A stretch of 64,000 bases of DNA from Candidatus Adlerbacteria bacterium (GTDB lineage: Bacteria; Patescibacteriota; Minisyncoccia; Phycocordibacterales; SBAW01), in assembly GCA_037135035.1 (NCBI GenBank), contig JBAXLB010000002.1, positions 4,993 to 68,992 on the forward strand, given 5' to 3'. Within the stretch, counting starts at the first letter, position 1; each line of letters begins with the position of its first letter. The translations under genes were made by a program, and so were the position numbers. Below, one piece after another: positions 1-64,000 of the stretch. The notes beneath the pieces were generated by a model. It did not search any database and was not told where the DNA came from. It worked only from the letters and a program-made list of their open reading frames with translations.

Positions 1-850
1 CAAATGAGAGGTGCTTTTCGAGCCATGCGGCGTGGCACGTGGCCTGCTCTTCGCTGAGCCGGACCAGGCGGCGCGTGACGGGTTTGAAACCGTCTACCCA
101 CGAATGGGTGCCGAGGACGCGACCCTCAGCAAACACAATCACCATGCCTCCTCCCTTATACGAAGCGGTACAGAAACCTTTCTGGGCGTCCATACCGCTT
201 CCCACAAGGGGAAACGGAGTTGTTTATTGAGAAGAACCCTTCCCGCCAAGGGCGATTTTGGGCAAAAAGAAAACCACATAGTAAGTCGAAAGAGATAGGG
301 AGGGTCTAATACTTAATATTCCTAGCACCGCTACGCCTATATATTTCCGAACTATGTGGGTAACTAACCCGTCAAATCACTCTGACAATTGGAGTATACA
401 CAACCTGTTGTTTTTGTCAAGCATAATTGGCACATATGTCTAAAAATAGTCAAATATACCTATAATTTAAGCCATATTTTCATTTACTAAAAGTCAGTAT
501 AGTATGACATAAATATATTTATTCAAAAAATAATTTGACTTTATTCTTTGACTATGCTACTCTTATTTCTGTAGGGAGGAAGCGGGATATGCCCGGCCCG
601 GCCCCCCTGGCGTAGTGTGTAAAATCGGGCTTTTTGGCAAGAAGGAGTTTTGTCATGAGGCAGTTCCTGGAAGGCACTGGCGGCGGGGCCTAGCCCAAAA
701 GCCGCACAGTGGAAAAATCGATGATTTGAGGGAGTCGCACAAGCGGACCTAAGGGTCCTCTCAACAAGATTCCCTCAGGAGGGCGGCTCTAAGGTTATGC
801 GTGCACATCACACATTTCCAAAGAGCTGCCCTCTCTCTGTATACAACACC

Positions 851-1606
851 CTACTGCTCCTCCTGGCCAATACCCCATAAGAGCGCAAAAATGGTTTCCA
901 TACTTTGAGTGATTTCCTTACTCTCCACGACAATTCCGAAAATCTTTCCACGCAAGCCCATAATAGCAACCGTATCTTTGTATATATAAATATCAGAGCG
1001 TATAGACATGCGTTCGTACGGAATAAATCTACGTTCTGTATGCGGGACAATATCGTCAGGTTTAAAAGGGCCAGTTTTTTGAGAATAAACAGCTTTGAGG
1101 TGGATACCCTTGTCTGCACGTTTTTGTGCGTATGAGAAAAGTTCTTCTTCGGTATAAATTTCGCCCCAAGAATCAGGACAATAAATGAGTTTCAGTTCAG
1201 TCCCTTTTGGTAAATTCAGGATATTCTCGCGCATAGCAGTAATACCTTCTTTACCGTCAAAAAACCGCACAACGGGGCGTTCGCCGGCGCCTTCAAACTT
1301 TTGCATGAGTTCTGGCAAGAATTCGTGCAGTTCTTTTTCTTGTATCTCAAGCTCTTTGCGTTTGAGGTCAAAGATTCGCTTCAGAGACTCTGGCGACTCG
1401 GGGGCAAAAAAAGTTTTCTTCCCTTCTTCATACGTACTCATCAAACCTTTTTTCATCAACGACTCGAGCTGTACGTAGGTTGTCGAGCGTACAATTTTTG
1501 ACTGTTTCGCAAGTTGGTCGGCAGTTGCGGCGCCAATTTCAAGCGCTGCGGCATATACTTTTGCTTCTTTTTCCGAAAGTCCCAAGTCTTCAAGTTGTTT
1601 TTGCAT
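851..1606 (-). CDS. TrmB-family HTH transcriptional regulator (paralog 1 of 5)
   Basis: 251 aa. N-terminal wHTH resembles the TrmB family (LGLSEKEAKVYAAALEIGAATADQLAKQSKIVRSTTYVQLESLMKKGL). Same architecture as the ORFs at 6343, 24397, 28996 and 41749. Confidence 0.75.
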   Translation of the reverse strand: MQKQLEDLGLSEKEAKVYAAALEIGAATADQLAKQSKIVRSTTYVQLESLMKKGLMSTYEEGKKTFFAPESPESLKRIFDLKRKELEIQEKELHEFLPELMQKFEGAGERPVVRFFDGKEGITAMRENILNLPKGTELKLIYCPDSWGEIYTEEELFSYAQKRADKGIHLKAVYSQKTGPFKPDDIVPHTERRFIPYERMSIRSDIYIYKDTVAIMGLRGKIFGIVVESKEITQSMETIFALLWGIGQEEQ

Positions 1607-1645
1607 TGCGTTTAGTATACAAGAAAAAACTGGTATTCTTTTACT

Positions 1646-2362
1646 ATGCCTCCGAAATCAATGGGTAACGTCATACCCTTCAAAAAAGCTGAAGCTAAAG
1701 AAAAACTTCCGCCCCTCCCTCCACCGGCAGAAAGCAAAGATGCTCTTATAGAAAATACTTTTAATTCAATAGTGCTCAATCAGTTACAAGGCACCTTCGA
1801 AGATAATTTATTTGAATCTGGTTTTTCGACAGAGGAAGTAGACCGCACACTAAGAGGTCTTATCTCAATGAAGTTTGAAGATGCAGCACGCGCAATGGCG
1901 ATTCCCGCAGAACTTGCAAAAAGAAACTTGGCTTCGCTCCATTCAAAAATAGAGCACGGGCAACTCACATTCGAAACTGCCGCTTCATATCTTCTTACAG
2001 AAGCAGTCAAACATGGTTTTGGTGTTGGGTATCATAATTCTCCTACTGAAATCCGCCCTGACGCGAAAGGTTCCTGGTTTATCAAACCAACGGAACAAGA
2101 CCATCGGGACAATGACCTGGGCATGGCGTATTATTCGACATCATATAAAACTCTCTATCGCAAAAAAGCACCTAAATATTTGTATATCGTCAGGACCCTT
2201 GCTGACACAAGCCGCACTGACGGTAATTGGAGTCGCGGTCCAGGACTTTCAATTGTTGCAATGATGCCTATTGAGTACGTAGATGAGACAGTAAGCACTA
2301 AAGTGAAAGAAAAATTAGAATCTGCAGAGAATACTGAGCAAAAGAAACAAGCCGCAGGCTAA
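1646..2362 (+). CDS. hypothetical protein
   Basis: 238-aa ORF divergent from the TrmB gene. No recognisable motif. A terminator hairpin lies just downstream. Confidence 0.5.
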   Translation: MPPKSMGNVIPFKKAEAKEKLPPLPPPAESKDALIENTFNSIVLNQLQGTFEDNLFESGFSTEEVDRTLRGLISMKFEDAARAMAIPAELAKRNLASLHSKIEHGQLTFETAASYLLTEAVKHGFGVGYHNSPTEIRPDAKGSWFIKPTEQDHRDNDLGMAYYSTSYKTLYRKKAPKYLYIVRTLADTSRTDGNWSRGPGLSIVAMMPIEYVDETVSTKVKEKLESAENTEQKKQAAG

Positions 2363-2370
2363 TAGCAAAA

Positions 2371-2395
2371 CGGCACCATGGATTGCATGGTGCCG
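2371..2395 (-). terminator. intrinsic terminator hairpin (CGGCACCATG-gattg-CATGGTGCCG) followed by a U-run on the minus strand
   Basis: Perfect 10-bp stem. On the minus strand it is followed by UUUUGCUAUU. It sits 30 nt after the stop of the 2425..2706 ORF. Confidence 0.6.
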
Positions 2396-2424
2396 TGCGA
2401 TGATGGTCGGCAGGGTTCGAGAAC

Positions 2425-2706
2425 CTACCTGGGGAAAGAGAACTGGAACTTGATGATCTCCTGGAGCCGCTCGAACGGCATCTCGGAGATCCACTCCCTG
2501 AAGGTCGCGTCGGACGCAGCATGTGCGCTGATCGCATCGAGGGTCTGGTCGACATTGAAGTCACTCCCCTTGAACTGGGAGATCACTTTCTTGCCGAAAA
2601 AAATGTCGGCTGAAGACTGTTGCCACCTTAAGCCGGTGGTCTGTTTCTCCCTGGTCCAGGAGCCCAGAAATGATCTGAGCTCCCTCATCCTTTCTTCGAA
2701 CAACAT
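2425..2706 (-). CDS. small hypothetical protein in a GC-rich islet (moron-like)
   Basis: 93 aa. GC is visibly higher than the flanks. Good SD (GGGAGG, 5 nt before the ATG), its own upstream TATACT-like box and a downstream terminator. Confidence 0.5.
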   Translation of the reverse strand: MLFEERMRELRSFLGSWTREKQTTGLRWQQSSADIFFGKKVISQFKGSDFNVDQTLDAISAHAASDATFREWISEMPFERLQEIIKFQFSFPR

Positions 2707-2817
2707 AATGACCTCCCTGCCTCTTACGAGGCGGATTAAGAACAGAATACTAGTATAATACTAATAGATAGCTTTGTCAAGCTCCAAAAAACCTTAAAAA
2801 TTGATACTATTTAACGT

Positions 2818-3450
2818 ATGCAACACAATAAATTCAATCCTGAGAGGGCAGAACTCGTGCCTATGGTTATCGAAAAAACGCCATTTGGCGAACGCGCGTT
2901 TGACATTTATTCGCGCTTGCTTAAAGACCGTATTATTTTTCTCGGTGGCCCAATCGAGGACTACACCGCAAACGTCGTTATCGCGCAGTTGCTCTTTTTG
3001 GCATCGGAAGACCCTAAAAAAGACATTCAGCTCTACATCAACTCCCCCGGCGGCTCGGTCACAGCCACACTCGCCATGCTCGACACGATGAACTACATCA
3101 AGCCAGACGTCGCGACTGTCTGCATTGGTATTGCAGCGTCCGGTGCTGCGATAATGCTCGCCGGCGGCACAAAGGGAAAGCGTTTTGCACTGCCCAACGC
3201 CGAAGTGATGATCCACCAGCCATGGGGCGGTGCACAGGGCCAAGCAACTGATATTGAAATTACCGCAAAGCACATTATTGCAACCCGCGACCGCTTGAAC
3301 AAAATCTTGGCAAAGGCCAGCGGCCAGCCGCTTTCAAAAATCGAAAAAGACGTCGAACGTGACTATTTCATGAGCGCAGAAGAAGCCAAAAAATACGGCG
3401 TCATTGACGACATCTTTGGCCACAAAGGTGCGCAAGTAGGCAAAAAATAG
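2818..3450 (+). CDS. clpP: ATP-dependent Clp protease proteolytic subunit
   Basis: 210 aa. ClpP catalytic-triad context is present (GIAASGAA with Ser, MIHQP with His, Asp near the C-terminus). Family-typical FLGGPIED... N-terminus. Confidence 0.93.
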
Positions 3451-3565
3451 TAGCCCGAGGCAATCTTGCCGAAAGCCCAACTCCCTGGTATTGTGGGTTG
3501 GTGCCTCGCCCGTTTGGGCTACGGCCAAAGGCTTTTCTTCTTAATGAAATTTATGTCCCCCTTAT

Positions 3566-5098
3566 ATGTTTACCAAAACCGTACTGGCACTTGCCGTGAT
3601 GGCAGGGTTCTGCCTCGGCGCCGCACTTGGCTATTGGCTACGCCTGGTCCTGCTGCGCGCTCGTAAAAACTCGCTCGAAATCGAAGTCCAAAAGATAGTA
3701 CTCGACGCACAAGTAGAAGCAAAGACAGTTGTAGAAAAAGCCGAAGCCGCCGCCAAAGAAAAAGCCGCCGCCGTTGAAAGCGAATTAAAGGAAAAAGAGG
3801 AAAAAATTACCCGCGCCGAAGACCGGGTTTTTAAACGTGAAGAACAGGTAGACAAAAAACAGACCGAACTCGACAGCGAAGTTGCTGCGGTCAAAAGCCG
3901 TATCGAAGAGGTAAAAACTATTAAAGAAAAGGCCGAAGGCTTGCTTGTGGAACGCTCCAGTGAACTTGCAAAAGTAGCAGGTTTAAGCAAAGAGCAGGCT
4001 CTTACCCAGCTCCATGCCGAACTCGAGCGCGAGGCTGGCGACGACCTTATGATGCGCGTCGCCAAACTTGAACGCGACGGTATGGAAAAGTTAGAGCGCC
4101 GCGCGAAGGAAATTTTGACAACCGCCATACACCGCCTGGGCAACTCGGTTGCATCAGACACTATGGCCACCGCCGTGACCATTCCCAACGACGAAATTAA
4201 AGGCAAAATTATAGGCAAAGAAGGCCGCAACATTAAAGCGTTTGAACGCGCAACAGGTGTGGAAGTGATAATCGACGACACGCCAGGCTCTATTGTCCTC
4301 TCCTCGTTCGACCCAATGCGCCGTGCCGTTGCCCGCATGGCACTCGAAAACTTGATACTCGACGGCCGCATCCAACCTGCAAAAATCGAAGAGGCTGCCG
4401 ACAAAGCCCGCGCCGACATAGGCAAAATAATTAAAGAAAAAGCCGACGCTGCATGTTTTGAAACGGGTGTCCTTAACTTGGACCCACGTTTGATGACCGT
4501 GCTTGGCCGCCTCCACTTCCGCACCTCTTTTGGGCAGTCGGTGCTCCAGCACTCGACAGAAATGGCGCACATCGCCGGCATGATAGCCGAAGAGCTTGGC
4601 GCAAACGTGCAGGTTGCAAAGGCAGGTGCCTTGCTGCACGACATCGGCAAAGCCCTGGACCACGAAGTACAGGGCACCCATGTGGAAATCGGCCGCCGCA
4701 TATTGCAAAAGTTTGGTGTGTCGGAAGAGGTGGTGAAGGCAATGCAGGCCCACCACGAAGAATATCCGTACGAAACGGTGGAGAGCATCATTGTGCAGGT
4801 TGCCGACGCGATTTCCGGCGGCCGCCCAGGTGCGCGCCGCGACAGTGTCGAAAATTACTTGAAGCGCCTTGGTGATATTGAAGAAATCGCCAACTCGTTT
4901 GCAGGAGTCGAGAAATGTTACGCAATTTCTGCAGGCCGCGAAGTGCGTGTCTTTGTAAAACCCGAAGAGATGACCGACTTCCAGTCACGCGAACTTGCCC
5001 GCAATATTGCTAACCGCATCGAAAACGAATTGAAATATCCTGGCGAAGTAAAAGTAAACGTCATCCGCGAAAGTCGTTCGATAGAGTTTGCTCGCTAA
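3566..5098 (+). CDS. rny: ribonuclease Y
   Basis: 510 aa. N-terminal TM helix, long coiled-coil region, KH domain (GKIIGKEGRNIKAFERATGVEVIIDD) and HD domain (LLHDIGKA). Confidence 0.92.
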   Translation: MFTKTVLALAVMAGFCLGAALGYWLRLVLLRARKNSLEIEVQKIVLDAQVEAKTVVEKAEAAAKEKAAAVESELKEKEEKITRAEDRVFKREEQVDKKQTELDSEVAAVKSRIEEVKTIKEKAEGLLVERSSELAKVAGLSKEQALTQLHAELEREAGDDLMMRVAKLERDGMEKLERRAKEILTTAIHRLGNSVASDTMATAVTIPNDEIKGKIIGKEGRNIKAFERATGVEVIIDDTPGSIVLSSFDPMRRAVARMALENLILDGRIQPAKIEEAADKARADIGKIIKEKADAACFETGVLNLDPRLMTVLGRLHFRTSFGQSVLQHSTEMAHIAGMIAEELGANVQVAKAGALLHDIGKALDHEVQGTHVEIGRRILQKFGVSEEVVKAMQAHHEEYPYETVESIIVQVADAISGGRPGARRDSVENYLKRLGDIEEIANSFAGVEKCYAISAGREVRVFVKPEEMTDFQSRELARNIANRIENELKYPGEVKVNVIRESRSIEFAR

Positions 5099-5116
5099 CT
5101 AATAGAAATAAAAAGA

Positions 5117-5146
5117 AACCGCCTCGGACAACCGGGGCGGTTTTTA
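5117..5146. terminator. intrinsic terminator after rny (CCGCCTCGG-acaa-CCGGGGCGG + TTTTT), bidirectional
   Basis: 9-bp GC stem plus a T5 run directly after the rny stop. It overlaps the stop of the convergent ORF 5144..5467. Confidence 0.8.
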
Positions 5147-5467
5147 CTTAAAAAAACTGCGCTGCCATGGCGATAGACTCGCCAAAAAACGAGCGTATTT
5201 TTGAGACCTTTCATGTGCTTCATTTGAACGCTTACCGTACATATTGAGCTTAAGATCCTCAATACGTTTAATAAGGGATGGCGTAGAATGTTCTTCTGTC
5301 AGAATTATTTCTGAGAAGTGAGTCGACCATCCACTATAGAAAACTAACTTGTGTTTTCCGCGAGAATGATTCGGCGTAATGAGGAATTGGAAGTAGATAG
5401 GTCCTCCAAATTTGTCCGCAAGCAGATCCTCTTTCTTCTTTCTCTTAGAACGTTTTGCCTTTTTCAT
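5144..5467 (-). CDS. small basic hypothetical protein
   Basis: 107 aa. Lys-rich N-terminus. SD GAGGAG 7 nt before the ATG. Its leader is the conserved element E1. Confidence 0.5.
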   Translation of the reverse strand: MKKAKRSKRKKKEDLLADKFGGPIYFQFLITPNHSRGKHKLVFYSGWSTHFSEIILTEEHSTPSLIKRIEDLKLNMYGKRSNEAHERSQKYARFLASLSPWQRSFFK

Positions 5468-5481
5468 TTGAGTCTCCTCTC

Positions 5482-5552
5482 AAAAATCTATCTCGATGAA
5501 TCTTCGAATTTCTTCAAAGACTCAATAGAGAGGAGAAGTTGTAAGCTTCTCC
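5482..5552. repeat. conserved leader element E1 (52-bp conserved block ending CTCAATAGAGAGG plus a 7-bp-stem hairpin)
   Basis: About 90% identical over ~52 bp to 40937..40990 (E3). A diverged copy is at 5809..5860 (E2). Each is followed by a hairpin of different sequence but equal structure. Confidence 0.7.
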
Positions 5553-5564
5553 TACACACATCTC

Positions 5565-5786
5565 CTACTGAGAGGCCCAGTCCAGCACGACCTTTGCTAC
5601 GACGTGCCTCACAACCCTCAACGTCTCGCGACCAACGCGCGGGGTTCGGAGGATCTCCGCTTCGGTCACGACGCGATTCAGGACATCGCCTACCGTCACC
5701 CACCCTTCCCTTTCGATAACTTCGAGTTGATAGCGATGATGATCCGGCCAATAATCACGAAGTTTTTGGTTCATTACATCGCTCAT
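5565..5786 (-). CDS. small hypothetical protein, GC-rich islet
   Basis: 73 aa. SD AGGAGA. High GC. Element E2 is upstream and the E1 hairpin is downstream, where it acts as a terminator-like structure. Confidence 0.5.
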   Translation of the reverse strand: MSDVMNQKLRDYWPDHHRYQLEVIEREGWVTVGDVLNRVVTEAEILRTPRVGRETLRVVRHVVAKVVLDWASQ

Positions 5787-5808
5787 TGAAGTCTCCTGTG
5801 GTTATTTG

Positions 5809-5878
5809 AAAGATCTATTCTCTCTTGAACACCCGACTGTCCAGATTCTCAATAGAGAGGAAGAAATTTCTTTCTTCC
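5809..5878. repeat. conserved leader element E2 (diverged copy plus GGAAGAAA-tttc-TTTCTTCC hairpin)
   Basis: Shares AAAGATCT...TTCTC and the CTCAATAGAGAGG core with E1 and E3. Its hairpin covaries. Confidence 0.6.
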
Positions 5879-5888
5879 CTTAGTGTTT

Positions 5889-6140
5889 TTAGTCGTTATA
5901 CCTCGGGAGCATTTCATTTAGTTCCTCAATGGAGATCACCTGATAGGTAGTTTCCTTCGTCGACGACCCCCCTTCCGACGACTTGTCTTCTTTTTTGGGA
6001 GATAGTGTCCCCAGCACCTTGTTCGCTTCCTCCTGGGAACCATGGAAGGAATGCACTTCCTTCCGGCTCCAGGCATGGAATTTGCCATACGACTTTGAAC
6101 AACCCTTGTTCTCAGTAATAATGATGTACTGAACCTGCAT
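5889..6140 (-). CDS. small hypothetical protein, GC-rich islet
   Basis: 83 aa. Strong SD (AGGAGGG). Own TTGACA-N16-TACTCT promoter-like boxes and two 5'-UTR hairpins. Confidence 0.5.
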   Translation of the reverse strand: MQVQYIIITENKGCSKSYGKFHAWSRKEVHSFHGSQEEANKVLGTLSPKKEDKSSEGGSSTKETTYQVISIEELNEMLPRYND

Positions 6141-6342
6141 GATGCCCTCCTAAGGCTGTAAGGCCGTTGGCCTGTTTTGATGAACTCTGTACTGACAACA
6201 GAGTACCAGATTTGGTAGATTTGTCAATTTAATGGGCTATATAATTAGCTCAAATAGCTTTATTTAAGAACGTATTTTGTACATATTGGTAAAAATCATC
6301 AAAAATATTGACTAAAATGGACATTTAGTATACGCTAGAGAT

Positions 6343-7077
6343 ATGCAGTTAAAAGAAGCGTTGCAAACTATAGGGCTCTCCGAGAAGCAAACCGCTGTCT
6401 ATTTGGCACTGTTGCAGCTTGGCCGCGGCTCGGCATATTCTATTGCTCTCAAAAGCGGGCTCAAAAAACCCACCACCTACGTTATTTTGGACGAGCTGAT
6501 AGAGAAAGGCTTAGTCTCTCGTGTGCCGCGCGTCAAAAAACAGCTCTATGTCCCCCACTCGCCACAAGAGGTCTTTGCCACAGCTGAAGAAAAGTTTGCA
6601 CTAGCAAAAGCAACACTGCCCGAGCTGCTCGCGCTAACCAAAGGCACCGACACAAAAGTAAATACTCTTTACTTTGAAGGTGTCGAGGGTATCAAACAGC
6701 TGATGGAATATCGCGCTAAAGAAATGCACGGCAAAGAGATGGTCGGGTTCTATGCCACGGATGTTAACGCCGACCCAGAGCTAGTGCGATATTTTAAGGA
6801 CGAATGGGCAGACAAAATGTTGAAGTTACATATCCCTGTGCGTATGATAGCTCCCGAACATGCGTCCCTCAAAGACTATCGCGATGCAGACGCAAAATAT
6901 AACAGGCAGCTAAAAACCGTTCCGTATGCAGAGTATTCGTCCGAAGTTGCTATAGACGTGCTTGGCGACATTGTGCGCATACAAGATTATAAAAATTTGC
7001 AGGGAGTTGCGATAGAAAATGCCGACGTTGCAAAAACAGTGCGACAGATTTTTGAATTGGTGTGGAAAAAATTGTAA
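6343..7077 (+). CDS. TrmB-family HTH transcriptional regulator (paralog 2)
   Basis: 244 aa. wHTH LGLSEKQTAVYLALLQLGRGSAYSIALKSGLKKPTTYVILDELIEKGL. Close paralog of 41749..42483. Confidence 0.75.
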   Translation: MQLKEALQTIGLSEKQTAVYLALLQLGRGSAYSIALKSGLKKPTTYVILDELIEKGLVSRVPRVKKQLYVPHSPQEVFATAEEKFALAKATLPELLALTKGTDTKVNTLYFEGVEGIKQLMEYRAKEMHGKEMVGFYATDVNADPELVRYFKDEWADKMLKLHIPVRMIAPEHASLKDYRDADAKYNRQLKTVPYAEYSSEVAIDVLGDIVRIQDYKNLQGVAIENADVAKTVRQIFELVWKKL

Positions 7078-7214
7078 GCGGTGGATAAAAATTCATTTAT
7101 TAATTAACTTTTCATGTTGATTATGGTAAACTAGTAGAGGACACGTTCGCGCAAAGGCCCTTTGCCACAGTGGTGGAGGGTCTTTTGCGTATCAAAAGAT
7201 GCTAAAATAGAAAT

Positions 7215-7736
7215 ATGGGCAATGAGACTATAAAAATTCATAACGTAGCTTTTATTGACGGACAAAACCTCCATTTAGGCACAAAAGAATGTGGCTGGGT
7301 GATAAATCATAAAAGATTTAGAGTATACCTTTCAGAAAAATATAATATTCAGGAAGCCTATTACTATTTAGGTTTCGTCTCAGACGGAGAGCAGGATCTA
7401 TACGACAAACTCCAAAAAGCCGGTTTTATCCTTTCGTTTAGAGACCATTCAGCTGCGCTTAAGGGAAATAAAAAAGGCAATGTTGACTGCGATATTGTAT
7501 TTGGTGCCATGAAAAAACTAGCAGAAAACGAGCCCTTCGATACAGTTTTTATAGTGTCTGGGGATGGCGATTATAAAAGAATGGTCGACTATTTAGTTAA
7601 AAAAGGAAAGTTCGGCAAAATGTTATTTCCAAACAGGAAGTTCGCCTCTTCTCTATATCACAGCTTAGGAGGAGAATACTTCGACTATCTCGAATCAGCT
7701 GATGTCAAAGCCAAGATAGCCCATACCCATAAATGA
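7215..7736 (+). CDS. NYN-domain (LabA-like, PIN-fold) protein, paralog 1
   Basis: 173 aa. FIDGQNL at the N-terminus and the SGDGDY acidic motif typical of NYN/LabA. Confidence 0.7.
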   Translation: MGNETIKIHNVAFIDGQNLHLGTKECGWVINHKRFRVYLSEKYNIQEAYYYLGFVSDGEQDLYDKLQKAGFILSFRDHSAALKGNKKGNVDCDIVFGAMKKLAENEPFDTVFIVSGDGDYKRMVDYLVKKGKFGKMLFPNRKFASSLYHSLGGEYFDYLESADVKAKIAHTHK

Positions 7737-8096
7737 AAAGGGCCCCTTAGGCACAAAAGCCGTTCGGGTCCCTCTTCGTGTTAATACAGTTACAGTATAC
7801 ACAAAAAGCAGCGGGAAGCAAGTTTTCCACAGAAAATATATGGCCTTGTTGAGCCAAAAAACTCCACGAATAGAGTCTTCATGTAATTTTTAAACTTCAA
7901 TTTTATTGGAAAATAAACTGTAACAGGAATGCGAGACTCCTCTGTAGTAAAACTTTTTATATTATTGAGTAAAAATATTGCAATATATTTATTTTTTGTC
8001 AAATATTTCTATCCCCGTGGCTCTGTTGCGCGGTTTTTTAGGGCGTATATACTAATGGGCGCAGGGCACAGTCTTTTAACCACCTAGCTCATACGT

Positions 8097-8369
8097 ATGA
8101 ACAAACAAGATATAGCAGAAAAAGTGCACGGAGTCCTTGGCGGAACCAAGGCCGATGCAGAACGTGCCGTTGAAACTATGATAGACACCATCGTTGCCTC
8201 TTTAAAGAAAGGCGAAGATGTTTCTATCGCAGGTTTGGGCATCTTTAAGACAAAAATGCGTGCAGCACGCACCGCCCGCAACCCGCGCACTGGCGCAACC
8301 GTACAGGTTGCCGCAATGACAGTGCCTAAGTTCCAGGCTGCAAAAGCACTCAAAGAAGCAGTAAAATAG
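8097..8369 (+). CDS. hup: DNA-binding protein HU
   Basis: 90 aa. HU/IHF fold signature (GLGIFKTKMRAARTARNPRTGATVQV). Strong terminator downstream. Confidence 0.92.
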   Translation: MNKQDIAEKVHGVLGGTKADAERAVETMIDTIVASLKKGEDVSIAGLGIFKTKMRAARTARNPRTGATVQVAAMTVPKFQAAKALKEAVK

Positions 8370-8413
8370 GTAGCATTTCCAATGCGCCTGCCAGCCTTAG
8401 GCTGGTTTGAAGC

Positions 8414-8444
8414 AAAAACACCGCCCTTGGGGCGGTGTTTTTGC
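8414..8444 (+). terminator. intrinsic terminator after hup
   Basis: ACACCGCCC-ttgg-GGCGGTGT stem followed by TTTTTG. Confidence 0.8.
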
Positions 8445-8519
8445 TTAAGAACTTTTACATATAGCCGCTAAACTAGTTGTACCCAAACTTCATTGACCCA
8501 ACACACTAGATGATATAGA

Positions 8520-9194
8520 GTGTATCCATACACGCCCCAGCTAGCCGCAAGGTCCGCTGGGGTTGTTCGTGCCCAAATCTGCTACAATAGCGGACACGTG
8601 GAGACAATTTTACTCATAGACGGAGAGAATTTTAAGGGCAAAATCCGCTCTGTGTTCAAAGACACAAAGAAGGACAAACCCGTGTGGCACGAATACGACT
8701 TTAAGGGTCTGCTTGATAAAGTGTTGAAAGATATTCCTCTCGATAGAAAGGTCTTTTACTTTGCTCGTATTAAAGAACACGATGATAGCAAAGAAAAATC
8801 AAAACAGTTAGTTGAGGAGCAACGCCAACTCAAAACCCATCTGGAGAAGCAGGGTTTTGAGGTTATTTTGAGCGGTCGAGTACGTGGGCAAATGGAAGAA
8901 GGTCAAAGCGGAAAAAAGGTACTTGTATTCAAAGAAAAAGGCGTTGATGTAAAAATCGCCGTCGACATGGTGAGCTTGGCGTGCGATAAGAAAGTTAAAG
9001 AAATAATACTTGGGAGCTCCGATTCAGACTTGCAACCCGCTATCAAAGAAGTTCGCGACAGAAAAATAAGCTGCGTATATCTCGGCTTCGAGGCACAGCC
9101 AAATAAAGGTCTTTCGTTTACCACCAGTAGAACCCTTTTAATACGCAACTCGGAGATTTTGGAATTTGAGAAAACACAGCAGACTCTCATTTAA
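8520..9194 (+). CDS. NYN-domain (LabA-like) protein, paralog 2
   Basis: 224-aa ORF. NYN motifs LLIDGENF and GSSDSD. The true start may be the GTG near 8598 (VETILLIDGENF). The stop codon abuts the hup 3'-end duplicate. Confidence 0.65.
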   Translation: MYPYTPQLAARSAGVVRAQICYNSGHVETILLIDGENFKGKIRSVFKDTKKDKPVWHEYDFKGLLDKVLKDIPLDRKVFYFARIKEHDDSKEKSKQLVEEQRQLKTHLEKQGFEVILSGRVRGQMEEGQSGKKVLVFKEKGVDVKIAVDMVSLACDKKVKEIILGSSDSDLQPAIKEVRDRKISCVYLGFEAQPNKGLSFTTSRTLLIRNSEILEFEKTQQTLI

Positions 9195-17818: not shown

Positions 17819-18924
17819 CGTTTTTTGATTGGAGCAGATGGCGTATCTAGTTCCAAAAGGAACGTTGTCAGTATGGTGTTAAATTTCTCTAAACTTGGGA
17901 TGTCTACCCATTCATTGTCGCTACCAATACCCTCTCCTATTGGACCAAATTCGATACCAGGACATTTGTATCGTGCAAAATGTCGTGCATCTGACGACCC
18001 AAACGCACCTCGCTTGATAATTTTTTTCTTAAGGATTTTTGAACTTACACTTTGAAGCATCTGTATGTATCTATTACTTGCGTCAGTATCAAGTGCCGGC
18101 TCGTCCGTAAGTACTTCCATAGAAAATCCTTTCGGTAAAAGCTTTTTTATTTTTTGTAGTACCTTTGTATCTTCCGGGATATATCGAATATCTAAAGAAA
18201 CGGTGCAGTCGTCAGGGATTTTATTAAGTGACTGGTTATTCGTTTCAATTTTTGCAACATTGACCGTCGTTACCCATTTTTCTTTAGCAGGAACCGGGTA
18301 CTGCTTTTTTAACGCAGTAAGAAATTCGTGCATCTTCCAAATAGCATTTTCTCCTCGCCATGGGTACGCGCCATGCGCTGTCTTACCGCGAGAGGAGATT
18401 TTTAACCATATAATTCCGCGTGCTTTGTAAACAATGTCGAAGTTAGTCGGCTCGCTGGTCAAAACAAAGTCTGCTCTCACACCTTGTTCGACTTGATATT
18501 TTGTTCCGTCAAAACCACCGAGTTCCTCGTCTGTAACAAGTTGCAAGCCTAGTGGGTACGAGACTTTATGTGCAATTTCCGCAAACGCATACAACATGCT
18601 GGTAAGGTTTGCCTTCATATCCATCACTCCAACGCCATACAACCGTTTACCTTTTACCACCGGGGTATACTGCTCCGGTTTGCCAGGAATAATATCTAAA
18701 TGCCCGTTGAGCAATACTTTAAACTTCTTTGGCCGTACAGGACCCACATATACCAACGCACTTTTGACACCGTTGCGCTCAAAGCGTTCAATGGTGAAAT
18801 TAGAAAGTTTGGAAAGAGCAAGATTTAAAATAGTGTCGAGTGCCTCTTTGTTGTCCGGATTAGATGGAATAGACACAAACGCTTGTGCCAAATCTAAAAT
18901 ATCTTCTTTCATGTCTCTATTCAT
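17815..18924 (-). CDS. M20-family metallopeptidase (ArgE/DapE-like)
   Basis: 369 aa. HLDIIP and GVGVMDMKANL metal-binding blocks typical of M20 peptidases/deacylases. Confidence 0.7.
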   Translation of the reverse strand: MNRDMKEDILDLAQAFVSIPSNPDNKEALDTILNLALSKLSNFTIERFERNGVKSALVYVGPVRPKKFKVLLNGHLDIIPGKPEQYTPVVKGKRLYGVGVMDMKANLTSMLYAFAEIAHKVSYPLGLQLVTDEELGGFDGTKYQVEQGVRADFVLTSEPTNFDIVYKARGIIWLKISSRGKTAHGAYPWRGENAIWKMHEFLTALKKQYPVPAKEKWVTTVNVAKIETNNQSLNKIPDDCTVSLDIRYIPEDTKVLQKIKKLLPKGFSMEVLTDEPALDTDASNRYIQMLQSVSSKILKKKIIKRGAFGSSDARHFARYKCPGIEFGPIGEGIGSDNEWVDIPSLEKFNTILTTFLLELDTPSAPIKKR

Positions 18925-19019
18925 ACCATGTTTGCGTATTCGGGTAAAAAAATACCGGACATTGGTAGAAAGAGTTTCCTCTTCTAACCAATGTCCGGTA
19001 CAAACGATCGAAATGGGTC

Positions 19020-20381
19020 TTAGGTCACCACTTCGGCCCAGAGGGTCTCTTTGCTGCCGTGATTTCGACCCTTACGCGCTTCCATGGTTTTGTCCGGCAT
19101 AAGTGACCGGAAACCACCAAGGAAGATGTATCCTTCACCGTTCCAACCGAGGAAGTTCCGGTCGATAGCGATGTAGGAATCCTCTTCGTCGAGCTCATTG
19201 ACCAACTTGAGAAGAGGTAGTTCGGGTTGCAGGATGTAGGAGCCCCTGCGCTGCCGCTCGCGATTAAGGTTGCCCTCAAATTTGTTCACACCGATGCGGC
19301 CGTGGATATGGCCGTAGCAGCCGTACGTTCCCAGTGCAGGCTTTGCGCGCAGAGCCGCTTGCCCTCCGATCACAGCCTCAGGGTCGACACCACACGCTTC
19401 GAAGTACTCCTTCGTCGCGCTGCGTTTCAGGAAAGTGACCAGGTCAACGTGGCCTGGAAGCAAGACACCCATACCCATAGCGGGCATGTACATCTTGGTG
19501 TCATTCAGCCGATGTCGGGGCTCTGCAGTCGGCGTATCAACATTGAAGGTCAGTGCATCTTGCCGCACCTTGTGCCGAACCTCATTGTTGCCAAGAAGTT
19601 CATGCCCCACACGAACCGTGGGATCCCTCAAGACCGCAACAGGGTCGGACGTACGTGCATACAGCGCGTACGCACTTTCCCCGCCGTTTTGCCTAAGATG
19701 CCGGGAAAAGCCGTCAGGACTGAACATCGCATCGAACCCCGACATATCGAGCAACTCTTCCTTGGGAAGCTTGTCGTGTAGAGACTTCCCGAATTCCGAG
19801 CTACGCATCGACTCGTACTTCTGGTCGGTCACAGCCAGCAGAGCAACTGGCTTGCCGGTGTGTCGCCGAAGAGTGTCCATGAAGTCGGCGAAGCGACTTT
19901 CAAAGAAGGAAATTCCTCCCCTGGCAAATTGCCTCCTAAGCAATTGGTACATCGCCAGCGAGTTTTCGATCTCGAAGATTCGTCTCCGTAAGATCTCGAC
20001 CACCTGTTCCATCGACATACTAGCGGCAAGCGCGAGAAACGCCTCGGGCAAGGCCGGCATGTCGATCTGAACGCCGAAGTTGACCGGCGACCCATTGACG
20101 AAGCAGTGTCGATAGTCGGCGTCCGTCTCCTGGTTAGCGGCCACAAGCGGCGCGAACGCCGTATTGTATTCCGCAACCAACACCGCCAAAGCTTGGACGA
20201 CCGTTCCCGGATAGACCACCCGGTATTCGGGCAAGCTCTTGAACGGCCCCATGTCGGACCGAATGGTGTCATTGACCACCACCGGCCCTAACGAAACGGG
20301 CGTCGGCTGCCCAAGGTGGGCATCGAGCACATCGAACGACGGCCCTTGGCCTTCTTTGGCTAATTGTTCCAATTCAGCCAT
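19020..20381 (-). CDS. large hypothetical protein in a GC-rich island (possible ligase-like fold, unassigned)
   Basis: 453 aa from the ATG at 20381 (SD AGGAGAG). GC is well above the backbone, with several overlapping spurious ORFs. No confident family assignment. Confidence 0.55.
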   Translation of the reverse strand: MAELEQLAKEGQGPSFDVLDAHLGQPTPVSLGPVVVNDTIRSDMGPFKSLPEYRVVYPGTVVQALAVLVAEYNTAFAPLVAANQETDADYRHCFVNGSPVNFGVQIDMPALPEAFLALAASMSMEQVVEILRRRIFEIENSLAMYQLLRRQFARGGISFFESRFADFMDTLRRHTGKPVALLAVTDQKYESMRSSEFGKSLHDKLPKEELLDMSGFDAMFSPDGFSRHLRQNGGESAYALYARTSDPVAVLRDPTVRVGHELLGNNEVRHKVRQDALTFNVDTPTAEPRHRLNDTKMYMPAMGMGVLLPGHVDLVTFLKRSATKEYFEACGVDPEAVIGGQAALRAKPALGTYGCYGHIHGRIGVNKFEGNLNRERQRRGSYILQPELPLLKLVNELDEEDSYIAIDRNFLGWNGEGYIFLGGFRSLMPDKTMEARKGRNHGSKETLWAEVVT

Positions 20382-20448
20382 TATCTTCTCTCCTGTTATG
20401 CGCCGTAGCGCGTTTGAACGAACTCTAAAATAGTCTCCCAAAAAGAAA

Positions 20449-20482
20449 CAAGGACCCCTTGAGGGGTCCTTGCATCTTTTTT
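20449..20482. terminator. bidirectional intrinsic terminator (AAGGACCCCTT/GAGGGGTCCTT plus T-run)
   Basis: Near-perfect 10-bp palindrome with an A-run before and a T6 run after. Confidence 0.8.
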
Positions 20483-20630
20483 GGTATCTTAGTTGGATTA
20501 CCGCGCTGCAAGGCCCCCTCGTTTAAGAAGGTAAATCATCCAGACGAAGAGGGCTTGCGAACGTAACTCCATACCCCTACCCTACTGCTACATGTAAAAA
20601 CGGTCAAGCCTGCCTTGTCAACAAGACAGG

Positions 20631-21584
20631 CTACCTTTTCCACCGGGCAAAAATGCCGGCAGGCAATGTGCGGCCGGAGTTTGCCTCTTCTATACCCAAA
20701 TCGCCATATTCTGTTGCCCCACCGTACTTTTTTTCAAATTGCTCCAAGTTGTATGCAAATGCCAATGGCGAATATCCTGCCGCGTAGCCATTTACCAACA
20801 AAAACAACGGTTGGTCGGAAAGGAGTTGGCCGCACAGGTCGACAAGCTCGATCAAATTCTCTTCTATCTTCCAAATTTCATTTTTTGGCCCGTGTCCAAA
20901 CGCCGGCGGGTCCATGATAATGCCGTCATACTTCTTGCCCCGTGCAATTTCGCGGCGGACAAAGAGTAGTGCGTCTTCGGTAATCCAGCGCACGGGAGCA
21001 TCTTCCAACCCCGACGCCTTTGCATTTTCCCGCGCCCACGCAACTGCTGTCTTTGATGCATCAACATGCGTCACCTGGGCTCCAGCCTTTGCCGCAGCCA
21101 GTGTTGCCCCGCCGGTATACCCGAAGAGATTCAAAATGGACACTTCCCTTCCTGCATTTTTTATACATTCAGCGCTCCAGAGCCAATTTTGTTCTTGCTC
21201 AGGAAATAGCCCCGTATGTTTAAAACTCGTTGGCTTCAATAAAAAATTCAGGCCGCCAAACTCTATTTTCCACTCCTGCGGCAACACGCCCGTCCACCTT
21301 CCCCTAAACACTTCACTAGGTGAAGTGTCGGGCGAACCGCTAGCGGTTTTAGCCCCACCCTCACGCACATAAGCGCCTGCAGCTTTGCTCCACTCGCTTT
21401 CCTCTAACTTTTTAGGCCACAGTGCCTGTGGGTCTGGTCTGCGCAACAGGACGTCGCCAAATCGCTCGAGCTTCTCTTCCCCACCCGAGTCGAGTAGTTC
21501 ATACCCGTCGGACGGTTTTGTTACAAGAGTTAGCCGTTCCATACGATTAATTTTGTCGGGGTACTCAGAATCGAACTGAGCCAT
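20631..21584 (-). CDS. class I SAM-dependent rRNA methyltransferase (RlmI/RlmK-like)
   Basis: 317 aa. SAM-binding motif (ILNLFGYTGGATLAAAKAGA) and DPPAFGHG block. N-terminal PUA-like region. Confidence 0.7.
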   Translation of the reverse strand: MAQFDSEYPDKINRMERLTLVTKPSDGYELLDSGGEEKLERFGDVLLRRPDPQALWPKKLEESEWSKAAGAYVREGGAKTASGSPDTSPSEVFRGRWTGVLPQEWKIEFGGLNFLLKPTSFKHTGLFPEQEQNWLWSAECIKNAGREVSILNLFGYTGGATLAAAKAGAQVTHVDASKTAVAWARENAKASGLEDAPVRWITEDALLFVRREIARGKKYDGIIMDPPAFGHGPKNEIWKIEENLIELVDLCGQLLSDQPLFLLVNGYAAGYSPLAFAYNLEQFEKKYGGATEYGDLGIEEANSGRTLPAGIFARWKR

Positions 21585-21635
21585 CTTGCTCCCAAAGCAA
21601 GCGTACTACCGATATACGATACCCCGCTTCCCTAC

Positions 21636-22061
21636 TTATAGAATAATATTCTCGAACAGCTCCACTGTAGCGCGCCTGGACGAAAAATCCAAGTAAACGC
21701 AGGCAAGGTCGATTTGCCACTCTACTTCCCCGCCCACCTTCTTTTCCATCATATACGTCTGCAACGCTCTATGCAGCCGCATAACCTTCTTTCTGTGCAT
21801 ATTCTCTTCCGGCCTAACTGTGCCACGTGTAACATCTCCCCCGCCTCCCTTCCCAGGTTCACGTGAAACCTGTCCCGACTCACGGCGGACGGTCTTTACT
21901 TCAATAAAATGGAGCTTTTTGTCCTTACGGACAACAATGTCCAATTCGCCCCAGGGTTTGAGGTAATTCCTATCCAACACAACATATCCCCTCTTTTCAA
22001 GATATTTCGAGGCTATATCTTCGCCCAAGTCGCCTATTTCCCGCTTTTTAGTCTTTTCCAT
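21636..22061 (-). CDS. yraN: YraN-family (UPF0102) endonuclease-like protein
   Basis: 141 aa. GEDIASKYLEKRGYVVLDRNY...GELDIV signature of the YraN family, with a Gly-rich insertion. Confidence 0.7.
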   Translation of the reverse strand: MEKTKKREIGDLGEDIASKYLEKRGYVVLDRNYLKPWGELDIVVRKDKKLHFIEVKTVRRESGQVSREPGKGGGGDVTRGTVRPEENMHRKKVMRLHRALQTYMMEKKVGGEVEWQIDLACVYLDFSSRRATVELFENIIL

Positions 22062-22331
22062 GATAGCTGCCTGCCCGCCTTTGGCATGGTTTCATGTGAA
22101 CCAAATAACCTATAAAGTGTCATCTTAGAAACATTATATGCCATTATAAGCCATAAAACCCACTTAAAGACGTGTCTTTAATACACCTGTCCCCATAGTT
22201 ATCCCCAGAAATTATAGTATAACCTTTTTCTACAACGTATTTTATATTCACAATCTGGCTGTCTTTAATTTTCCGTTATCTAACTATGTAGTAGCAAGAA
22301 AAATCTAAAAGTTGTGCTATAGTATTCGACG

Positions 22332-22402
22332 AAGCGGATATGGTTTAGTGGTAGAACACATCCTTGCCAAGGATGAGACGGGAGTTCGATTCTCCCTATC
22401 CG
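22332..22402 (+). tRNA. tRNA-Gly (anticodon GCC)
   Basis: Acceptor GCGGATA/TATCCGC, anticodon arm CATCC-TTGCCAA-GGATG, T-loop TTCGATT. A TATAGT box lies just upstream. Confidence 0.85.
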
Positions 22403-22413
22403 CACTAAGTTTT

Positions 22414-22485
22414 TGTGCTCCCGCCAGGATTCGAACCTGGAACAGCTGCTTCGAAGGCAGACATGATATCCATTTCACCACGGGA
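22414..22485 (-). tRNA. tRNA-Arg (anticodon TCG)
   Basis: Reverse complement folds as acceptor GCTCCCG/CGGGAGC, D-loop AATGGATA, anticodon loop CTTCGAA, T-arm CCAGG-TTCGAAT-CCTGG. Convergent with tRNA-Gly, 11 nt apart. Confidence 0.75.
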
Positions 22486-22513
22486 GCTCGTGGTTGCGTG
22501 ATAGAATCATGCC

Positions 22514-23989
22514 ATGCAACTCCTCGAAGACCAAATACCCGCGGAGGTTTCACGAATAACCGAAACGTTTACCAAGGCCGGCTTTGAGGCTTGGATAGTA
22601 GGGGGGTGCGTGCGCGACCTGTTGCTTGGCCGTCCGCCCAAAGACTGGGACATCACAACCAATGCAAACCCGGAAGAAATCCAGGGTTTATTCGAAAACA
22701 CCTTTTATACCAACGAATTTGGGACTGTCGGCATCGTAAATGACAACGCAACAAACGAAAATGTGAAGATTGTCGAAGCAACGCCGTACCGCCTGGAAGG
22801 GAAGTACAGCGATGCTCGTAGGCCTGACAACGTTATTTTTAGCAAACATATCGAAGATGACCTTAAGCGCCGCGACTTTACCATTAATGCTCTAGCGTAC
22901 AACCCAGGCACAAAACAGCTTCTTGACCTTTATGGCGGCATAAAGGACACGGCTGCAGGCATGGTGCGCGCCGTAGGGGAGCCAGAAGAACGTTTTACCG
23001 AAGATGCACTGCGGATTATGCGTGCTATACGTATTTCGGCAGAATTGGGGTTTACTATTGAGGCCGAAACAAAGGCTGCAATGCAAAAATGTGCCGGCCA
23101 GTTGGGCAAAATTTCAAAAGAGCGTATCCGCGACGAATTTGTGCGTATTTTAAACTCAGCCAAACCGATGAACTCTATTATTTTGGCTCAAAGTATAGGT
23201 ATTTTGGGATATATTGCCCCAGACCTGGAAAAGGGGATAGGAGTGGAACAAAACCAAGCCCACAGCTTTGACGTGTTTGAACACAACATACGCGCTCTGC
23301 AGCACGCTGCCGACAAGAACTGGAGCTTCGAAGTACGCCTAGCCGCCCTGTTTCACGACATAGGCAAGCCTGCCAGCCGACGCTGGTCGGACGAAAAGCA
23401 CGACTGGACGTTCCACGGCCACGACGTGGTAGGCGCACGAATAACCAAAAAAGCCCTGGAAGCACTCAAATTTTCACGTGAAACTATAGAAAATGCAGAA
23501 CGCATGGTCCGCTGGCACATGTTCTTTTCTGACCCCGATAAAATCACGTTATCTGCCGTCAGACGCATCATAACCAACGTAGGTAGGGACAACATCGAAA
23601 AGCTCATCGAACTACGCATATGCGACCGTATAGGCACTGGTAGGCCTAAAGAACAGCCCTTCAGGCTCCGCAAATACCAGGCAATGATAGAAGAGGCGCT
23701 TCGCGACCCAATTTCGGTCGGCATGCTCGCTATAGACGGCAAACGCATAATGGAAGTAACGGGGGAGAAGGCGGGCCCGCGTATTGGTTGGCTTCTGCAT
23801 GCACTGCTCGAAGAGGTGTTGGAAGACCCGAAGTTAAATACAAAAGAATATTTAGAAACAAAGATACTAGAGCTGGTGCGACTTTCAGATAAAGACTTAC
23901 GTGCAATAGGGGATGCAGGAAAAGAGAAAAAAGAGGAATTAGAAGAAGAGAGTATTAAAGAAATTCAGAAGAAATACTTCGTAAATTAA
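22514..23989 (+). CDS. cca: CCA-adding enzyme / tRNA nucleotidyltransferase with HD domain
   Basis: 491 aa. PolyA-pol head (GGCVRDLLLGRPPKDWDITT), RFTINALAY block, HD domain (LFHDIGK). Confidence 0.88.
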   Translation: MQLLEDQIPAEVSRITETFTKAGFEAWIVGGCVRDLLLGRPPKDWDITTNANPEEIQGLFENTFYTNEFGTVGIVNDNATNENVKIVEATPYRLEGKYSDARRPDNVIFSKHIEDDLKRRDFTINALAYNPGTKQLLDLYGGIKDTAAGMVRAVGEPEERFTEDALRIMRAIRISAELGFTIEAETKAAMQKCAGQLGKISKERIRDEFVRILNSAKPMNSIILAQSIGILGYIAPDLEKGIGVEQNQAHSFDVFEHNIRALQHAADKNWSFEVRLAALFHDIGKPASRRWSDEKHDWTFHGHDVVGARITKKALEALKFSRETIENAERMVRWHMFFSDPDKITLSAVRRIITNVGRDNIEKLIELRICDRIGTGRPKEQPFRLRKYQAMIEEALRDPISVGMLAIDGKRIMEVTGEKAGPRIGWLLHALLEEVLEDPKLNTKEYLETKILELVRLSDKDLRAIGDAGKEKKEELEEESIKEIQKKYFVN

Positions 23990-23993
23990 GGCT

Positions 23994-24025
23994 AAAACTG
24001 GGGTTATCCCCAGTTTGTCTTTTAT
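23994..24025 (+). terminator. intrinsic terminator after cca (AAACTGGGG-ttat-CCCCAGTTT)
   Basis: 9-bp stem followed by a T-rich tract. Confidence 0.75.
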
Positions 24026-24396
24026 ATGTCCTTTACGTTGTCCTTTATAAGGCATACAGTTGTCTTAGAGTTCAATTGAAGGGATTTCTTCCAGCCACAC
24101 TGCCCTGCGGCTGCAACAAGTCACGTCGAGTGAACACCGGTTCTTTCGATACACAGTCTTGCGCTGCAGCGCACAAATATGTTCCCGTTTCCGGATCAAC
24201 TTCGCAGTAGTAGCGTTCGTAGATGTTGAGCCGAGTACGTAAACCAGCAATCTTATAAATTTTTGATTTAAAAGGTATTACGTTTCGACCCAATATAGTT
24301 TGTTAGTTCTTTTGTTCTAAATAGAAGTTATTCCAGAAGCAGGCACAGAGCCCGCAACCACCTACTCCGGCGTTGCGGGTTTAATTGTACCCAAAT

Positions 24397-25161
24397 TTAC
24401 TTACTCGAAAGGTTCCAGAGTACTTCAAAAAACCCTTTGTAGCCCTCTGCAACTTTTTTGTTTGTAAAGGTAAAGGCAACAACCGGGTTGCCATAAATCA
24501 TAAAATTGACCTTGTCGCCATAGATGTCAGTATCTACTTCAGGTGCCGACTGGGGGAGGACGCGATATTCGAAAAAAGGTCGTGTTTGAGCCATTATTTT
24601 AAGGTAGTTGGGGTTACCCGACATACTTATGTACCGCAGCCGTATCTTTTTTTCAATACGAATCCGTTCATATTCGTTCAGTTCTCCTCCAAAAATTTCG
24701 ACATATTTGTCCCCGTTGCCTGCCAAAATATCTATAGAGCTGCCGTCGGGCATACCTTCGAGCAGAGCAAACTCGTGGGCAACAAACGCGGTGTCGCCCT
24801 GGAAGACCTCGAAGCTCTGTTCGTGCTTGCCGGCAAACTGCTCTTTTAGCTGGCGCACCACTGCCTGGGCCGAAAGCTTTTTTTCTTCCACAAGCGAAAG
24901 GATGCGCTCGGGCGAGCCAGCGCTAAACTTCTTCCGGCCGTTTTGCACCACGTGTTTTGCAAGCCCCAACTCCTCCAACCGTTCAAGTGCCTGGTACACA
25001 AACTGCCCGTGCAGCCCGCTGGCGCGGATAAGGTTGCTGGTGCCTGTGTCTTGGCGGGGAAGTAAGGCTAAATAGACCCGCGCTTCCTTGTCGGTGAGCC
25101 CTAAAGCCTCCAAATTGCTTAAAAGCTCCTTATTTGCAATATCATCAATATTTTTTGACAT
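24397..25161 (-). CDS. TrmB-family HTH transcriptional regulator (paralog 3)
   Basis: 254 aa. wHTH LGLTDKEARVYLALLPRQDTGTSNLIRASGLHGQFVYQALERLEELGL. Confidence 0.72.
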   Translation of the reverse strand: MSKNIDDIANKELLSNLEALGLTDKEARVYLALLPRQDTGTSNLIRASGLHGQFVYQALERLEELGLAKHVVQNGRKKFSAGSPERILSLVEEKKLSAQAVVRQLKEQFAGKHEQSFEVFQGDTAFVAHEFALLEGMPDGSSIDILAGNGDKYVEIFGGELNEYERIRIEKKIRLRYISMSGNPNYLKIMAQTRPFFEYRVLPQSAPEVDTDIYGDKVNFMIYGNPVVAFTFTNKKVAEGYKGFFEVLWNLSSK

Positions 25162-25307
25162 CTATACCAAAACTCTAGCATTCACAGTGCTTTATTGTCA
25201 ATTTTTTATCATCAGTATTTCTTGACATTACTGTTTTATGGTGCTATTATGTATGTAGTTCAGTCAGTACATCGAAAATAACCGCCCCATGGGGCAGAGG
25301 GATAAAA

Positions 25308-26018
25308 ATGAAGACCAATTATGGGAATTTTGCTGACCGGTACCAGTTCTACACGAGCGACGACAACCTTAATGACCCAGAGCTGCGGCTTGGCAGAATG
25401 CCGGCACTTGCAGCCCTTGGAGATACACAAGGGAAGACTGTGCTCGACTTTGGCTGTGGGCCTGCGACCAACAGCCCGAGGCTTTTGGATGCCGGGGCGC
25501 GTGTTATTGGCCTCGATGTTGACCCTATCGTCATCGAGAAGGCGCGTCAGGTTGACCCGCGCAGCGATTATTGGGTTTGGCAGGGGTTGCTCGTCAAGAA
25601 ACTTGGGTGGATTCCGATAGACTGTATTCTCATGAGCTTCTCGTTCTGTGTCATTCCCGACCGGGAAATACGCTACATTCTGCGCGATATGCGGGCAATA
25701 CTGCACAAGGGTGGCAAGCTCGTCATTGTTGAACCCAACCAAGAGAAAGCGCACGGTATTCGGTACACAAGCCTGCACTATCACAAAAAGGAAGGGGTCC
25801 GAACAGGTGATTTCGTCGACGTGACGCTCGGTTCTGGTGAGAATGCTATCCTCTTAACTGACGATATCTACCGCCGCCACGACGACTATCGCCGACTTTT
25901 GGAGGAAGCTGGTTTCACAATCGAAAGAATGGAGGAGCCGTTGCCGCCCAAAGATTGGGGCGAGGGTCGGGAACTGCTCGAGAAATATCCGCCCTTTGTG
26001 CTCATCGTGGCTATATAG
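25308..26018 (+). CDS. class I SAM-dependent methyltransferase
   Basis: 236 aa. Motif I VLDFGCGPATNS, acidic motif II GLDVD. Confidence 0.7.
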   Translation: MKTNYGNFADRYQFYTSDDNLNDPELRLGRMPALAALGDTQGKTVLDFGCGPATNSPRLLDAGARVIGLDVDPIVIEKARQVDPRSDYWVWQGLLVKKLGWIPIDCILMSFSFCVIPDREIRYILRDMRAILHKGGKLVIVEPNQEKAHGIRYTSLHYHKKEGVRTGDFVDVTLGSGENAILLTDDIYRRHDDYRRLLEEAGFTIERMEEPLPPKDWGEGRELLEKYPPFVLIVAI

Positions 26019-26070
26019 CCAAAGCGGCCAAAACTATCGAGCCGCTCCACACGTTGGGGCGGCTTTTTCT

Positions 26071-26868
26071 TTACAAATCCACTTCCAACAACACGGGGCA
26101 GTGGTCGGAGCCCATGACGTCGGGGAGGATTGCGGCTTTTTTTACTTTGGGGGCGAGTTTTTTTGATACAAAAAAATAGTCTATGCGCCAGCCGACGTTG
26201 CGGATGCGCGAATTAGCAAAATGGCTCCACCAGCTGTAGTGGCCGTTGCCTTTGGTAAAAAGGCGGAAGGTGTCGACAAAACCTGCTGCAACAACACTGT
26301 CGATGCCTTCGCGCTCTTCAAGTGTATAGCCGTGGCCGCCTTCGTTGGCTTTGGGGTTGGCAAGGTCGTCGGGGCCATGTGCCACGTTTAAGTCCCCACA
26401 AAAAATAACCGGTTTATGTTTTTCCAACTCTTTGCAGTATTCCAAAAACGCCGGGTCCCACTGTGTATGGCGAAGCGACAGGCGCGAAAGGTCGGGCTTA
26501 GAGTTAGGCGTATACACAGTCACAACGTAAAACTTTTCAAACTCGGCAGCCAACACACGACCTTCGGCATTTGGGTCGCCATAGTCATCACTATCGAGCT
26601 TATATTTTTTTGCAATATCTTCCGGCAAGCCCAGCAACACGGCCAATGGTTTATGCTTCGTAAAAATGGCGGTGCCGCTGTAGCCTTTTTTTACCGCACT
26701 GTTCCAATATTCTTCGTAGTCGGGCAGATCGACTTCGCTTTGCGCTTGCCGGGCCTTTGTTTCTTGCAAACACAAAATGTCGGGCTGATATTCTTCAACA
26801 AACGGCACAAACAAATTTTTATTATGCACCGCGCGGATGCCGTTTACGTTCCAGGAGATTAGTTTCAT
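26071..26868 (-). CDS. xth: exodeoxyribonuclease III (AP endonuclease, EEP family)
   Basis: 265 aa. MKLISWNVNGIRA...DILCLQETK start, GDLNVAH block, C-terminal SDHCPV. Confidence 0.9.
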   Translation of the reverse strand: MKLISWNVNGIRAVHNKNLFVPFVEEYQPDILCLQETKARQAQSEVDLPDYEEYWNSAVKKGYSGTAIFTKHKPLAVLLGLPEDIAKKYKLDSDDYGDPNAEGRVLAAEFEKFYVVTVYTPNSKPDLSRLSLRHTQWDPAFLEYCKELEKHKPVIFCGDLNVAHGPDDLANPKANEGGHGYTLEEREGIDSVVAAGFVDTFRLFTKGNGHYSWWSHFANSRIRNVGWRIDYFFVSKKLAPKVKKAAILPDVMGSDHCPVLLEVDL

Positions 26869-26890
26869 ACGAATATACTATACTAAATGT

Positions 26891-27397
26891 ATGAGACTTG
26901 TGAGCTTACTTTTTATAGTCGACGGCGACCCCGACGCTTCGGTCGGGGCAGGCAAAGTTATGCTCGCCAAAAAGAAGACAAAGTTTGGCATTGGGTACTG
27001 GAACGGGTTTGGCGGTGGGGTAGAGGACGGCGAGACAATTGAACAAAGCGCCTGTCGCGAAACAAAAGAAGAGTCGGGGTTAGACGTGCATACAGACGAC
27101 ATACAGAAAGTCGCGCACATTGTCTTTCGCTTTACTGACATCCCTGCATACGACCACGACGTGCATGTATTTATCGCAAATAAATTCTCTGGCGAACCTA
27201 TTGAAACGCGCGAGATGTCGTTGCCTGCGTGGCATAACTTACAAAACCTCCCCATAAACGACATGTGGCCGTCGGACACGCACTGGGTGCCGCTTGTGTT
27301 GCAGCAAGATAAAACAATAGAAGGTACGTGTTATTTTAGCGGTACCGAAAAACCTTTTGTAGTTGAGAAGTTTGAATATACAGAAGTAGAATTTTAA
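26891..27397 (+). CDS. NUDIX hydrolase (MutT-like)
   Basis: 168 aa from the internal ATG. Nudix box GGGVEDGETIEQSACRETKEESGL. Confidence 0.75.
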   Translation: MRLVSLLFIVDGDPDASVGAGKVMLAKKKTKFGIGYWNGFGGGVEDGETIEQSACRETKEESGLDVHTDDIQKVAHIVFRFTDIPAYDHDVHVFIANKFSGEPIETREMSLPAWHNLQNLPINDMWPSDTHWVPLVLQQDKTIEGTCYFSGTEKPFVVEKFEYTEVEF

Positions 27398-27461
27398 TCC
27401 CGTAGGTGATTCTGCTGAATGAAAAGAAAAACAGCCACCCGGGTGGTGACTGTGTGGAAAT

Positions 27462-28214
27462 TTAGAATCGCCCGCCGTTTACGTCGACGACGGATCCTGT
27501 CATGTACGAAGACGCTGGGGAGAGCAAGAACATAATTGCCTCTGCCACTTCAGAGTCTTTTCCGAGGCGACGCAGAGGTATGGATAGTTCCATTCTCTCC
27601 ACCCACCGCTCGTCACCCAACGGCTGTTGTTCGGTTGCTATAACCCCCGCGCGCACTATGTTGGCCCGGATGCCTTTTTGTGCGTAGTCCTTGGCGACAG
27701 AGCGCGTGAACCCTTCGATACCGTTTGCAGCTGTCACATAGGCCGTGAGATGCTTGCCGCCGCTCACTGCCGCAGACGAAGAAACGCTCACGATAGCCCC
27801 GCCGAGAGACTTCGCCATTCTCTTCAAGGCTTCACGTGTGCAGTTGATGGTGCCCATAAGGTTGACGGCCAAAACCCGCGCAAAGGCAACTTCGCCCTGG
27901 TCGAGAAACGCTTTTCGGTCACCAGAGATGCCGGCATTATTAACAAGAGCCGTGACTGGCCCCAGTTCTCTGTCGATAGTTTTGAAGAGATCTTCGACCT
28001 GCCGTGCGTCGGCAATATCTGCCCGAACCGCAATAGCCCGGACGCCCAGCTTTTGTATATCGTCGAGCACAAGCTGTGCACGACCTGCGTTCAAGGGATT
28101 GCGGTAATTGATGCAGACATCGTACCTGCGGTGGGCAGCTGCCGAAGCAGTTGCAGCACCGATACCCCGCGAGCTGCCCGTCACTAACAAAACTTTTTGC
28201 ATGGGACTCCCCAA
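27462..28214 (-). CDS. SDR-family oxidoreductase (FabG-like)
   Basis: 250 aa. TGSSRGIGAATA Rossmann motif, NNAG, active-site S...Y...K spacing. Raised GC. Confidence 0.8.
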   Translation of the reverse strand: MGSPMQKVLLVTGSSRGIGAATASAAAHRRYDVCINYRNPLNAGRAQLVLDDIQKLGVRAIAVRADIADARQVEDLFKTIDRELGPVTALVNNAGISGDRKAFLDQGEVAFARVLAVNLMGTINCTREALKRMAKSLGGAIVSVSSSAAVSGGKHLTAYVTAANGIEGFTRSVAKDYAQKGIRANIVRAGVIATEQQPLGDERWVERMELSIPLRRLGKDSEVAEAIMFLLSPASSYMTGSVVDVNGGRF

Positions 28215-28347
28215 CGTTGGTGGACTTCTGCGCGTAACACTAATTTTTTACTGCCCACAAGTCAATGTAGACACCCTGGGCAATATCTTCCTTGTGGAGA
28301 TGTACAAAACCAAGTATAAAAAGAGCGGATAGACCCAGGAGGTACCG

Positions 28348-28932
28348 ATGCCCCACTTCGTAAAACGTCTTCTCGTTGGAATTGCTGTTCTATTTGCGGC
28401 TTTCCTTCTCTGGCCGTATTTCGCTCGAACCAACGCCCCGGCCCAAGAAGTGTTCGTTGACCAAGCGCCCCAGGTAGACGCACTGCCTGCTGCGTGGGTG
28501 CAAGAGCTGTTCGAGCACGCAACGCTGCGCGAGAGTAAACAAAAGGACGGCGCGTTTCTCAGCGTCTACAAGGTGGCCCCGTGGAGCACCTATTCGAAGA
28601 AACACACACTTCTTCGTTTTAACATTCGCCTCGTGGCCGACGACATTGTCTACACCTATACGCATGGCGTGGACTCCGCCAGAGACTCGCTGCTTTCGGT
28701 ACGGATAGAGCATCCAGGCGCAGGCATTTTTATGCTCATCTACGCCGACCACAAATCCCACAACACAATTAAGGTGGTCAGCGCAGCAGGCAACACGGCA
28801 CTACCGCTTCCTTTCGACAGAAGAAGTAGGTATAAAAACGAGCACAACGAATGGAAGGGCCGGCTTAACGCTGCACTACTTGCACTTGCAAGGACGGTGA
28901 ACAAACCGCCACCAAAGGGTACCTGGCAATAG
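28348..28932 (+). CDS. membrane-anchored hypothetical protein
   Basis: 194 aa. N-terminal TM helix. Raised GC. No family motif. Confidence 0.45.
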   Translation: MPHFVKRLLVGIAVLFAAFLLWPYFARTNAPAQEVFVDQAPQVDALPAAWVQELFEHATLRESKQKDGAFLSVYKVAPWSTYSKKHTLLRFNIRLVADDIVYTYTHGVDSARDSLLSVRIEHPGAGIFMLIYADHKSHNTIKVVSAAGNTALPLPFDRRSRYKNEHNEWKGRLNAALLALARTVNKPPPKGTWQ

Positions 28933-28995
28933 AAGCCGAAGCGCTCCGTAACTGGAGCGCTTTTTCTTTTCGATTCAGCAGAGTCACCTACTGGG

Positions 28996-29763
28996 TTACT
29001 TCGCCATGTTCCAGAGCATGTCGAAGAATTTTTTATAATCTTCCGCAACTGCTTTTGATTTGATGATATAGAGGAGTGCCGGGTTTGCAAAGCTGTAGAA
29101 TGTCACCGTGTCAAAACGTACGACGGTAGAAGCAACTGTTTTGGGCAAAGTGTCCAGTACGCGATATTCAAAATGAGAAAGCACTTTCTGTGCCCGTTTC
29201 ATATACGGGACATCCGCTGGAGCAGCGATAAATTTACTCTTGAGGCCTCTACTTTCGGCGATACGAGAATTTTCTTCATATCTCTCTCCAAAAAAGTCCA
29301 TGAACGCTTCGCAGTTACCGCCAATTATGTATTGCGTAAGGTTTTCAGGCAGGCTCTGAACAAAACGCTCCTCAAAATCAAGAATCTGCCGTGTGCCCCG
29401 AAATACTTCAAAGTCCTGTTCAGCACCAATTGCAGAAATGTGCGAAAGCTCGCGAGCAGCATGTTCGGCACTTTCGAGCCGCCGTTTTGCTAGGTGAGTA
29501 ATGTAATGAGGGGGAAGCGCTTTGTACTGGGTGCGTGCTCCGGAGGGAATTTCTTCAATTAATCCGAGCCCGAGCAGTTTTTGGACAGAATTGTGCACAT
29601 ATTGCCGATGAAGTTCCAACCTTCCGGCAATTTTCGACCCGCCAAACGGCTGCCCACGTTCCAGCAAGAAGATATACACCCGCGCATCATTGTCTGTAAG
29701 CCCGAACGGTTCAAGCAGCAATGCCAACTCTGCATTTTTCTCTGTCATATCCATATATGACAT
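28996..29763 (-). CDS. TrmB-family HTH transcriptional regulator (paralog 4)
   Basis: 255 aa. wHTH FGLTDNDARVYIFLLERGQPFGGSKIAGRLELHRQYVHNSVQKLLGLGL. Confidence 0.72.
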   Translation of the reverse strand: MSYMDMTEKNAELALLLEPFGLTDNDARVYIFLLERGQPFGGSKIAGRLELHRQYVHNSVQKLLGLGLIEEIPSGARTQYKALPPHYITHLAKRRLESAEHAARELSHISAIGAEQDFEVFRGTRQILDFEERFVQSLPENLTQYIIGGNCEAFMDFFGERYEENSRIAESRGLKSKFIAAPADVPYMKRAQKVLSHFEYRVLDTLPKTVASTVVRFDTVTFYSFANPALLYIIKSKAVAEDYKKFFDMLWNMAK

Positions 29764-29882
29764 ATTACTCTTTTCAGTATATAAATCAAGCTTTTTTTGC
29801 CTATATTTTTGTCATAGTATATATTGACTAATCGTTAGAAAAAGGGCATAATATGTACGTACATTTACATCGAGGAGGAAAA

Positions 29883-30428
29883 ATGGAAGACTCCGAAAAG
29901 CAGAGGCTCGCGGCGGCAATACTCGAGGCATTCATGAGCGCGGGCGCCACCATAGAAGAGCTGGAGGTGTTGGCAAAGCAGAAAAGGCTCGTAACTCATG
30001 AGCCCGACCTGTACGTTTTTAGCGGACTCTTGCCGAAAGAGCCCGTAGCCTATCCTCTCCACAAAAATGTGCTTGGTGTTATCCGTGGGGAGATGGTGGT
30101 GGGCGAACTCAAGCAATGGGAGGAGCTGCGCGACGAGTGTAAGCAACTCGCAAACCTAAACGAGCACCTTCGGAAGCAAGGGCTTCTGCGCCTCACGGTC
30201 GATGAGGTTTTTGCTTGGGAAGAAAAGGACCGCGAGTGGTGTCCGCCAGGGCACATGACCCGGATTCGGAGCCTTCTGACCAAAGCAGAAATCTCGAAGA
30301 TTGGAACGTTGGTTGTGAAGACTGAAGACGAACTCCAAAAGTTGGGGCTCGGCCAAAAAACTCGAAACACAATTAAGGAGTCTTTGGCCGGCATGGGGCT
30401 CCACCTCGGCATGAAACTCGAAGACTAG
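29883..30428 (+). CDS. hypothetical protein with RNA polymerase alpha-CTD-like helix-hairpin-helix domain
   Basis: 181 aa from the internal ATG. The C-terminal ~60 aa (ISKIGTLVVKTEDELQKLGLGQKTRNTIKESLAGMGLHLGMKL) resembles RpoA alpha-CTD. Raised GC. Confidence 0.45.
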   Translation: MEDSEKQRLAAAILEAFMSAGATIEELEVLAKQKRLVTHEPDLYVFSGLLPKEPVAYPLHKNVLGVIRGEMVVGELKQWEELRDECKQLANLNEHLRKQGLLRLTVDEVFAWEEKDREWCPPGHMTRIRSLLTKAEISKIGTLVVKTEDELQKLGLGQKTRNTIKESLAGMGLHLGMKLED

Positions 30429-30473
30429 TAGAGGCCTGGGCGAGGTTTTCGGACCTCGCCCTTTTTCTTTTAC

Positions 30474-31382
30474 TTATTTCCTGCCCGTGCCGTGGAATTT
30501 TTTGTGGACTTCGTGCAGGTGTTTGTCTGTCACGTGGGTGTAGACCTGTGTGGTTGCGATGTTCGCATGACCAAGGAGTGCTTGTACGGAACGCAAGTCG
30601 GCGCCGTTTTGGAGCAGGTCGGTTGCAAAGGAGTGGCGGATAACGTGCGGCGTAACTTTGCGCGTAATGCCCGCTTTTACCGAATATTTTTTAACGAGAC
30701 GTTCTACCGAGCGGGGAGTGAGCCGCAGCTCTTTGGCATTTTTTGAACCTTTGCCCATTTGTATAAAGAGCGCCTCGTCGACATCGCCACGTTTGTCTAA
30801 ATATTCTTTTATCGTGCGCTTGGCGGCAGGGGAGAGAAACACAACACGAATTTTTTCGCCTTTGCCACGGATAGAAAACTCGTCGCGCGTTAAGTCTAGG
30901 TCGCGGTTAAGCGAACATAGTTCCGACACACGCAACCCAGTGGAAAAAAATAATTCTAAAATCGCCCGGTCGCGCAACTCTGCAAGTCCCGAACCTTTCG
31001 GGCCCGCCATCAAACGCTCCAGCTCATCGGACGTAATAAGATCCAAGTCGCGACTACCAACTTTTGCCAGTTCAATGCGCTCTGGATTCAATGACTCTAT
31101 ATCGCGCTTGCGCAAAAACTTTAAAAACGCACGGAGCGAGATCATGTAGTAGTTTTGTGTTTTGTGCTTCATCGTACCCGCAGTACCTGCTTGGCGGTTA
31201 AGATGCAAGCGGAATTCGCGCACGGCGCTTTCGGTCAGCTTAGAAGGGGAGGTTATTTTACTGTGTGCTAAAAAACGCGAAAGGTACCGGTCGTAATTTT
31301 CGACCGTTTTAATACTCCGGCCTTTTTCAATTTCTAAATATTCTAAAAACTGAGTTTTGAGATCTTTCAAATCTGCCTTCAT
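30474..31382 (-). CDS. tyrosine site-specific recombinase XerC/XerD family
   Basis: 302 aa. C-terminal catalytic box HVIRHSFATDLLQNGADLRSVQALLGHANIATTQVYTHV with the R...HxxR...Y layout. N-terminal SAM-like domain. Confidence 0.88.
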   Translation of the reverse strand: MKADLKDLKTQFLEYLEIEKGRSIKTVENYDRYLSRFLAHSKITSPSKLTESAVREFRLHLNRQAGTAGTMKHKTQNYYMISLRAFLKFLRKRDIESLNPERIELAKVGSRDLDLITSDELERLMAGPKGSGLAELRDRAILELFFSTGLRVSELCSLNRDLDLTRDEFSIRGKGEKIRVVFLSPAAKRTIKEYLDKRGDVDEALFIQMGKGSKNAKELRLTPRSVERLVKKYSVKAGITRKVTPHVIRHSFATDLLQNGADLRSVQALLGHANIATTQVYTHVTDKHLHEVHKKFHGTGRK

Positions 31383-31434
31383 CTATACATTGTACCTTGC
31401 CTAAACGTCGCACAATAATAGGTGCAATTAAAAC

Positions 31435-34128
31435 GTGCGTGGTAGAATAGAAAATATGAAAGGTACTGAATTTTTAAAGAAAAAATATAACCTGCACAAT
31501 ACTCCAGAGGTCAAAGCCGCTGCCAGTCGAACAGACAAACGTACAGGCGAAAAAGTACCTCAAAAACCAGACGCGCAAATTCAAAACTATTTAGATCGGT
31601 TTACCGGCGTACTTGCACGCACAGATCCAAAAAAACGCGAACGCGGGCTCGAAGCCTTTAAAGATGTACTGCATAAAAAACTAGTTATACGAGGAGAGGA
31701 CGTCCCGGAAAACTATTTTGTACTCCAACAAAGAATTGCTCGCGAGAGGGGCCATGGAACCGTTGCAATTACACCCGCAGAACGGGCACACCATGTCGAA
31801 GTTATACGTAGAGATCAAATGCATTCTCTTGACCGATGGGTTACGTATTTGGCTTCAAATGATGCGCAGTACGAAGATTGGTTTAAATATTACATACTCC
31901 GCGGAGCTTCGGAGTTGAGCGAATATGATGCAGAAAAGAAAGATTTTGGAAAACGGTCAAAGGGAACCACAAAACCTTTTCCTGAGATTAACTCCGAGGC
32001 AGTAACATACATATACGACGCCGTGCTCGCAAACGGCGATAAAAACCCGGGCGAAGTGGTCGCCCCCGTCGACATACAACTTAAAGAAGCGGCTCGGAAT
32101 GGTGACTTTGCAAAAATATATGCTGCGGCAATTGAAAAAGCTGCGGCTAACTCGGCAGAATTATTTCCTGAAACAAAAGGGGAGTGGGTAAAATTTGATA
32201 AGGGTTCTGATCATACTCCACTTGTAAAGTCGCTTCAGAACCGCGGTACAGGGTGGTGCACTGCAGGGTTTGCAACGGCACAAACACAATTACAAGGAGG
32301 TGATTTTTATGTCTACTACTCACTCGATACAAAAGGAGAGCCAACTATTCCGCGAGTCGCAATTAGAATGGAGGGCACCCGTATTGCAGAAGTGCGTGGA
32401 GTAGCACCACAACAAAACTTGGACCAATACATTACCCCGGTCGTTAAACAGAAACTTCAAGGATTCCCCGATGGGCAGTTGTATGAGAAGAAGGTGGCAG
32501 ACATGGCAGAACTCACCACCATTGCGAAAAAAGAGCACTCAAAACAACCTCTTACAAAGGAAGAGCTTTCATTTCTCTATGAGAGAAATTCCAAGATAGA
32601 AGGGTTCGGACAGAACAGGGACCCTCGTATTGGAGAGATACGGAATAAACGTAATCGGGACACAGATTTAATGACAATATACGGTGTCGACGCTGCACAT
32701 ACCGCGGTGCATGCAGATGAAATACGTGAAGGCATAATACTTTTCACCGGAGATATGTATATCAATAAAGATACTCAATTCCCCGATTCTCTAAAATATG
32801 TTGCTGGAGACTTCCAAATAATTTTTGACGCTGCTGACATACCAGAGTCTCTGGCGCTCAAGCTTTTAAAGTTACAGCGCTCAGACATGGTAGTAGCACA
32901 ACTTGAAAAATTTGAACCGCTTTCTGCTGCGGCAGCTCGGGCACTATGCGAGGCTGGTCATACAAAACAGATAGCTGACAAAGCAGAGAGATTTATAGAA
33001 CTCGATACTGATACCGCTCTCGCGCTTATCGACAGTTCATTTCAAGGATTTCAAGTAAAAGAAATTATCTCAAAGGTGCCAGAAGCGGACCACGAAAAAA
33101 TTGCAACACACATGTTGGAGAAAAAATGGTATCAAAGTGTTGTTGGGAATTTAGAAAAATTCTCAAACACGGACAACCAAAAAGTTGCCGACGCGCTCAT
33201 TGCAGCGGGAGAGGAATGGACTCTCGCAAACTTCCTAAATAAATTTACCAACTTAAACGCAGCTACCGCGAAGAAACTTATCGAGGGCAGCACGGCGCAA
33301 CAAGCAGAATTTGTAGCAGAAAATCTTGCACATTTTGGCCAACTCGACAAAGAAACGGCCTTCGCGCTTGTAACACACACAGTAGGGGATAGACGTTCTT
33401 GGTTTTGTGGAAATGTTCTTGAACATTTAAATAAATTCGAACCACTTGACCACATGGAACTTGCGCGAACAATAACAAAAATCGGCCAAGGTCATTATTT
33501 GATCCCATACTTGTTCAAATTAAAAAATGTTGATCACCAAGAAGTTGCAAAGTTGCTTATCGAAGGCGGGGACGCACGCAGCGTTGCCCGCGACTTACAT
33601 GAATTTGGGGCGGTCAACCAGAAAGAAGTTGCTCGTGAAATTTTAAAAAGCAAAGAGCCGGGCGAACTCGCATATCACTTGGAGAATTTCACCGGCCTCG
33701 ATGCCCACATAGCTGAAGAACTTCATGACCTTAATGCCGACAGCTACATTCTAAACAATATGAAGAGTTTCGAACCAAAAGAACATGCAAAAATAGCACT
33801 CATGCTTATGCGTGATGAGAAAAAAATACGGGACGTCGCATGGCAAATAGACCAATTTGACTCATTAAATACTGAAGCAGCCGAAAAAATTATAGGCGCC
33901 GGCTATTCTAGCATCGTGGCAGATAATCTGGGGAAGTTTGGCAACCTTTCCCGTACGGTAGACAGAGAACTTGTGCGGATGGAGGACATGACGCGCGGTA
34001 TGTATTTCTCTCGCATAGGCAAACGAGTACTAAGAACACTAGGTGCGGAAGTGTCTTTGGGCCTACCCTCTAAACCAAAACAGCCGAGAGAAAGACGTTC
34101 TCCGCCAAGAAATAACACCCATATATAG
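31435..34128 (+). CDS. large repeat protein (about ten ~33-36-aa alpha-helical repeats, HEAT/ARM-like) of unknown function
   Basis: 897 aa. Recurring units of the form [LN]..L.KF..L....A..LI..G (for example NLEKFSNTDNQKVADALIAAGEE, HLENFTGLDAHIAEELHDLNADS). The N-terminal ~380 aa is non-repetitive. Confidence 0.6.
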   Translation: MRGRIENMKGTEFLKKKYNLHNTPEVKAAASRTDKRTGEKVPQKPDAQIQNYLDRFTGVLARTDPKKRERGLEAFKDVLHKKLVIRGEDVPENYFVLQQRIARERGHGTVAITPAERAHHVEVIRRDQMHSLDRWVTYLASNDAQYEDWFKYYILRGASELSEYDAEKKDFGKRSKGTTKPFPEINSEAVTYIYDAVLANGDKNPGEVVAPVDIQLKEAARNGDFAKIYAAAIEKAAANSAELFPETKGEWVKFDKGSDHTPLVKSLQNRGTGWCTAGFATAQTQLQGGDFYVYYSLDTKGEPTIPRVAIRMEGTRIAEVRGVAPQQNLDQYITPVVKQKLQGFPDGQLYEKKVADMAELTTIAKKEHSKQPLTKEELSFLYERNSKIEGFGQNRDPRIGEIRNKRNRDTDLMTIYGVDAAHTAVHADEIREGIILFTGDMYINKDTQFPDSLKYVAGDFQIIFDAADIPESLALKLLKLQRSDMVVAQLEKFEPLSAAAARALCEAGHTKQIADKAERFIELDTDTALALIDSSFQGFQVKEIISKVPEADHEKIATHMLEKKWYQSVVGNLEKFSNTDNQKVADALIAAGEEWTLANFLNKFTNLNAATAKKLIEGSTAQQAEFVAENLAHFGQLDKETAFALVTHTVGDRRSWFCGNVLEHLNKFEPLDHMELARTITKIGQGHYLIPYLFKLKNVDHQEVAKLLIEGGDARSVARDLHEFGAVNQKEVAREILKSKEPGELAYHLENFTGLDAHIAEELHDLNADSYILNNMKSFEPKEHAKIALMLMRDEKKIRDVAWQIDQFDSLNTEAAEKIIGAGYSSIVADNLGKFGNLSRTVDRELVRMEDMTRGMYFSRIGKRVLRTLGAEVSLGLPSKPKQPRERRSPPRNNTHI

Positions 34129-34249
34129 ACTTCTCTTGAGAGAGCTTGACAAAAATACAAAACATGTATAAATTTACATCGGCTTGATCTAACACAAAAG
34201 ACCCTCTACAGAGGTCTTAAACCCCTCCAAGCCAGTTAAGGAGCGTTTC

Positions 34250-34537
34250 ATGAAGAAGCTCTGGAATTGGACGGCCCTCTGGGTCGTCGCCACGCTACTA
34301 GCGTACGCGTACGTCGCAATGCTGGTGAGTATCCCGCTGTGGCTGGGTACCAACGACGAAGGAGCTGCAGCCGTTTTGCTGAGTTTCCTTGTCGTAGGCC
34401 TGCTCTTTGTGGCCTACCAAGCAATCCTCTGGATTGTCGACAGACGGTCCAAGAAGAACGACCTCGTTTCGCACGGGCCTCTACGGCTTCGAGCGCGTCG
34501 GCGGGGAGTTCTTCTCCTCAGAAATCATCGCCACTAG
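34250..34537 (+). CDS. small two-TM membrane protein in a GC-rich islet
   Basis: 95 aa. Perfect SD AAGGAG 6 nt before the ATG. Followed by a strong hairpin. Confidence 0.5.
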   Translation: MKKLWNWTALWVVATLLAYAYVAMLVSIPLWLGTNDEGAAAVLLSFLVVGLLFVAYQAILWIVDRRSKKNDLVSHGPLRLRARRRGVLLLRNHRH

Positions 34538-34566
34538 CAGCCCTGTCGTTGTGGTCGACAGGCAAC

Positions 34567-34609
34567 CCCGGCAGTCTTTCTTCCTCACAAGGGAAGCGAG
34601 ACTGCCGGG
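34567..34609 (+). terminator. long compound hairpin (CCCGGCAGTCT ... AGACTGCCGGG with inner CTTCC/GGAAG stem)
   Basis: Perfect 11-bp outer stem 30 nt after the stop of 34250..34537. Moderately T-rich tail. Upstream of rpsO. Confidence 0.55.
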
Positions 34610-34675
34610 TTCGTCATTTCTGGCCTTCTCTGCAGCCTCTTGCAAAAAACACGAGCCTGTGCTACCATATGGGCC

Positions 34676-34942
34676 ATGCTGACTACGAAGAAAAAGGCCA
34701 AAATAATCAAAGAAACAGGCATTCATGCAACTGACACCGGCTCTGCCGAGGTGCAAATTGCTGTGTTGAGCGAACGCATTGAAGAACTCGCCAACCATTT
34801 GAAAAAACACTTGAAAGACAAGCACTCACGCCGTGGCCTGTTGCAGATGGTTGCAGACCGTCGCACACATTTGAAGTATTTGGAAAACAGCGACAAAAAG
34901 CGCCACACCGCTATTGTCAAAAAGTTGGGTTTGAAGAAATAA
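34676..34942 (+). CDS. rpsO: 30S ribosomal protein S15
   Basis: 88 aa from the internal ATG. S15 signature ([35 protein letters not shown]...). Confidence 0.9.
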   Translation: [88 protein letters not shown]

Positions 34943-35057
34943 TCTTCTTCATTTTTTTACGCAGTAGGGCACCCGGGCTTCTTTTTTGTTCGTATACAAT
35001 AGAGTAAGGCATTTTATTTAGTAGGTTCGTATTTTTAAAAGTTAGTTCACCATTTTT

Positions 35058-35705
35058 ATGGCAATCATTAAACACAAAAGCCAGCGCGTCGGCATTTTTA
35101 TAGACACGCAAAACCTCTACCACAGCGCAAAAAACCTTTACAAAGCTAAAGTTAACTTCGGCAACGTCGTTAAGGAAGCCTTGGCCGGCCGCGTACTTGT
35201 ACGCGCAGTAGCGTATGTTATCCGCACCGAAAGCGAAGAAGAAAAAAGTTTTTTTGATGCGTTAAACAAACTCGGAATAGAGACAAAAGTAAAAGATATC
35301 AAGATATTTGCCGGCGGTGCTAAAAAGGCCGACTGGGACATGGGCATGGCTATCGACGCTATTGCGATGGCCGAAAAGCTCGACACTATTGTCCTGGGTA
35401 CCGGCGACGGCGACTTTGTCCCGCTGGTGGAATATCTACGTTACGCCCGCGGCTGCCAGGTGGAAGTTATTTCCTTCGGCAAGTCGTCTTCGGGCCAGTT
35501 GCGCGAGGTAACCGACGACTTTATCGACATGTGCGACAACCCACGCAATTATCTTATTAACTACAAGGGAGGTGGGGGAGGTCGCGGATTTTCAATCCCT
35601 GGCTTTGGCGGAGGAGCCAAACATGCACCTACACCTGTCGAAGACGAAGGAGTCGATGTCGGCCAAGAGGTCTACGACGACAGCGACATAGACGAAGATA
35701 AATAA
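35058..35705 (+). CDS. NYN-domain (LabA-like) protein, paralog 3, with C-terminal Gly-rich/acidic tail
   Basis: 215 aa. IFIDTQNLYHS and GTGDGDF motifs. Tail NYKGGGGGRGFSIPGFGGG...DDSDIDEDK. Confidence 0.7.
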   Translation: MAIIKHKSQRVGIFIDTQNLYHSAKNLYKAKVNFGNVVKEALAGRVLVRAVAYVIRTESEEEKSFFDALNKLGIETKVKDIKIFAGGAKKADWDMGMAIDAIAMAEKLDTIVLGTGDGDFVPLVEYLRYARGCQVEVISFGKSSSGQLREVTDDFIDMCDNPRNYLINYKGGGGGRGFSIPGFGGGAKHAPTPVEDEGVDVGQEVYDDSDIDEDK

Positions 35706-35720
35706 AATTATAAAAAAAGA

Positions 35721-35760
35721 AAAACGCCGTGGCTCGGGAACCCGAACTGCGGCGTTTTGT
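35721..35760 (+). terminator. intrinsic terminator after the NYN paralog 3
   Basis: AACGCCG...CGGCGTT stem followed by TTTGTTGTT. Confidence 0.65.
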
Positions 35761-36063
35761 TGTTGGCGATCAGAATCAGGCTTCGGCCCAAGGCGGCTCG
35801 CCGCCCAGACATTCAGTCCATTGCTCACCACGTCCCGTGTTGACGTAGCATGGGACGTATCGGTCGAAAAGATCGACGAGGAAAAAGAAGCCCCGCACCG
35901 GCAACCACAATATCTTGACCATGACGCCTCCGCCTGTAAACGCCGGGGAAATCCCTTCGGCTGACAATCTCACCATAACCATATCTTTGAAGAGGGTAGA
36001 CGTCAATATAAATAGAAACGCCGTCCCCTTGGTAGAGGACGGCGGTAACGATGTTGATGCAGC

Positions 36064-36552
36064 TCAGCGTTTCTTCTGTGCTGCCCGGAATTCTTCTTCC
36101 GTGGCGTTGGCGAGGATGTCCCGCACCAACCTGCTGTAGACCCACGGCATTACCGCCAAGCGCAGCAGCCTCGGGAGCAGCGATATCAAGATGAACCCAC
36201 CGAACGCAAGGCTTAGAGCAGCCTTCGCTCGGTCATCCATCACCTCGGCCACCTTCTGGGTCCCCCAGGCAATGCTTTTGGCAAGTGGCTTGGCAAGTGG
36301 AGCCAAGAACCCACCCAACTGGCTCACCTGCTGGCGGACGGGCTCGGGAACGGTTAGGTTCCAAAGCAAGTCCAAGAAATAGTGGGTCAGCCAGGCCGAG
36401 ACCGGCTTGACGACACTCACTACTGCCAGAATGACTTTCGGGCAGTACTGCACCATCATGCCGAATGCCAAGAAGGCAATTGGCAGGAGGGCCCAGTAAA
36501 GCACGAGCTTGGTCAGCTCATACTTATAGAGCGGTAGGCGCTTAATTTTCAT
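36064..36552 (-). CDS. multi-TM membrane protein in a GC-rich island
   Basis: 162 aa. SD AAGGGGA. Several hydrophobic helices. Higher GC than the flanks. Ambiguous overlapping frames downstream (35776..36145) were not called. Confidence 0.5.
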   Translation of the reverse strand: MKIKRLPLYKYELTKLVLYWALLPIAFLAFGMMVQYCPKVILAVVSVVKPVSAWLTHYFLDLLWNLTVPEPVRQQVSQLGGFLAPLAKPLAKSIAWGTQKVAEVMDDRAKAALSLAFGGFILISLLPRLLRLAVMPWVYSRLVRDILANATEEEFRAAQKKR

Positions 36553-36655
36553 CTTTTCCCCTTTTTCAAAGGCTTTTGGGGCTAATTCCCCTAGGCTGAC
36601 TCCTACCTTCTATTATACCGCATATCAACATATTTGTCAAGTAATAGGCGGGAGG

Positions 36656-38935
36656 GTGTTTTTGGCTTACAGTGTATGCATGAAATCGAAAAAATTTGAA
36701 ACAACCATAGGCGGGAAGGTACTTTCGGCCGAATTTACCGACCTAGCCGAGCAGGCGAACGGGTCGGTTATTGTCCGTTACGGCAACACGGCACTGTTGG
36801 CCACAGCTGTGATGTCGCACCGCACACGTGACGATATCGACTACTTTCCTCTCTCTGTCGAATACGAAGAGCGTTTTTATGCAGCGGGGACTATCGGTGG
36901 TAGCCGTTTTGTACGCCGCGAAGGCAGGCCAAGCGAGCAAGCAATACTGACAGGCCGTGTTGTGGACCGCACTATTCGCCCGCTCTTCCCGCACCATATG
37001 CGAAATGAGATACAGGTAATAATCACCATGCTCGCGCTCGATGAAGAAGACCCTGCCTCTATTGCCGTGAACGCAGCGTCGCTTGCGCTGGCAACATCGG
37101 ACATCCCGTGGGGTGGGCCAGTTGCTGCGGTGCGCATTGGGAAAAATGCAACAGGAGATTTTATAGTAAACCCAACATACGCACAGCGTGCAGAGACAGT
37201 GCTCGACATTTTGGCATGTGGTAAAGACGGCACAATAAACATGATAGAAGTGGCTGCCAAACAGGCGAGCGAAGACGATGTTGCTGCCGGCTTTGTACGC
37301 GCAACAGCCGAGCACGATAAAATTTTAGAATGGCAGAAAAAAATAATTGCAGAAGTCGGCAAAGTAAAACGCGAAGCACCGAAACCGGAAGTTCCTGCGG
37401 CGCTCACAGAACTTTTTGAAACAGAATTTAAACAAAAATTAAGTGATGCAGTTTTCTGTGGAGTCCCAAGCAAAGACGCTATCCACGAAGTACAACATGA
37501 ATGGATGAAGCGTCTCACTACACCGAATGTTCCTTCCGAAAAGTCCTCGGACTCCCTTGCTTCGCACGGCCAGACTTTTCTTCAGGAATATTCGGTTCCA
37601 TTAGCGATAGCAAAACGTTTCCTTGAAGATAAAGTTGATGAAGAAATCCACCACGGCGCAGTTGAACGTGACATGCGTGCAGACAACCGCAGTTTCACAG
37701 AAGTGCGCCCGCTGTTTGCAAAAGCAGGTGGGGTGTCGGACATCTTGCACGGCTCGGGTATTTTTTACCGTGGTGGTACACACGTCTTTTCTGCACTCAC
37801 ACTCGGCGGGCCCGGTGATTCACAGGTTATTGACTCGATGGAAGAGCACGACGTTAAGAAACGTTTCATGCATCATTACAACTTCCCGCCGTACTCGGCA
37901 GGGGAGACAGGGCGTGTTGGTGGCATTAACCGCCGAGCAACAGGGCACGGTGCACTTGCAGAAAAAGCGCTCGAAGCAGTGATACCGTCTGTTGAAGAAT
38001 TTCCCTACACTATCCGCTTAGTGTCGGAATGTTTGGCAAGCAACGGCTCGACGTCGATGGGTTCTGTCTGTGCATCAACTCTTGCACTGATGGACGGCGG
38101 CGTGCCGCTGAAGGCACCTGTTGCAGGTATTGCGATGGGGTTGATGCTTTCGATGAATGGCGACGGTCGCTACAAAGTATTGACCGACATCCAAGGTCCC
38201 GAAGACGAGTTCGGCGACATGGACTTTAAAGTTGCAGGTACCCGCACTGGTGTGACTGCGATACAGATGGACATTAAACTCGACGGCGTGCCTGTACCTA
38301 TTTTGGTTGAAGCACTCGCGGGTGCAAAAGCAGCGCGCATGCACATATTAGATGTGATTGAAAAAGAAATTGCCGCACCACGCGCACACATAAACCCGCG
38401 CGCACCAGAAATTATTACGATGCACGTACGCCCCGACCAAATTGGTTTGGTCATTGGCGGGGGAGGTAAAACAATAAACGGAATTAAAGATGTTACTGCG
38501 GTGAGTGACATCACCATTGAAGACGACGGCTCTATCTTTATCACCGGTAAAAATGGGAGTGCAGAAAAAGCAAAAGGGATGATTGAAGCGCTCGTTAAAG
38601 AATATAAGCCAGGCGAAGTGTACGAAGGCGAAGTCACACGTTTGATGGACTTCGGCGCATTCGTACGCATTGGCCCCGGCAAAGACGCCGAAGGGTTGGT
38701 GCACGTGTCTGAAATTGCACCGTTCCGAATTGAGAAAATTGCAGGTGTCGTAACTGTTGGAGAGAAAGTACGGGTTATGATTAAAGAGATAGACGAAAAA
38801 GGACGCATCAACCTCTCTATAAAAGGAGCTGACCCAGAGTTTGCTGCACGTAAAGGCCTTGCGCCGTCTACACAAAACAATGCCACCAAACAAACAGGAC
38901 CAACACTCGGGGGCGGGGGAGATCGATCTCAATAA
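36656..38935 (+). CDS. pnp: polynucleotide phosphorylase
   Basis: Two RNase PH domains, KH (GLVIGGGGKTINGI) and S1 (GEVYEGEVTRLMDFGAFV) domains. The start codon is uncertain: GTG at 36656, TTG at 36662 or ATG at 36680. Confidence 0.92.
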   Translation: MFLAYSVCMKSKKFETTIGGKVLSAEFTDLAEQANGSVIVRYGNTALLATAVMSHRTRDDIDYFPLSVEYEERFYAAGTIGGSRFVRREGRPSEQAILTGRVVDRTIRPLFPHHMRNEIQVIITMLALDEEDPASIAVNAASLALATSDIPWGGPVAAVRIGKNATGDFIVNPTYAQRAETVLDILACGKDGTINMIEVAAKQASEDDVAAGFVRATAEHDKILEWQKKIIAEVGKVKREAPKPEVPAALTELFETEFKQKLSDAVFCGVPSKDAIHEVQHEWMKRLTTPNVPSEKSSDSLASHGQTFLQEYSVPLAIAKRFLEDKVDEEIHHGAVERDMRADNRSFTEVRPLFAKAGGVSDILHGSGIFYRGGTHVFSALTLGGPGDSQVIDSMEEHDVKKRFMHHYNFPPYSAGETGRVGGINRRATGHGALAEKALEAVIPSVEEFPYTIRLVSECLASNGSTSMGSVCASTLALMDGGVPLKAPVAGIAMGLMLSMNGDGRYKVLTDIQGPEDEFGDMDFKVAGTRTGVTAIQMDIKLDGVPVPILVEALAGAKAARMHILDVIEKEIAAPRAHINPRAPEIITMHVRPDQIGLVIGGGGKTINGIKDVTAVSDITIEDDGSIFITGKNGSAEKAKGMIEALVKEYKPGEVYEGEVTRLMDFGAFVRIGPGKDAEGLVHVSEIAPFRIEKIAGVVTVGEKVRVMIKEIDEKGRINLSIKGADPEFAARKGLAPSTQNNATKQTGPTLGGGGDRSQ

Positions 38936-40025
38936 AATCCTCCTACCAAAAAAAGACGGCCCGTCCGTCGACTCGGCGCAGCGCATAAACGCGGGCGCAC
39001 TTTTGGCGCAAGAACTGGGAGCAACGCTAAGTACGCCGCCGTTGGAGCAAGTTCCGGTTGCGGAGCCGAAGATCGACGCAGAGGAATTTGCTCCAATAGC
39101 AACACCAGAAGATACTGGCGTGCGTAATTTACAGACATATCAAGGCGACGTGGAACGTGTCGTGCAAGGAAAGCATGTTTCAGTTGTTTCCATTGCCGCA
39201 GCAGAGGCAGAGAGACGCAGCAAGAAGAGCCTCGAAATACACGAACTCATAGAGGCCACCCAGCCAAAACACACACTCCGTACTGTCGTACTTATTGCAG
39301 CGAGTGTGTTGTTGGTTATTGCCGCAGGGATACTGGTGCACTACGTGTATGTATTTAACGCACCGCTCCCGGCAGGGTCACCAAATGCTGCACCGTTTAT
39401 TGCCGTCGACGGCACAACCCTCGTGTCGATGTCTCAAAACACAACACCAAGCGCGGTAATGAACCAGCTCGTACAGGCAAAAAAATCTGTAAACCTCTCT
39501 CTTGGGCTGATTGCGCAATTGTATATACAAACTGCTGCCACAAGCAGCGACTCTGCACCGCAGTATGTCGACGCTCCGACACTCCTTTCCGCACTTGCGC
39601 CCGACATACCGGGTAACTTACTGCGTGCGGTGCAGCCGGTGTACTTGCTTGGTGTACATTCGTTTGGACTGAACCAGCCGTTTTTGATTATTAAAGTCGA
39701 CTCATACGAACAAGCGTACGCAGGAATGTTAGCGTGGGAAACAAGCATGAAGGCCGACCTCTCGCCACTGTTTGCGTACACTCCAGCCCCTGGTGTGCGC
39801 GCGCAGCAAAGTGCTGGGTCGGCACAATTTTTGCAGACTAACTTTTTTGACGTAATTGTCGAAAACCACAACGCGCGGATACTTACAAGCGCGGACGGGT
39901 CGCTTAATTTCCTCTGGACCTTTCTAGACCGACAGACAATTGTTATAACAACCAACGCTGGCACATTGCGTGAAATTATTTCTCGCTTGTTGCAAGCACC
40001 TATATTGCCGCTACCAGGAAAATAA
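38880..40025 (+). CDS. single-pass membrane protein of unknown function
   Basis: About 380 aa. One TM helix (TVVLIAASVLLVIAAGILVHYVYVF). The ORF start overlaps the pnp 3' end, so the true start is uncertain. Confidence 0.45.
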   Translation: MPPNKQDQHSGAGEIDLNKILLPKKDGPSVDSAQRINAGALLAQELGATLSTPPLEQVPVAEPKIDAEEFAPIATPEDTGVRNLQTYQGDVERVVQGKHVSVVSIAAAEAERRSKKSLEIHELIEATQPKHTLRTVVLIAASVLLVIAAGILVHYVYVFNAPLPAGSPNAAPFIAVDGTTLVSMSQNTTPSAVMNQLVQAKKSVNLSLGLIAQLYIQTAATSSDSAPQYVDAPTLLSALAPDIPGNLLRAVQPVYLLGVHSFGLNQPFLIIKVDSYEQAYAGMLAWETSMKADLSPLFAYTPAPGVRAQQSAGSAQFLQTNFFDVIVENHNARILTSADGSLNFLWTFLDRQTIVITTNAGTLREIISRLLQAPILPLPGK

Positions 40026-40067
40026 AGACTCGTTGCCGTACTTTTTTTAGGCTGGTATGATGCAGGC

Positions 40068-40439
40068 ATGATACACGAAACTACACACTTTAAAAAAGTA
40101 TTAACCGAGCAGCTCCACACAGTAGAAGAAGAGTTAAAAAACTTGGGGTGGAAGAACGACGCAGGGGAGTGGGACGCTGCAGTAAAAGACATCGACCAAA
40201 GCGCCACAGAGTCGGACGAAGTTGCCGACCGTATTGAAGAGTTTGAGGAAAACCAAACAGAAATTGCCGAGATACAGGTGCACTGGAATGACATCAAACG
40301 TGCACTCGCAAAAATAGAAGAAGGTACCTACGGCATCTGCGAAATTTGTGGGGAAGCAGTTGAAGAAGACCGCTTGGAAGTAAACCCTTCGGCACGCACC
40401 TGCAAAGTGCACATCGACGAAGAAAAAAATCTTTCGTAG
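40068..40439 (+). CDS. DksA/TraR-family C4 zinc-finger protein
   Basis: 123 aa. C-terminal CEICGEAV...RLEVNPSARTCKVH 4-Cys finger. N-terminal acidic coiled coil. Confidence 0.75.
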   Translation: MIHETTHFKKVLTEQLHTVEEELKNLGWKNDAGEWDAAVKDIDQSATESDEVADRIEEFEENQTEIAEIQVHWNDIKRALAKIEEGTYGICEICGEAVEEDRLEVNPSARTCKVHIDEEKNLS

Positions 40440-40471
40440 AATCTGCTTGGTAAATTAAATATAAAAAATTT

Positions 40472-40504
40472 AAGCGCCCAGTATTTCTACTGAGCGCTTT
40501 TTCG
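40472..40504 (+). terminator. intrinsic terminator after the dksA-like gene
   Basis: AGCGCCCAGTA-tttc-TACTGAGCGCT followed by TTTTT. Confidence 0.75.
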
Positions 40505-40659
40505 TTCTCCTCCTCTAAGTTTTGATTTTGCGGAGTTTGTACACGGGCACAATTTCGTACCCGAGCTCCTTCAGGGACCGCTCGATCTGGGACTTGGCGC
40601 GATGCCACGATCTCCAGTAAATGAGCGCCTCGGAATAACCGGGGCGGTTTTTGGATTTT

Positions 40660-40902
40660 TCAGTCGAGCAACAAATCCCGCATCTTGCGAACAGGTTTGT
40701 TCCTCTCGAGGATGTGCGTGCCCGGATTCTTTTTCATCCTGTCGAAGATCCGCCGACACGCGGAGATGACGCTTTTGCCCCCGCGAGGCACGTTCTTCTT
40801 CAATTCTTCGAGAAGCCTTTCGGCTTTCTCTGGATCCTCCCAGCTCCACGCTGCTGCGAGGAAATCAACCGCAATCGCGTACATCTTATCGTCAAGCTTC
40901 AT
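40660..40902 (-). CDS. small hypothetical protein in a GC-rich island
   Basis: 80 aa from the ATG at 40902 (SD GGGAGA). Element E3 lies ~45 nt upstream. A second open frame continues downstream without a start, which may be a frameshifted remnant. Confidence 0.45.
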   Translation of the reverse strand: MKLDDKMYAIAVDFLAAAWSWEDPEKAERLLEELKKNVPRGGKSVISACRRIFDRMKKNPGTHILERNKPVRKMRDLLLD

Positions 40903-40936
40903 GACTTTCTCCCGTGCCTTGTGAGGCGTCTGTTTT

Positions 40937-41010
40937 AAAAGATCTCTTCTCGATGAACCTTCGAATTTCTTCAAAGACTCAATAGAGAGGGTGAATGTGT
41001 AGATTCACCC
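40937..41010. repeat. conserved leader element E3 (copy of E1) plus GGGTGAAT-gtgtag-ATTCACCC hairpin. Two further hairpins follow at 41026..41049 and 41053..41068
   Basis: About 90% identity to 5482..5533 over 52 bp. The hairpin sequence is different but structurally equivalent. Confidence 0.7.
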
Positions 41011-41167
41011 CAATGCCTTAAGTTCGATAGAGAAGGGCTTTTCTCTATCTATCGAGACGCCACTCTCGAGGTTGTAGCGTTAGATAGTTGTTGGACTTAT
41101 AACCCCTAATTTAAAAGGATACGCCTTCTGTTGCCAAGCGGGAATCACCCCGCTCCGATCTATGCGA

Positions 41168-41521
41168 CTATGCGGGCAGGCCCGTCACTTCAACCAATCG
41201 GCGGTGGAAGGGGAAGAGCTTGCTTTCGCACCTCGGACAGCTAACCAAGCCGGGGAACTCCTTTTTGAAGTTCTCACCGTCAGGGAGACTAACCGAGCCC
41301 AGGAACGAGCCGCGGGCATTTTTGATGAACTTCACGTACATCAAGTTGCCATCGTACTCGCTGCTGACGCAACGCAACCAGGTGGTTTCCCTGTTTTCGC
41401 ACGCATCGTTCATGCATGCAAACAGATACCTAGTTTCCCAGAGACGGCCTTCGCCGCCCGGGATGCGCACGTCATACTGGTAGTCGTAAGACTCGGTAGC
41501 GTAGTTGTAACAGTCGCGCAT
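41168..41521 (-). CDS. hypothetical Cys-rich (zinc-ribbon-like) protein in a GC-rich island
   Basis: 117 aa from the ATG at 41521 (SD CAGGAGAG). CxxC (CPRC) plus scattered Cys/His. High GC. Confidence 0.45.
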   Translation of the reverse strand: MRDCYNYATESYDYQYDVRIPGGEGRLWETRYLFACMNDACENRETTWLRCVSSEYDGNLMYVKFIKNARGSFLGSVSLPDGENFKKEFPGLVSCPRCESKLFPFHRRLVEVTGLPA

Positions 41522-41748
41522 GATGCTCTCCTGTGCCCCTCGGGGCTGATGGTTTGGCAATATTGCCCTTGTTGTGATGATCGTCTACCCAACAGTATAG
41601 GTCATTTTGGGCAGATTGTCAATCTTTATGATTTAATTTATAGTTCGTGTGTATATAAAAAGCTTTATTTATCAACATATTTTGGAGATTTAGCTTCGTT
41701 TATCAAAATTGTTGACTAAATATGTGTTTTGCCCTATACTAGCTAGGT

Positions 41749-42483
41749 ATGAATTACACCGAAGCACTTGGAACTTTGGGGCTGAGCGAAAAGCAGGCGA
41801 GCGTATATTTAGCCTTGGTTGGGCTAGGGGAGTCGTCTGCCTACGCTATTGCCCACAAAGCAGGCCTAAAAACTCCTACTACCTACGTTATTTTGAAGGA
41901 GTTAATCGAGTTAAACATCGTCTACACTATCCCTCGGGCCAAAAAGCAGCTGTTTGTTTCCATGGACCCCAAGCAACTCTTTGCTAAAGCACAGACACGC
42001 TTTGAAGACGCAAAAAGTTTACTGCCGTCTATACTCGCACTTGTTGCTGTGCCTGGAGTGGCACCAGTAACACGCTCGTTCTCGGGGAAGGCTCAACTGT
42101 TGAGTGCATACTTTGAAACACTCGCCGTACCGGACACCACGCTGCGCGGCTGGCTTTCGGAAGGTGCGTGGTCGGAACACGGGCTCGATTTCTTTTTAAA
42201 CACCTACCGGCCGCAGCGCATCAAACAAAACATCTCCAACCAGTTTATTGTCGGCGACACTGCTGTGATGCGCGACTATGCCCAACACGATGCAGGGGTG
42301 CTTAAAGAAACTCGCGTGGACAAAAACTTCGGGCCACAGACCGACCTCCTTATATATGGTGGCAATAAAATAATCATCGCTTCGTTTTATGAAGAAATGG
42401 GAGTTATTGTCGAAAGCCAAAAAGTGCACGACTTACTCGCAGGGATATTCGAGGCGCATTGGGCCGCACTCGAGGGCAAATAA
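41749..42483 (+). CDS. TrmB-family HTH transcriptional regulator (paralog 5)
   Basis: 244 aa. wHTH LGLSEKQASVYLALVGLGESSAYAIAHKAGLKTPTTYVILKELIELNI. Closest paralog is 6343..7077. Confidence 0.75.
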   Translation: MNYTEALGTLGLSEKQASVYLALVGLGESSAYAIAHKAGLKTPTTYVILKELIELNIVYTIPRAKKQLFVSMDPKQLFAKAQTRFEDAKSLLPSILALVAVPGVAPVTRSFSGKAQLLSAYFETLAVPDTTLRGWLSEGAWSEHGLDFFLNTYRPQRIKQNISNQFIVGDTAVMRDYAQHDAGVLKETRVDKNFGPQTDLLIYGGNKIIIASFYEEMGVIVESQKVHDLLAGIFEAHWAALEGK

Positions 42484-42503
42484 TTCTGCTATACAATATA
42501 TGT

Positions 42504-44072
42504 ATGCAGTACGCTCGCGTCTATGGCGCGCAGACCTCGCTCCTTACTCCACATATTGTTTCTATTGAAACTGACCTCTCACGCGGCTTACATTCGTTTA
42601 CTGTTGTCGGGCTCCCAGACAAAGCGGTGGAGGAAAGTCGCGACCGTGTTGCCGCCGCGATAAAACATTCGGGCTTTGATTCGCCTAAAAGCCGCAACCA
42701 AAAAATTGTCATCTCGCTTGCACCGGCCGACCTGCGAAAGGAAGGGCCAATGTTTGACCTACCCATTGCACTGTCCTATTTGCTTGCGGCGGATGATATT
42801 CGTTTTGACCCGGAGCACTTGTTGTTTGTGGGCGAACTTTCGCTCGACGGCATGTTGCAACCGGTGCGCGGAATTTTGCCGCTTGTTGCAGAAGCAAAAC
42901 GAAAAGGGAAGCGCGCCGTATTTGTCCCGAAAGAAAACGAAGAGGAAGCCGCACTTGTGGGCGGCATAGAAATTTACGGAGCCAGAAGTTTAGGAGAAGT
43001 TATTGACCATCTAAACGAAAAGAAAAACGCGACCAAAAAAGAAATACCAAAGTTAGTAGCCGCACCGCAAACAAAACTCGAACCGTCTCTAGAAGAAACA
43101 CAGTTTGCATTTGAAGATATTCGCGGGCAGGAAAGTGCAAAACGTGCGGCGATAATTGCCGCTGCAGGCGGGCACAACTTAGGGCTCTCGGGGCCGCCGG
43201 GTACCGGCAAGACAATGCTTGCGCGCGCACTTGCATCTATTCTCCCGCCGCTTTCCTTTGACGAAGTGCTTGAGGTAAACGGCATACATTCTGTTGCGGG
43301 AGTATTGCGGAGCGAGCTGCTGACAATGCCGCCGTTCCGTGCGCCGCACCACACCTCGTCGTATGTTTCTATTGTTGGAGGTGGCGCAACACCAAGACCG
43401 GGCGAAGCAACGCTCGCACACCGAGGTGTTTTATTTTTGGACGAGTTCCCCGAATTTGAACGCCGCGTCATTGAAGCGCTGCGCCAGCCCTTGGAAGACC
43501 GTGTTATTGCTGTTGCACGCGCAAAAGGTACGGCGCTTTTCCCTGCGCGTTTCACACTCGTTGCGGCAATGAACCCGTGCCCCTGCGGCAACTGGGGGCA
43601 CCCAACTGTTGCGTGCACCTGCAGCCCCGTGACACTCGAGCGCTACCGCAGAAAAATTTCAGGACCCATTGCCGACCGCATCGACCTGTGGATGGTTATG
43701 GGCCCAGTCGACCTGCCCGAGCTCGGCAAAAAAACAGTGAGGGGGAGCGAGACAACAGTTGCACGCAAAAAAGTTTTAGATGCACGGGCGATGCAAGCCG
43801 AGCGGTTTGCACGTTCGAAAAAAGAAAAAGACGGACAGACATTTACAAAAACAAACAGCGACCTTTCGCCGCGCGAACTAGAAGACCTCGTACCCTTAAG
43901 TGAGAAAGTTCGCACTACGCTGGAAAAAGCAGGGCAGCGGCTTTCACTTTCCCCGCGGGCATTTCACCGTGTGATAAAAGTTGCACGCACCGTCGCCGAC
44001 CTGGACGGCGCGCCAGACATTAACGAGTCGCACGTACTCGAAGCCCTGCAGTACCGCCAGCGGAAGAGTTAG
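42504..44072 (+). CDS. comM: YifB/ComM-family Mg-chelatase-like AAA+ ATPase
   Basis: N-terminal Lon-like domain (HIVSIETDLSRGLHSFTVVGLPD), Walker A (GPPGTGKT), C4 zinc motif (CPCGNWGHPTVACTC). Confidence 0.88.
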   Translation: MQYARVYGAQTSLLTPHIVSIETDLSRGLHSFTVVGLPDKAVEESRDRVAAAIKHSGFDSPKSRNQKIVISLAPADLRKEGPMFDLPIALSYLLAADDIRFDPEHLLFVGELSLDGMLQPVRGILPLVAEAKRKGKRAVFVPKENEEEAALVGGIEIYGARSLGEVIDHLNEKKNATKKEIPKLVAAPQTKLEPSLEETQFAFEDIRGQESAKRAAIIAAAGGHNLGLSGPPGTGKTMLARALASILPPLSFDEVLEVNGIHSVAGVLRSELLTMPPFRAPHHTSSYVSIVGGGATPRPGEATLAHRGVLFLDEFPEFERRVIEALRQPLEDRVIAVARAKGTALFPARFTLVAAMNPCPCGNWGHPTVACTCSPVTLERYRRKISGPIADRIDLWMVMGPVDLPELGKKTVRGSETTVARKKVLDARAMQAERFARSKKEKDGQTFTKTNSDLSPRELEDLVPLSEKVRTTLEKAGQRLSLSPRAFHRVIKVARTVADLDGAPDINESHVLEALQYRQRKS

Positions 44073-44084
44073 GCTGTCTCAAAT

Positions 44085-44120
44085 AAAAAAGCTCGCAGTG
44101 TAGTGCGAGCTTTTTTATTT
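44085..44120. terminator. bidirectional intrinsic terminator (A-run, GCTCGCA-gtgtag-TGCGAGC, T-run)
   Basis: 7-bp stem flanked by A6 and T6 runs, between convergent genes. Confidence 0.75.
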
Positions 44121-44131
44121 TTTAAATTTTA

Positions 44132-45280
44132 TTAGTTGCTACTGCCGACGTCCATGTTAGCAAATGGGTTTTCGGCACCGCGGACTTCAAAGTGCAAGTG
44201 CGGGCCGGTTGCTTCGCCAGTGGCACCAACTTTGCCAAGTGTGTCACCTTGGTCAACACTGTCACCGGCAGAAACCAACACCTTGCTCATGTGTGCATAC
44301 AAGGTTTGCGTGCCGTTGCCATGTTGTACGACGACATAACTTCCATACCCACCGTTCCACCCGCCGCCCGCCTGTGCAACAATCACCGTGCCCCCTGCTG
44401 CTGCATAAATTGATGTACCTTTTGCCGCGCCAATGTCGACACCGTTCCATCCATGCAAACTTTGCGTGATGCGCCCGCCTGCAGCAGGCCATGTATAGTA
44501 CCCGTCAACCGCAGGGCCCGAACCACCTAAGAATGCTTGTTTTATTTTGCCTGTAGCAATATTTGAAATAACTTTTGCGTGAGAGTTTACAGGGGCTTTT
44601 ACTTTTGCCAGCACAGGTGCTGTAGCTTCGCCGCCGGGGATCAAAATAACATCACCAATAGTAAGCGCGTCGCTGACCCCGAGGTCGTTGTACTTTGCAA
44701 TGCCAGTTGCATTGGAATTATATTTTTTGGCGAGTGACGCAAGAGTTTCGCCTTTAAGCACCGTGTGCTGGATACCCGTTATCGGAAGAATGATAAGTGT
44801 GTCACCCGGATGCACAACACCACCTTTGATGTCGTTTGCACCAAGGATGGTGTTTGTACTAACGCCAAACATTTTTGCAATACCCGAAAGGGTGTCGCCT
44901 TCGTGCACGGTATAAACACTAATTTGGGGGTTTGTTGGCTTACTTTCAATGTCTGCCGCTGTACCCGACGGGCCTTCCTGTGCGAGCAAAGCAGAGCCGT
45001 CCACCAAACTAATGTCTCCGCCGCCCACAGCAGGGTGGGGGTCGAGGTTTACTGCCGGCGCTAGCAGCACCATAGTCTGCGAATTGGAAGAAGAGCCCGC
45101 TGCACTGGTTTGTGTGGCGCTTGTTTGCAGTAGGGAAGCAAAGATACTTGCCGACGCAAGCAGTGGTATAGAAAATACAAAAGAGGCTCCTCCTAAAACA
45201 AGAGCAAGCACCAGCGATTTTTTTGCCCGCCCCGAGGAATACGCACGTTCCGTCTGGGCAGGGTCTGTATTGTGAAACAA
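44132..45280 (-). CDS. secreted LysM-domain M23-family peptidoglycan endopeptidase
   Basis: 382 aa. Two LysM repeats (DTLSGIAKMFGV..., ETLASLAKKYNS...). M23 motifs (HxxxD-like GVDIGAAKGT, and HLHFEV). Confidence 0.82.
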   Translation of the reverse strand: MFHNTDPAQTERAYSSGRAKKSLVLALVLGGASFVFSIPLLASASIFASLLQTSATQTSAAGSSSNSQTMVLLAPAVNLDPHPAVGGGDISLVDGSALLAQEGPSGTAADIESKPTNPQISVYTVHEGDTLSGIAKMFGVSTNTILGANDIKGGVVHPGDTLIILPITGIQHTVLKGETLASLAKKYNSNATGIAKYNDLGVSDALTIGDVILIPGGEATAPVLAKVKAPVNSHAKVISNIATGKIKQAFLGGSGPAVDGYYTWPAAGGRITQSLHGWNGVDIGAAKGTSIYAAAGGTVIVAQAGGGWNGGYGSYVVVQHGNGTQTLYAHMSKVLVSAGDSVDQGDTLGKVGATGEATGPHLHFEVRGAENPFANMDVGSSN

Positions 45281-45554
45281 AATAAGCCTATTTTAAGCGC
45301 TCGCTTAGCTATTTCTGTGATAAAACGGCTCAACAGAGCCATTTCATATATTCTTCACCCCGTACCTTAACTATAGTAAATGAGCCCGGGTGGTCAACTT
45401 GACGAGCGGGGAACTGTGGACAACTATATTTTGGCCCCAAAATAGCCTTATTTCTAGGTGTATATAAGATGAGGGAACAAACCTTGACAAGACCGATACG
45501 TATTGAACAATGTTTCAATTATGTAAATAGTATTTTGTGCGCTACTTTGTATAG

Positions 45555-47504
45555 ATGAATGGGGAAAGCGGTTTGAACGATGCCCAAAAAGAGGCAGTGG
45601 AGACTACAGAGGGTCCGCTACTTGTCATCGCAGGTGCCGGAGCAGGCAAAACACGAGTTATCGCCCACCGGATTTTAGAAATTGTACAAAAAGGTGTGGC
45701 CCCAGAGCAGATTTTGGCTATCACGTTTACCAACAAGGCGGCAACGGAGATGCGCGAGCGGGTGGTTGGCCTTTTGAGGAAGTTTGAGGGGCCTACGCAA
45801 AACCCTCTGCGTCGATCTTCGGCTCCGCAGCCGGGTTTTGCTTCGGCCAGCGCACCGTTTGTTTCTACCTTCCATTCGCTTGGTCTGCAGATAATTAAAG
45901 AAAATCATGTCTTGCTGGGGTACAAACGCACTCCAACCATATACGACCGCGCAGACTCTATGCGCGAAGTAAAAGCAGCGCTGAAGACACTCGGCAACGA
46001 AGAAATTGAACCACGTACAGCACTTGGCATTATTTCCAAACAAAAAGGGCAGGGACGCGAGGCAGCCAGTTTTGCAGAAAAGGCCGAGATGCCCGTCGAC
46101 CGGGTTGTGGGGCAGGTGTGGCTTGCGTACGACGCAGCACTTAAAAAAGACGGCGCTGTAGACTTTGACGACCTGCTTGTAAAAGCGATGCGCCTGCTGC
46201 AAAACAACGAAGAAGTACGCCTTTCCTACCAAAAGCGCTGGCGCTATGTACATATAGACGAATACCAAGACACTAACTCGGTGCAGGCAAAAATGGCCGA
46301 GATGCTTGTGGGCCCCGAGAAAAACATTTGTGCCGTGGGCGATATCGACCAAACTATCTACGGCTGGCGCGGTGCAGAAATTGCCAACATACTTTCGTTC
46401 GAAAAAAAATATCCCGGGGCAAAAATTATTCTGTTGGAAGAAAACTACCGCTCGACCAAAAATATTTTGGCCGCTGCAAACGAGATAATTGCAAAAAACA
46501 CCAACCGCCGCGAAAAAAACTTGTACACGAAAAATACTGATGGCGAGCAACTTGGCCTATACCAAGCGTTTGACGAAACTGACGAGGCAGGCTTTATCGT
46601 ACGAAAAATAAAAGAGCATATACGCGATGGCAGGCAGCCAAGAGACTTTTGTGTGCTGTACCGGGCAAACTTTCAGTCGCGCGCTATTGAAGAACAGCTC
46701 TTAAACTCTGGGCTCGAATACCAACTGCTTGGAACAAAATTTTATGAACGCAAAGAAATAAAAGACGTACTTTCGTTTATCAAAGCGGCGATACACGGAA
46801 CACCGGGGGACTTGGCGCGCATTGCAAACGTGCCACCGCGCGGTATTGGCAAAGTGACGCTGCTTAAAATCTTAAGCGGGCAAGAAGATGCGCTCGGCGG
46901 CGCAGTTGGAGACAAAGTAAAAAACTTGCGCTTCCTACTTTCAAAAATACATATAAAAGCAACAGAGATGATACCGTCTGAATTTTTGAAATTTGTCATT
47001 GTCGAGTCGGGGTTAGAGCGTATGTTCCGCGAAGATAAAATAGAAGGGCCAGAGCGCCTAGAAAACTTGCGCGAACTTGTGTCGCTCGCGGTACGTTACG
47101 ACGCGTTTGGCCCGGGAGAGGGGTTGGACCAACTACTTGAAAACGCAGCGTTGCAGAGCGACCAAGACGAGCTGAAAGAAAACGCAAACGCCGTGCGACT
47201 TATGACCGTGCATGCATCAAAAGGTCTTGAATTCCCGTTTGTGTTTATCACCGGACTTGAAGAAGGGCTCTTTCCATACGAGCGTATGGGCGAAGAAAAC
47301 TCCGACAAAGAAGAAGAGCGCCGTTTGATGTACGTGGCCATTACGCGTGCCGAGAAAAAATTATTTCTCACCTTTGCGTCGTACCGAACAGTCTTTGGTT
47401 CTAAAAACGCAACCATCCCGTCGCAATTTCTCTCTGACATATCAAACCACCTGGTCAGTTGGGAAACCCCCGAGCGTATTGGAAGAACAATATATTTGGA
47501 TTAG
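45555..47504 (+). CDS. pcrA: UvrD/PcrA-family ATP-dependent DNA helicase
   Basis: 649 aa. LNDAQKEAVE, Walker A AGAGAGKT, DEYQDTN, and helicase motifs through VHASKGLEF. Confidence 0.9.
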   Translation: MNGESGLNDAQKEAVETTEGPLLVIAGAGAGKTRVIAHRILEIVQKGVAPEQILAITFTNKAATEMRERVVGLLRKFEGPTQNPLRRSSAPQPGFASASAPFVSTFHSLGLQIIKENHVLLGYKRTPTIYDRADSMREVKAALKTLGNEEIEPRTALGIISKQKGQGREAASFAEKAEMPVDRVVGQVWLAYDAALKKDGAVDFDDLLVKAMRLLQNNEEVRLSYQKRWRYVHIDEYQDTNSVQAKMAEMLVGPEKNICAVGDIDQTIYGWRGAEIANILSFEKKYPGAKIILLEENYRSTKNILAAANEIIAKNTNRREKNLYTKNTDGEQLGLYQAFDETDEAGFIVRKIKEHIRDGRQPRDFCVLYRANFQSRAIEEQLLNSGLEYQLLGTKFYERKEIKDVLSFIKAAIHGTPGDLARIANVPPRGIGKVTLLKILSGQEDALGGAVGDKVKNLRFLLSKIHIKATEMIPSEFLKFVIVESGLERMFREDKIEGPERLENLRELVSLAVRYDAFGPGEGLDQLLENAALQSDQDELKENANAVRLMTVHASKGLEFPFVFITGLEEGLFPYERMGEENSDKEEERRLMYVAITRAEKKLFLTFASYRTVFGSKNATIPSQFLSDISNHLVSWETPERIGRTIYLD

Positions 47505-47508
47505 CGGT

Positions 47509-48294
47509 ATGCAAAAAATAGTAAAGAAAAAATCCCTCGGGCAACATTTTTTAAATGCACCAACATACTTGCGTGCCATGGCCGATGCGGCGGACATACA
47601 AAAAGGGGAGTGTGTGCTAGAAATTGGACCCGGGGAAGGAGCCCTTACAAGAGAGCTGCTTGCGCGCGGAGCAAAAGTAGTTGCTGTTGAAAAAGACCAT
47701 CGCTTAATTTCAGTACTAGAAGAAACATTTGCAGATGAAATACAAAATAAAAAACTTTTTGTGCACGAAGGCGATGCACTCGAGGTTGATGTAGAAAAAA
47801 TAATAGGGAAGAAAAATTTTAAACTTGTCGCCAATATCCCGTACTACATAACAGGTGCACTGCTGAGAAAATTTTTGTCTGAAGAAAAAACACAGCCAAG
47901 CACTCTTGTATTTTTAGTACAAAAAGAAGTCGCAGAGCGCGTCGCAAAAAGCGCAAAAGAAAGTATTCTCTCACTTTCAGTCAAAATATACGGCAATGTG
48001 AAGTATATAAAGACTGTGCCGCGCGGCGCATTTTCTCCACCACCCGACGTAGACTCTGCAATTTTGGCAGTAACAAACATCTCGCGGAGTAATTTTAGGG
48101 ACGCAGCACATGAGAAAAAGTTTTTTACTATATTAAAGAGTGGCTTTGCACAAAAACGTAAAATGTTGAAGAAAAATATTACAGGAATTTTTGGAAACGG
48201 AACTGAAGCTGCTATGCAGAATGCAGGCATCGCAGAAAACGCTCGTGCAGAAGATGTACCACTAGAGAAGTGGTTGGCACTCTCGGGGCACTAA
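47509..48294 (+). CDS. rsmA: 16S rRNA (adenine1518/1519-N6)-dimethyltransferase
   Basis: 261 aa from the ATG at 47509. LGQHFL opening and LEIGPGEGALT SAM motif. Confidence 0.88.
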   Translation: MQKIVKKKSLGQHFLNAPTYLRAMADAADIQKGECVLEIGPGEGALTRELLARGAKVVAVEKDHRLISVLEETFADEIQNKKLFVHEGDALEVDVEKIIGKKNFKLVANIPYYITGALLRKFLSEEKTQPSTLVFLVQKEVAERVAKSAKESILSLSVKIYGNVKYIKTVPRGAFSPPPDVDSAILAVTNISRSNFRDAAHEKKFFTILKSGFAQKRKMLKKNITGIFGNGTEAAMQNAGIAENARAEDVPLEKWLALSGH

Positions 48295-48301
48295 ACGTAT
48301 A

Positions 48302-48760
48302 TCAAAGTACTAGCGGTGGGCTGGGTAGCCAACTCTGGTTTGCCCATTGCATACGCTGGCCGGGGAGAGGAGGCCACACAAAAGGAGGAATGGGCGAAAC
48401 ACAACTAAAAGGAACGGGCGTTGGAACTGACCCTGGAATACAACACCAGAAGGGGATGTCCGCGATACCCGCAATTTCTTGCAGTGGAGCGTACGGAGGA
48501 GGAATGTCGAGCGAGGGGGGAAGAGGAGGGGGACCTCCGCGTAGTGTTGCTATCGTCCAAACATACACAGGTATTTTGGTAAATGGGGCCGGAACTATAA
48601 CAACCCACATAGACGGACCTAAGAGGCTAAGACAGGGAAAGACAAATTCAATTCTGCCGCCGAATGAAAGCCCAGCTTGAGCCTGCGCAGAAGCAGAAAA
48701 AGGCGCGAGCAATGTTGCGGCGAGGACAATACCGACTGTAAAGCGTGCCATACCTGTCAT
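48302..48760 (-). CDS. secreted Pro-rich hypothetical protein, raised GC
   Basis: 152 aa. Signal peptide MTGMARFTVGIVLAATLLAPFSASAQA. Mature part is Pro/Cys-rich. Confidence 0.45.
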   Translation of the reverse strand: MTGMARFTVGIVLAATLLAPFSASAQAQAGLSFGGRIEFVFPCLSLLGPSMWVVIVPAPFTKIPVYVWTIATLRGGPPPLPPSLDIPPPYAPLQEIAGIADIPFWCCIPGSVPTPVPFSCVSPIPPFVWPPLPGQRMQWANQSWLPSPPLVL

Positions 48761-48807
48761 ATATATAGAGAGTATACTCCAAAAACAATTGTATACTTAC
48801 AGGTGCA

Positions 48808-49701
48808 ATGAGGGCACCAACGTATCTCCCGAGTAGTCAATTTTCCGTTATTGTAGGGTCATTATTACTGTCGGTTGGTCTTGTATTCGCAGCAAACGCG
48901 TTTACCACACATGCTCCAGCACCCGCTGTGACGGTTGCACAGACAACAGATACAAGTAGTACAAACCCAGACTGGAAAGCATCACTCGACACCGTGCAGG
49001 CAGAGTCGGGAACCAACCTCCCAACCCCAGCCGACCAAAATGATGTCAACAACCTTTTACAAGCGGCGCAAAGCTCAAATATTACCGACCGCCTTTCACG
49101 TACCTTGCTTGTTAACTTAAGTAATGCAAAAACCCAAGGGTTAGGCGACGACATCCCAACACAAAACGAACTTATTACTGGCGCACTTGCCCAAATTGGA
49201 ACAGCGCAGCCTACAAAACAATATACTGACGCTGACATTAAGGTTACCGACAACTCATCCAGGAGTTTGCACGACTATGGCAATGCGTTAATGAGTGTTT
49301 TTAAGAAAAATGCAAATGGAGAATTCCTTAAAACACTGTCTATTGTCGACAATGTCACTGCAACCAACGATCCAAGCGAGTTTAAAGAATTCCCGGCGCT
49401 GCAAAAAAAGTATGAGGTGTTTATACAGGGAATGCTTGCTATAGTCGTACCAAAAACACTCCTTCCATTCCACTTAGGACTCTTAAATGACTTTGCAAAA
49501 ATGATCGCAACATATGGAGACATGCAAACTGTGTTGTCGGACCCACTGCGTGGACTTTCAGGTATCCAACAATACAACTCACTTGCGCAAGATGGCGGCA
49601 AAATGTTTATAAATATCGCGCAGGCACTAGAGAAAAACGGTATACTTTTTACTAAGGACGAGTCGGGTGCTTCGTGGGCTTTGTTTGGAACCCCACATTA
49701 A
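48808..49701 (+). CDS. membrane-anchored hypothetical protein (first gene of the T4SS-like block)
   Basis: 297 aa. N-terminal TM/signal anchor. Thr/Ala-rich linker. Confidence 0.5.
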   Translation: MRAPTYLPSSQFSVIVGSLLLSVGLVFAANAFTTHAPAPAVTVAQTTDTSSTNPDWKASLDTVQAESGTNLPTPADQNDVNNLLQAAQSSNITDRLSRTLLVNLSNAKTQGLGDDIPTQNELITGALAQIGTAQPTKQYTDADIKVTDNSSRSLHDYGNALMSVFKKNANGEFLKTLSIVDNVTATNDPSEFKEFPALQKKYEVFIQGMLAIVVPKTLLPFHLGLLNDFAKMIATYGDMQTVLSDPLRGLSGIQQYNSLAQDGGKMFINIAQALEKNGILFTKDESGASWALFGTPH

Positions 49702-49721
49702 ATACTGCGGGAAGAAACTAC

Positions 49722-51830
49722 ATGCGAAAAGTAATTTATATCATCCTCACCGCACTCGCAGTACTGGCGCTTGTGCTTCTTGCATGGTGGTGGTTTTTCC
49801 GTCATGCACCGCCCGGAGTACCCACAAACGGGACATTTGGTACTGCAGCAAATTCAACCGGAGGAAATAGCACCGGCACTACAGGTGCAAACAATACAGG
49901 AACTACGCTTCCTCAAAACGGGGGTACCGAAACACAAACTAACGTACAACTTGGGAACGTTGGCGCTTCGACCGGAGGCACTGGGGGCCCGGGCGGTATA
50001 AATTCAACCACAACACCCGGCCGGCCGGCCGCAGTAGCACAAGGGCAAATAGGCGTGCCTGGTGTTATTTGGCTTTCAGGTGTCTCCCCGGGGACAGCGA
50101 CCCCCACAAACAATGGCTTTCCCGGCACTGTTTTTAACCCTATAGGTATAAACGATATTCTTGACTCAAACCCAACGGGTAGTAGTGGAGTTATCCCCGA
50201 CATTGGCATCAGTGGTAACGGGCAGCAAGGGGCTGGAGGTGGCGGGGGACTTGGCCTTGCTGGGACTGCAGCCATAGCAGTTGGGGCAGGCGCGCTTGTC
50301 TGCGGCGCATCGACAGGTATTAGCCTTGCGATGCAAGCACTCGGTCTTGCAACTGGCGAGGCGTCGGCTGTGGCTCACCAAACTCCAGGTATGACGCTAG
50401 CATTGGGTCTTTTACCATTGAGCGTTATGGAAGTAAACCTTGGTCAGGTGATTGCAACCATAGGTGGAAGCACCGCTCTTGGGGGAACAACTGGGGCAAA
50501 TGTAGGAGCAGAGAATGGATCTTTTTCTGTTAACACATTTCTTGGTTGTATTGCCCGCACTATTGCAAAAATAGCGATTCAACAAATAACCAACAGCGTT
50601 GTTAACTGGATCAACTCCGGGTTTAAAGGCTCACCTTCTTTCGTACAAGACCCAAGCAAATTCTTTACTAACGTTGCCGACAGTGCAGCCGGTACATTTA
50701 TACAAAGCAGTGCACTTTCCTTTTTGTGCAGTCCATTCCAGCTGCAAATTAAAATCGCCATAGCCGCGAGTTACGCCCAACGTAACGCCAATTCCTGTAC
50801 CCTGACAGGCATCATAAAAAATATAAATAACTTTATGAACGGCAATTTCCTTTCCGGCAACTGGGCAGGGATGATTTCCTTTACTACCATGCCAACCAAC
50901 AACCCCTACGGCGCATTTATGTTTGCGTCTGTCAGCCTCAATGCGGCAACCTCACAGGCAAAAGGCCAAACACAGACAAACCTATTGCAAGCTGGAGGCT
51001 TCTTGGACTTTAAAGAAGAAGTCAACTGTAAAGATGTAGGCACCACTGCTCCTCCAACTTCACCAGGTAAATCTGTTAAACCAATAGAGGGACCTGGAGG
51101 CACCCACTACAGAGTCTGCAACCTTAGAACAACAACGCCCGGCAAGATAATCGAGACTTCTCTGTCAAAAACCTTAGATGGTTCGCTCGACGGGCTTAAC
51201 TTGGCAAAAAGCTTTGACGAAATCCTCGGTGCACTCATTACCCAACTCCTTACACGTACACTGCAGTCGGGCCTTTCAAACTTGAGCGGTGCAGGCGGCT
51301 ACAGCAGCAACTTCTACAGCCCCGACCAGCTGCAGGCACAAAACCTTGGGCAAACACTCCTCTCACAAATGCAGGGCGACGTGGCATATATCCAGCAATA
51401 TGCGTCCATACAGCAAGGGAGCATTAGCGATATTGAAAATACACAGCAGCAGCTGCATAACCTTGTTGACTGCTGGCGCAATGTTGCAAGTACATCACCA
51501 AAATTTGGACAGGCACAGTCAAACGCCGCACAAGCGTCGAGCACCATTGATGCGCTGAACGTTACAATTAACGCTTACAACGACCGCATAACCGCAGCAA
51601 ACAATAGTATTATTGTTATGCAACAACTCCAGAGCCAGGCACTTTCGGCAGGCTCCACAGCAGACGTAAATTCAGTAACGGCTACATACAACACCACGCG
51701 GAATTCTGGCAAAATCCCTACACAAAACGACGTAGTTAACGCGCAGCAAAACCGCACCACACTCCAAAGCCAGATGAACGCCCTCAACCAGCAAACTGCC
51801 GTAAAGCTCCAACAATGTAATGCTTTTTAA
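49722..51830 (+). CDS. large membrane-anchored Gly/Thr-rich surface protein with C-terminal coiled coil
   Basis: 703 aa from the ATG at 49722. TM anchor, Gly/Asn/Thr low-complexity region, Gln-rich coiled-coil tail. Confidence 0.5.
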   Translation: MRKVIYIILTALAVLALVLLAWWWFFRHAPPGVPTNGTFGTAANSTGGNSTGTTGANNTGTTLPQNGGTETQTNVQLGNVGASTGGTGGPGGINSTTTPGRPAAVAQGQIGVPGVIWLSGVSPGTATPTNNGFPGTVFNPIGINDILDSNPTGSSGVIPDIGISGNGQQGAGGGGGLGLAGTAAIAVGAGALVCGASTGISLAMQALGLATGEASAVAHQTPGMTLALGLLPLSVMEVNLGQVIATIGGSTALGGTTGANVGAENGSFSVNTFLGCIARTIAKIAIQQITNSVVNWINSGFKGSPSFVQDPSKFFTNVADSAAGTFIQSSALSFLCSPFQLQIKIAIAASYAQRNANSCTLTGIIKNINNFMNGNFLSGNWAGMISFTTMPTNNPYGAFMFASVSLNAATSQAKGQTQTNLLQAGGFLDFKEEVNCKDVGTTAPPTSPGKSVKPIEGPGGTHYRVCNLRTTTPGKIIETSLSKTLDGSLDGLNLAKSFDEILGALITQLLTRTLQSGLSNLSGAGGYSSNFYSPDQLQAQNLGQTLLSQMQGDVAYIQQYASIQQGSISDIENTQQQLHNLVDCWRNVASTSPKFGQAQSNAAQASSTIDALNVTINAYNDRITAANNSIIVMQQLQSQALSAGSTADVNSVTATYNTTRNSGKIPTQNDVVNAQQNRTTLQSQMNALNQQTAVKLQQCNAF

Positions 51831-51849
51831 ATTTCTACATTCATCAAAA

Positions 51850-54345
51850 ATGCAAAAGGTGCTCCGCTGTGCCGTAGCATTTTTTTTGCTTGTGGTTGTG
51901 TTTTCCCCTGCATTAGCTGTGCTTGGAACACCCACAACAGTGCATGCGCAACAAGGACAAGGAGCAGATCCTAATGCAAAGTTTTGTGACACAACCAGCA
52001 CTTGTCTTACATCCGTGGTTTACCTGTTTACTGTGTATTGGACAAGTGGGCTTGTCTACGTTGGAAGCTACGTCTTTAACTTTGGGCTGCAACTTGGCCT
52101 TAACAGCAGCTCGTATGCGCTCGACTTCCTTTCCCAAGGCTGGGCAGTGGTGCGCGACATCGCTAATTTAGCCTTTGTTTTTATTCTTATTTACATTGCC
52201 TACACTATTATTGTCCAAGCAGAAACATCTGGAACGATGAAGACCTTGGCAATGGTTATTGTTATGGCGCTGCTTATCAACTTTAGCTTTTTCCTAACAC
52301 GCATTGTCATAGATACAGGCAATATCTTAGCAATACAGTTTTACAATGCCATAGACGTTCGAGACCCTCAAAACCCGCGGTTAGCGGCAACTATTGCGTC
52401 ACCTCTTGGAGGAAATAACAACCCGGTGATAAAAGATATGAGCGCCGGCATTATGAATGCGGTACAAATACAAAATCTCCTCGGTACGGAATCATTTAAG
52501 AATTTTACTGACCAAGCTCAAAACTTTAGTGGTTTTCTTGCAAACGTTGGTTTACAGATACTTCTCTACACTACTGTGGCTATATTTTTTGCCCTTATTG
52601 CTTTTATCTTTTTTTCCGTCGGAATTAATTTCCTTATACGTATCGTAACTCTCTGGTTTGTTATTATTTTTGCTCCTCTTGCGTTTGCAGCACGTTCATT
52701 GCCGCAAGTTAAATACGCAAAGAAATACTACGACCTGTGGCAACAGCACTTAGTCGAGTCGGCATTTTACCCGGCGATATTTCTGTTTATGTTTTTTATA
52801 ATCACCTTGTTCCTTAAGGAGCTTGCTGGATCGACAGGTCTTATCCCAGAAGTATTTAAGGCTGCACAAGGCACGCGAGGATACCAGGCTCTTTTCATAA
52901 TAATGGGCAATGTAGGTATACGGGTAGGCCTCCTTATAGTTATGATGTTCTATGCGCTGAAATTTTCTGACTCCTTTAGCAGCCAGGGTAGCGCTGCCGT
53001 AAAAAATATCGGCGGTTGGGCAGGAAGCAAGGCAGCACAAATTGGTGCAGGCACCTCTGCCTGGGCAGCGCGTAATACCGCAGGACGTGCCGCAAATGCG
53101 CTGTCACGCACTAATGCGGTTCAAAACTTTGCAGCAAACTATGCAATTGGTCGTGGCGTTAAGAATACACTTACAGGAATCGCGGGCTCGAGCATGGATA
53201 TTCGAGGTGTTTCTGGCCTTAAATCTGTCTTGGGCAAGGTGAACATCGACGCAGGGAAGGCTGGTGGCAAAGGTGGCTTTGCAAAGAAGGAGGCCGACCG
53301 TGCAAAACGTATAGAAGCTGACGCAAAAGACCTGAAGGGCGATGCCGTCGACATAGACAAGGCACAGAAAAAACATGAGGCTGACTATGACAGAGCTCAT
53401 AACAAATCTGGAGCCTATAAAGAAAACCTGAGTGAACTTAAAGGTATTAAAAATCTAGCAGAAGCTCTTGCTAAAACTGGAGCAACTAAAGAAGAAAGAG
53501 ACGAGAATAAGAAAATAGCAAAAGAGACTGGAGAAAAAATAAAGAAGGAGGAAGAATTTGGTAAAAAGAAAATTGAAACTTTAAACACAGAACGTCTTAA
53601 TGCTCTTGCTAATAGATTGGGGGAGAAAAATTGGCAAAACTTGGGCACCATACCATTAGTGCGAGATACGCCTATCTTAAATCGAGCATTCGGGCCGTCG
53701 CGTGGCAGTATAGAAGGAGCATTGAAGGTGGGTGGAATGACTCGAGGGAAAAACCCAACAGAGACTTTGAGGGACGCTCTCCAAGGGGCTGGGATAGTAG
53801 CTCCTGCGCCGGCTCCAGTTCCTCCACCCGCTCGAGCACCTCTAACCAAAACCGCTATTCTAAAAGATGCACAAAGGCCAGGAGGCCTTGGGACAGCAGC
53901 AAATACTGAAATAACAGATAGCCCAATCTTTAGAGAAATAGCATCAAGATTGCGAGAAACAAACAGACTTGAAAAAGCTCAACTCACTGAAGAACAGGAG
54001 CAAACCAGGCTAGCAAGAGAAGGGAAAAAGGCTCTCTCTTCAATACAAACTCAAAAATCTAGAGAGTCTACCCCTCAACAAGTTGTTGTAGAGCAGCAAA
54101 AGAATCCCACCAGGCAACGTACTCCGGTCGATAAAGGCCGAGTTGGAGCAGGATTCATCACCGACTCAAGAGGCCTGGCACCTACACGAAATGACAAATC
54201 TCAAATTACTAGGGGCGATATGCTCGCAATACGGAATACTCTCGAGAGAATACGTCGAAATACGGAGACAAAACCGGAAACACCTTCCTCAACAGCAGCA
54301 CCAACACCTACGATAGAAATACCTAAAGATACTCCAAAGAAATAA
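51850..54345 (+). CDS. polytopic membrane protein, VirB6/TrbL-like T4SS channel component with long charged C-terminal tail
   Basis: About 832 aa. Signal peptide, then 6 or more TM helices with a Trp-containing periplasmic loop pattern. K/E-rich hydrophilic tail. Confidence 0.45.
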   Translation: MQKVLRCAVAFFLLVVVFSPALAVLGTPTTVHAQQGQGADPNAKFCDTTSTCLTSVVYLFTVYWTSGLVYVGSYVFNFGLQLGLNSSSYALDFLSQGWAVVRDIANLAFVFILIYIAYTIIVQAETSGTMKTLAMVIVMALLINFSFFLTRIVIDTGNILAIQFYNAIDVRDPQNPRLAATIASPLGGNNNPVIKDMSAGIMNAVQIQNLLGTESFKNFTDQAQNFSGFLANVGLQILLYTTVAIFFALIAFIFFSVGINFLIRIVTLWFVIIFAPLAFAARSLPQVKYAKKYYDLWQQHLVESAFYPAIFLFMFFIITLFLKELAGSTGLIPEVFKAAQGTRGYQALFIIMGNVGIRVGLLIVMMFYALKFSDSFSSQGSAAVKNIGGWAGSKAAQIGAGTSAWAARNTAGRAANALSRTNAVQNFAANYAIGRGVKNTLTGIAGSSMDIRGVSGLKSVLGKVNIDAGKAGGKGGFAKKEADRAKRIEADAKDLKGDAVDIDKAQKKHEADYDRAHNKSGAYKENLSELKGIKNLAEALAKTGATKEERDENKKIAKETGEKIKKEEEFGKKKIETLNTERLNALANRLGEKNWQNLGTIPLVRDTPILNRAFGPSRGSIEGALKVGGMTRGKNPTETLRDALQGAGIVAPAPAPVPPPARAPLTKTAILKDAQRPGGLGTAANTEITDSPIFREIASRLRETNRLEKAQLTEEQEQTRLAREGKKALSSIQTQKSRESTPQQVVVEQQKNPTRQRTPVDKGRVGAGFITDSRGLAPTRNDKSQITRGDMLAIRNTLERIRRNTETKPETPSSTAAPTPTIEIPKDTPKK

Positions 54346-54366
54346 TTATTAGTAAGATACGTACTT

Positions 54367-54957
54367 ATGGAAGAAAAAACAATACAGGAAAAAATTAAAG
54401 AGAGGTTGGCAGAGCTACCGCAAGATGTGCAAGACGCGGTACTTTCAGCAGACATGGGCACACACATCCACTCTATTGGGCAAAAGCACGGCCTCCACAT
54501 AGACCAAATAGGGAAGCTGGAGGATGAAACAATGCTTGTAATGCTTGGTTTTTTTGACGCAGATACATTTAACCAACAAATACAAGACCAACTTGCAATA
54601 CCAGCCGAAGATGCTGCCGCAATAGCAGGGGAGGTGAGCGACACTGTCTTTGCACCTATACGTGAGTCGTTAAAAAACTTTGTAACTAACAAGGCCACCC
54701 CAGAAAAAGTAGAACAAAATTCGGCCTTGCCTGCAGTACAAATAGCCCCACTTCCTGCTGTCACAGCACTTTCAGCTCCAGCGGTCGCTTCTGTACCTGC
54801 AATTTCTATGCCGGTAGCTGAAAAAATGCTTACAGAAAAAACAGTAGTGGTAGCTCCAACTATGCCAGCACCTGCCCTAGTGCAAAATACCCCTGCCCAG
54901 CCAACAACACCGCGGCCCATATACAAAACTGACCCCTACCGCGAGCCAATTGAGTAA
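54367..54957 (+). CDS. hypothetical protein in the T4SS block
   Basis: 196 aa. Acidic N-terminal half, Ala/Pro/Val-rich C-terminus. Confidence 0.45.
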   Translation: MEEKTIQEKIKERLAELPQDVQDAVLSADMGTHIHSIGQKHGLHIDQIGKLEDETMLVMLGFFDADTFNQQIQDQLAIPAEDAAAIAGEVSDTVFAPIRESLKNFVTNKATPEKVEQNSALPAVQIAPLPAVTALSAPAVASVPAISMPVAEKMLTEKTVVVAPTMPAPALVQNTPAQPTTPRPIYKTDPYREPIE

Positions 54958-54991
54958 AGCCCTATACAAAACTGATATATACTAATGAGGA

Positions 54992-55423
54992 ATGCGCTAT
55001 CAAGTTCCTCAATTTATCGAAGTTGAAGATAAAATATTCGGCCCCCTTACGCTGAAGCAGTTTATCTATTTGGCCGGTGGGGCAGGCTTGTGTCTTATAT
55101 TTTTTAGCTTGTTGCCGCTCTACATAACTATTACTCTTTCACTGCCAGTCGCTGGTTTTTCCTTTGCGCTTGCGTTTTATGAAGTTAACGGCCGCCCGTT
55201 TTTAAACTCTATTGAACATGCCTTTGGGTATTTTGTCGGCAGCAAACTCTATTTGTGGAAGCAACGTTTGCCTTCCGCTGGGGAAGGACAGGTTGTAACG
55301 CCAGCAAGCGCTCCTTCTACAACAATTACCGTACCCAAACTTTCTGACAGTCGCCTTAAAGACCTTGCGTGGTCGCTAAATATTAAGGAACGCGCCGCCC
55401 TTACCGATATAAAGAACATCTAA
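54992..55423 (+). CDS. PrgI/TcpE-family (VirB3-like) small membrane protein
   Basis: 143 aa. QFIEVEDKIFGPLTLKQFIYLAGG followed by two TM helices. Directly precedes the VirB4 ORFs. Confidence 0.55.
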   Translation: MRYQVPQFIEVEDKIFGPLTLKQFIYLAGGAGLCLIFFSLLPLYITITLSLPVAGFSFALAFYEVNGRPFLNSIEHAFGYFVGSKLYLWKQRLPSAGEGQVVTPASAPSTTITVPKLSDSRLKDLAWSLNIKERAALTDIKNI

Positions 55424-55424
55424 T

Positions 55425-56093
55425 ATGGCTGACAACGCGACAAAAGCACAGGCAACACAGGAATTTGTACCCATACAAGAGGTACGTGGCGGTATTATTA
55501 TTTTAAAAGACGGCTCTATGCGGTCGATGCTTATGGCGTCGTCTATTAACCTGGCCCTAAAGTCGCAAGACGAGCAGGCGGCGATAATTGGGCAATTTCA
55601 AAACTTCCTTAACTCACTCGAGTTTAGTGCACAATTTTTTATCCAGTCGCGAGACTTAGACATCCGCCCCTACATTGGGTTGTTGGAAGCTCGTTACACC
55701 GCCGAGCTAGACGATTTGATGAAAATACAAATAAAAGAATACATTGCCTTCATTAAAGACTTTACCGCACGCTCCAACATCATGACAAAAAACTTTTTTA
55801 TCGTGGTGCCGTACGACCCCGCACTTGTTGCCCGCGGCAGCGGTGTTACAGGAATTGTAAATGCGCTGATACCTTCAAAAAGTACCGGCGGGGGAGGAGT
55901 ACTTACCGACGAGCAGTTTGAAGAGTACCGCGTACAGCTTGAGCAACGCGTATCGGTTATAGAACAAGGTTTAATACGCACCGGTGTGCGTGTGGTGGGC
56001 TTGGGGACAGAAGAAATTATCGAACTGTTTTACAAACTCTTTAACCCGGGCGAACTTGAAAAACCGCTGCAAGTAACACAAGTTGCAAAGTGA
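55425..56093 (+). CDS. VirB4-family ATPase, N-terminal CagE/TrbE/VirB domain fragment
   Basis: 222 aa. FVPIQEVRGGIIILKDGSMRSMLMASSINLALKSQDEQ matches the VirB4 N-terminal consensus. The start is 2 nt after the PrgI-like stop. Confidence 0.55.
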   Translation: MADNATKAQATQEFVPIQEVRGGIIILKDGSMRSMLMASSINLALKSQDEQAAIIGQFQNFLNSLEFSAQFFIQSRDLDIRPYIGLLEARYTAELDDLMKIQIKEYIAFIKDFTARSNIMTKNFFIVVPYDPALVARGSGVTGIVNALIPSKSTGGGGVLTDEQFEEYRVQLEQRVSVIEQGLIRTGVRVVGLGTEEIIELFYKLFNPGELEKPLQVTQVAK

Positions 56094-56122
56094 TACTATA
56101 AAGAAGCTTCGTACACCTTTTT

Positions 56123-64000: not shown

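Follow-up and report, generated by a model that had tools for sequence, protein, structure and literature searches.

The window analysed here is a 64,000-nucleotide stretch of a Candidatus Adlerbacteria MAG (Parcubacteria group) with a GC content of 0.477, whose conserved housekeeping backbone comprises the genes for ClpP, RNase Y, HU, the CCA enzyme, XerC/D, S15, NYN, PNPase, DksA, ComM, UvrD and KsgA. In relatives this backbone is compact, 22 kb sufficing for it in locus L072. An initial annotation had described nine GC-rich islets here (ISL1 to ISL9, in order of position), each a self-contained unit. It saw most of them as minus-strand insertions among housekeeping operons, and most do lie on that strand, flanked by conserved housekeeping genes: 9 of 11 islet ORFs are minus-strand, against 12 of 49 other genes. 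Their independence stands in part, with a promoter, a terminator or both at several islets, but not at 19020-20381, where the gene is paired with an M20 peptidase gene 95 bp downstream on the same strand. An assembly artefact was rejected, since positions 9020-29829 (ISL3 to ISL5) are 100% identical in an independent ENA assembly; the 453-aa gene of ISL4 was found again on a Logan contig with its neighbours unchanged.

Gene content of the islets

ISL1 (2370-2780, minus strand) consists of a promoter-like site at 2780-2752 (TTGACA-17-TATACT), a 93-aa ORFan at 2706-2425, annotated as the hypothetical WCK46_01075, and a terminator hairpin at 2396-2370. ISL3 (14325-15010, minus) comprises a promoter-like site at 15010-14983 (11/12), a gene for a secreted 180-aa protein at 14925-14383 and a terminator with a 14-bp stem at 14356-14325; the AF2 model of the protein (pLDDT 78) is a beta-barrel with weak lipocalin/avidin-like matches. 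ISL7 (36019-36640, minus) carries a perfect promoter match at 36640-36612 (TTGACA-17-TATAAT), a 162-aa membrane protein gene at 36552-36064 and a terminator at 36044-36019. ISL6 (34146-34609, plus), directly upstream of rpsO (34673-34942), has a promoter-like site at 34146-34174 (10/12), a 95-aa ORF with two TM segments at 34250-34537 and, downstream, an 18-bp hairpin at 34567-34609. Two genes make up ISL5: an SDR oxidoreductase (28202-27462, minus, in a unit spanning 27431-28202; Pfam adh_short_C2, E=1e-51) with a terminator at 27453-27431, and ISL5_194 (28348-28963, plus), a 194-aa membrane-anchored ORFan with a terminator at 28938-28963. The terminator hairpins of ISL1, ISL3, ISL7, the SDR and ISL5_194 are strong.

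ISL2 (5889-6140, minus) is an 83-aa ORFan, and ISL9 (48302-48760, minus) encodes a secreted Pro-rich 152-aa protein. The ISL8 insertion (40447-42478) holds two minus-strand ORFans, at 40974-40660 and at 41560-41168 (ISL8_130, with a promoter-like site at 41622-41594, 11/12), together with a plus-strand TrmB-family gene at 41749-42483; no integrase, tRNA or flanking direct repeats were found at its boundaries, the sole boundary pair searched. ISL4 (19020-20381, minus) encodes a 453-aa enzyme whose predicted fold is ATP-grasp-like (AF2 pLDDT 92; top PDB folds 3n6x, glutathione synthetase, DcsG and Ddl), with no match in Pfam or NCBIfam. It is the first gene of a conserved pair with the M20 peptidase gene (17815-18924, minus), and its promoter match is not strong (7/12). 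The eight islet ORFans searched have no matches in PHROG, Pfam or NCBIfam (ISL2 was left out of the NCBIfam scan).

Composition of the islets at codon positions

The observation of GC-rich islets is partly confirmed. Ranked among windows of equal size, five segments lie at or above the 98th percentile: 14383-14925 (GC 0.599, 99.8th), 19020-20441 (0.561, 99.9th), 27462-28932 (0.543, 98.8th), 34231-34609 (0.583, 98.5th) and 35760-36552 (0.559, 98th). With 2371-2760 (0.531, 85th) and 40520-41600 (0.520, 89th), seven of the nine are truly elevated, and the claimed level of about 60% is reached by 14383-14925 alone. The segment 5560-6140 ranks at the 59th percentile (0.487) and is therefore not elevated, while 48302-48760 (0.536, 89th) is GC-rich because its product is 19% Pro: Pro and Ala codons raise GC1 and GC2 (GC1/GC2/GC3 0.61/0.57/0.43) with no GC3 excess. 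Equally GC-rich 400-bp windows that had not been listed occur within housekeeping genes, at the ComM-like gene (43328, 0.603), the trypsin-like gene (17314, 0.595) and RNase Y (4442, 0.593).

The signal stands out more clearly when codons are considered. GC3 ranks 1 to 7 of 59 genes are all taken by islet ORFs (0.648-0.787; binomial z from +3.7 to +7.9 for six of the seven), against a pooled 0.466 in non-islet genes. Individual values are 0.787 for ISL1 (GC1/GC2 0.43/0.40), about 0.76-0.77 for ISL3, about 0.74-0.75 for ISL7, 0.74 for ISL8_130 and 0.65 for its partner ORFan, 0.677 for ISL6, 0.672 for ISL4, 0.60 for both ISL5 genes and 0.62 for ISL2, whose ORF GC is 0.476. GC3 is heterogeneous across all genes (chi2 695, 59 df) and remains over-dispersed when the islets are removed (chi2 388, 48 df), downwards as well, as in the T4SS pilin (0.27) and hyp431 (0.33).

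Only third codon positions carry the GC excess, and in amino-acid composition the islets resemble the backbone: ORFan islets and backbone have GC1/GC2 of 0.544/0.418 and 0.558/0.398, against GC3 of 0.731 and 0.466. The shift appears in every codon class, with G- and C-ending codons both raised in all codon families. Relative synonymous codon usage of the islet ORFans correlates with that of ISL4 (r=0.69) but is uncorrelated with backbone usage (r=0.01), and the dinucleotide signature of the pooled islets is deviant (delta* 91 vs 45 +/- 14). Within the 130 bp upstream of the cassettes, GC drops abruptly to 0.31-0.43.

Islets in related genomes

The closest genome available for comparison, a Lac Pavin Adlerbacteria, has syntenic counterparts for six of the eight testable islets, ISL1 and ISL8 being absent. 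Homology at ISL1 ends at position 2762, and the Lac Pavin slot, upstream of ClpP, holds an unrelated 195-aa membrane ORF with GC3 0.765. DksA directly adjoins ComM in Lac Pavin, L054, L055, L058 and L072, so that ISL8 with its TrmB gene is an indel relative to the closest genome. Nothing in Lac Pavin corresponds to the region of ISL2, TrmB (6343) and NYN (7215). Among 1.84e9 representatives, ISL2 and both ISL8 ORFans match only themselves and ISL1 has a single relative (31%); the islet ORFans as a whole match themselves or Adlerbacteria-type relatives, with the exception of ISL3.

The positions of ISL3, both ISL5 genes, ISL6, ISL7 and ISL9 are conserved in relatives. The ISL7 orthologue of Lac Pavin is 83% identical (dS 0.60, dN 0.10), with GC3 0.78 and a shared 12/12 promoter, and a 43% relative with GC3 0.74 occupies the equivalent slot beside NYN. 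Where the NYN-PNPase gap is at least 450 bp, 14 of 20 other relatives carry in it an unrelated ORF on the minus strand that is 90 aa or longer, in some cases with a 12/12 promoter; the 12/12 promoter at this slot is kept in Lac Pavin, L068, L079 and L082. At ISL6, the Lac Pavin ORF is 35% identical (GC3 0.69). Its dS of 1.84, compared with 0.18-0.65 for XerCD, rpsO and NYN on either side, marks it as a replaced allele; L054 and L055 have an 11-12/12 promoter followed by a short GC3-rich ORF (~0.71) between XerCD and NYN. ISL9 has syntenic homologues, lying between KsgA and the gene after it, in L054, L055, L063, L092, L083 and others. The sole relative of ISL5_194 is its syntenic Lac Pavin orthologue (65-66%). 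The SDR is syntenic in two other Adlerbacteria-like lineages (54-55% identity), and its next named relatives, also the nearest named non-CPR ones, are Pseudomonadota (44-50%); it appears to be a long-standing resident whose distant origin may be proteobacterial.

ISL3 has a syntenic Lac Pavin counterpart (43% identical, GC3 0.74, dS 1.3), and its neighbours hyp431 and hyp409 still have GC3 of 0.33-0.39. On the distant CPR contig L139 a family member beside a YcaO cluster exceeds all its neighbours in GC3 (0.68, the locus having 0.50). This small family also occurs in Reyranella-like contigs of Alphaproteobacteria (60-64% GC) and, on a contig of 62% GC, follows a Mu-like transposase; its GC is 0.55-0.62 everywhere.

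Homologues of ISL4 number more than 250, with identities of 42-63%. The three matches with informative names are all patescibacterial (Adlerbacteria, Jorgensenbacteria, Patescibacteria group), and of 51 GTDB loci many are labelled Patescibacteria, while about 18 are labelled otherwise. ISL4 and M20 share a strand and lie less than 300 bp apart in 38 of the 41 patescibacterial loci compared; GC3 is higher in the ATP-grasp gene than in M20 in 33 of the 41 (mean 0.505 vs 0.371, Wilcoxon p=1e-7), as it is here, where M20 has 0.38. Pairwise identities for one gene track those for the other (matrix correlation r=0.65), and the Lac Pavin counterpart of ISL4 is syntenic and 96% identical (dS 0.20, against 0.59 for M20). 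These comparisons identify ISL4 as apparently a native gene, patescibacterial phylum-wide and co-inherited with M20.

Per-gene GC3 in this genome and in Lac Pavin correlates at r=0.91-0.92 despite a 10-65% difference at 4-fold sites, and orthologues are still GC3-high beyond 0.6-1.3 synonymous substitutions per site, which is not expected of a decaying foreign relic. The GC3 bias is real, confined to the third position, inherited gene by gene and unconnected with an actinobacterial donor.

Maintenance or import of the GC3 bias

With about even confidence, we read the islets as lineage-resident, partly exchangeable cassettes whose synonymous GC bias is maintained. Small accessory genes would interrupt the backbone at fixed positions between genes, mostly as monocistronic cassettes in which a near-consensus sigma-70-type promoter precedes a small ORFan, secreted or in the membrane, and an intrinsic terminator follows it. 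Their GC3 would be gene-specific and heritable, surviving large silent-site turnover while adjacent genes remain AT-rich. Selection on the silent sites of strongly transcribed genes may keep it high, acting through the choice of codons or through mRNA stability. The four highest-GC3 genes (ISL1, ISL3, ISL7 and ISL8_130) have the best promoter matches of the window (11-12/12), and the five genes with matches of at least 11/12 average a GC3 of 0.730, the other genes 0.487 (Mann-Whitney p=7e-6; Spearman 0.49); promoter and downstream GC are weakly associated when all patescibacterial loci are taken together (p=0.04). Since highly expressed gene types are not GC3-rich here (HU 0.45, S15 0.57, PNPase 0.47) and weak translational selection is expected in CPR bacteria, the expression link leans mainly on promoter matches.

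A less probable explanation is that cassettes are imported again and again from a GC-richer pool, recombining at conserved flanks, and that no force maintains the bias. The pool would be Adlerbacteria relatives of 52-59% GC and mobile elements shared with high-GC Alphaproteobacteria, the backbone here being simply GC-poorer. Many related genomes have such a GC content and GC3 of 0.6-0.78, so cassettes drawn from them would stand out as GC-rich here even if no selection acted; cassette GC3 of 0.7-0.78 equals the genome-wide level of high-GC relatives, whose slot ORFs match PNPase in GC3. The mosaic proposed initially is borne out by the ISL8 indel, the exchange at ISL1 and the replaced ISL6 allele, which make recent import real for some islets, and the blocky dS between the two Adlerbacteria genomes implies recombination. 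The best match of ISL3 is a Reyranella-like sequence (138 bits), above its syntenic counterpart (106 bits), so independent imports could mimic maintenance; the deviant dinucleotide signature also fits import. Against it, ISL7 is vertically inherited, its dS equal to that of its flanks, with no GC3 loss in either lineage or the 43% relative, and under simple amelioration its GC3 would have had to start close to 1.0. ISL4 shares the codon usage yet is native and co-inherited with an AT-rich partner, GC1 and GC2 are unshifted, and no donor sequence for ISL1, ISL2, ISL6 or ISL8 was found among 15 billion proteins.

GC-biased gene conversion, reported from bacteria (Lassalle et al. 2015), would make the islets recombination hot spots with silent sites pushed to G/C; allele replacement and indels at the slots, the unusually low dS of ISL4, compatible with recent conversion between lineages, and the joint rise of G- and C-ending codons agree with it. 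We consider it improbable, because the effects reported for bacteria amount to a few GC3 points, not +25, GC falls abruptly upstream of the cassettes, GC1 and GC2 are unaffected, and M20, 95 bp from ISL4, is untouched in dozens of genomes. The initial annotation's own reading, in which a Saccharibacteria-like epibiont recently acquired DNA from its high-GC host, for instance an actinobacterium, is unsupported and very unlikely. It has in its favour the atypical composition, the self-contained units and the two islets missing from the closest genome, but the organism, also by its protein annotation, belongs to Adlerbacteria rather than Saccharibacteria, relatives have syntenic counterparts for six of the eight testable islets, the amino-acid composition (Ala 8.6%, Lys 5.5%) is unlike that of a high-GC proteome, and no integrase, tRNA or repeat was found at the boundaries of ISL8, the one islet searched for them. 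No actinobacterial name occurs among the named matches in the best 120 listed for ISL4 or the SDR, or among the named members matching the ORFan islets. Where matches exist, they fall in Adlerbacteria or Patescibacteria except for ISL3's Reyranella-like or unassigned relatives, which by the initial annotation's own test speaks against its reading; the earlier interpretation overall is partly supported.

If the islets are resident cassettes under maintained bias, swapped copies would also be of that GC3-rich class, drawn from related genomes or from mobile elements. The cassettes would then form a flexible gene pool of the Adlerbacteria lineage, sharing slots, diverging or being replaced faster than their flanks, with a few private to this genome.

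Silent-site composition and unit structure of the islets

The initial annotation had described nine self-contained islets of about 60% GC (ISL1-ISL9), and most of these segments are indeed elevated over the window GC of 0.477, although only 14383-14925 (ISL3) reaches 0.60. The segments 19020-20441, 27462-28932, 34231-34609 and 35760-36552 (ISL4-ISL7) have GC of 0.54-0.58 and rank in the 98th percentile or higher among windows of equal size; three further segments are at 0.52-0.54 (85th-89th percentile), and 5560-6140 (ISL2) is unremarkable at 0.487. Stretches of 400 bp inside housekeeping genes reach equal GC-richness.

When genes are ranked by GC at third codon positions (GC3), islet ORFs occupy ranks 1-7 of 59, at 0.648-0.787 compared with 0.466 for pooled non-islet genes; the heterogeneity across genes (chi2 695, 59 df) runs both upwards and downwards and remains with the islets removed. 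C takes 0.72 of NNY codons in islets against 0.53, G takes 0.61 of NNR codons against 0.33, A falls to 0.11 at 4-fold sites against 0.26, and the dinucleotide signature of the pooled islets deviates (delta* 91 vs 45 +/- 14). The RSCU of the ORFan islets correlates with RSCU in ISL4, a native gene (r=0.69), but shows no correlation with that of the backbone of conserved housekeeping genes, which is weak evidence, as any two GC3-rich sets correlate somewhat. The earlier claim of deviant composition thus stands through GC3 (0.65-0.79 vs 0.47), RSCU and delta*, but not for 5560-6140, and for 48302-48760 (ISL9) only via amino-acid composition: its GC3 is 0.43, and its GC-richness sits in positions 1 and 2, due to 19% proline. 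The bias is synonymous only. ORFan islet GC1/GC2 (0.544/0.418) equal those of the backbone (0.558/0.398), and donor-type GC bias in first and second codon positions and in amino-acid usage is absent (Ala 8.6%, Lys 5.5%). Islets 1 and 3-8 are united by a gene-specific, heritable, third-position GC excess, while islet 2 is not an islet and islet 9 is a Pro-rich native gene. Avoidance of a toxin-endoribonuclease motif (such as ACA) was considered for the A-poor third positions and dropped; trinucleotide O/E, computed in 23 pairs of ATP-grasp-like and M20 genes, shows only TAA, TTA and TAG depletion. A literature search found no work on codon bias in Patescibacteria or on Adlerbacteria hosts.

The five best promoter-like matches preceding genes (11-12 of 12 positions, as matches to the consensus) belong to ISL7, where the site is a perfect TTGACA-17-TATAAT, to ISL1 (2371-2760), to ISL3, to ISL8_130, an ORF of islet 8, and to a methyltransferase gene at 25308. 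The four highest-GC3 genes are all among these five, whose mean GC3 is 0.730 vs 0.487 for all others (p=7e-6). Strong terminator hairpins lie 3' of ISL1, ISL3, ISL7 and the two ORFs of islet 5, a short-chain dehydrogenase/reductase (SDR) gene and ISL5_194, and an 18-bp hairpin lies 3' of ISL6. The description as self-contained units accordingly suits most islets, through their promoter matches and terminators, but not islet 4 (19020-20381, minus strand), which is without a strong promoter match and lies 95 bp upstream of a same-strand M20 peptidase gene (17815-18924). Whether a strong promoter is followed by GC-rich DNA throughout the Patescibacteria was also considered; over all loci the two are only weakly associated (p=0.04), mainly in Adlerbacteria-like loci, and the rule was rejected. 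A sixth match of 11 of 12, at 420-393 on the minus strand, reaches the window edge with no complete gene after it and faces a GC-rich stretch (0.515 in 1-400) running off the window; the stretch at 1-420 may be another cassette cut by the edge.

Rfam, at the gathering threshold and at E <= 0.1, places no RNA family in any islet, and its matches in the window are four tRNAs and two sub-threshold leaders, all outside islets. Nor do the islets behave as structured RNA genes, since their ORFs show coding periodicity and dN/dS <1 where orthologues are measurable.

Source and gene content of the window

The suggestion of a Saccharibacteria-like organism was not borne out. The 453-aa ISL4 protein matches WCK46_01170, annotated as a hypothetical protein of a Candidatus Adlerbacteria bacterium, at 100% identity, and NCBI taxonomy places Candidatus Adlerbacteria within the Patescibacteria / Parcubacteria group, so that the window is CPR but from Adlerbacteria. 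All ten islet ORFs looked up (every islet but 4) are present in the protein collection; eight match the NCBI MAG annotation exactly, ISL3 appears as a shorter 165-aa call, and ISL6 occurs in a Logan assembly only. A chimeric assembly was ruled out: an independent ENA assembly matches window positions 9020-29829 (islets 3-5) at 100% identity, and the ISL4 gene was found again on a Logan contig, flanked by the same genes, so the mosaic in this region is not an assembly chimera.

By Pfam, the backbone comprises ClpP, RNase Y, HU, CCA enzyme, XerC/D, S15, NYN, PNPase, DksA, ComM-like, M23/LysM, UvrD, KsgA and YidC, and the remaining content includes two clusters, one YcaO/nitroreductase and one T4SS-like, along with numerous ORFans and five TrmB-family regulators. 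The TrmB-family HTH genes (851-1606, 6343-7077, 24397-25161, 28996-29754 and 41749-42483) share only 21-35% identity, which rules out recent duplication of these genes as a cassette source; most adjoin variable cassettes, and one lies inside the ISL8 insertion. Three NYN-domain (putative RNase) genes occur at 7215-7736, 8520-9194 and 35058-35705, and only the PNPase-adjacent one is kept in relatives. The T4SS-like cluster at 48808-61631 (PrgI, a VirB4/TraG-like ATPase, T4SS pilin and large ORFans) has the lowest GC3 anywhere in the window, with several of its genes at 0.27-0.37. Three tRNA genes (Pro-TGG, Gly-GCC, Arg-TCG) form a small cluster, with tRNA-Arg, anticodon TCG, at 22415-22487, and tRNA-Gly-TCC stands apart at 16532. 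At 10320-13013, a nitroreductase-like gene, YcaO and a 120-aa ORF with a Gly/Ser/Cys-rich C-terminus (12651-13013) resemble a RiPP cluster of the thiazole/oxazole type, precursor included. On the distant CPR contig L139, a nitroreductase/YcaO/precursor trio lies with an ISL3-family gene at 10615-14461, its YcaO labelled as a SagD-family maturase, and a CD-NTase and Cap15 pair (CBASS-type defence) lies at 156-1656 of this CPR-like contig.

Inheritance and origins of the islets

Relatives were taken from a PNPase metagenome scan and from look-ups around the SDR and ISL3 orthologues, giving about 80 contigs with the same backbone, among them three stretches of the closest genome, Lac Pavin Adlerbacteria JAPLUW010000001; the comparison covered the 64-kb window and up to 10 kb on each side of matched genes in relatives. 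The initial annotation had read the islets as foreign DNA from a high-GC donor, possibly an actinobacterial host. Absence from close relatives at the same locus applies to ISL1 and ISL8 only. Syntenic counterparts exist in the Lac Pavin genome for ISL3 (43% identical; GC3 0.77 in the window and 0.74 in Lac Pavin), ISL4 (96%; 0.68 and 0.66), the SDR (54%; 0.59 and 0.53), ISL5_194 (65%; 0.60 and 0.59), ISL6 (35%; 0.72 and 0.69) and ISL7 (83%; 0.75 and 0.78), and per-gene GC3 in the two genomes correlates at r=0.91-0.92. The SDR is also syntenic in a third lineage, and syntenic homologues of ISL9 occur in L054, L055 and other relatives. The Lac Pavin genome lacks ISL8 together with its TrmB gene (40447-42478), and DksA adjoins ComM there, as in most other relatives; ISL1 is likewise missing, and its slot upstream of ClpP holds an unrelated 195-aa membrane ORF with a GC3 of 0.765. 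Positional ORFs in relatives showed no detectable homology to ISL6, ISL7 or ISL8 by phmmer or blastp, so beyond the clade of Lac Pavin and L145 these are the same slot and not the same gene.

Divergence from the Lac Pavin genome was estimated by the Nei-Gojobori method, with dS >1 regarded as saturated. Around 30-44 kb the backbone shows dS of 0.18-0.65. ISL7 (dS 0.60, dN 0.10) was inherited together with its flanks and is under purifying selection, yet has lost no GC3. ISL6, at dS 1.84 between flanks at 0.18-0.65, has had its allele replaced. For ISL3, dS is 1.31 and dN 0.52, and its neighbours, at dS 0.85-1.07, still have GC3 of 0.33-0.39. dS is lowered in ISL4 (0.20 vs 0.59-0.73 in its neighbours) and not in ISL7 or ISL3. 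Given such heavy silent-site turnover, we infer that simple amelioration cannot leave genes of GC3 0.75 beside genes of 0.35; either the bias would be maintained, or the alleles would have been imported separately and recently.

Along the window, dS against the Lac Pavin stretches L141 and L135 is blocky, at 0.18-0.73 in 16.6-24 kb and 30-44 kb, above 1 in ClpP, 10.3-15 kb and 24-29 kb, and 0.85 at hyp409 (15.3-16.5 kb), which suggests that diverged lineages have recombined, housekeeping genes included. An 897-aa ORFan at 31435-34128 (GC3 0.385) is missing from the Lac Pavin genome, where XerC/D adjoins the ISL6 slot, and forms an AT-rich indel beside the GC-rich ones. The Lac Pavin genome also carries a PemK toxin gene (L141 7992-8378) and a PhdYeFM antitoxin gene (L135 14415-14666), at slots that hold other genes or none in the window.

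An exhaustive search of 1.84 billion protein cluster representatives returned 16 matches in all for the ORFans. ISL2, ISL6 and the islet 8 ORFs ISL8_104 and ISL8_117 matched only themselves; ISL1 had one non-self match (31% identity), ISL7 one (43%, in the same slot beside NYN), ISL5_194 its Lac Pavin orthologue, and ISL3 a family of six other sequences. Comparison of the islet ORFans with Pfam (9 ORFans), PHROGs (9 ORFans) and NCBIfam (8 ORFans) gave nothing useful. Homologues are from Adlerbacteria or other Patescibacteria, with Pseudomonadota as the next named group for the SDR and with Reyranella-like Alphaproteobacteria among the relatives of ISL3; no Actinobacteria are among the named matches listed, and the idea of an actinobacterial host as donor is without support. 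The SDR (27462-28202) matches the adh_short_C2 (E=1.3e-51) and adh_short (E=2.7e-44) profiles above gathering scores and over its full length, and is not an unusual member of the short-chain dehydrogenase/reductase family but an old, lineage-resident copy whose nearest named non-CPR relatives are Pseudomonadota (44-50%). No mobility marks were found at islet borders: the four tRNA genes all lie outside the islets and away from their edges (the nearest is 1.1 kb from ISL4), the sole integrase-family gene is the conserved XerC/D, and the borders of the ISL8 insertion, where repeats were examined, hold no meaningful direct or inverted repeats.

ISL4 is a core enzyme gene. It has more than 250 homologues at 42-63% identity; all three informatively named matches are patescibacterial, and among 51 loci from GTDB representatives many carry Patescibacteria labels and about 18 have other, probably automatic, ones. 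Its same-strand neighbour is an M20 gene in 38 of 41 loci, and the pairwise identity matrices of the two genes are correlated (r=0.65) with the same closest pairs, so the two are inherited together. ISL4 exceeds its partner in GC3 in 33 of the 41 loci (mean 0.505 vs 0.371, p=1e-7), by up to 0.45 in mid-GC genomes. Since ISL4 is native and co-inherited with M20, a compositional island in this phylum can turn out to be a core gene with vertical descent. At E <= 0.01 the protein matches no family in Pfam or NCBIfam, and its AF2 model (pLDDT 92) predicts an ATP-grasp-like fold; Foldseek ranks 3n6x, 8fbz and 6jil first (probability 0.96-1.0) and Ddl at 0.38-0.85. The model resembles ATP-grasp amidoligases paired with peptidases in matching 3n6x (glutathione / glutathionylspermidine synthetase-like), glutathione synthetase, DcsG and Ddl, and in its fixed place beside an M20 amidohydrolase, but differs in TM-scores of only about 0.4 and in matching no Pfam or NCBIfam profile. 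In other Patescibacteria (L011 8078-15241, L047 5099-12534 and L037 5807-15931), the ATP-grasp-like gene sits in larger clusters with tandem paralogues, M20-like genes and others, where GC3 is bimodal by gene on one strand (0.6-0.9 vs 0.26-0.46).

Only the ISL3 family clearly spans phyla. It occurs in two Adlerbacteria genomes; on a CPR contig, where the gene again ends a YcaO/nitroreductase/precursor cluster and has the highest GC3 among the local genes; on two contigs of 60-64% GC, assigned to Reyranella through neighbouring genes that cluster at >=90% with Reyranella/Alphaproteobacteria proteins; on a 62% GC contig, directly 3' of a Mu-like transposase and an IstB-like ATPase; and on the short, unassigned ENA contig P0259 (1.1 kb). 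The window copy scores 138 bits against a Reyranella-like copy and 106 bits against its syntenic counterpart. Family GC is 0.55-0.62 in every host examined, one member aside, a level on the low side for Reyranella and on the high side for Adlerbacteria. The fold match, to a calycin-like barrel, is weak, and phage and plasmid collections gave no match to the protein.

Proposed causes of the silent-site bias

Once islets 2 and 9, the ISL4 core gene and the long-resident SDR are set aside, what is left are small cassettes of promoter, ORF and terminator that belong to the flexible gene pool of the lineage. Some are inherited (ISL7, ISL5_194), some replaced or private (ISL6, ISL1, ISL8), and one, ISL3, is shared with alphaproteobacterial mobile DNA. 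The most likely cause of the GC3 bias is maintenance, in which the silent sites of strongly transcribed genes would be kept GC-rich by selection. Confidence in this is only moderate, because S15 (GC3 0.57) and HU (0.45), the sole ribosomal-protein or highly expressed comparators in the 64-kb window, both fall below the islet values, and because no strong promoter match precedes ISL4. The chief alternative, in which the genes would be imported from mobile elements or GC-richer relatives with no maintenance, accounts for the indels and for ISL3 but leaves ISL7 and ISL4 unexplained. Codon-usage classes linked to expression level are known in bacterial genomes, and the islets resemble them as a gene subset with a distinct RSCU class tied to the strongest promoter matches, and in the low dS of ISL4; they differ in that S15, HU and PNPase stand outside the GC3-rich class, and weak translational selection is expected in the lineage. 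The amelioration model of horizontally acquired DNA, reportedly that of Lawrence and Ochman in 1997, likewise takes atypical base composition and codon usage as a foreign mark. In the islets, however, GC3 is not decaying, as orthologues hold it at dS 0.6-1.3 beside AT-rich neighbours, and a demonstrably native gene has the same atypical GC3.

Flexible genomic islets and integration hot spots occur between conserved core genes in bacterial pangenomes. The cassettes are alike in placing variable accessory genes, many of them surface or secreted ORFans, in matching intergenic slots along a syntenic backbone, with presence/absence and allele replacement between close relatives. They differ in that each unit is one small gene with its own promoter and terminator, that the one boundary pair searched, at ISL8, shows no integrase, tRNA or att repeats, and that the islets are GC-richer and not AT-richer than the backbone, at third codon positions only.

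A joint reading of slots, silent-site GC, a Reyranella-type partner and silent-site selection on the ATP-grasp-like gene is improbable as a whole. On such a reading, a conserved near-perfect promoter in Adlerbacteria slots between core genes would drive an exchangeable, fast-evolving small surface protein with GC-rich silent sites, and the ISL3 beta-barrel would be shared only with Reyranella-type Alphaproteobacteria and their Mu-like elements. If true, ISL3 sharing would be a pointer to a host or physical partner of this Parcubacteria lineage, and a phylum-wide ATP-grasp-like gene with GC3 up to 0.45 above its partner would imply strong gene-specific silent-site selection in organisms regarded as lacking it.

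In mid-GC candidate-phyla genomes such as these, GC or codon deviation is an unsafe sign of horizontal transfer, because a gene that is demonstrably native and co-inherited departs from the backbone no less than the ORFans do. Should the bias prove to be maintained, the question becomes which kind of selection acts on silent sites in slow-growing symbionts of tiny size. The cassette slots, with conserved strong promoter matches and variable small surface proteins, are plausible host-interaction loci, and the ISL3 family, common to Reyranella-like bacteria, offers a lead towards a partner organism.

Follow-up and report, generated by a model that had tools for sequence, protein, structure and literature searches.

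A repeated two-hairpin RNA element with a boxA-like tail in variable small-gene arrays of Patescibacteria

Three related elements, E1, E2 and E3, lie on the minus strand of the window (the whole stretch of 64,000 nucleotides that was analysed) and are best explained as members of a family of structured RNA modules that act in cis and have so far not been described. A covariance-model search extends this family to 34 copies at 20 loci, found in genome bins of Adlerbacteria, Paceibacterota and Patescibacteria and in metagenomes, and the element is thus not confined to the three places at which a previous, sequence-only reading of the window had noticed it. On the gene-sense strand, the element consists of a first hairpin (H1), a second hairpin (H2) and, in most copies, a single-stranded tail. 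The element most likely controls the read-through or the processing of an operon transcript. Our best reading, to which we assign a probability of about 40%, is that a Nus-factor site similar to those of nut and rrn transcripts is repeated at gene junctions.

The CPR (Patescibacteria) are uncultivated, and their gene regulation is almost unexplored. With 34 copies and strong covariation, the family would add to the CPR a new structured RNA motif with good support, tied to an unusual setting of small, fast-changing operons that contain genes with few or no relatives and adjoin a TrmBL2-like gene. If the Nus-factor reading is true, antitermination or regulation by Nus factors would not be limited to rRNA and CRISPR arrays but would also reach accessory arrays of protein-coding genes, as a module repeated at their junctions. 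If the element is instead a recombination site, it represents a new cassette-shuffling system. Either way, the motif provides a search handle for variable loci in metagenomes.

Architecture and covariation of the element family

E1, E2 and E3 have an invariant part in common, the 13-mer CTCAATAGAGAGG, with variable hairpins on its flank. The 13-mer occurs at 5521, 5848 and 40978 (three matches against 0.02 expected), and none of 100 shuffles reaches three. E1 and E3 are 98% identical over 43 nt and 92.6% identical over 54 nt, and E2 is a diverged copy that shares 73% identity with E3 over 63 nt. The minus-strand order is stop codon, hairpin, UCUCUAUUGAG, about 50 nt, Shine-Dalgarno sequence and ATG. 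The sequence-only reading had located the three elements, their shared block, the three flanking hairpins and this order correctly.

In E1, the H1 hairpin (5532..5552, minus strand; GGAGAAG-CUUACAA-CUUCUCC) abuts H2 with its 3' arm. H2 (5491..5531, minus) folds as (UCUC)UAU(UGAGUCUUUGAA-GAAA-UUCGAAGAUUCA)UC(GAGA) and is followed by the single-stranded tail UAGAUUUUUGAGAG (5477..5490, minus), which carries a degenerate boxA-like motif. A Shine-Dalgarno sequence, GGAGA, comes after the tail (5472-5476) and precedes the ATG at 5465-5467. E2, on the same strand, consists of H1 (5859..5878; GGAAGAAA-GAAA-UUUCUUCC), an H2 of the E1 architecture with compensatory changes in the inner stem (5819..5858; AUCUGG-ACAG-UCGGGU) and the tail AUAGAUCUUUCAAAU (5804..5818), in which the boxA-like sequence GAUCUUUCAA occupies 5806-5815. 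E3, also on the minus strand, combines H1 (40989..41010; GGGUGAAU-CUACAC-AUUCACCC) with an H2 near-identical to that of E1 (40948..40988) and a tail (40934..40947) with the boxA-like sequence GAUCUUUUAA at 40935-40944.

The same architecture is maintained across the family. H1 is a hairpin of variable sequence that is present in 34 of 34 copies, has a median stability of -14.4 kcal/mol and ends 0-1 nt before H2. In nearly every copy it begins with GGAG or GGG and closes with CUCC or CCC, and families of H1 reappear, with compensatory changes, behind genes that are unrelated. H2 follows the scheme (UCUC)UAU(UGAG + covarying stem-loop + CUCA)UC(GAGA), in which the lower boxes UCUC/GAGA and UGAG/CUCA around the UAU/UC internal loop are invariant and the upper stem covaries freely. 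The invariance of the box sequences exceeds what base pairing needs. In most copies, a tail of the form G(U/A)UCUUUnAA stands about 10-30 nt before the next Shine-Dalgarno sequence.

The structure is under selection, as the sequence-only reading had argued from the conserved flank and the hairpins. H2 is paired in 94.7% of 544 cells, and compensatory changes affect 11 of the 16 pairs, in 82 cells. None of 500 shuffles reaches the observed covariation, and slid controls pair at 27-57%. Across the copies, H2 shows 55 G-U pairs against 7 A-C mismatches, and therefore it is the sense strand that folds; the minus strand of E1 also folds better than its plus strand (-35.7 versus -26.6 kcal/mol). Four other structural candidates were rejected by eye: a K-turn, the core of a hammerhead (which requires CUGANGA, not CUGAUAU), a pseudoknot between loops and tail (the loops are not conserved) and a pairing of the tail with the 5' arm of H1 (inconsistent across H1 types). 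A weak covariance-model match at 15206-15251 of the window lies inside a coding region and is a chance match.

The first sequence pattern used on genome contigs (the 13-mer, a gap and GAGA) was too permissive, with about 110 of 119 loci matched by chance, and true arrays were told from chance matches by multiple copies or by hairpins. Five of 14 metagenome matches were dropped as lacking hairpins (L122, L123, L126, L132 and L133), and L130 duplicates L127. At the gathering score, Rfam detects only tRNAs in the window and ten related loci, and at E<=10 it yields nothing relevant over E1, E2 or E3. A literature search turned up no relevant earlier account of elements of this kind in Patescibacteria. 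The elements are also not CRISPR repeats, REP-BIME elements or MITEs: their spacing within arrays is irregular (268-1124 nt from start to start). The intervals between copies hold genes with Shine-Dalgarno sequences, two of them with Pfam domains and one with a dN/dS of 0.25. The sequence-only reading could not match the element to an attC, IS-end, CRISPR or riboswitch pattern, and the analysis agrees that it is no attC site, IS end, CRISPR repeat or known riboswitch.

Gene arrays, promoters and terminators

All copies are sense to the flanking genes and, except for one in a 5' leader, they lie between small genes of the same strand, most of which have no relatives. Array 1 of the window consists of three minus-strand genes that an independent assembly calls in the same way. 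The first gene (5889..6140) encodes 83 aa with no relative among 5.8 billion proteins. The second (5565..5786) encodes 73 aa with a weak match to the C-terminal domain of the RNA polymerase alpha subunit, and its one homolog (68% identity, dN/dS 0.25) is located in a related locus, L141, where it is also flanked by the element. The third (5144..5467) encodes 107 aa and has only five remote relatives among 1.84 billion representative proteins. Array 2 comprises two minus-strand genes, 41168..41521 (117 aa from ATG) and 40660..40902 (80 aa). These small array genes have no Pfam or NCBIfam assignment, the weak match of ORF 5565-5786 excepted, and nearly all array genes are mutually unrelated, with few or no relatives. 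The sequence-only reading had called the first two genes of array 1 GC-rich and the third AT-rich. The description fits the second gene (55.0% GC, about as high as the neighbouring RNase Y gene at 52.4%) and the third (39.8%), but not the first, which at 47.6% equals the backbone (window mean 47.7%).

The element occupies a defined position in these arrays. The distance from H2 to the next start codon has a median of 31 nt, and the stop codon of the upstream gene stands shortly before H1 in most copies and inside H1 in L141. The window arrays and that of locus L064 contain n genes and n-1 elements, and the last gene is without an element; many junctions in L140 and L136 have none. In L088, the element is located in the 5' leader just past the promoter, with no ORF upstream, and therefore it serves the downstream sequence.

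The promoters of the arrays are canonical, adjoin the TrmB-like gene and are near the consensus (TTGACA-17-TATACT/CATAAT). The promoter and 5' leader of array 1 (6141..6227, minus) contain TTGACA at 6222-6227, a spacer of about 16 nt and TACTCT, and are conserved in orthologous loci. The promoter of array 2 (41594..41622, minus; TTGACA-17-TATACT) agrees with the consensus at 11 of 12 positions. The arrays end in canonical hairpin-plus-U-run terminators, as seen in L139 and in the window, where a bidirectional terminator (5116..5146) serves array 1 as well as the RNase Y gene that converges on it.

These signals bear on the model of the sequence-only reading, in which every element fuses a terminator of the preceding cassette with a promoter of the following one, like an autonomous phage moron. 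H1 is stable and is followed by the moderately U-rich UCUCUAUU, and TTGAG(T/A) resembles a -35 hexamer. However, the proposed hexamers sit in the covarying H2 stem, and no conserved -10 follows TTGAGN in the elements, where the candidate -10 positions change together with the stem that covaries. A scan of the minus strand detects neither a sigma-70-like promoter nor an intrinsic terminator-like site inside E1-E3, and the genuine promoters and terminators of the arrays are canonical and located elsewhere. Because UCUCUAUU contains no U-run and the arrays end in canonical terminators, H1 is at best a weak terminator. We reject the promoter reading and consider the terminator reading poorly supported; the element is most likely not a fusion of the two, and the complete model is extremely improbable.

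The leader of array 1 contains the motif GUUCAUCAAAAC (6174-6185, minus). The leader motif GTTCATCRAAAC is not enriched elsewhere in the window (15 matches against 11.5 expected) and is therefore no general 5'-UTR signal. Most arrays have the leader motif GUUCAUCGAAAC, which departs from boxA at position 6, a critical one, and looks closer to the 3' half of H2.

The boxA-like tail and candidate functions in the transcript

What could a structured element do at the junctions of an operon transcript? The tail offers the most specific clue. Compared with the boxA consensus GYTCTTTAANA (PMC5725501), which is gamma-proteobacterial and may not be that of the host, the tail agrees at 8 or more of 10 positions in 62% of the 34 copies, versus 2.0-2.5% of shuffled and random controls, and at 9 or more positions in 21%, versus less than 0.6%. 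G(U/A)UCUUU is present exactly in 20 of the first 29 copies and, with near variants, in 25. The conserved tail positions are G2, U4, C5, U6, U7 and U8, and they include the boxA positions that NusB or NusE contacts, namely, G2, C5, U6 and U8 (PMC3177189). In most copies, only 2-5 nt separate the motif from H2, which corresponds to the adjacent hairpin of the boxB type. The rrn leaders have the same order, a hairpin and then boxA.

The element therefore resembles Nus-factor sites (the boxB-boxA(-boxC) of rrn leaders, lambda nut and the boxA of CRISPR arrays and suhB) in that a hairpin precedes a single-stranded motif of the G-Y-U-C-U-U-U-A-A type on the nascent transcript, and it resembles suhB-type boxA in the placement of the motif less than 50 nt from the start codon. 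Nus-factor sites keep long or foreign transcription units from premature termination (PMC7665894, PMC5725501, PMC3177189), and boxA is also functional beyond rRNA operons, namely, at suhB and ahead of CRISPR arrays (PMC7665894, PMC5725501). A related genome (L139) encodes NusA.

We propose the following mechanism. The elements would be transcribed within a polycistronic mRNA from a single sigma-70-type promoter that is back to back with the TrmBL2-like gene. At each gene junction, the emerging boxA-like tail may be bound by NusB-S10, and the invariant H1-H2 junction and the internal loop may bind a further factor, so that H1-H2 would act as a protein-binding platform. The elongation complex would thereby be kept, or made again, resistant to termination by Rho and at weak downstream hairpins of H1 plus UCUCUAUU. 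As a putative result, distal genes, which are foreign-looking and often exchanged, would be expressed regardless of what stands upstream. Alternatively, a boxA so near the ribosome binding site might repress translation, as at E. coli suhB.

Several observations count against the Nus-factor reading. Among the first 29 copies, nine depart from the core motif, four lack a boxA-like motif altogether (L064c, L088, L124-246 and L128-887), and the tail of E1 is the degenerate GAUUUUU. Neither NusB nor Rho was seen in the sequence examined, in which the window is annotated in part. No rRNA gene or 16S or 23S signature is present in the window and 141 loci (about 1.06 Mb), and the boxA match is therefore to the gamma-proteobacterial consensus only. 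The element is repeated at many gene junctions, whereas the known sites occur once, near the promoter, and a processive complex should have no need to be loaded anew each time. The second, abutting hairpin and the invariant 13-nt junction are absent from nut and rrn sites, position 3 is U or A in the element in contrast to C or U in boxA, and Nus factors do not account for the fact that CCUCUCUAUUGAG is strictly invariant.

The put RNAs of phage HK022 are two adjacent stem-loops with almost no linker that act in cis on the transcribing polymerase. The element likewise places two adjacent, nearly linker-free hairpins on nascent RNA. However, it has no sequence similarity to put, which occurs once per operon and does not need boxA.

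The main rival of the Nus-factor reading is a signal for RNA processing or stability, which we regard as rather unlikely. In this rival, an endoribonuclease cuts the polycistronic mRNA at each junction and each gene therefore acquires its own half-life. The enzyme would be RNase III, acting on the irregular H2 helix, or an RNase Y/E-type nuclease, acting in the A/U-rich tail; the upstream fragment would end in a protective H1-H2, and the downstream fragment would start just before the Shine-Dalgarno sequence. Phage T7 early mRNA carries RNase III processing hairpins between its genes. The element resembles these sites as an irregular hairpin with an internal loop (asymmetric and flanked by invariant base pairs in the element) between the genes of a polycistronic mRNA, where cleavage would give the upstream message a hairpin at its 3' end. 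A U/A-rich single-stranded segment directly after the hairpins, the presence of one promoter and one terminator per array, and the RNase Y and PNPase genes, both encoded in the window, also favour processing. Unlike the T7 hairpins, however, H2 has a lower stem of only 4 bp, and the element includes a second abutting hairpin and a conserved single-stranded motif after it. A generic cleavage site would not need the conserved G-(U/A)-U-C-U-U-U, and the leader element of L088 has no upstream gene to stabilise.

Translational control or coupling is another rival, and a decidedly unlikely one. The SD-like GGAG of H1, opposite CUCC, would sequester or release the next Shine-Dalgarno sequence together with the pyrimidine run CUUCUCCUCUCU, and the switch would depend on ribosomes that terminate at the upstream stop codon, just before or inside H1. 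The nearly constant ends of H1, the position of the stop codon and the short distance of about 30 nt or less from the element to the next Shine-Dalgarno sequence are consistent with this proposal. However, the element showed no conserved alternative pairing to the Shine-Dalgarno sequence downstream, H2 and the tail are left unexplained, and the L088 element has no upstream ORF.

Variable gene content and the neighbouring TrmBL2-like genes

The gene content of the arrays varies between relatives. The orthologous ClpP-RNase Y-[array]-TrmB-HU locus contains other genes in every relative examined, with unrelated small genes replacing one another. In this respect, the array genes behave as the cassette-like units that the sequence-only reading suspected. 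One H2 variant precedes four unrelated genes (at E1, E3, L064a and L139), the L141 contig is a mosaic of the two arrays of the window joined by an unrelated gene, and scar-like partial elements are found upstream of E3.

These observations, together with the scarcity of relatives of the mostly unrelated array genes, favour a DNA-level, integron-like recombination site at which cassettes are exchanged at a repeat with an invariant 13-nt junction, by an unknown site-specific recombinase or by plain homologous recombination between repeats; in this case, the RNA fold would be a secondary feature. The arrays resemble integron cassette arrays (VCR-type repeats and CALINs) in that promoterless, co-oriented and mostly unrelated small genes lie between repeats with conserved ends and structure and a variable middle, and gene content differs between close relatives. 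However, the attC cores RYYYAAC (R'') and GTTRRRY (R') are absent from both strands of E1-E3, and the element is composed of two hairpins rather than one. The folding strand is the mRNA-sense strand, whereas attC sites fold on the bottom strand. Not every junction has an element, and in the arrays of the window and L064 n genes are accompanied by n-1 elements. The window encodes a single tyrosine recombinase (30474-31382), at distances of about 10 and 24 kb from the two arrays; it is XerD/XerC/XerA-like and scores 130 bits against the integron-integrase model TIGR02249, below the cut-off of 265. No IntI was seen in the window or in the loci with listed genes, and a pattern scan of viral contigs gave no match. 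On balance, we consider a recombination site quite improbable.

A second association of the element is with TrmBL2-like genes. Copies are found only in arrays that adjoin TrmB-like genes. Array 1 is divergent from a gene for a TrmBL2-like winged-helix protein (6343..7077, plus; 244 aa), and array 2 is divergent from the gene of a paralog (41749..42483, plus; 244 aa) that is 35% identical to it. The divergent arrangement recurs in 10 of the 11 first-set loci with enough flank and in four relatives' loci with a copy (L135, L138, L139 and L140). The predicted fold of the neighbouring protein (about 250 aa) matches full-length TrmBL2, a Thermococcales chromatin protein and global repressor, through the winged helix, the long helix and the PLD-like C-terminal domain (E 1.5e-14). 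The neighbouring protein differs from TrmBL2 in its low identity (16-20%), its bacterial (CPR) host and its many paralogs per genome, each by a variable gene array.

TrmBL2 coats DNA, represses transcription globally and binds double- and single-stranded DNA (PMC3031468, PMC4877046). By analogy, as Cbp1 binds CRISPR repeats, the invariant DNA words TCTCTATTGAG and CTCATCGAGA could be an operator that the adjacent TrmBL2-like protein binds at every junction to shape array transcription. The divergent arrangement, the full-length fold match and the invariance of the boxes beyond the needs of base pairing are compatible with an operator. However, the stem covariation between the boxes and the 55:7 preference for G-U over A-C would not be expected if the operator were duplex DNA, the element has no relation to the sequence conserved at the shared promoter, TTAGTCAATATTTTTGATGA, and TrmBL2-like paralogs are simply very frequent, with five in 64 kb. 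We thus regard this rival as very improbable.

The variable arrays and the TrmBL2-like neighbours can also be combined into a joint reading, which is speculative and unlikely. The arrays would constitute a CPR-specific, integron-like gene-cassette system in which the H1-H2 repeat of about 60 nt, with its invariant CC|UCUCUAUUGAG junction, is a site of capture and shuffling, between arrays and genomes, for small genes that have no known relatives. A putative recombinase, or repeat-guided exchange after natural transformation, would move the cassettes, the TrmBL2-like chromatin-type protein would control their expression, and the RNA fold of the repeat would make expression cassette-autonomous.

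E3 has a long form with an upstream extension (41011..41167, minus). The extension contains module M (GGAGCGGGGUGAUUCCCGCUUGGCAACAGAAG; 41125-41156), which begins 11 nt past the stop codon of ORF 41168..41521, and two further hairpins that are made of words found in the element itself.

A structured RNA module and its distribution

The element is neither a chance repeat nor a local duplication; it defines a genuine family of structured RNAs that had not been described before. Three copies lie on the minus strand of the window, itself part of a Candidatus Adlerbacteria genome bin. E1 (5482-5552) and E2 (5809-5878) lie between the minus-strand ORFs of array 1 (5889..6140, 5565..5786 and 5144..5467), and E3 (about 40934-41010) belongs to array 2 (ORFs 41168..41521 and 40660..40902). 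The array-1 ORFs and all three copies were found where the sequence-only reading had placed them, and a second, independent assembly of this organism calls the same three array-1 genes. E1 and E3 share 98% identity over 43 nt and 92.6% over 54 nt, and E2 is a diverged copy. The 64 kb of the window contain the 13-mer CTCAATAGAGAGG three times, with 0.02 occurrences expected. In gene sense (the minus strand), all elements share one layout: hairpin H1, hairpin H2 and a single-stranded tail, followed by the Shine-Dalgarno sequence and ATG of the next gene. The H1 sequence varies between copies (GGAGAAG..CUUCUCC in E1, GGAAGAAA..UUUCUUCC in E2 and GGGUGAAU..AUUCACCC in E3). H2 directly abuts H1, has the form (UCUC)UAU(UGAG-variable stem-loop-CUCA)UC(GAGA) and is followed by a tail of the type AGAUCUUUCAA.

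The earlier claim of selection on structure is borne out by both hairpins. In the 34-copy alignment, H2 forms standard pairs in 94.7% of cells and shows two-sided changes at 11 of 16 pairs (82 cells), although these pairing figures are somewhat inflated because the alignment was fitted to the covariance model. None of 500 shuffles attains these pairing and covariation values, sliding the partner columns reduces pairing to 27-57%, and an independent MAFFT/RNAalifold run yields the same helix. Diverged copies carry compensatory changes even in the "invariant" boxes, such as UCGG/UCGA in L118. All 34 copies have a predicted H1, with a median energy of -14.4 kcal/mol and a 3' arm that stops 0-1 nt before H2; H1 variants reappear across genomes behind unrelated genes and carry compensatory substitutions there. 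The count of 55 G-U pairs against 7 A-C mismatches identifies the mRNA-sense strand as the one that folds. E1 has a folding energy of -35.7 kcal/mol (z -3.4) on the minus strand versus -26.6 kcal/mol on the plus strand. The element is firmly established as a structured module of the sense-strand RNA that goes with these variable arrays.

The sequence-only reading would have been undermined by confinement of the element to its three places in the window, but copies exist in other loci. A covariance model built from 21 copies recovers 34 copies in 20 loci and no window copy beyond E1-E3, and no Rfam family matches the element even at E<=10. Too permissive though it was, a first pattern scan, run on a single genome for each species, gave multi-copy arrays in a Candidatus Adlerbacteria bin (L064), two bins labelled Paceibacterota and Patescibacteria (L088 and L118) and three with a Bdellovibrionales label (L049, L054 and L107). 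These last three, named "uncultured Bdellovibrionales", hold typical arrays, and their TrmBL2-like genes strongly match those of CPR (jackhmmer E 1e-66 to 1e-82); the bins are mislabelled, or else the system also occurs outside Patescibacteria. A stricter pattern retrieved nine further true loci from metagenomes, eight of them distinct (L130 duplicates L127), and no locus from viral contigs.

At E3 and several other copies, the element is extended upstream. The extension opens with a nearly invariant 33-nt module, GGAGCGGGCUGAUAUCCCGCUUGGCAACAGAAG, followed by a variable hairpin and AAAACUAUC. The module forms a hairpin with the 7-nt loop CUGAUAU, resembles the anticodon arm of tRNA-Ile(GAU) and has no Rfam match. 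It is located at 41125-41156 (minus) in the window, at 75-95 and 623-643 in L107, and at 2424-2444, 3612-3632 and 2739-2759 in L118, L127 and L139, respectively, directly after stop codons. Some H1-H2 elements have it upstream, and in one case it precedes a terminator. Two extra hairpins, UCGAGA..UCUCGA and GAUAGAGAA..UUCUCUAUC, also lie upstream of E3-type elements (41011-41110, minus, in the window; L141 60-135; L064 5205-5300). They share their sequence words with the ends of H2 and H1, as if partial duplication or deletion of an element had left scars there.

Position in the transcript and possible function

All copies are co-oriented with the flanking small ORFs. H1 begins shortly past the upstream stop codon, and the end of H2 precedes the next start codon by a median of 31 nt. 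Array 1 has three genes and two elements and L064 has four genes and three elements, and thus the elements there lie only between genes. In L088, the element occupies the 5' leader right behind the promoter with no upstream ORF, and in L138 an uncalled ORF of about 76 aa follows it. The element had earlier been read as a terminator fused to a promoter. Near-consensus promoters (TTGACA-17-TATACT/CATAAT) are found at array starts and canonical hairpin-plus-U-run terminators at array ends, and consensus scans detect no promoter-like or terminator-like site on the minus strand of E1-E3. These observations argue against such a fusion; the promoter half is wrong and the terminator half is poorly supported. 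The terminator hairpin shared by array 1 and RNase Y (5120-5145) recurs as a 27-nt copy (40626-40652, 92.6% identical) shortly past the last array-2 gene, and the surroundings of this copy (40500-40660) look like decayed coding sequence, as if a remnant of an earlier array.

What could such a module do in a transcript? We rate it as cis-acting on the transcript, either of the nut/boxA type or akin to a processing site. The favoured reading is a putative Nus-factor site, similar to nut or rrn sites, that recurs from one gene junction to the next, because the tail resembles boxA in most copies, the positions contacted by NusB-NusE are conserved and boxA acts outside rRNA operons. The tail G(U/A)UCUUUnAA is exact in 20 of the 29 first copies and, with near variants, present in 25. 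At least 8 of 10 positions agree with the boxA consensus GYTCTTTAANA (PMC5725501) in 62% of the 34 copies versus 2% of controls, although this consensus is gamma-proteobacterial and may not be that of the host. The conserved tail positions are those of boxA contacted by NusB-NusE (PMC3177189), and boxA outside rRNA operons is already known to protect CRISPR arrays from Rho and to regulate suhB (PMC7665894, PMC5725501). The invariant H1-H2 junction may provide a platform for an additional factor. However, some copies have no tail, the array leader motif GUUCAUCGAAAC is a poor boxA, and a processive complex should need no reloading. Endonucleolytic processing or stabilisation at the element is the main rival, and intercistronic processing would resemble the RNase III sites of phage T7. 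Translational control through the Shine-Dalgarno-like arm of H1 is less likely than either.

Array genes and their turnover

The array genes are real, as indicated by their Shine-Dalgarno sequences, domain matches and the dN/dS of ORF 5565..5786 (0.25 with its one homolog). One array gene in L088 encodes a stand-alone RNA polymerase alpha C-terminal domain (E 4.6e-10), and one in L118/L120 a stand-alone receiver domain (E 7e-9). The genes are extremely diverse, and almost no two are related. A search of 5.8 billion proteins finds no relative of ORF 5889..6140, and 1.84 billion representatives yield five remote relatives of ORF 5144..5467. The GC contrast once claimed for array 1 stands for ORFs 5565..5786 (55.0%) and 5144..5467 (39.8%) but not for 5889..6140 (47.6%; window mean, 47.7%).

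The proposed cassette-like organisation is borne out by the orthologous locus ClpP-RNase Y-[array]-TrmB-like-HU, which holds different genes in each relative; the element is absent from some junctions or whole arrays. L141 is a mosaic in which the first element and its upstream sequence match the E3 region (80%), the second element and its gene match E2 plus ORF 5565..5786 (72%), and an unrelated gene separates the two parts. That the element marks a new cassette-shuffling system is a minority possibility, and a DNA-level cassette recombination site is a less likely identity for it. In L135, the closest relative (TrmB-like protein 91% identical), an opposite-strand ParE-family toxin gene (2889-3140) adjoins element-containing small genes.

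TrmBL2-like neighbours and other window features

A TrmB-family gene of 244-260 aa is divergent from the array in 10 of the 11 first-set loci with enough flank and also in L135, L138, L139 and L140. The AlphaFold model of the TrmB-like protein (pLDDT 86.8) gives a full-length match to the archaeal chromatin protein TrmBL2 (E 1.5e-14), which coats DNA as a global repressor and binds it in double- and single-stranded form (PMC3031468, PMC4877046). An operator for this protein is another less likely reading of the element. The window encodes five TrmBL2-like winged-helix paralogs in 64 kb (851-1606, 24397-25161 and 28996-29763, minus; 6343-7077 and 41749-42483, plus), and element-containing arrays adjoin only two of them. 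Orthologs of the two array-associated genes lie at most 4 kb apart in L140 (431-4732) versus 35 kb in the window, with a third paralog and a five-gene array between them, a layout that indicates rearrangement around these loci.

A XerD/XerC/XerA-like tyrosine recombinase (30474-31382, minus) passes the archaeal XerA model (236 bits; cut-off, 220) and fails the integron-integrase model. Two HU-family genes have a 63-nt stretch in common (8280-8342 and 9194-9256, 95% identity), read as a recent duplication or gene conversion. The window also encodes at least three NYN-domain proteins (7215-7736, about 8520-9194 and 35058-35705), with the first HU gene lying between the first two. Downstream of several large proteins without domain assignment, a cluster of PrgI, TraC-like and TraG/VirB4-like P-loop ATPase genes (about 54367-57946, plus) represents parts of a type IV secretion or conjugation-like apparatus.

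Follow-up and report, generated by a model that had tools for sequence, protein, structure and literature searches.

Intercistronic hairpins, among them T7 RNase III sites, REP/BIME sequences and structure-guided RNase Y sites, set the ends and the stability of mRNA segments; the put RNA of HK022 consists of two adjacent stem-loops, and the attC sites of integrons are around 57-141 nt long. Antitermination without protein factors is brought about by both put and EAR RNAs (PMC11658703). Genes of T4-type phages are shuffled via conserved regulatory motifs, the PeSLs, which have a sigma-70 promoter and a terminator, each gene being its own transcription unit (PMC2839356, PMC4122927). The CPR, or Patescibacteria, have very small genomes, and both regulation and the acquisition of accessory genes in these bacteria are little known; searches of the literature on integrons and attC in CPR, on TrmB in Parcubacteria, and on intergenic hairpins and small proteins in Patescibacteria turned up no relevant work. 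The element reported here is a strand-specific double hairpin, not described before, which separates small orphan genes beside TrmB-type genes in Parcubacteria (CPR).

The whole stretch of DNA analysed, 64,000 nt in length and referred to below as the window, contains exactly three copies of this element, in two small-ORF operons that both run divergently from TrmB-like genes. E1 (5468-5552, minus strand) and E2 (5787-5878, minus strand) are short forms within module 1 (5144-7077), a paralogue of the module around E3, which is composed of ORF107, ORF73 and ORF83 on the minus strand, a control region (6141-6342) and the TrmB1 gene (6343-7077, plus strand); E1 lies between ORF73 and ORF107, and E2, the upper stem of which is more divergent, between ORF83 and ORF73. 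E3 (40938-41011, minus strand) had been noted in the first-pass annotation as a third copy, around 90% identical to E1, and this is borne out, the identity being 98% over 43 nt (40948-40990 against 5491-5533) and 92.6% over 54 columns by BLASTN (40937-40990). When properly aligned, the similarity is not due to chance: a degenerate pattern made from the copies matches E1, E2 and E3 alone in the 64 kb, and shuffled sequences not at all. Against a covariance model, E3 reaches 81.7 bits, E1 78 and E2 58.4, and the rest of the window contains no further copy.

Drawn from Ca. Adlerbacteria relatives and metagenomes, the family set amounts to 24 distinct copies. Two of the three matches that the first pattern gave in the genome collection (L001 and L003) are due to chance, because they lie inside ordinary Bacteroidota or Bdellovibrio-type genes, and matches L012, L013 and L021 from the metagenome scan are chance ones too. 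There was no relevant Rfam match to the element at gathering or permissive thresholds, nor did it match anything in viral contigs, phage records or plasmid records. All 24 copies are found on the strand of the flanking ORFs, with a stop codon upstream and a Shine-Dalgarno sequence (SD) and ATG downstream. Copies occur only between ORFs, such that n ORFs are accompanied by n-1 elements and the last ORF leads into a terminator; in related arrays not all junctions carry the element, a five-ORF array of L006 having one full and one reduced element.

Each copy consists of a variable GG...CC hairpin (hairpin 1) abutting an invariant CCTCTCTATTGAG core, which itself forms the 5' arm of a second hairpin (hairpin 2). 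Hairpin 1 stops precisely where the core begins in 23 of the 24 copies, and its closing GG...CC is constant throughout the family, with the rest of the stem being variable. Hairpin 2 is 38-49 nt long, has the ends TCTCTATTGAG and YTCATYGAGA in the 24 copies, and comprises a 4-bp base, a 3x2 internal loop, a covarying 12-bp stem and a variable loop; in the RNA the invariant base reads CCUCUCUAUUGAG...YUCAUYGAGA, encloses the internal loop and the covarying upper stem, and is followed by a U-rich tail. Pairing is retained in 93.2% of the alignment's cells, compared with 26-53% when the partners are slid; double-sided changes are present at 9 of the 16 pairs, the covariation score was reached by none of 500 shuffles, and RNAalifold independently returned the identical structure from the alignment. 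The two strands also differ, with 33 G-U cells against 6 A-C, a mean folding energy of -16.9 kcal/mol for the coding strand against -13.2 for its complement, and covariance model scores of 55-82 bits on the coding strand against at most 24 bits on the reverse strand. Compensatory base-pair changes are confined to one strand, as is generic to structured cis-acting RNAs; because folded single-stranded DNA also tolerates G-T wobble, this asymmetry favours RNA without proving it. The core is invariant over 13 nt across genomes in which the TrmB-like neighbours are around 25-35% identical to those of the window, which implies a sequence-specific partner. A CRISPR-repeat-like reading of the motif, as a hairpin followed by ATTGA(A/G), was dropped, hairpin-1 sequences varying between copies and no cas genes being noticed in a non-systematic inspection of the window.

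Read along the minus strand, the region around E3 begins with a post-stop hairpin, hp0 (GGAGCGGGGTGATTCCCGCTTGGCAACAG, 41125-41157), 12 nt past the stop codon of ORF117, which is 91% identical in L007 and L016, there behind unrelated first ORFs. The long-form 5' extension of E3 (41012-41090) is conserved in L002c, L004b and L006a1, with identities of 77-88% by BLASTN. Two further perfect hairpins had been placed here. That at 41026-41049 does have a perfect 9-bp stem, ending in a second copy of the core (CTTCTCTATCGAAC) without a hairpin 2, and is part of the long form conserved in four genomes rather than a separate feature; for 41053-41068 the description is overstated, because the stem is only 4 bp. 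The extension also has a CGCTAC...GTGGCG stem. Hairpin 1 of E3, GGGTGAAT-ctacac-ATTCACCC (40989-41010), which had been described as different in sequence from that of E1 but isosteric, is indeed present, folds, and abuts the core without a spacer. Hairpin 2 (40948-40988), which is supported by the 24-copy alignment, pair counts, RNAalifold and the single-sequence fold, has the invariant core TCTCTATTGAG as its 5' arm, a base of TCTC/GAGA, an internal loop of TAT x TC, a 12-bp upper stem and a GAAA loop. The tail and leader (40903-40947) then comprise AGAGATCTTTTAAAAC, a small hairpin and the SD GGGAGAAAG, leading to an ATG at 40902; the layout of hairpin, core, spacer, SD and ATG is the same as in the array located at 5.5 kb, as had been proposed. 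Among short forms, hairpin 1 begins around 5-15 nt past the stop codon, and in the family the SD and start codon lie 13-81 nt beyond hairpin 2. Hairpin 1 is followed by UCUCUAUU, with five U in eight positions, and was not listed by a terminator scan; the tail following hairpin 2 in the transcript is AGAUCUUU, and the tail motif AGATCTTT / GTTCTTT is common to most copies. No sigma-70 promoter was found inside the elements by a promoter scan of the coding strand of E1-E3, which rules out a promoter internal to the element.

The genes on either side of E3 are ORF117 (41168-41521, minus strand), a Cys-rich orphan and the first cassette gene, and ORF80 (40660-40902, minus strand), also an orphan and the second. 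Both of these ORFs, the terminator-bounded dksA-like gene and the TrmB gene are present as claimed in the first-pass annotation. ORF80 hit only itself among 5.8 billion clusters; a homologue search with ORF117 likewise returned only itself, an exhaustive phmmer search giving compositional matches only, to surface-repeat proteins, and its single-sequence AF2 model was unusable (pLDDT 45). None of nine cassette proteins matched a family in Pfam, PHROGs, PADLOC or NCBIfam. The block had been called GC-rich, which is clear at third codon positions (GC3 of 0.75 for ORF117 and 0.70 for ORF80, against 0.47-0.56 for housekeeping genes), but the excess in bulk GC is only modest, at 0.46-0.56 in 300-nt windows against a mean of 0.477 for the window.

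Upstream of ORF117 is a conserved divergent control region (41522-41748). This contains the array promoter on the minus strand (TTGACA-17-TATACT, 41622 to 41594), of a strong sigma-70 type, and the TrmB2 promoter on the plus strand (41712-41740), and the array 5' untranslated region has a TCATCAC box and a leader hairpin, GCCCCGAGGGGC (41535-41546). The control region is 66-77% identical to its counterpart at locus 1, the TrmB proteins of the two being 35% identical, and around 80% identical to that of L004 over 241 nt, where the homology stops at the ATG. More generally, the primary 5' untranslated regions of TrmB-divergent operons carry a (T)TCATCGA(A/G)A box, together with a GC leader hairpin that is the same as one downstream of the element L004b. 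At the far end of the array, a distal hairpin, CGCCTCGGAATAACCGGGGCG and then T5 (40626-40652), is near-identical to the far-end terminator of array 1 (5118-5146). Beyond this, a frame without a start downstream of 40660 had been taken as a hint of a decayed gene, and is indeed such a remnant, comprising the C-terminal 36 codons and stop codon of an ORF86-like cassette gene (40515-40625, minus strand); its translation is 48% identical to ORF86 of L002 over 27 aa (E 2e-5), with a nucleotide match of 63%. A bidirectional terminator shared with dksA (40445-40516, stem 40472-40499) closes the locus, and shows 81% identity to the terminator on the rny side of the L006 array.

The protein that constantly accompanies the arrays is a TrmB-like regulator. 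TrmB2 (41749-42483, plus strand) was identified as TrmB/TrmBL2-like through Pfam, AF2 and Foldseek, and combines a wHTH domain with a C-terminal domain that is PLD-like but non-catalytic (AF2 pLDDT 86); matches to the TrmB-type wHTH, PF01978, have E values of 1e-11 to 1e-13, and the TrmB2 model matches TrmBL2 (5bpd, E 7e-14) and TrmB (3qph, E 1e-9) in Foldseek. A divergent TrmB-like gene is found in all 10 arrays with enough flanking sequence to judge, these being the two in the window, L002, L004, the two of L006, L007, L014, L016 and L018. The TrmB gene, divergent promoter region, 5' untranslated region, elements and distal terminator form a single conserved module, present in every relative examined. 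It occurs in the window twice with small-ORF arrays and E elements and once with a single gene (TrmB3 and a methyltransferase, no E). This methyltransferase was considered as a cassette common to the TrmB3 module and L007, and rejected; it is not counted as evidence because the similarity is that of the SAM domain only (27% over 117 aa).

Genes between the scaffold pieces are replaced wholesale while the non-coding scaffold is conserved. The E3 block had been read as a 1-kb insertion between dksA and a bystander TrmB gene, which is refuted by L026, where the syntenic order dksA-[slot]-TrmB2-comM has the slot filled by one unrelated 165-aa ORF, and by TrmB being itself part of the module. The slot is therefore ancestral, its coding content alone being foreign and variable, and no target-site duplication was found at the element flanks. 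Promoter, 5' untranslated region, element and terminator are conserved while the ORFs differ: the window cassettes have no homologues in related arrays, despite an identity of 80-89% between the TrmB proteins. Cassette families sit at differing positions in different arrays, their GC3 is heterogeneous, and replacement is ORF-precise, from the ATG to within around 12 nt of the stop codon. Locus 1 is identical across three samples, and no rearrangement was seen at the level of the population; look-ups by exact protein gave either this one arrangement, in three samples, or short broken contigs, and one returned no record.

We favour, with a probability of around one half, the explanation that the element punctuates mRNA, acting in processing, stability and leader function, and also provides homology for cassette shuffling as in phage PeSLs; cleavage, stabilisation, effects on translation and the route of recombination are what we infer from the features above. 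Transcription of the whole array would start from the control region, at its only sigma-70-type promoter, and the tandem hairpins would be recognised at the invariant junction or base. The transcript might then be cut there or in the tail, such that hairpin 1, with or without hairpin 2, would cap the 3' end of the upstream message, and the downstream message would begin with a leader mimicking the primary 5' untranslated region, which has the same UCAUCGA(R)A box. A gene dropped into any slot could in this way be stabilised and translated independently. The scaffold conserved among arrays and genomes would constitute portable homology, whereby whole ORFs may be swapped through homologous or short-homology recombination, as with the PeSL motifs of T4-type phages, and such swapping would lead to the complete coding turnover observed between close relatives. 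Several observations run against this explanation: the invariance of the core implies a sequence-specific partner, the full element is not at every junction in related arrays such as L006, ORF-precise replacement is not obviously a product of homologous recombination alone, and no rearrangement was seen within a population.

The same evidence of structure, strand and position would equally suit a cis-acting RNA with a role other than processing, which we think rather unlikely. It might be a processive antiterminator like put or EAR, allowing RNA polymerase to read through the hairpins of foreign cassettes, and the two directly adjacent stem-loops do resemble put; however, the element has no sequence similarity to put or EAR, Rfam is empty, and antitermination usually takes one such signal per operon, whereas the element recurs at junctions. 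Alternatively it might couple or repress translation, since base pairing is possible between the SD and its pyrimidine tract CUUCUCCUCUCU. This option is supported by E1, in which the SD region, GAGAGGAGA, and the UCUCCUCUC of the hairpin junction are exact complements, but the complementarity is inconsistent among copies and absent in E3. A role as a DNA operator appears very unlikely, although the inverted repeat TCTC.A.TGAG...CTCA..GAGA could be bound in double-stranded form by the TrmB-like protein, as a roadblock or silencer along the array, and both the linkage of a TrmB-like gene to every informative array and the broad DNA binding of TrmBL2-type proteins, as given in the title of PDB entry 5bpd, are consistent with this: a double-stranded site requires neither covariation across a 22-nt spacer nor an excess of G-U on one strand, the control regions, where an autoregulator would be expected to bind, lack the motif, and single-gene TrmB modules lack the element. 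Being a short palindromic repeat with several copies per genome, it might lastly be a selfish MITE- or REP-like sequence that has accumulated by chance in these intergenic spaces, but this is highly improbable given three copies in 64 kb, in a single orientation and all within TrmB-linked arrays, at a fixed position between stop codon and SD, with no terminal inverted repeats accompanied by a target-site duplication and no viral, phage or plasmid matches.

The leading alternative is that hairpin 2 is an attC-like site, folded from single-stranded DNA, in which the conserved base resembles an R-box, the central spacer is unpaired and the terminal stem varies. Its attI-like partner would then be the TCATCGA(R)A box of the primary 5' untranslated region, and a recombinase encoded elsewhere, perhaps the single Xer, would bring ORF cassettes in and cut them out. 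The promoterless orphan ORFs do lie in one orientation, beside one promoter and a conserved gene that is transcribed divergently; hairpin 2 is imperfect in the manner of attC, with an invariant base, internal loop and variable top; the promoter-proximal site has the 3' half-site only; and cassette turnover is complete, with foreign-looking GC3. The half-element inside the long form and the assembly breaks that fall within elements also point this way, as does the reassortment of hairpin-1 and hairpin-2 types, which implies breakpoints at the two conserved arms. We nevertheless consider such capture unlikely. The sole tyrosine recombinase in the 64 kb (30474-31382) is of XerC/D type (242 bits) rather than an integron integrase, the model for which gives it 130 bits where the cut-off is 265, and neither the gene tables of the array loci nor tblastn revealed a recombinase beside the arrays. 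The core differs from RYYYAAC/GTTRRRY, hairpin 2 is shorter than attC sites, and the better-folding strand is the coding strand. Furthermore, the last cassette has no site, yet last ORFs vary too, and breakpoints at both arms and the ATG leave no single crossover point. An extension that is about as unlikely is that the arrays are an integrase-unlinked, integron-like capture platform peculiar to CPR, with hairpin 2 as its sites, UCAUCGA as the attI analogue and a housekeeping Xer or another enzyme moving ORF-sized cassettes; if so, these tiny-genome symbionts would have a dedicated route for sampling orphan genes, with a TrmBL2-like protein as their silencer or regulator.

These arrays add an uncatalogued structured element with clear covariation, and a recurring design that pairs a TrmB/TrmBL2-like regulator with an expression scaffold, the non-coding parts of which show stronger conservation than the genes served by them; orphan-gene turnover between close relatives is complete and ORF-precise. 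Should the element be an RNA processing and leader module, as in the mRNA punctuation that we favour, it would represent a natural "plug-and-play" expression cassette, and should it be a recombination site, a new gene-capture system. Either way, covariance model R1 provides a handle for tracing, in metagenomes, the pool of variable genes on which these organisms draw.

When set against known systems, the element shares with PeSLs its make-up as an intergenic motif of upstream stop codon, stem-loop, conserved core, SD and start, and its location flanking small orphan genes in hyperplastic or hypervariable regions, with the breakpoints of gene gain, loss and replacement among close relatives falling within the motifs; unlike PeSLs it has no promoter, has a second hairpin with strand-specific covariation, and resides in the genome of a CPR cell, in association with a TrmB-like regulator. 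Integrons and CALINs likewise have promoterless orphan cassettes in the same orientation driven from one end, and attC sites are likewise imperfect hairpins with a conserved base, unpaired spacer and variable top, the promoter-proximal site retaining the 3' half only. The arrays differ in the lack of IntI and of RYYYAAC/GTTRRRY, the shorter site, the better folding of the coding strand, the extra abutting hairpin 1, the missing site past the last cassette, and the breakpoints at the ATG and both arms. Intercistronic processing or stabiliser hairpins are also located between the cistrons of polycistronic mRNAs, but the present element forms a sequence family of its own, with a core invariant over 13 nt, restricted to one operon class and conserved amid gene replacement. 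In common with put and EAR it appears to be a cis-acting structured RNA within operon transcripts, although it has no sequence or Rfam similarity to either and is repeated at junctions. The regulators resemble archaeal TrmB and TrmBL2 (3qph, 5bpd) in the N-terminal wHTH (PF01978), the PLD-like C-terminal domain and a full-length fold match; in contrast to these, they are bacterial (CPR), around 14-19% identical in sequence, and encoded more than once in a genome, by several paralogues that each stand at the head of a variable array of small genes.

The first-pass annotation had put the identity of E3 (41011-40938, minus strand), the third window copy of the double-hairpin element, to E1 at around 90%. 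This holds, with identity between the two of 98% across 43 nt and 92.6% across 54 alignment columns; a degenerate pattern found E1, E2 and E3 alone in the window and nothing in shuffled sequence, and a scan with R1, the covariance model built from the copies, likewise revealed no further copy there. The window belongs to a Candidatus Adlerbacteria bacterium. Scans of one genome collection and one metagenome collection, together with look-ups of relatives of TrmB2, yielded 24 distinct copies, each on the same strand as its flanking ORFs; five pattern matches inside unrelated genes were discarded as chance. The viral, phage and plasmid records scanned contained no match, and no Rfam family matched the element.

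Hairpin 1 is a stem of 7-14 bp that varies in sequence except for a constant GG at its start and CC at its end; in the short forms it follows the upstream stop codon by 5-15 nt. Directly against its 3' end sits the invariant core CCTCTCTATTGAG, which is itself the 5' arm of hairpin 2. The base of hairpin 2 is TCTC/GAGA, and above it come a UAU x UC internal loop and 12 bp of upper stem, with loops that are often GAAA, GAGA, UUCG or CUUG. A tail, AGATCTTT or GTTCTTT, is followed by 13-81 nt leading to a Shine-Dalgarno (SD) sequence and start codon. Hairpin 2 has 16 pairs, in which 93.2% of alignment cells are paired, compared with 26-53% when the partners are slid; nine pairs have changes on both sides, the covariation score was reached by none of 500 shuffles, and RNAalifold, not given this structure, yielded an identical one. 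There are 33 G-U cells and six A-C cells, the mean folding energy is -16.9 kcal/mol on the coding strand versus -13.2 on the complement, and R1 scores 55-82 bits on the former but at most 24 bits on the latter. The element is a new structured family, more than a simple repeat.

Read along the minus strand, locus 2 begins with a control region (41748-41522), whose promoter, TTGACA-17-TATACT (41622 to 41594), is close to consensus, and a 5' UTR with the hairpin GCCCCGAGGGGC and an SD at its 3' end. ORF117 (41521-41168), the first cassette, is separated from E3 by approximately 157 nt of structured non-coding sequence; beyond E3 are an SD, ORF80 (40902-40660), a hairpin plus T-run (40652-40626), a 36-codon frame lacking a start (40625-40518, stop codon at 40517-40515) and finally the dksA terminator. 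TrmB2 (41749-42483, plus strand) is divergent from the array. Locus 1 has the same plan, in the order rny terminator, ORF107, E1, ORF73, E2, ORF83, control region, TrmB1. The TrmB1 and TrmB2 proteins are only 35% identical; the control regions, from TrmB to first small ORF, share 66% identity over 163 nt (BLASTN), or 77% column identity (MAFFT), and the far-end hairpins (5118-5146 and 40626-40652, CGCCTCGGA..AACCGGGGCGGTTTTT) are nearly identical and terminator-like. That of locus 2 precedes a truncated gene remnant and is not the true array end. ORF80 is publicly annotated at 104 aa (P0031), corresponding to a TTG start at 40974, within the second hairpin of E3; a better fit to the family layout is the ATG at 40902, which is preceded by the SD GGGAGAAAG and gives 80 aa.

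E3 is a long form, and the hairpins originally described around it were largely as stated, except that the stem at 41053-41068 is only 4 bp. The other, at 41026-41049, was taken as a separate hairpin and is in fact part of a 5' extension (41012-41090) that is 77-88% conserved in three other genomes; it terminates in CTTCTCTATCGAAC, where the core occurs a second time but with no hairpin 2. Starting 12 nt past the ORF117 stop codon is a 33-nt hairpin motif, GGAGCGGG.TGAT(A)TCC.GCTTGGCAACAGAAG, which is 91% identical at 41125-41157 and in two relatives' loci (L007 3440-3473 and L016 3611-3643), in each case after the first ORF, the three first ORFs being unrelated. At one junction in a further relative (L006, around 6650-6615) the element is reduced to a hairpin followed by CTGAG-TAGAGATCTTT, with hairpin 2 absent.

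The surrounding 1-kb block had been regarded as an insertion. Instead it is a slot, variable in content, within a conserved module linked to TrmB. In L026 (TrmB2 87% identical) the genes are syntenic with those of the window, running PNPase, a 392-aa gene, dksA, a single ORF, TrmB2 and comM, and the ORF that fills the dksA-TrmB2 slot is an unrelated minus-strand one of 165 aa. Nucleotide homology between the two starts at the array promoter (41615), with none across 40425-41614. In L004 (TrmB2 89% identical), the control region is about 80% identical to that of the window over 241 nt, the promoter and 5' UTR roughly 88% by eye, and homology extends through the ATG and no further; past this point different ORFs are found with three elements between them. 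None of the five window cassettes had a homologue in any related array, no cassette protein matched any family library, and ORF117 and ORF80 each hit only themselves in a set of 5.8 billion protein clusters. Certain cassette families nevertheless recur across arrays, at differing positions, and the start-less frame, correctly suspected of being a decayed gene, is a remnant of one. The bulk GC of the block, which had been described as GC-rich, is not clearly atypical, but GC3 is 0.75 in ORF117 and 0.70 in ORF80, against 0.47-0.56 in housekeeping genes; that of ORF107 is low (0.39). All five cassettes retain a frame-0 coding signal with atypical codon use. A conserved non-coding expression scaffold serves hypervariable orphan genes in CPR bacteria.

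TrmB2 orthologues adjoin rny in L006, L007 and the P0009 contig, and other genes in L004. The distal terminator of the window (40445-40516) shares 81% identity with the one on the rny side in L006, a likeness suggesting that the module moved as a whole. L006 also has three TrmB-like modules in tandem (3000-8300), between rny and HU. Several independent metagenome assemblies break in or at the edge of elements or arrays: L023 ends at window position 40961, L031 some 61 nt beyond ORF73, which by arithmetic falls within E1, and L025 starts at 5090. Repeats or strain heterogeneity would give such breaks.

A TrmB-like gene is divergent from the array in all ten arrays with enough flank to judge. 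The predicted structure of TrmB2 (pLDDT 86) matches TrmBL2 and TrmB over its full length; the protein has a PLD-like C-terminal domain and lacks a conserved His or Lys, and these features indicate that the partner is a DNA-binding regulator, not a recombinase. A third TrmB-like gene, TrmB3 (24397-25161, minus strand), is transcribed divergently from one encoding a 236-aa methyltransferase. This module (24397-26018) has a promoter and leader of the kind seen at the arrays, but only one gene opposite TrmB3 and no element, its 5' UTR having a ACATCGAAAA box and the leader CCGCCCCATGGGGCAGAGGGATAAAAATG, nearly identical to that after element L004b of another genome.

Elsewhere in the window, the last 63 nt (8280-8342) of the HU gene (8097-8369) are repeated with 95% identity at 9194-9256, just after a 224-aa NYN-domain ORF (8520-9194); on sequence grounds it looks as if the NYN gene inserted at the 3' end of HU with target duplication. 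The arrangement is also present in the independent assembly L025, and a second NYN gene lies at 7215-7736. At 10278-12623, a nitroreductase-family ORF (Pfam match) followed by a 510-aa candidate YcaO-like ORF may be an azoline-type RiPP maturation pair. A 46-nt inverted repeat (39046-39091 and 45797-45842; 87% complementary, 6.7 kb apart), one arm of which falls within a 394-aa ORF adjoining dksA, may reflect oppositely oriented paralogous genes.

The element fits best as a cis-acting element of polycistronic mRNA, given the coding-strand structure and G-U excess, its position between stop codon and SD, the n-1 rule (elements are found between ORFs only), the absence of an internal promoter and the lack of a linked recombinase. 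The sole tyrosine recombinase detected in the window (30474-31382, 302 aa) is of the ordinary XerC/D type, although also above the archaeal XerA model cut-off (236 bits versus 220), and none was found beside any array. That the element is instead a recombination site for integron-like gene capture appears unlikely: the hairpin with its conserved base and variable top, the half-site in the 5' UTR, the half-elements and the orphan cassettes would all suit such a system, but there is no IntI, canonical core sequences are absent, the last cassette has no site after it, the coding strand is the better-folding one and breakpoints occur at several places, the ATG among them. Neither model fully accounts for the ORF-precise replacement.

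Primary 5' UTRs have (T)TCATCGA(A/G)A 13-17 nt past the -10 box, some sharing a GC leader hairpin, and the 3' arm of hairpin 2 and the sequence following it resemble them. On the basis of this likeness we propose that, as an mRNA element, it directs transcript cutting: cleavage would occur at the invariant junction or within the tail, leaving the upstream message capped at its 3' end by hairpin 1, perhaps with hairpin 2, and the downstream message would gain a standard leader. As the scaffold is conserved, recombination within it could shuffle the cassettes. Such shuffling has been demonstrated for the PeSL motifs of T4-type phages (PMC2839356, PMC4122927).
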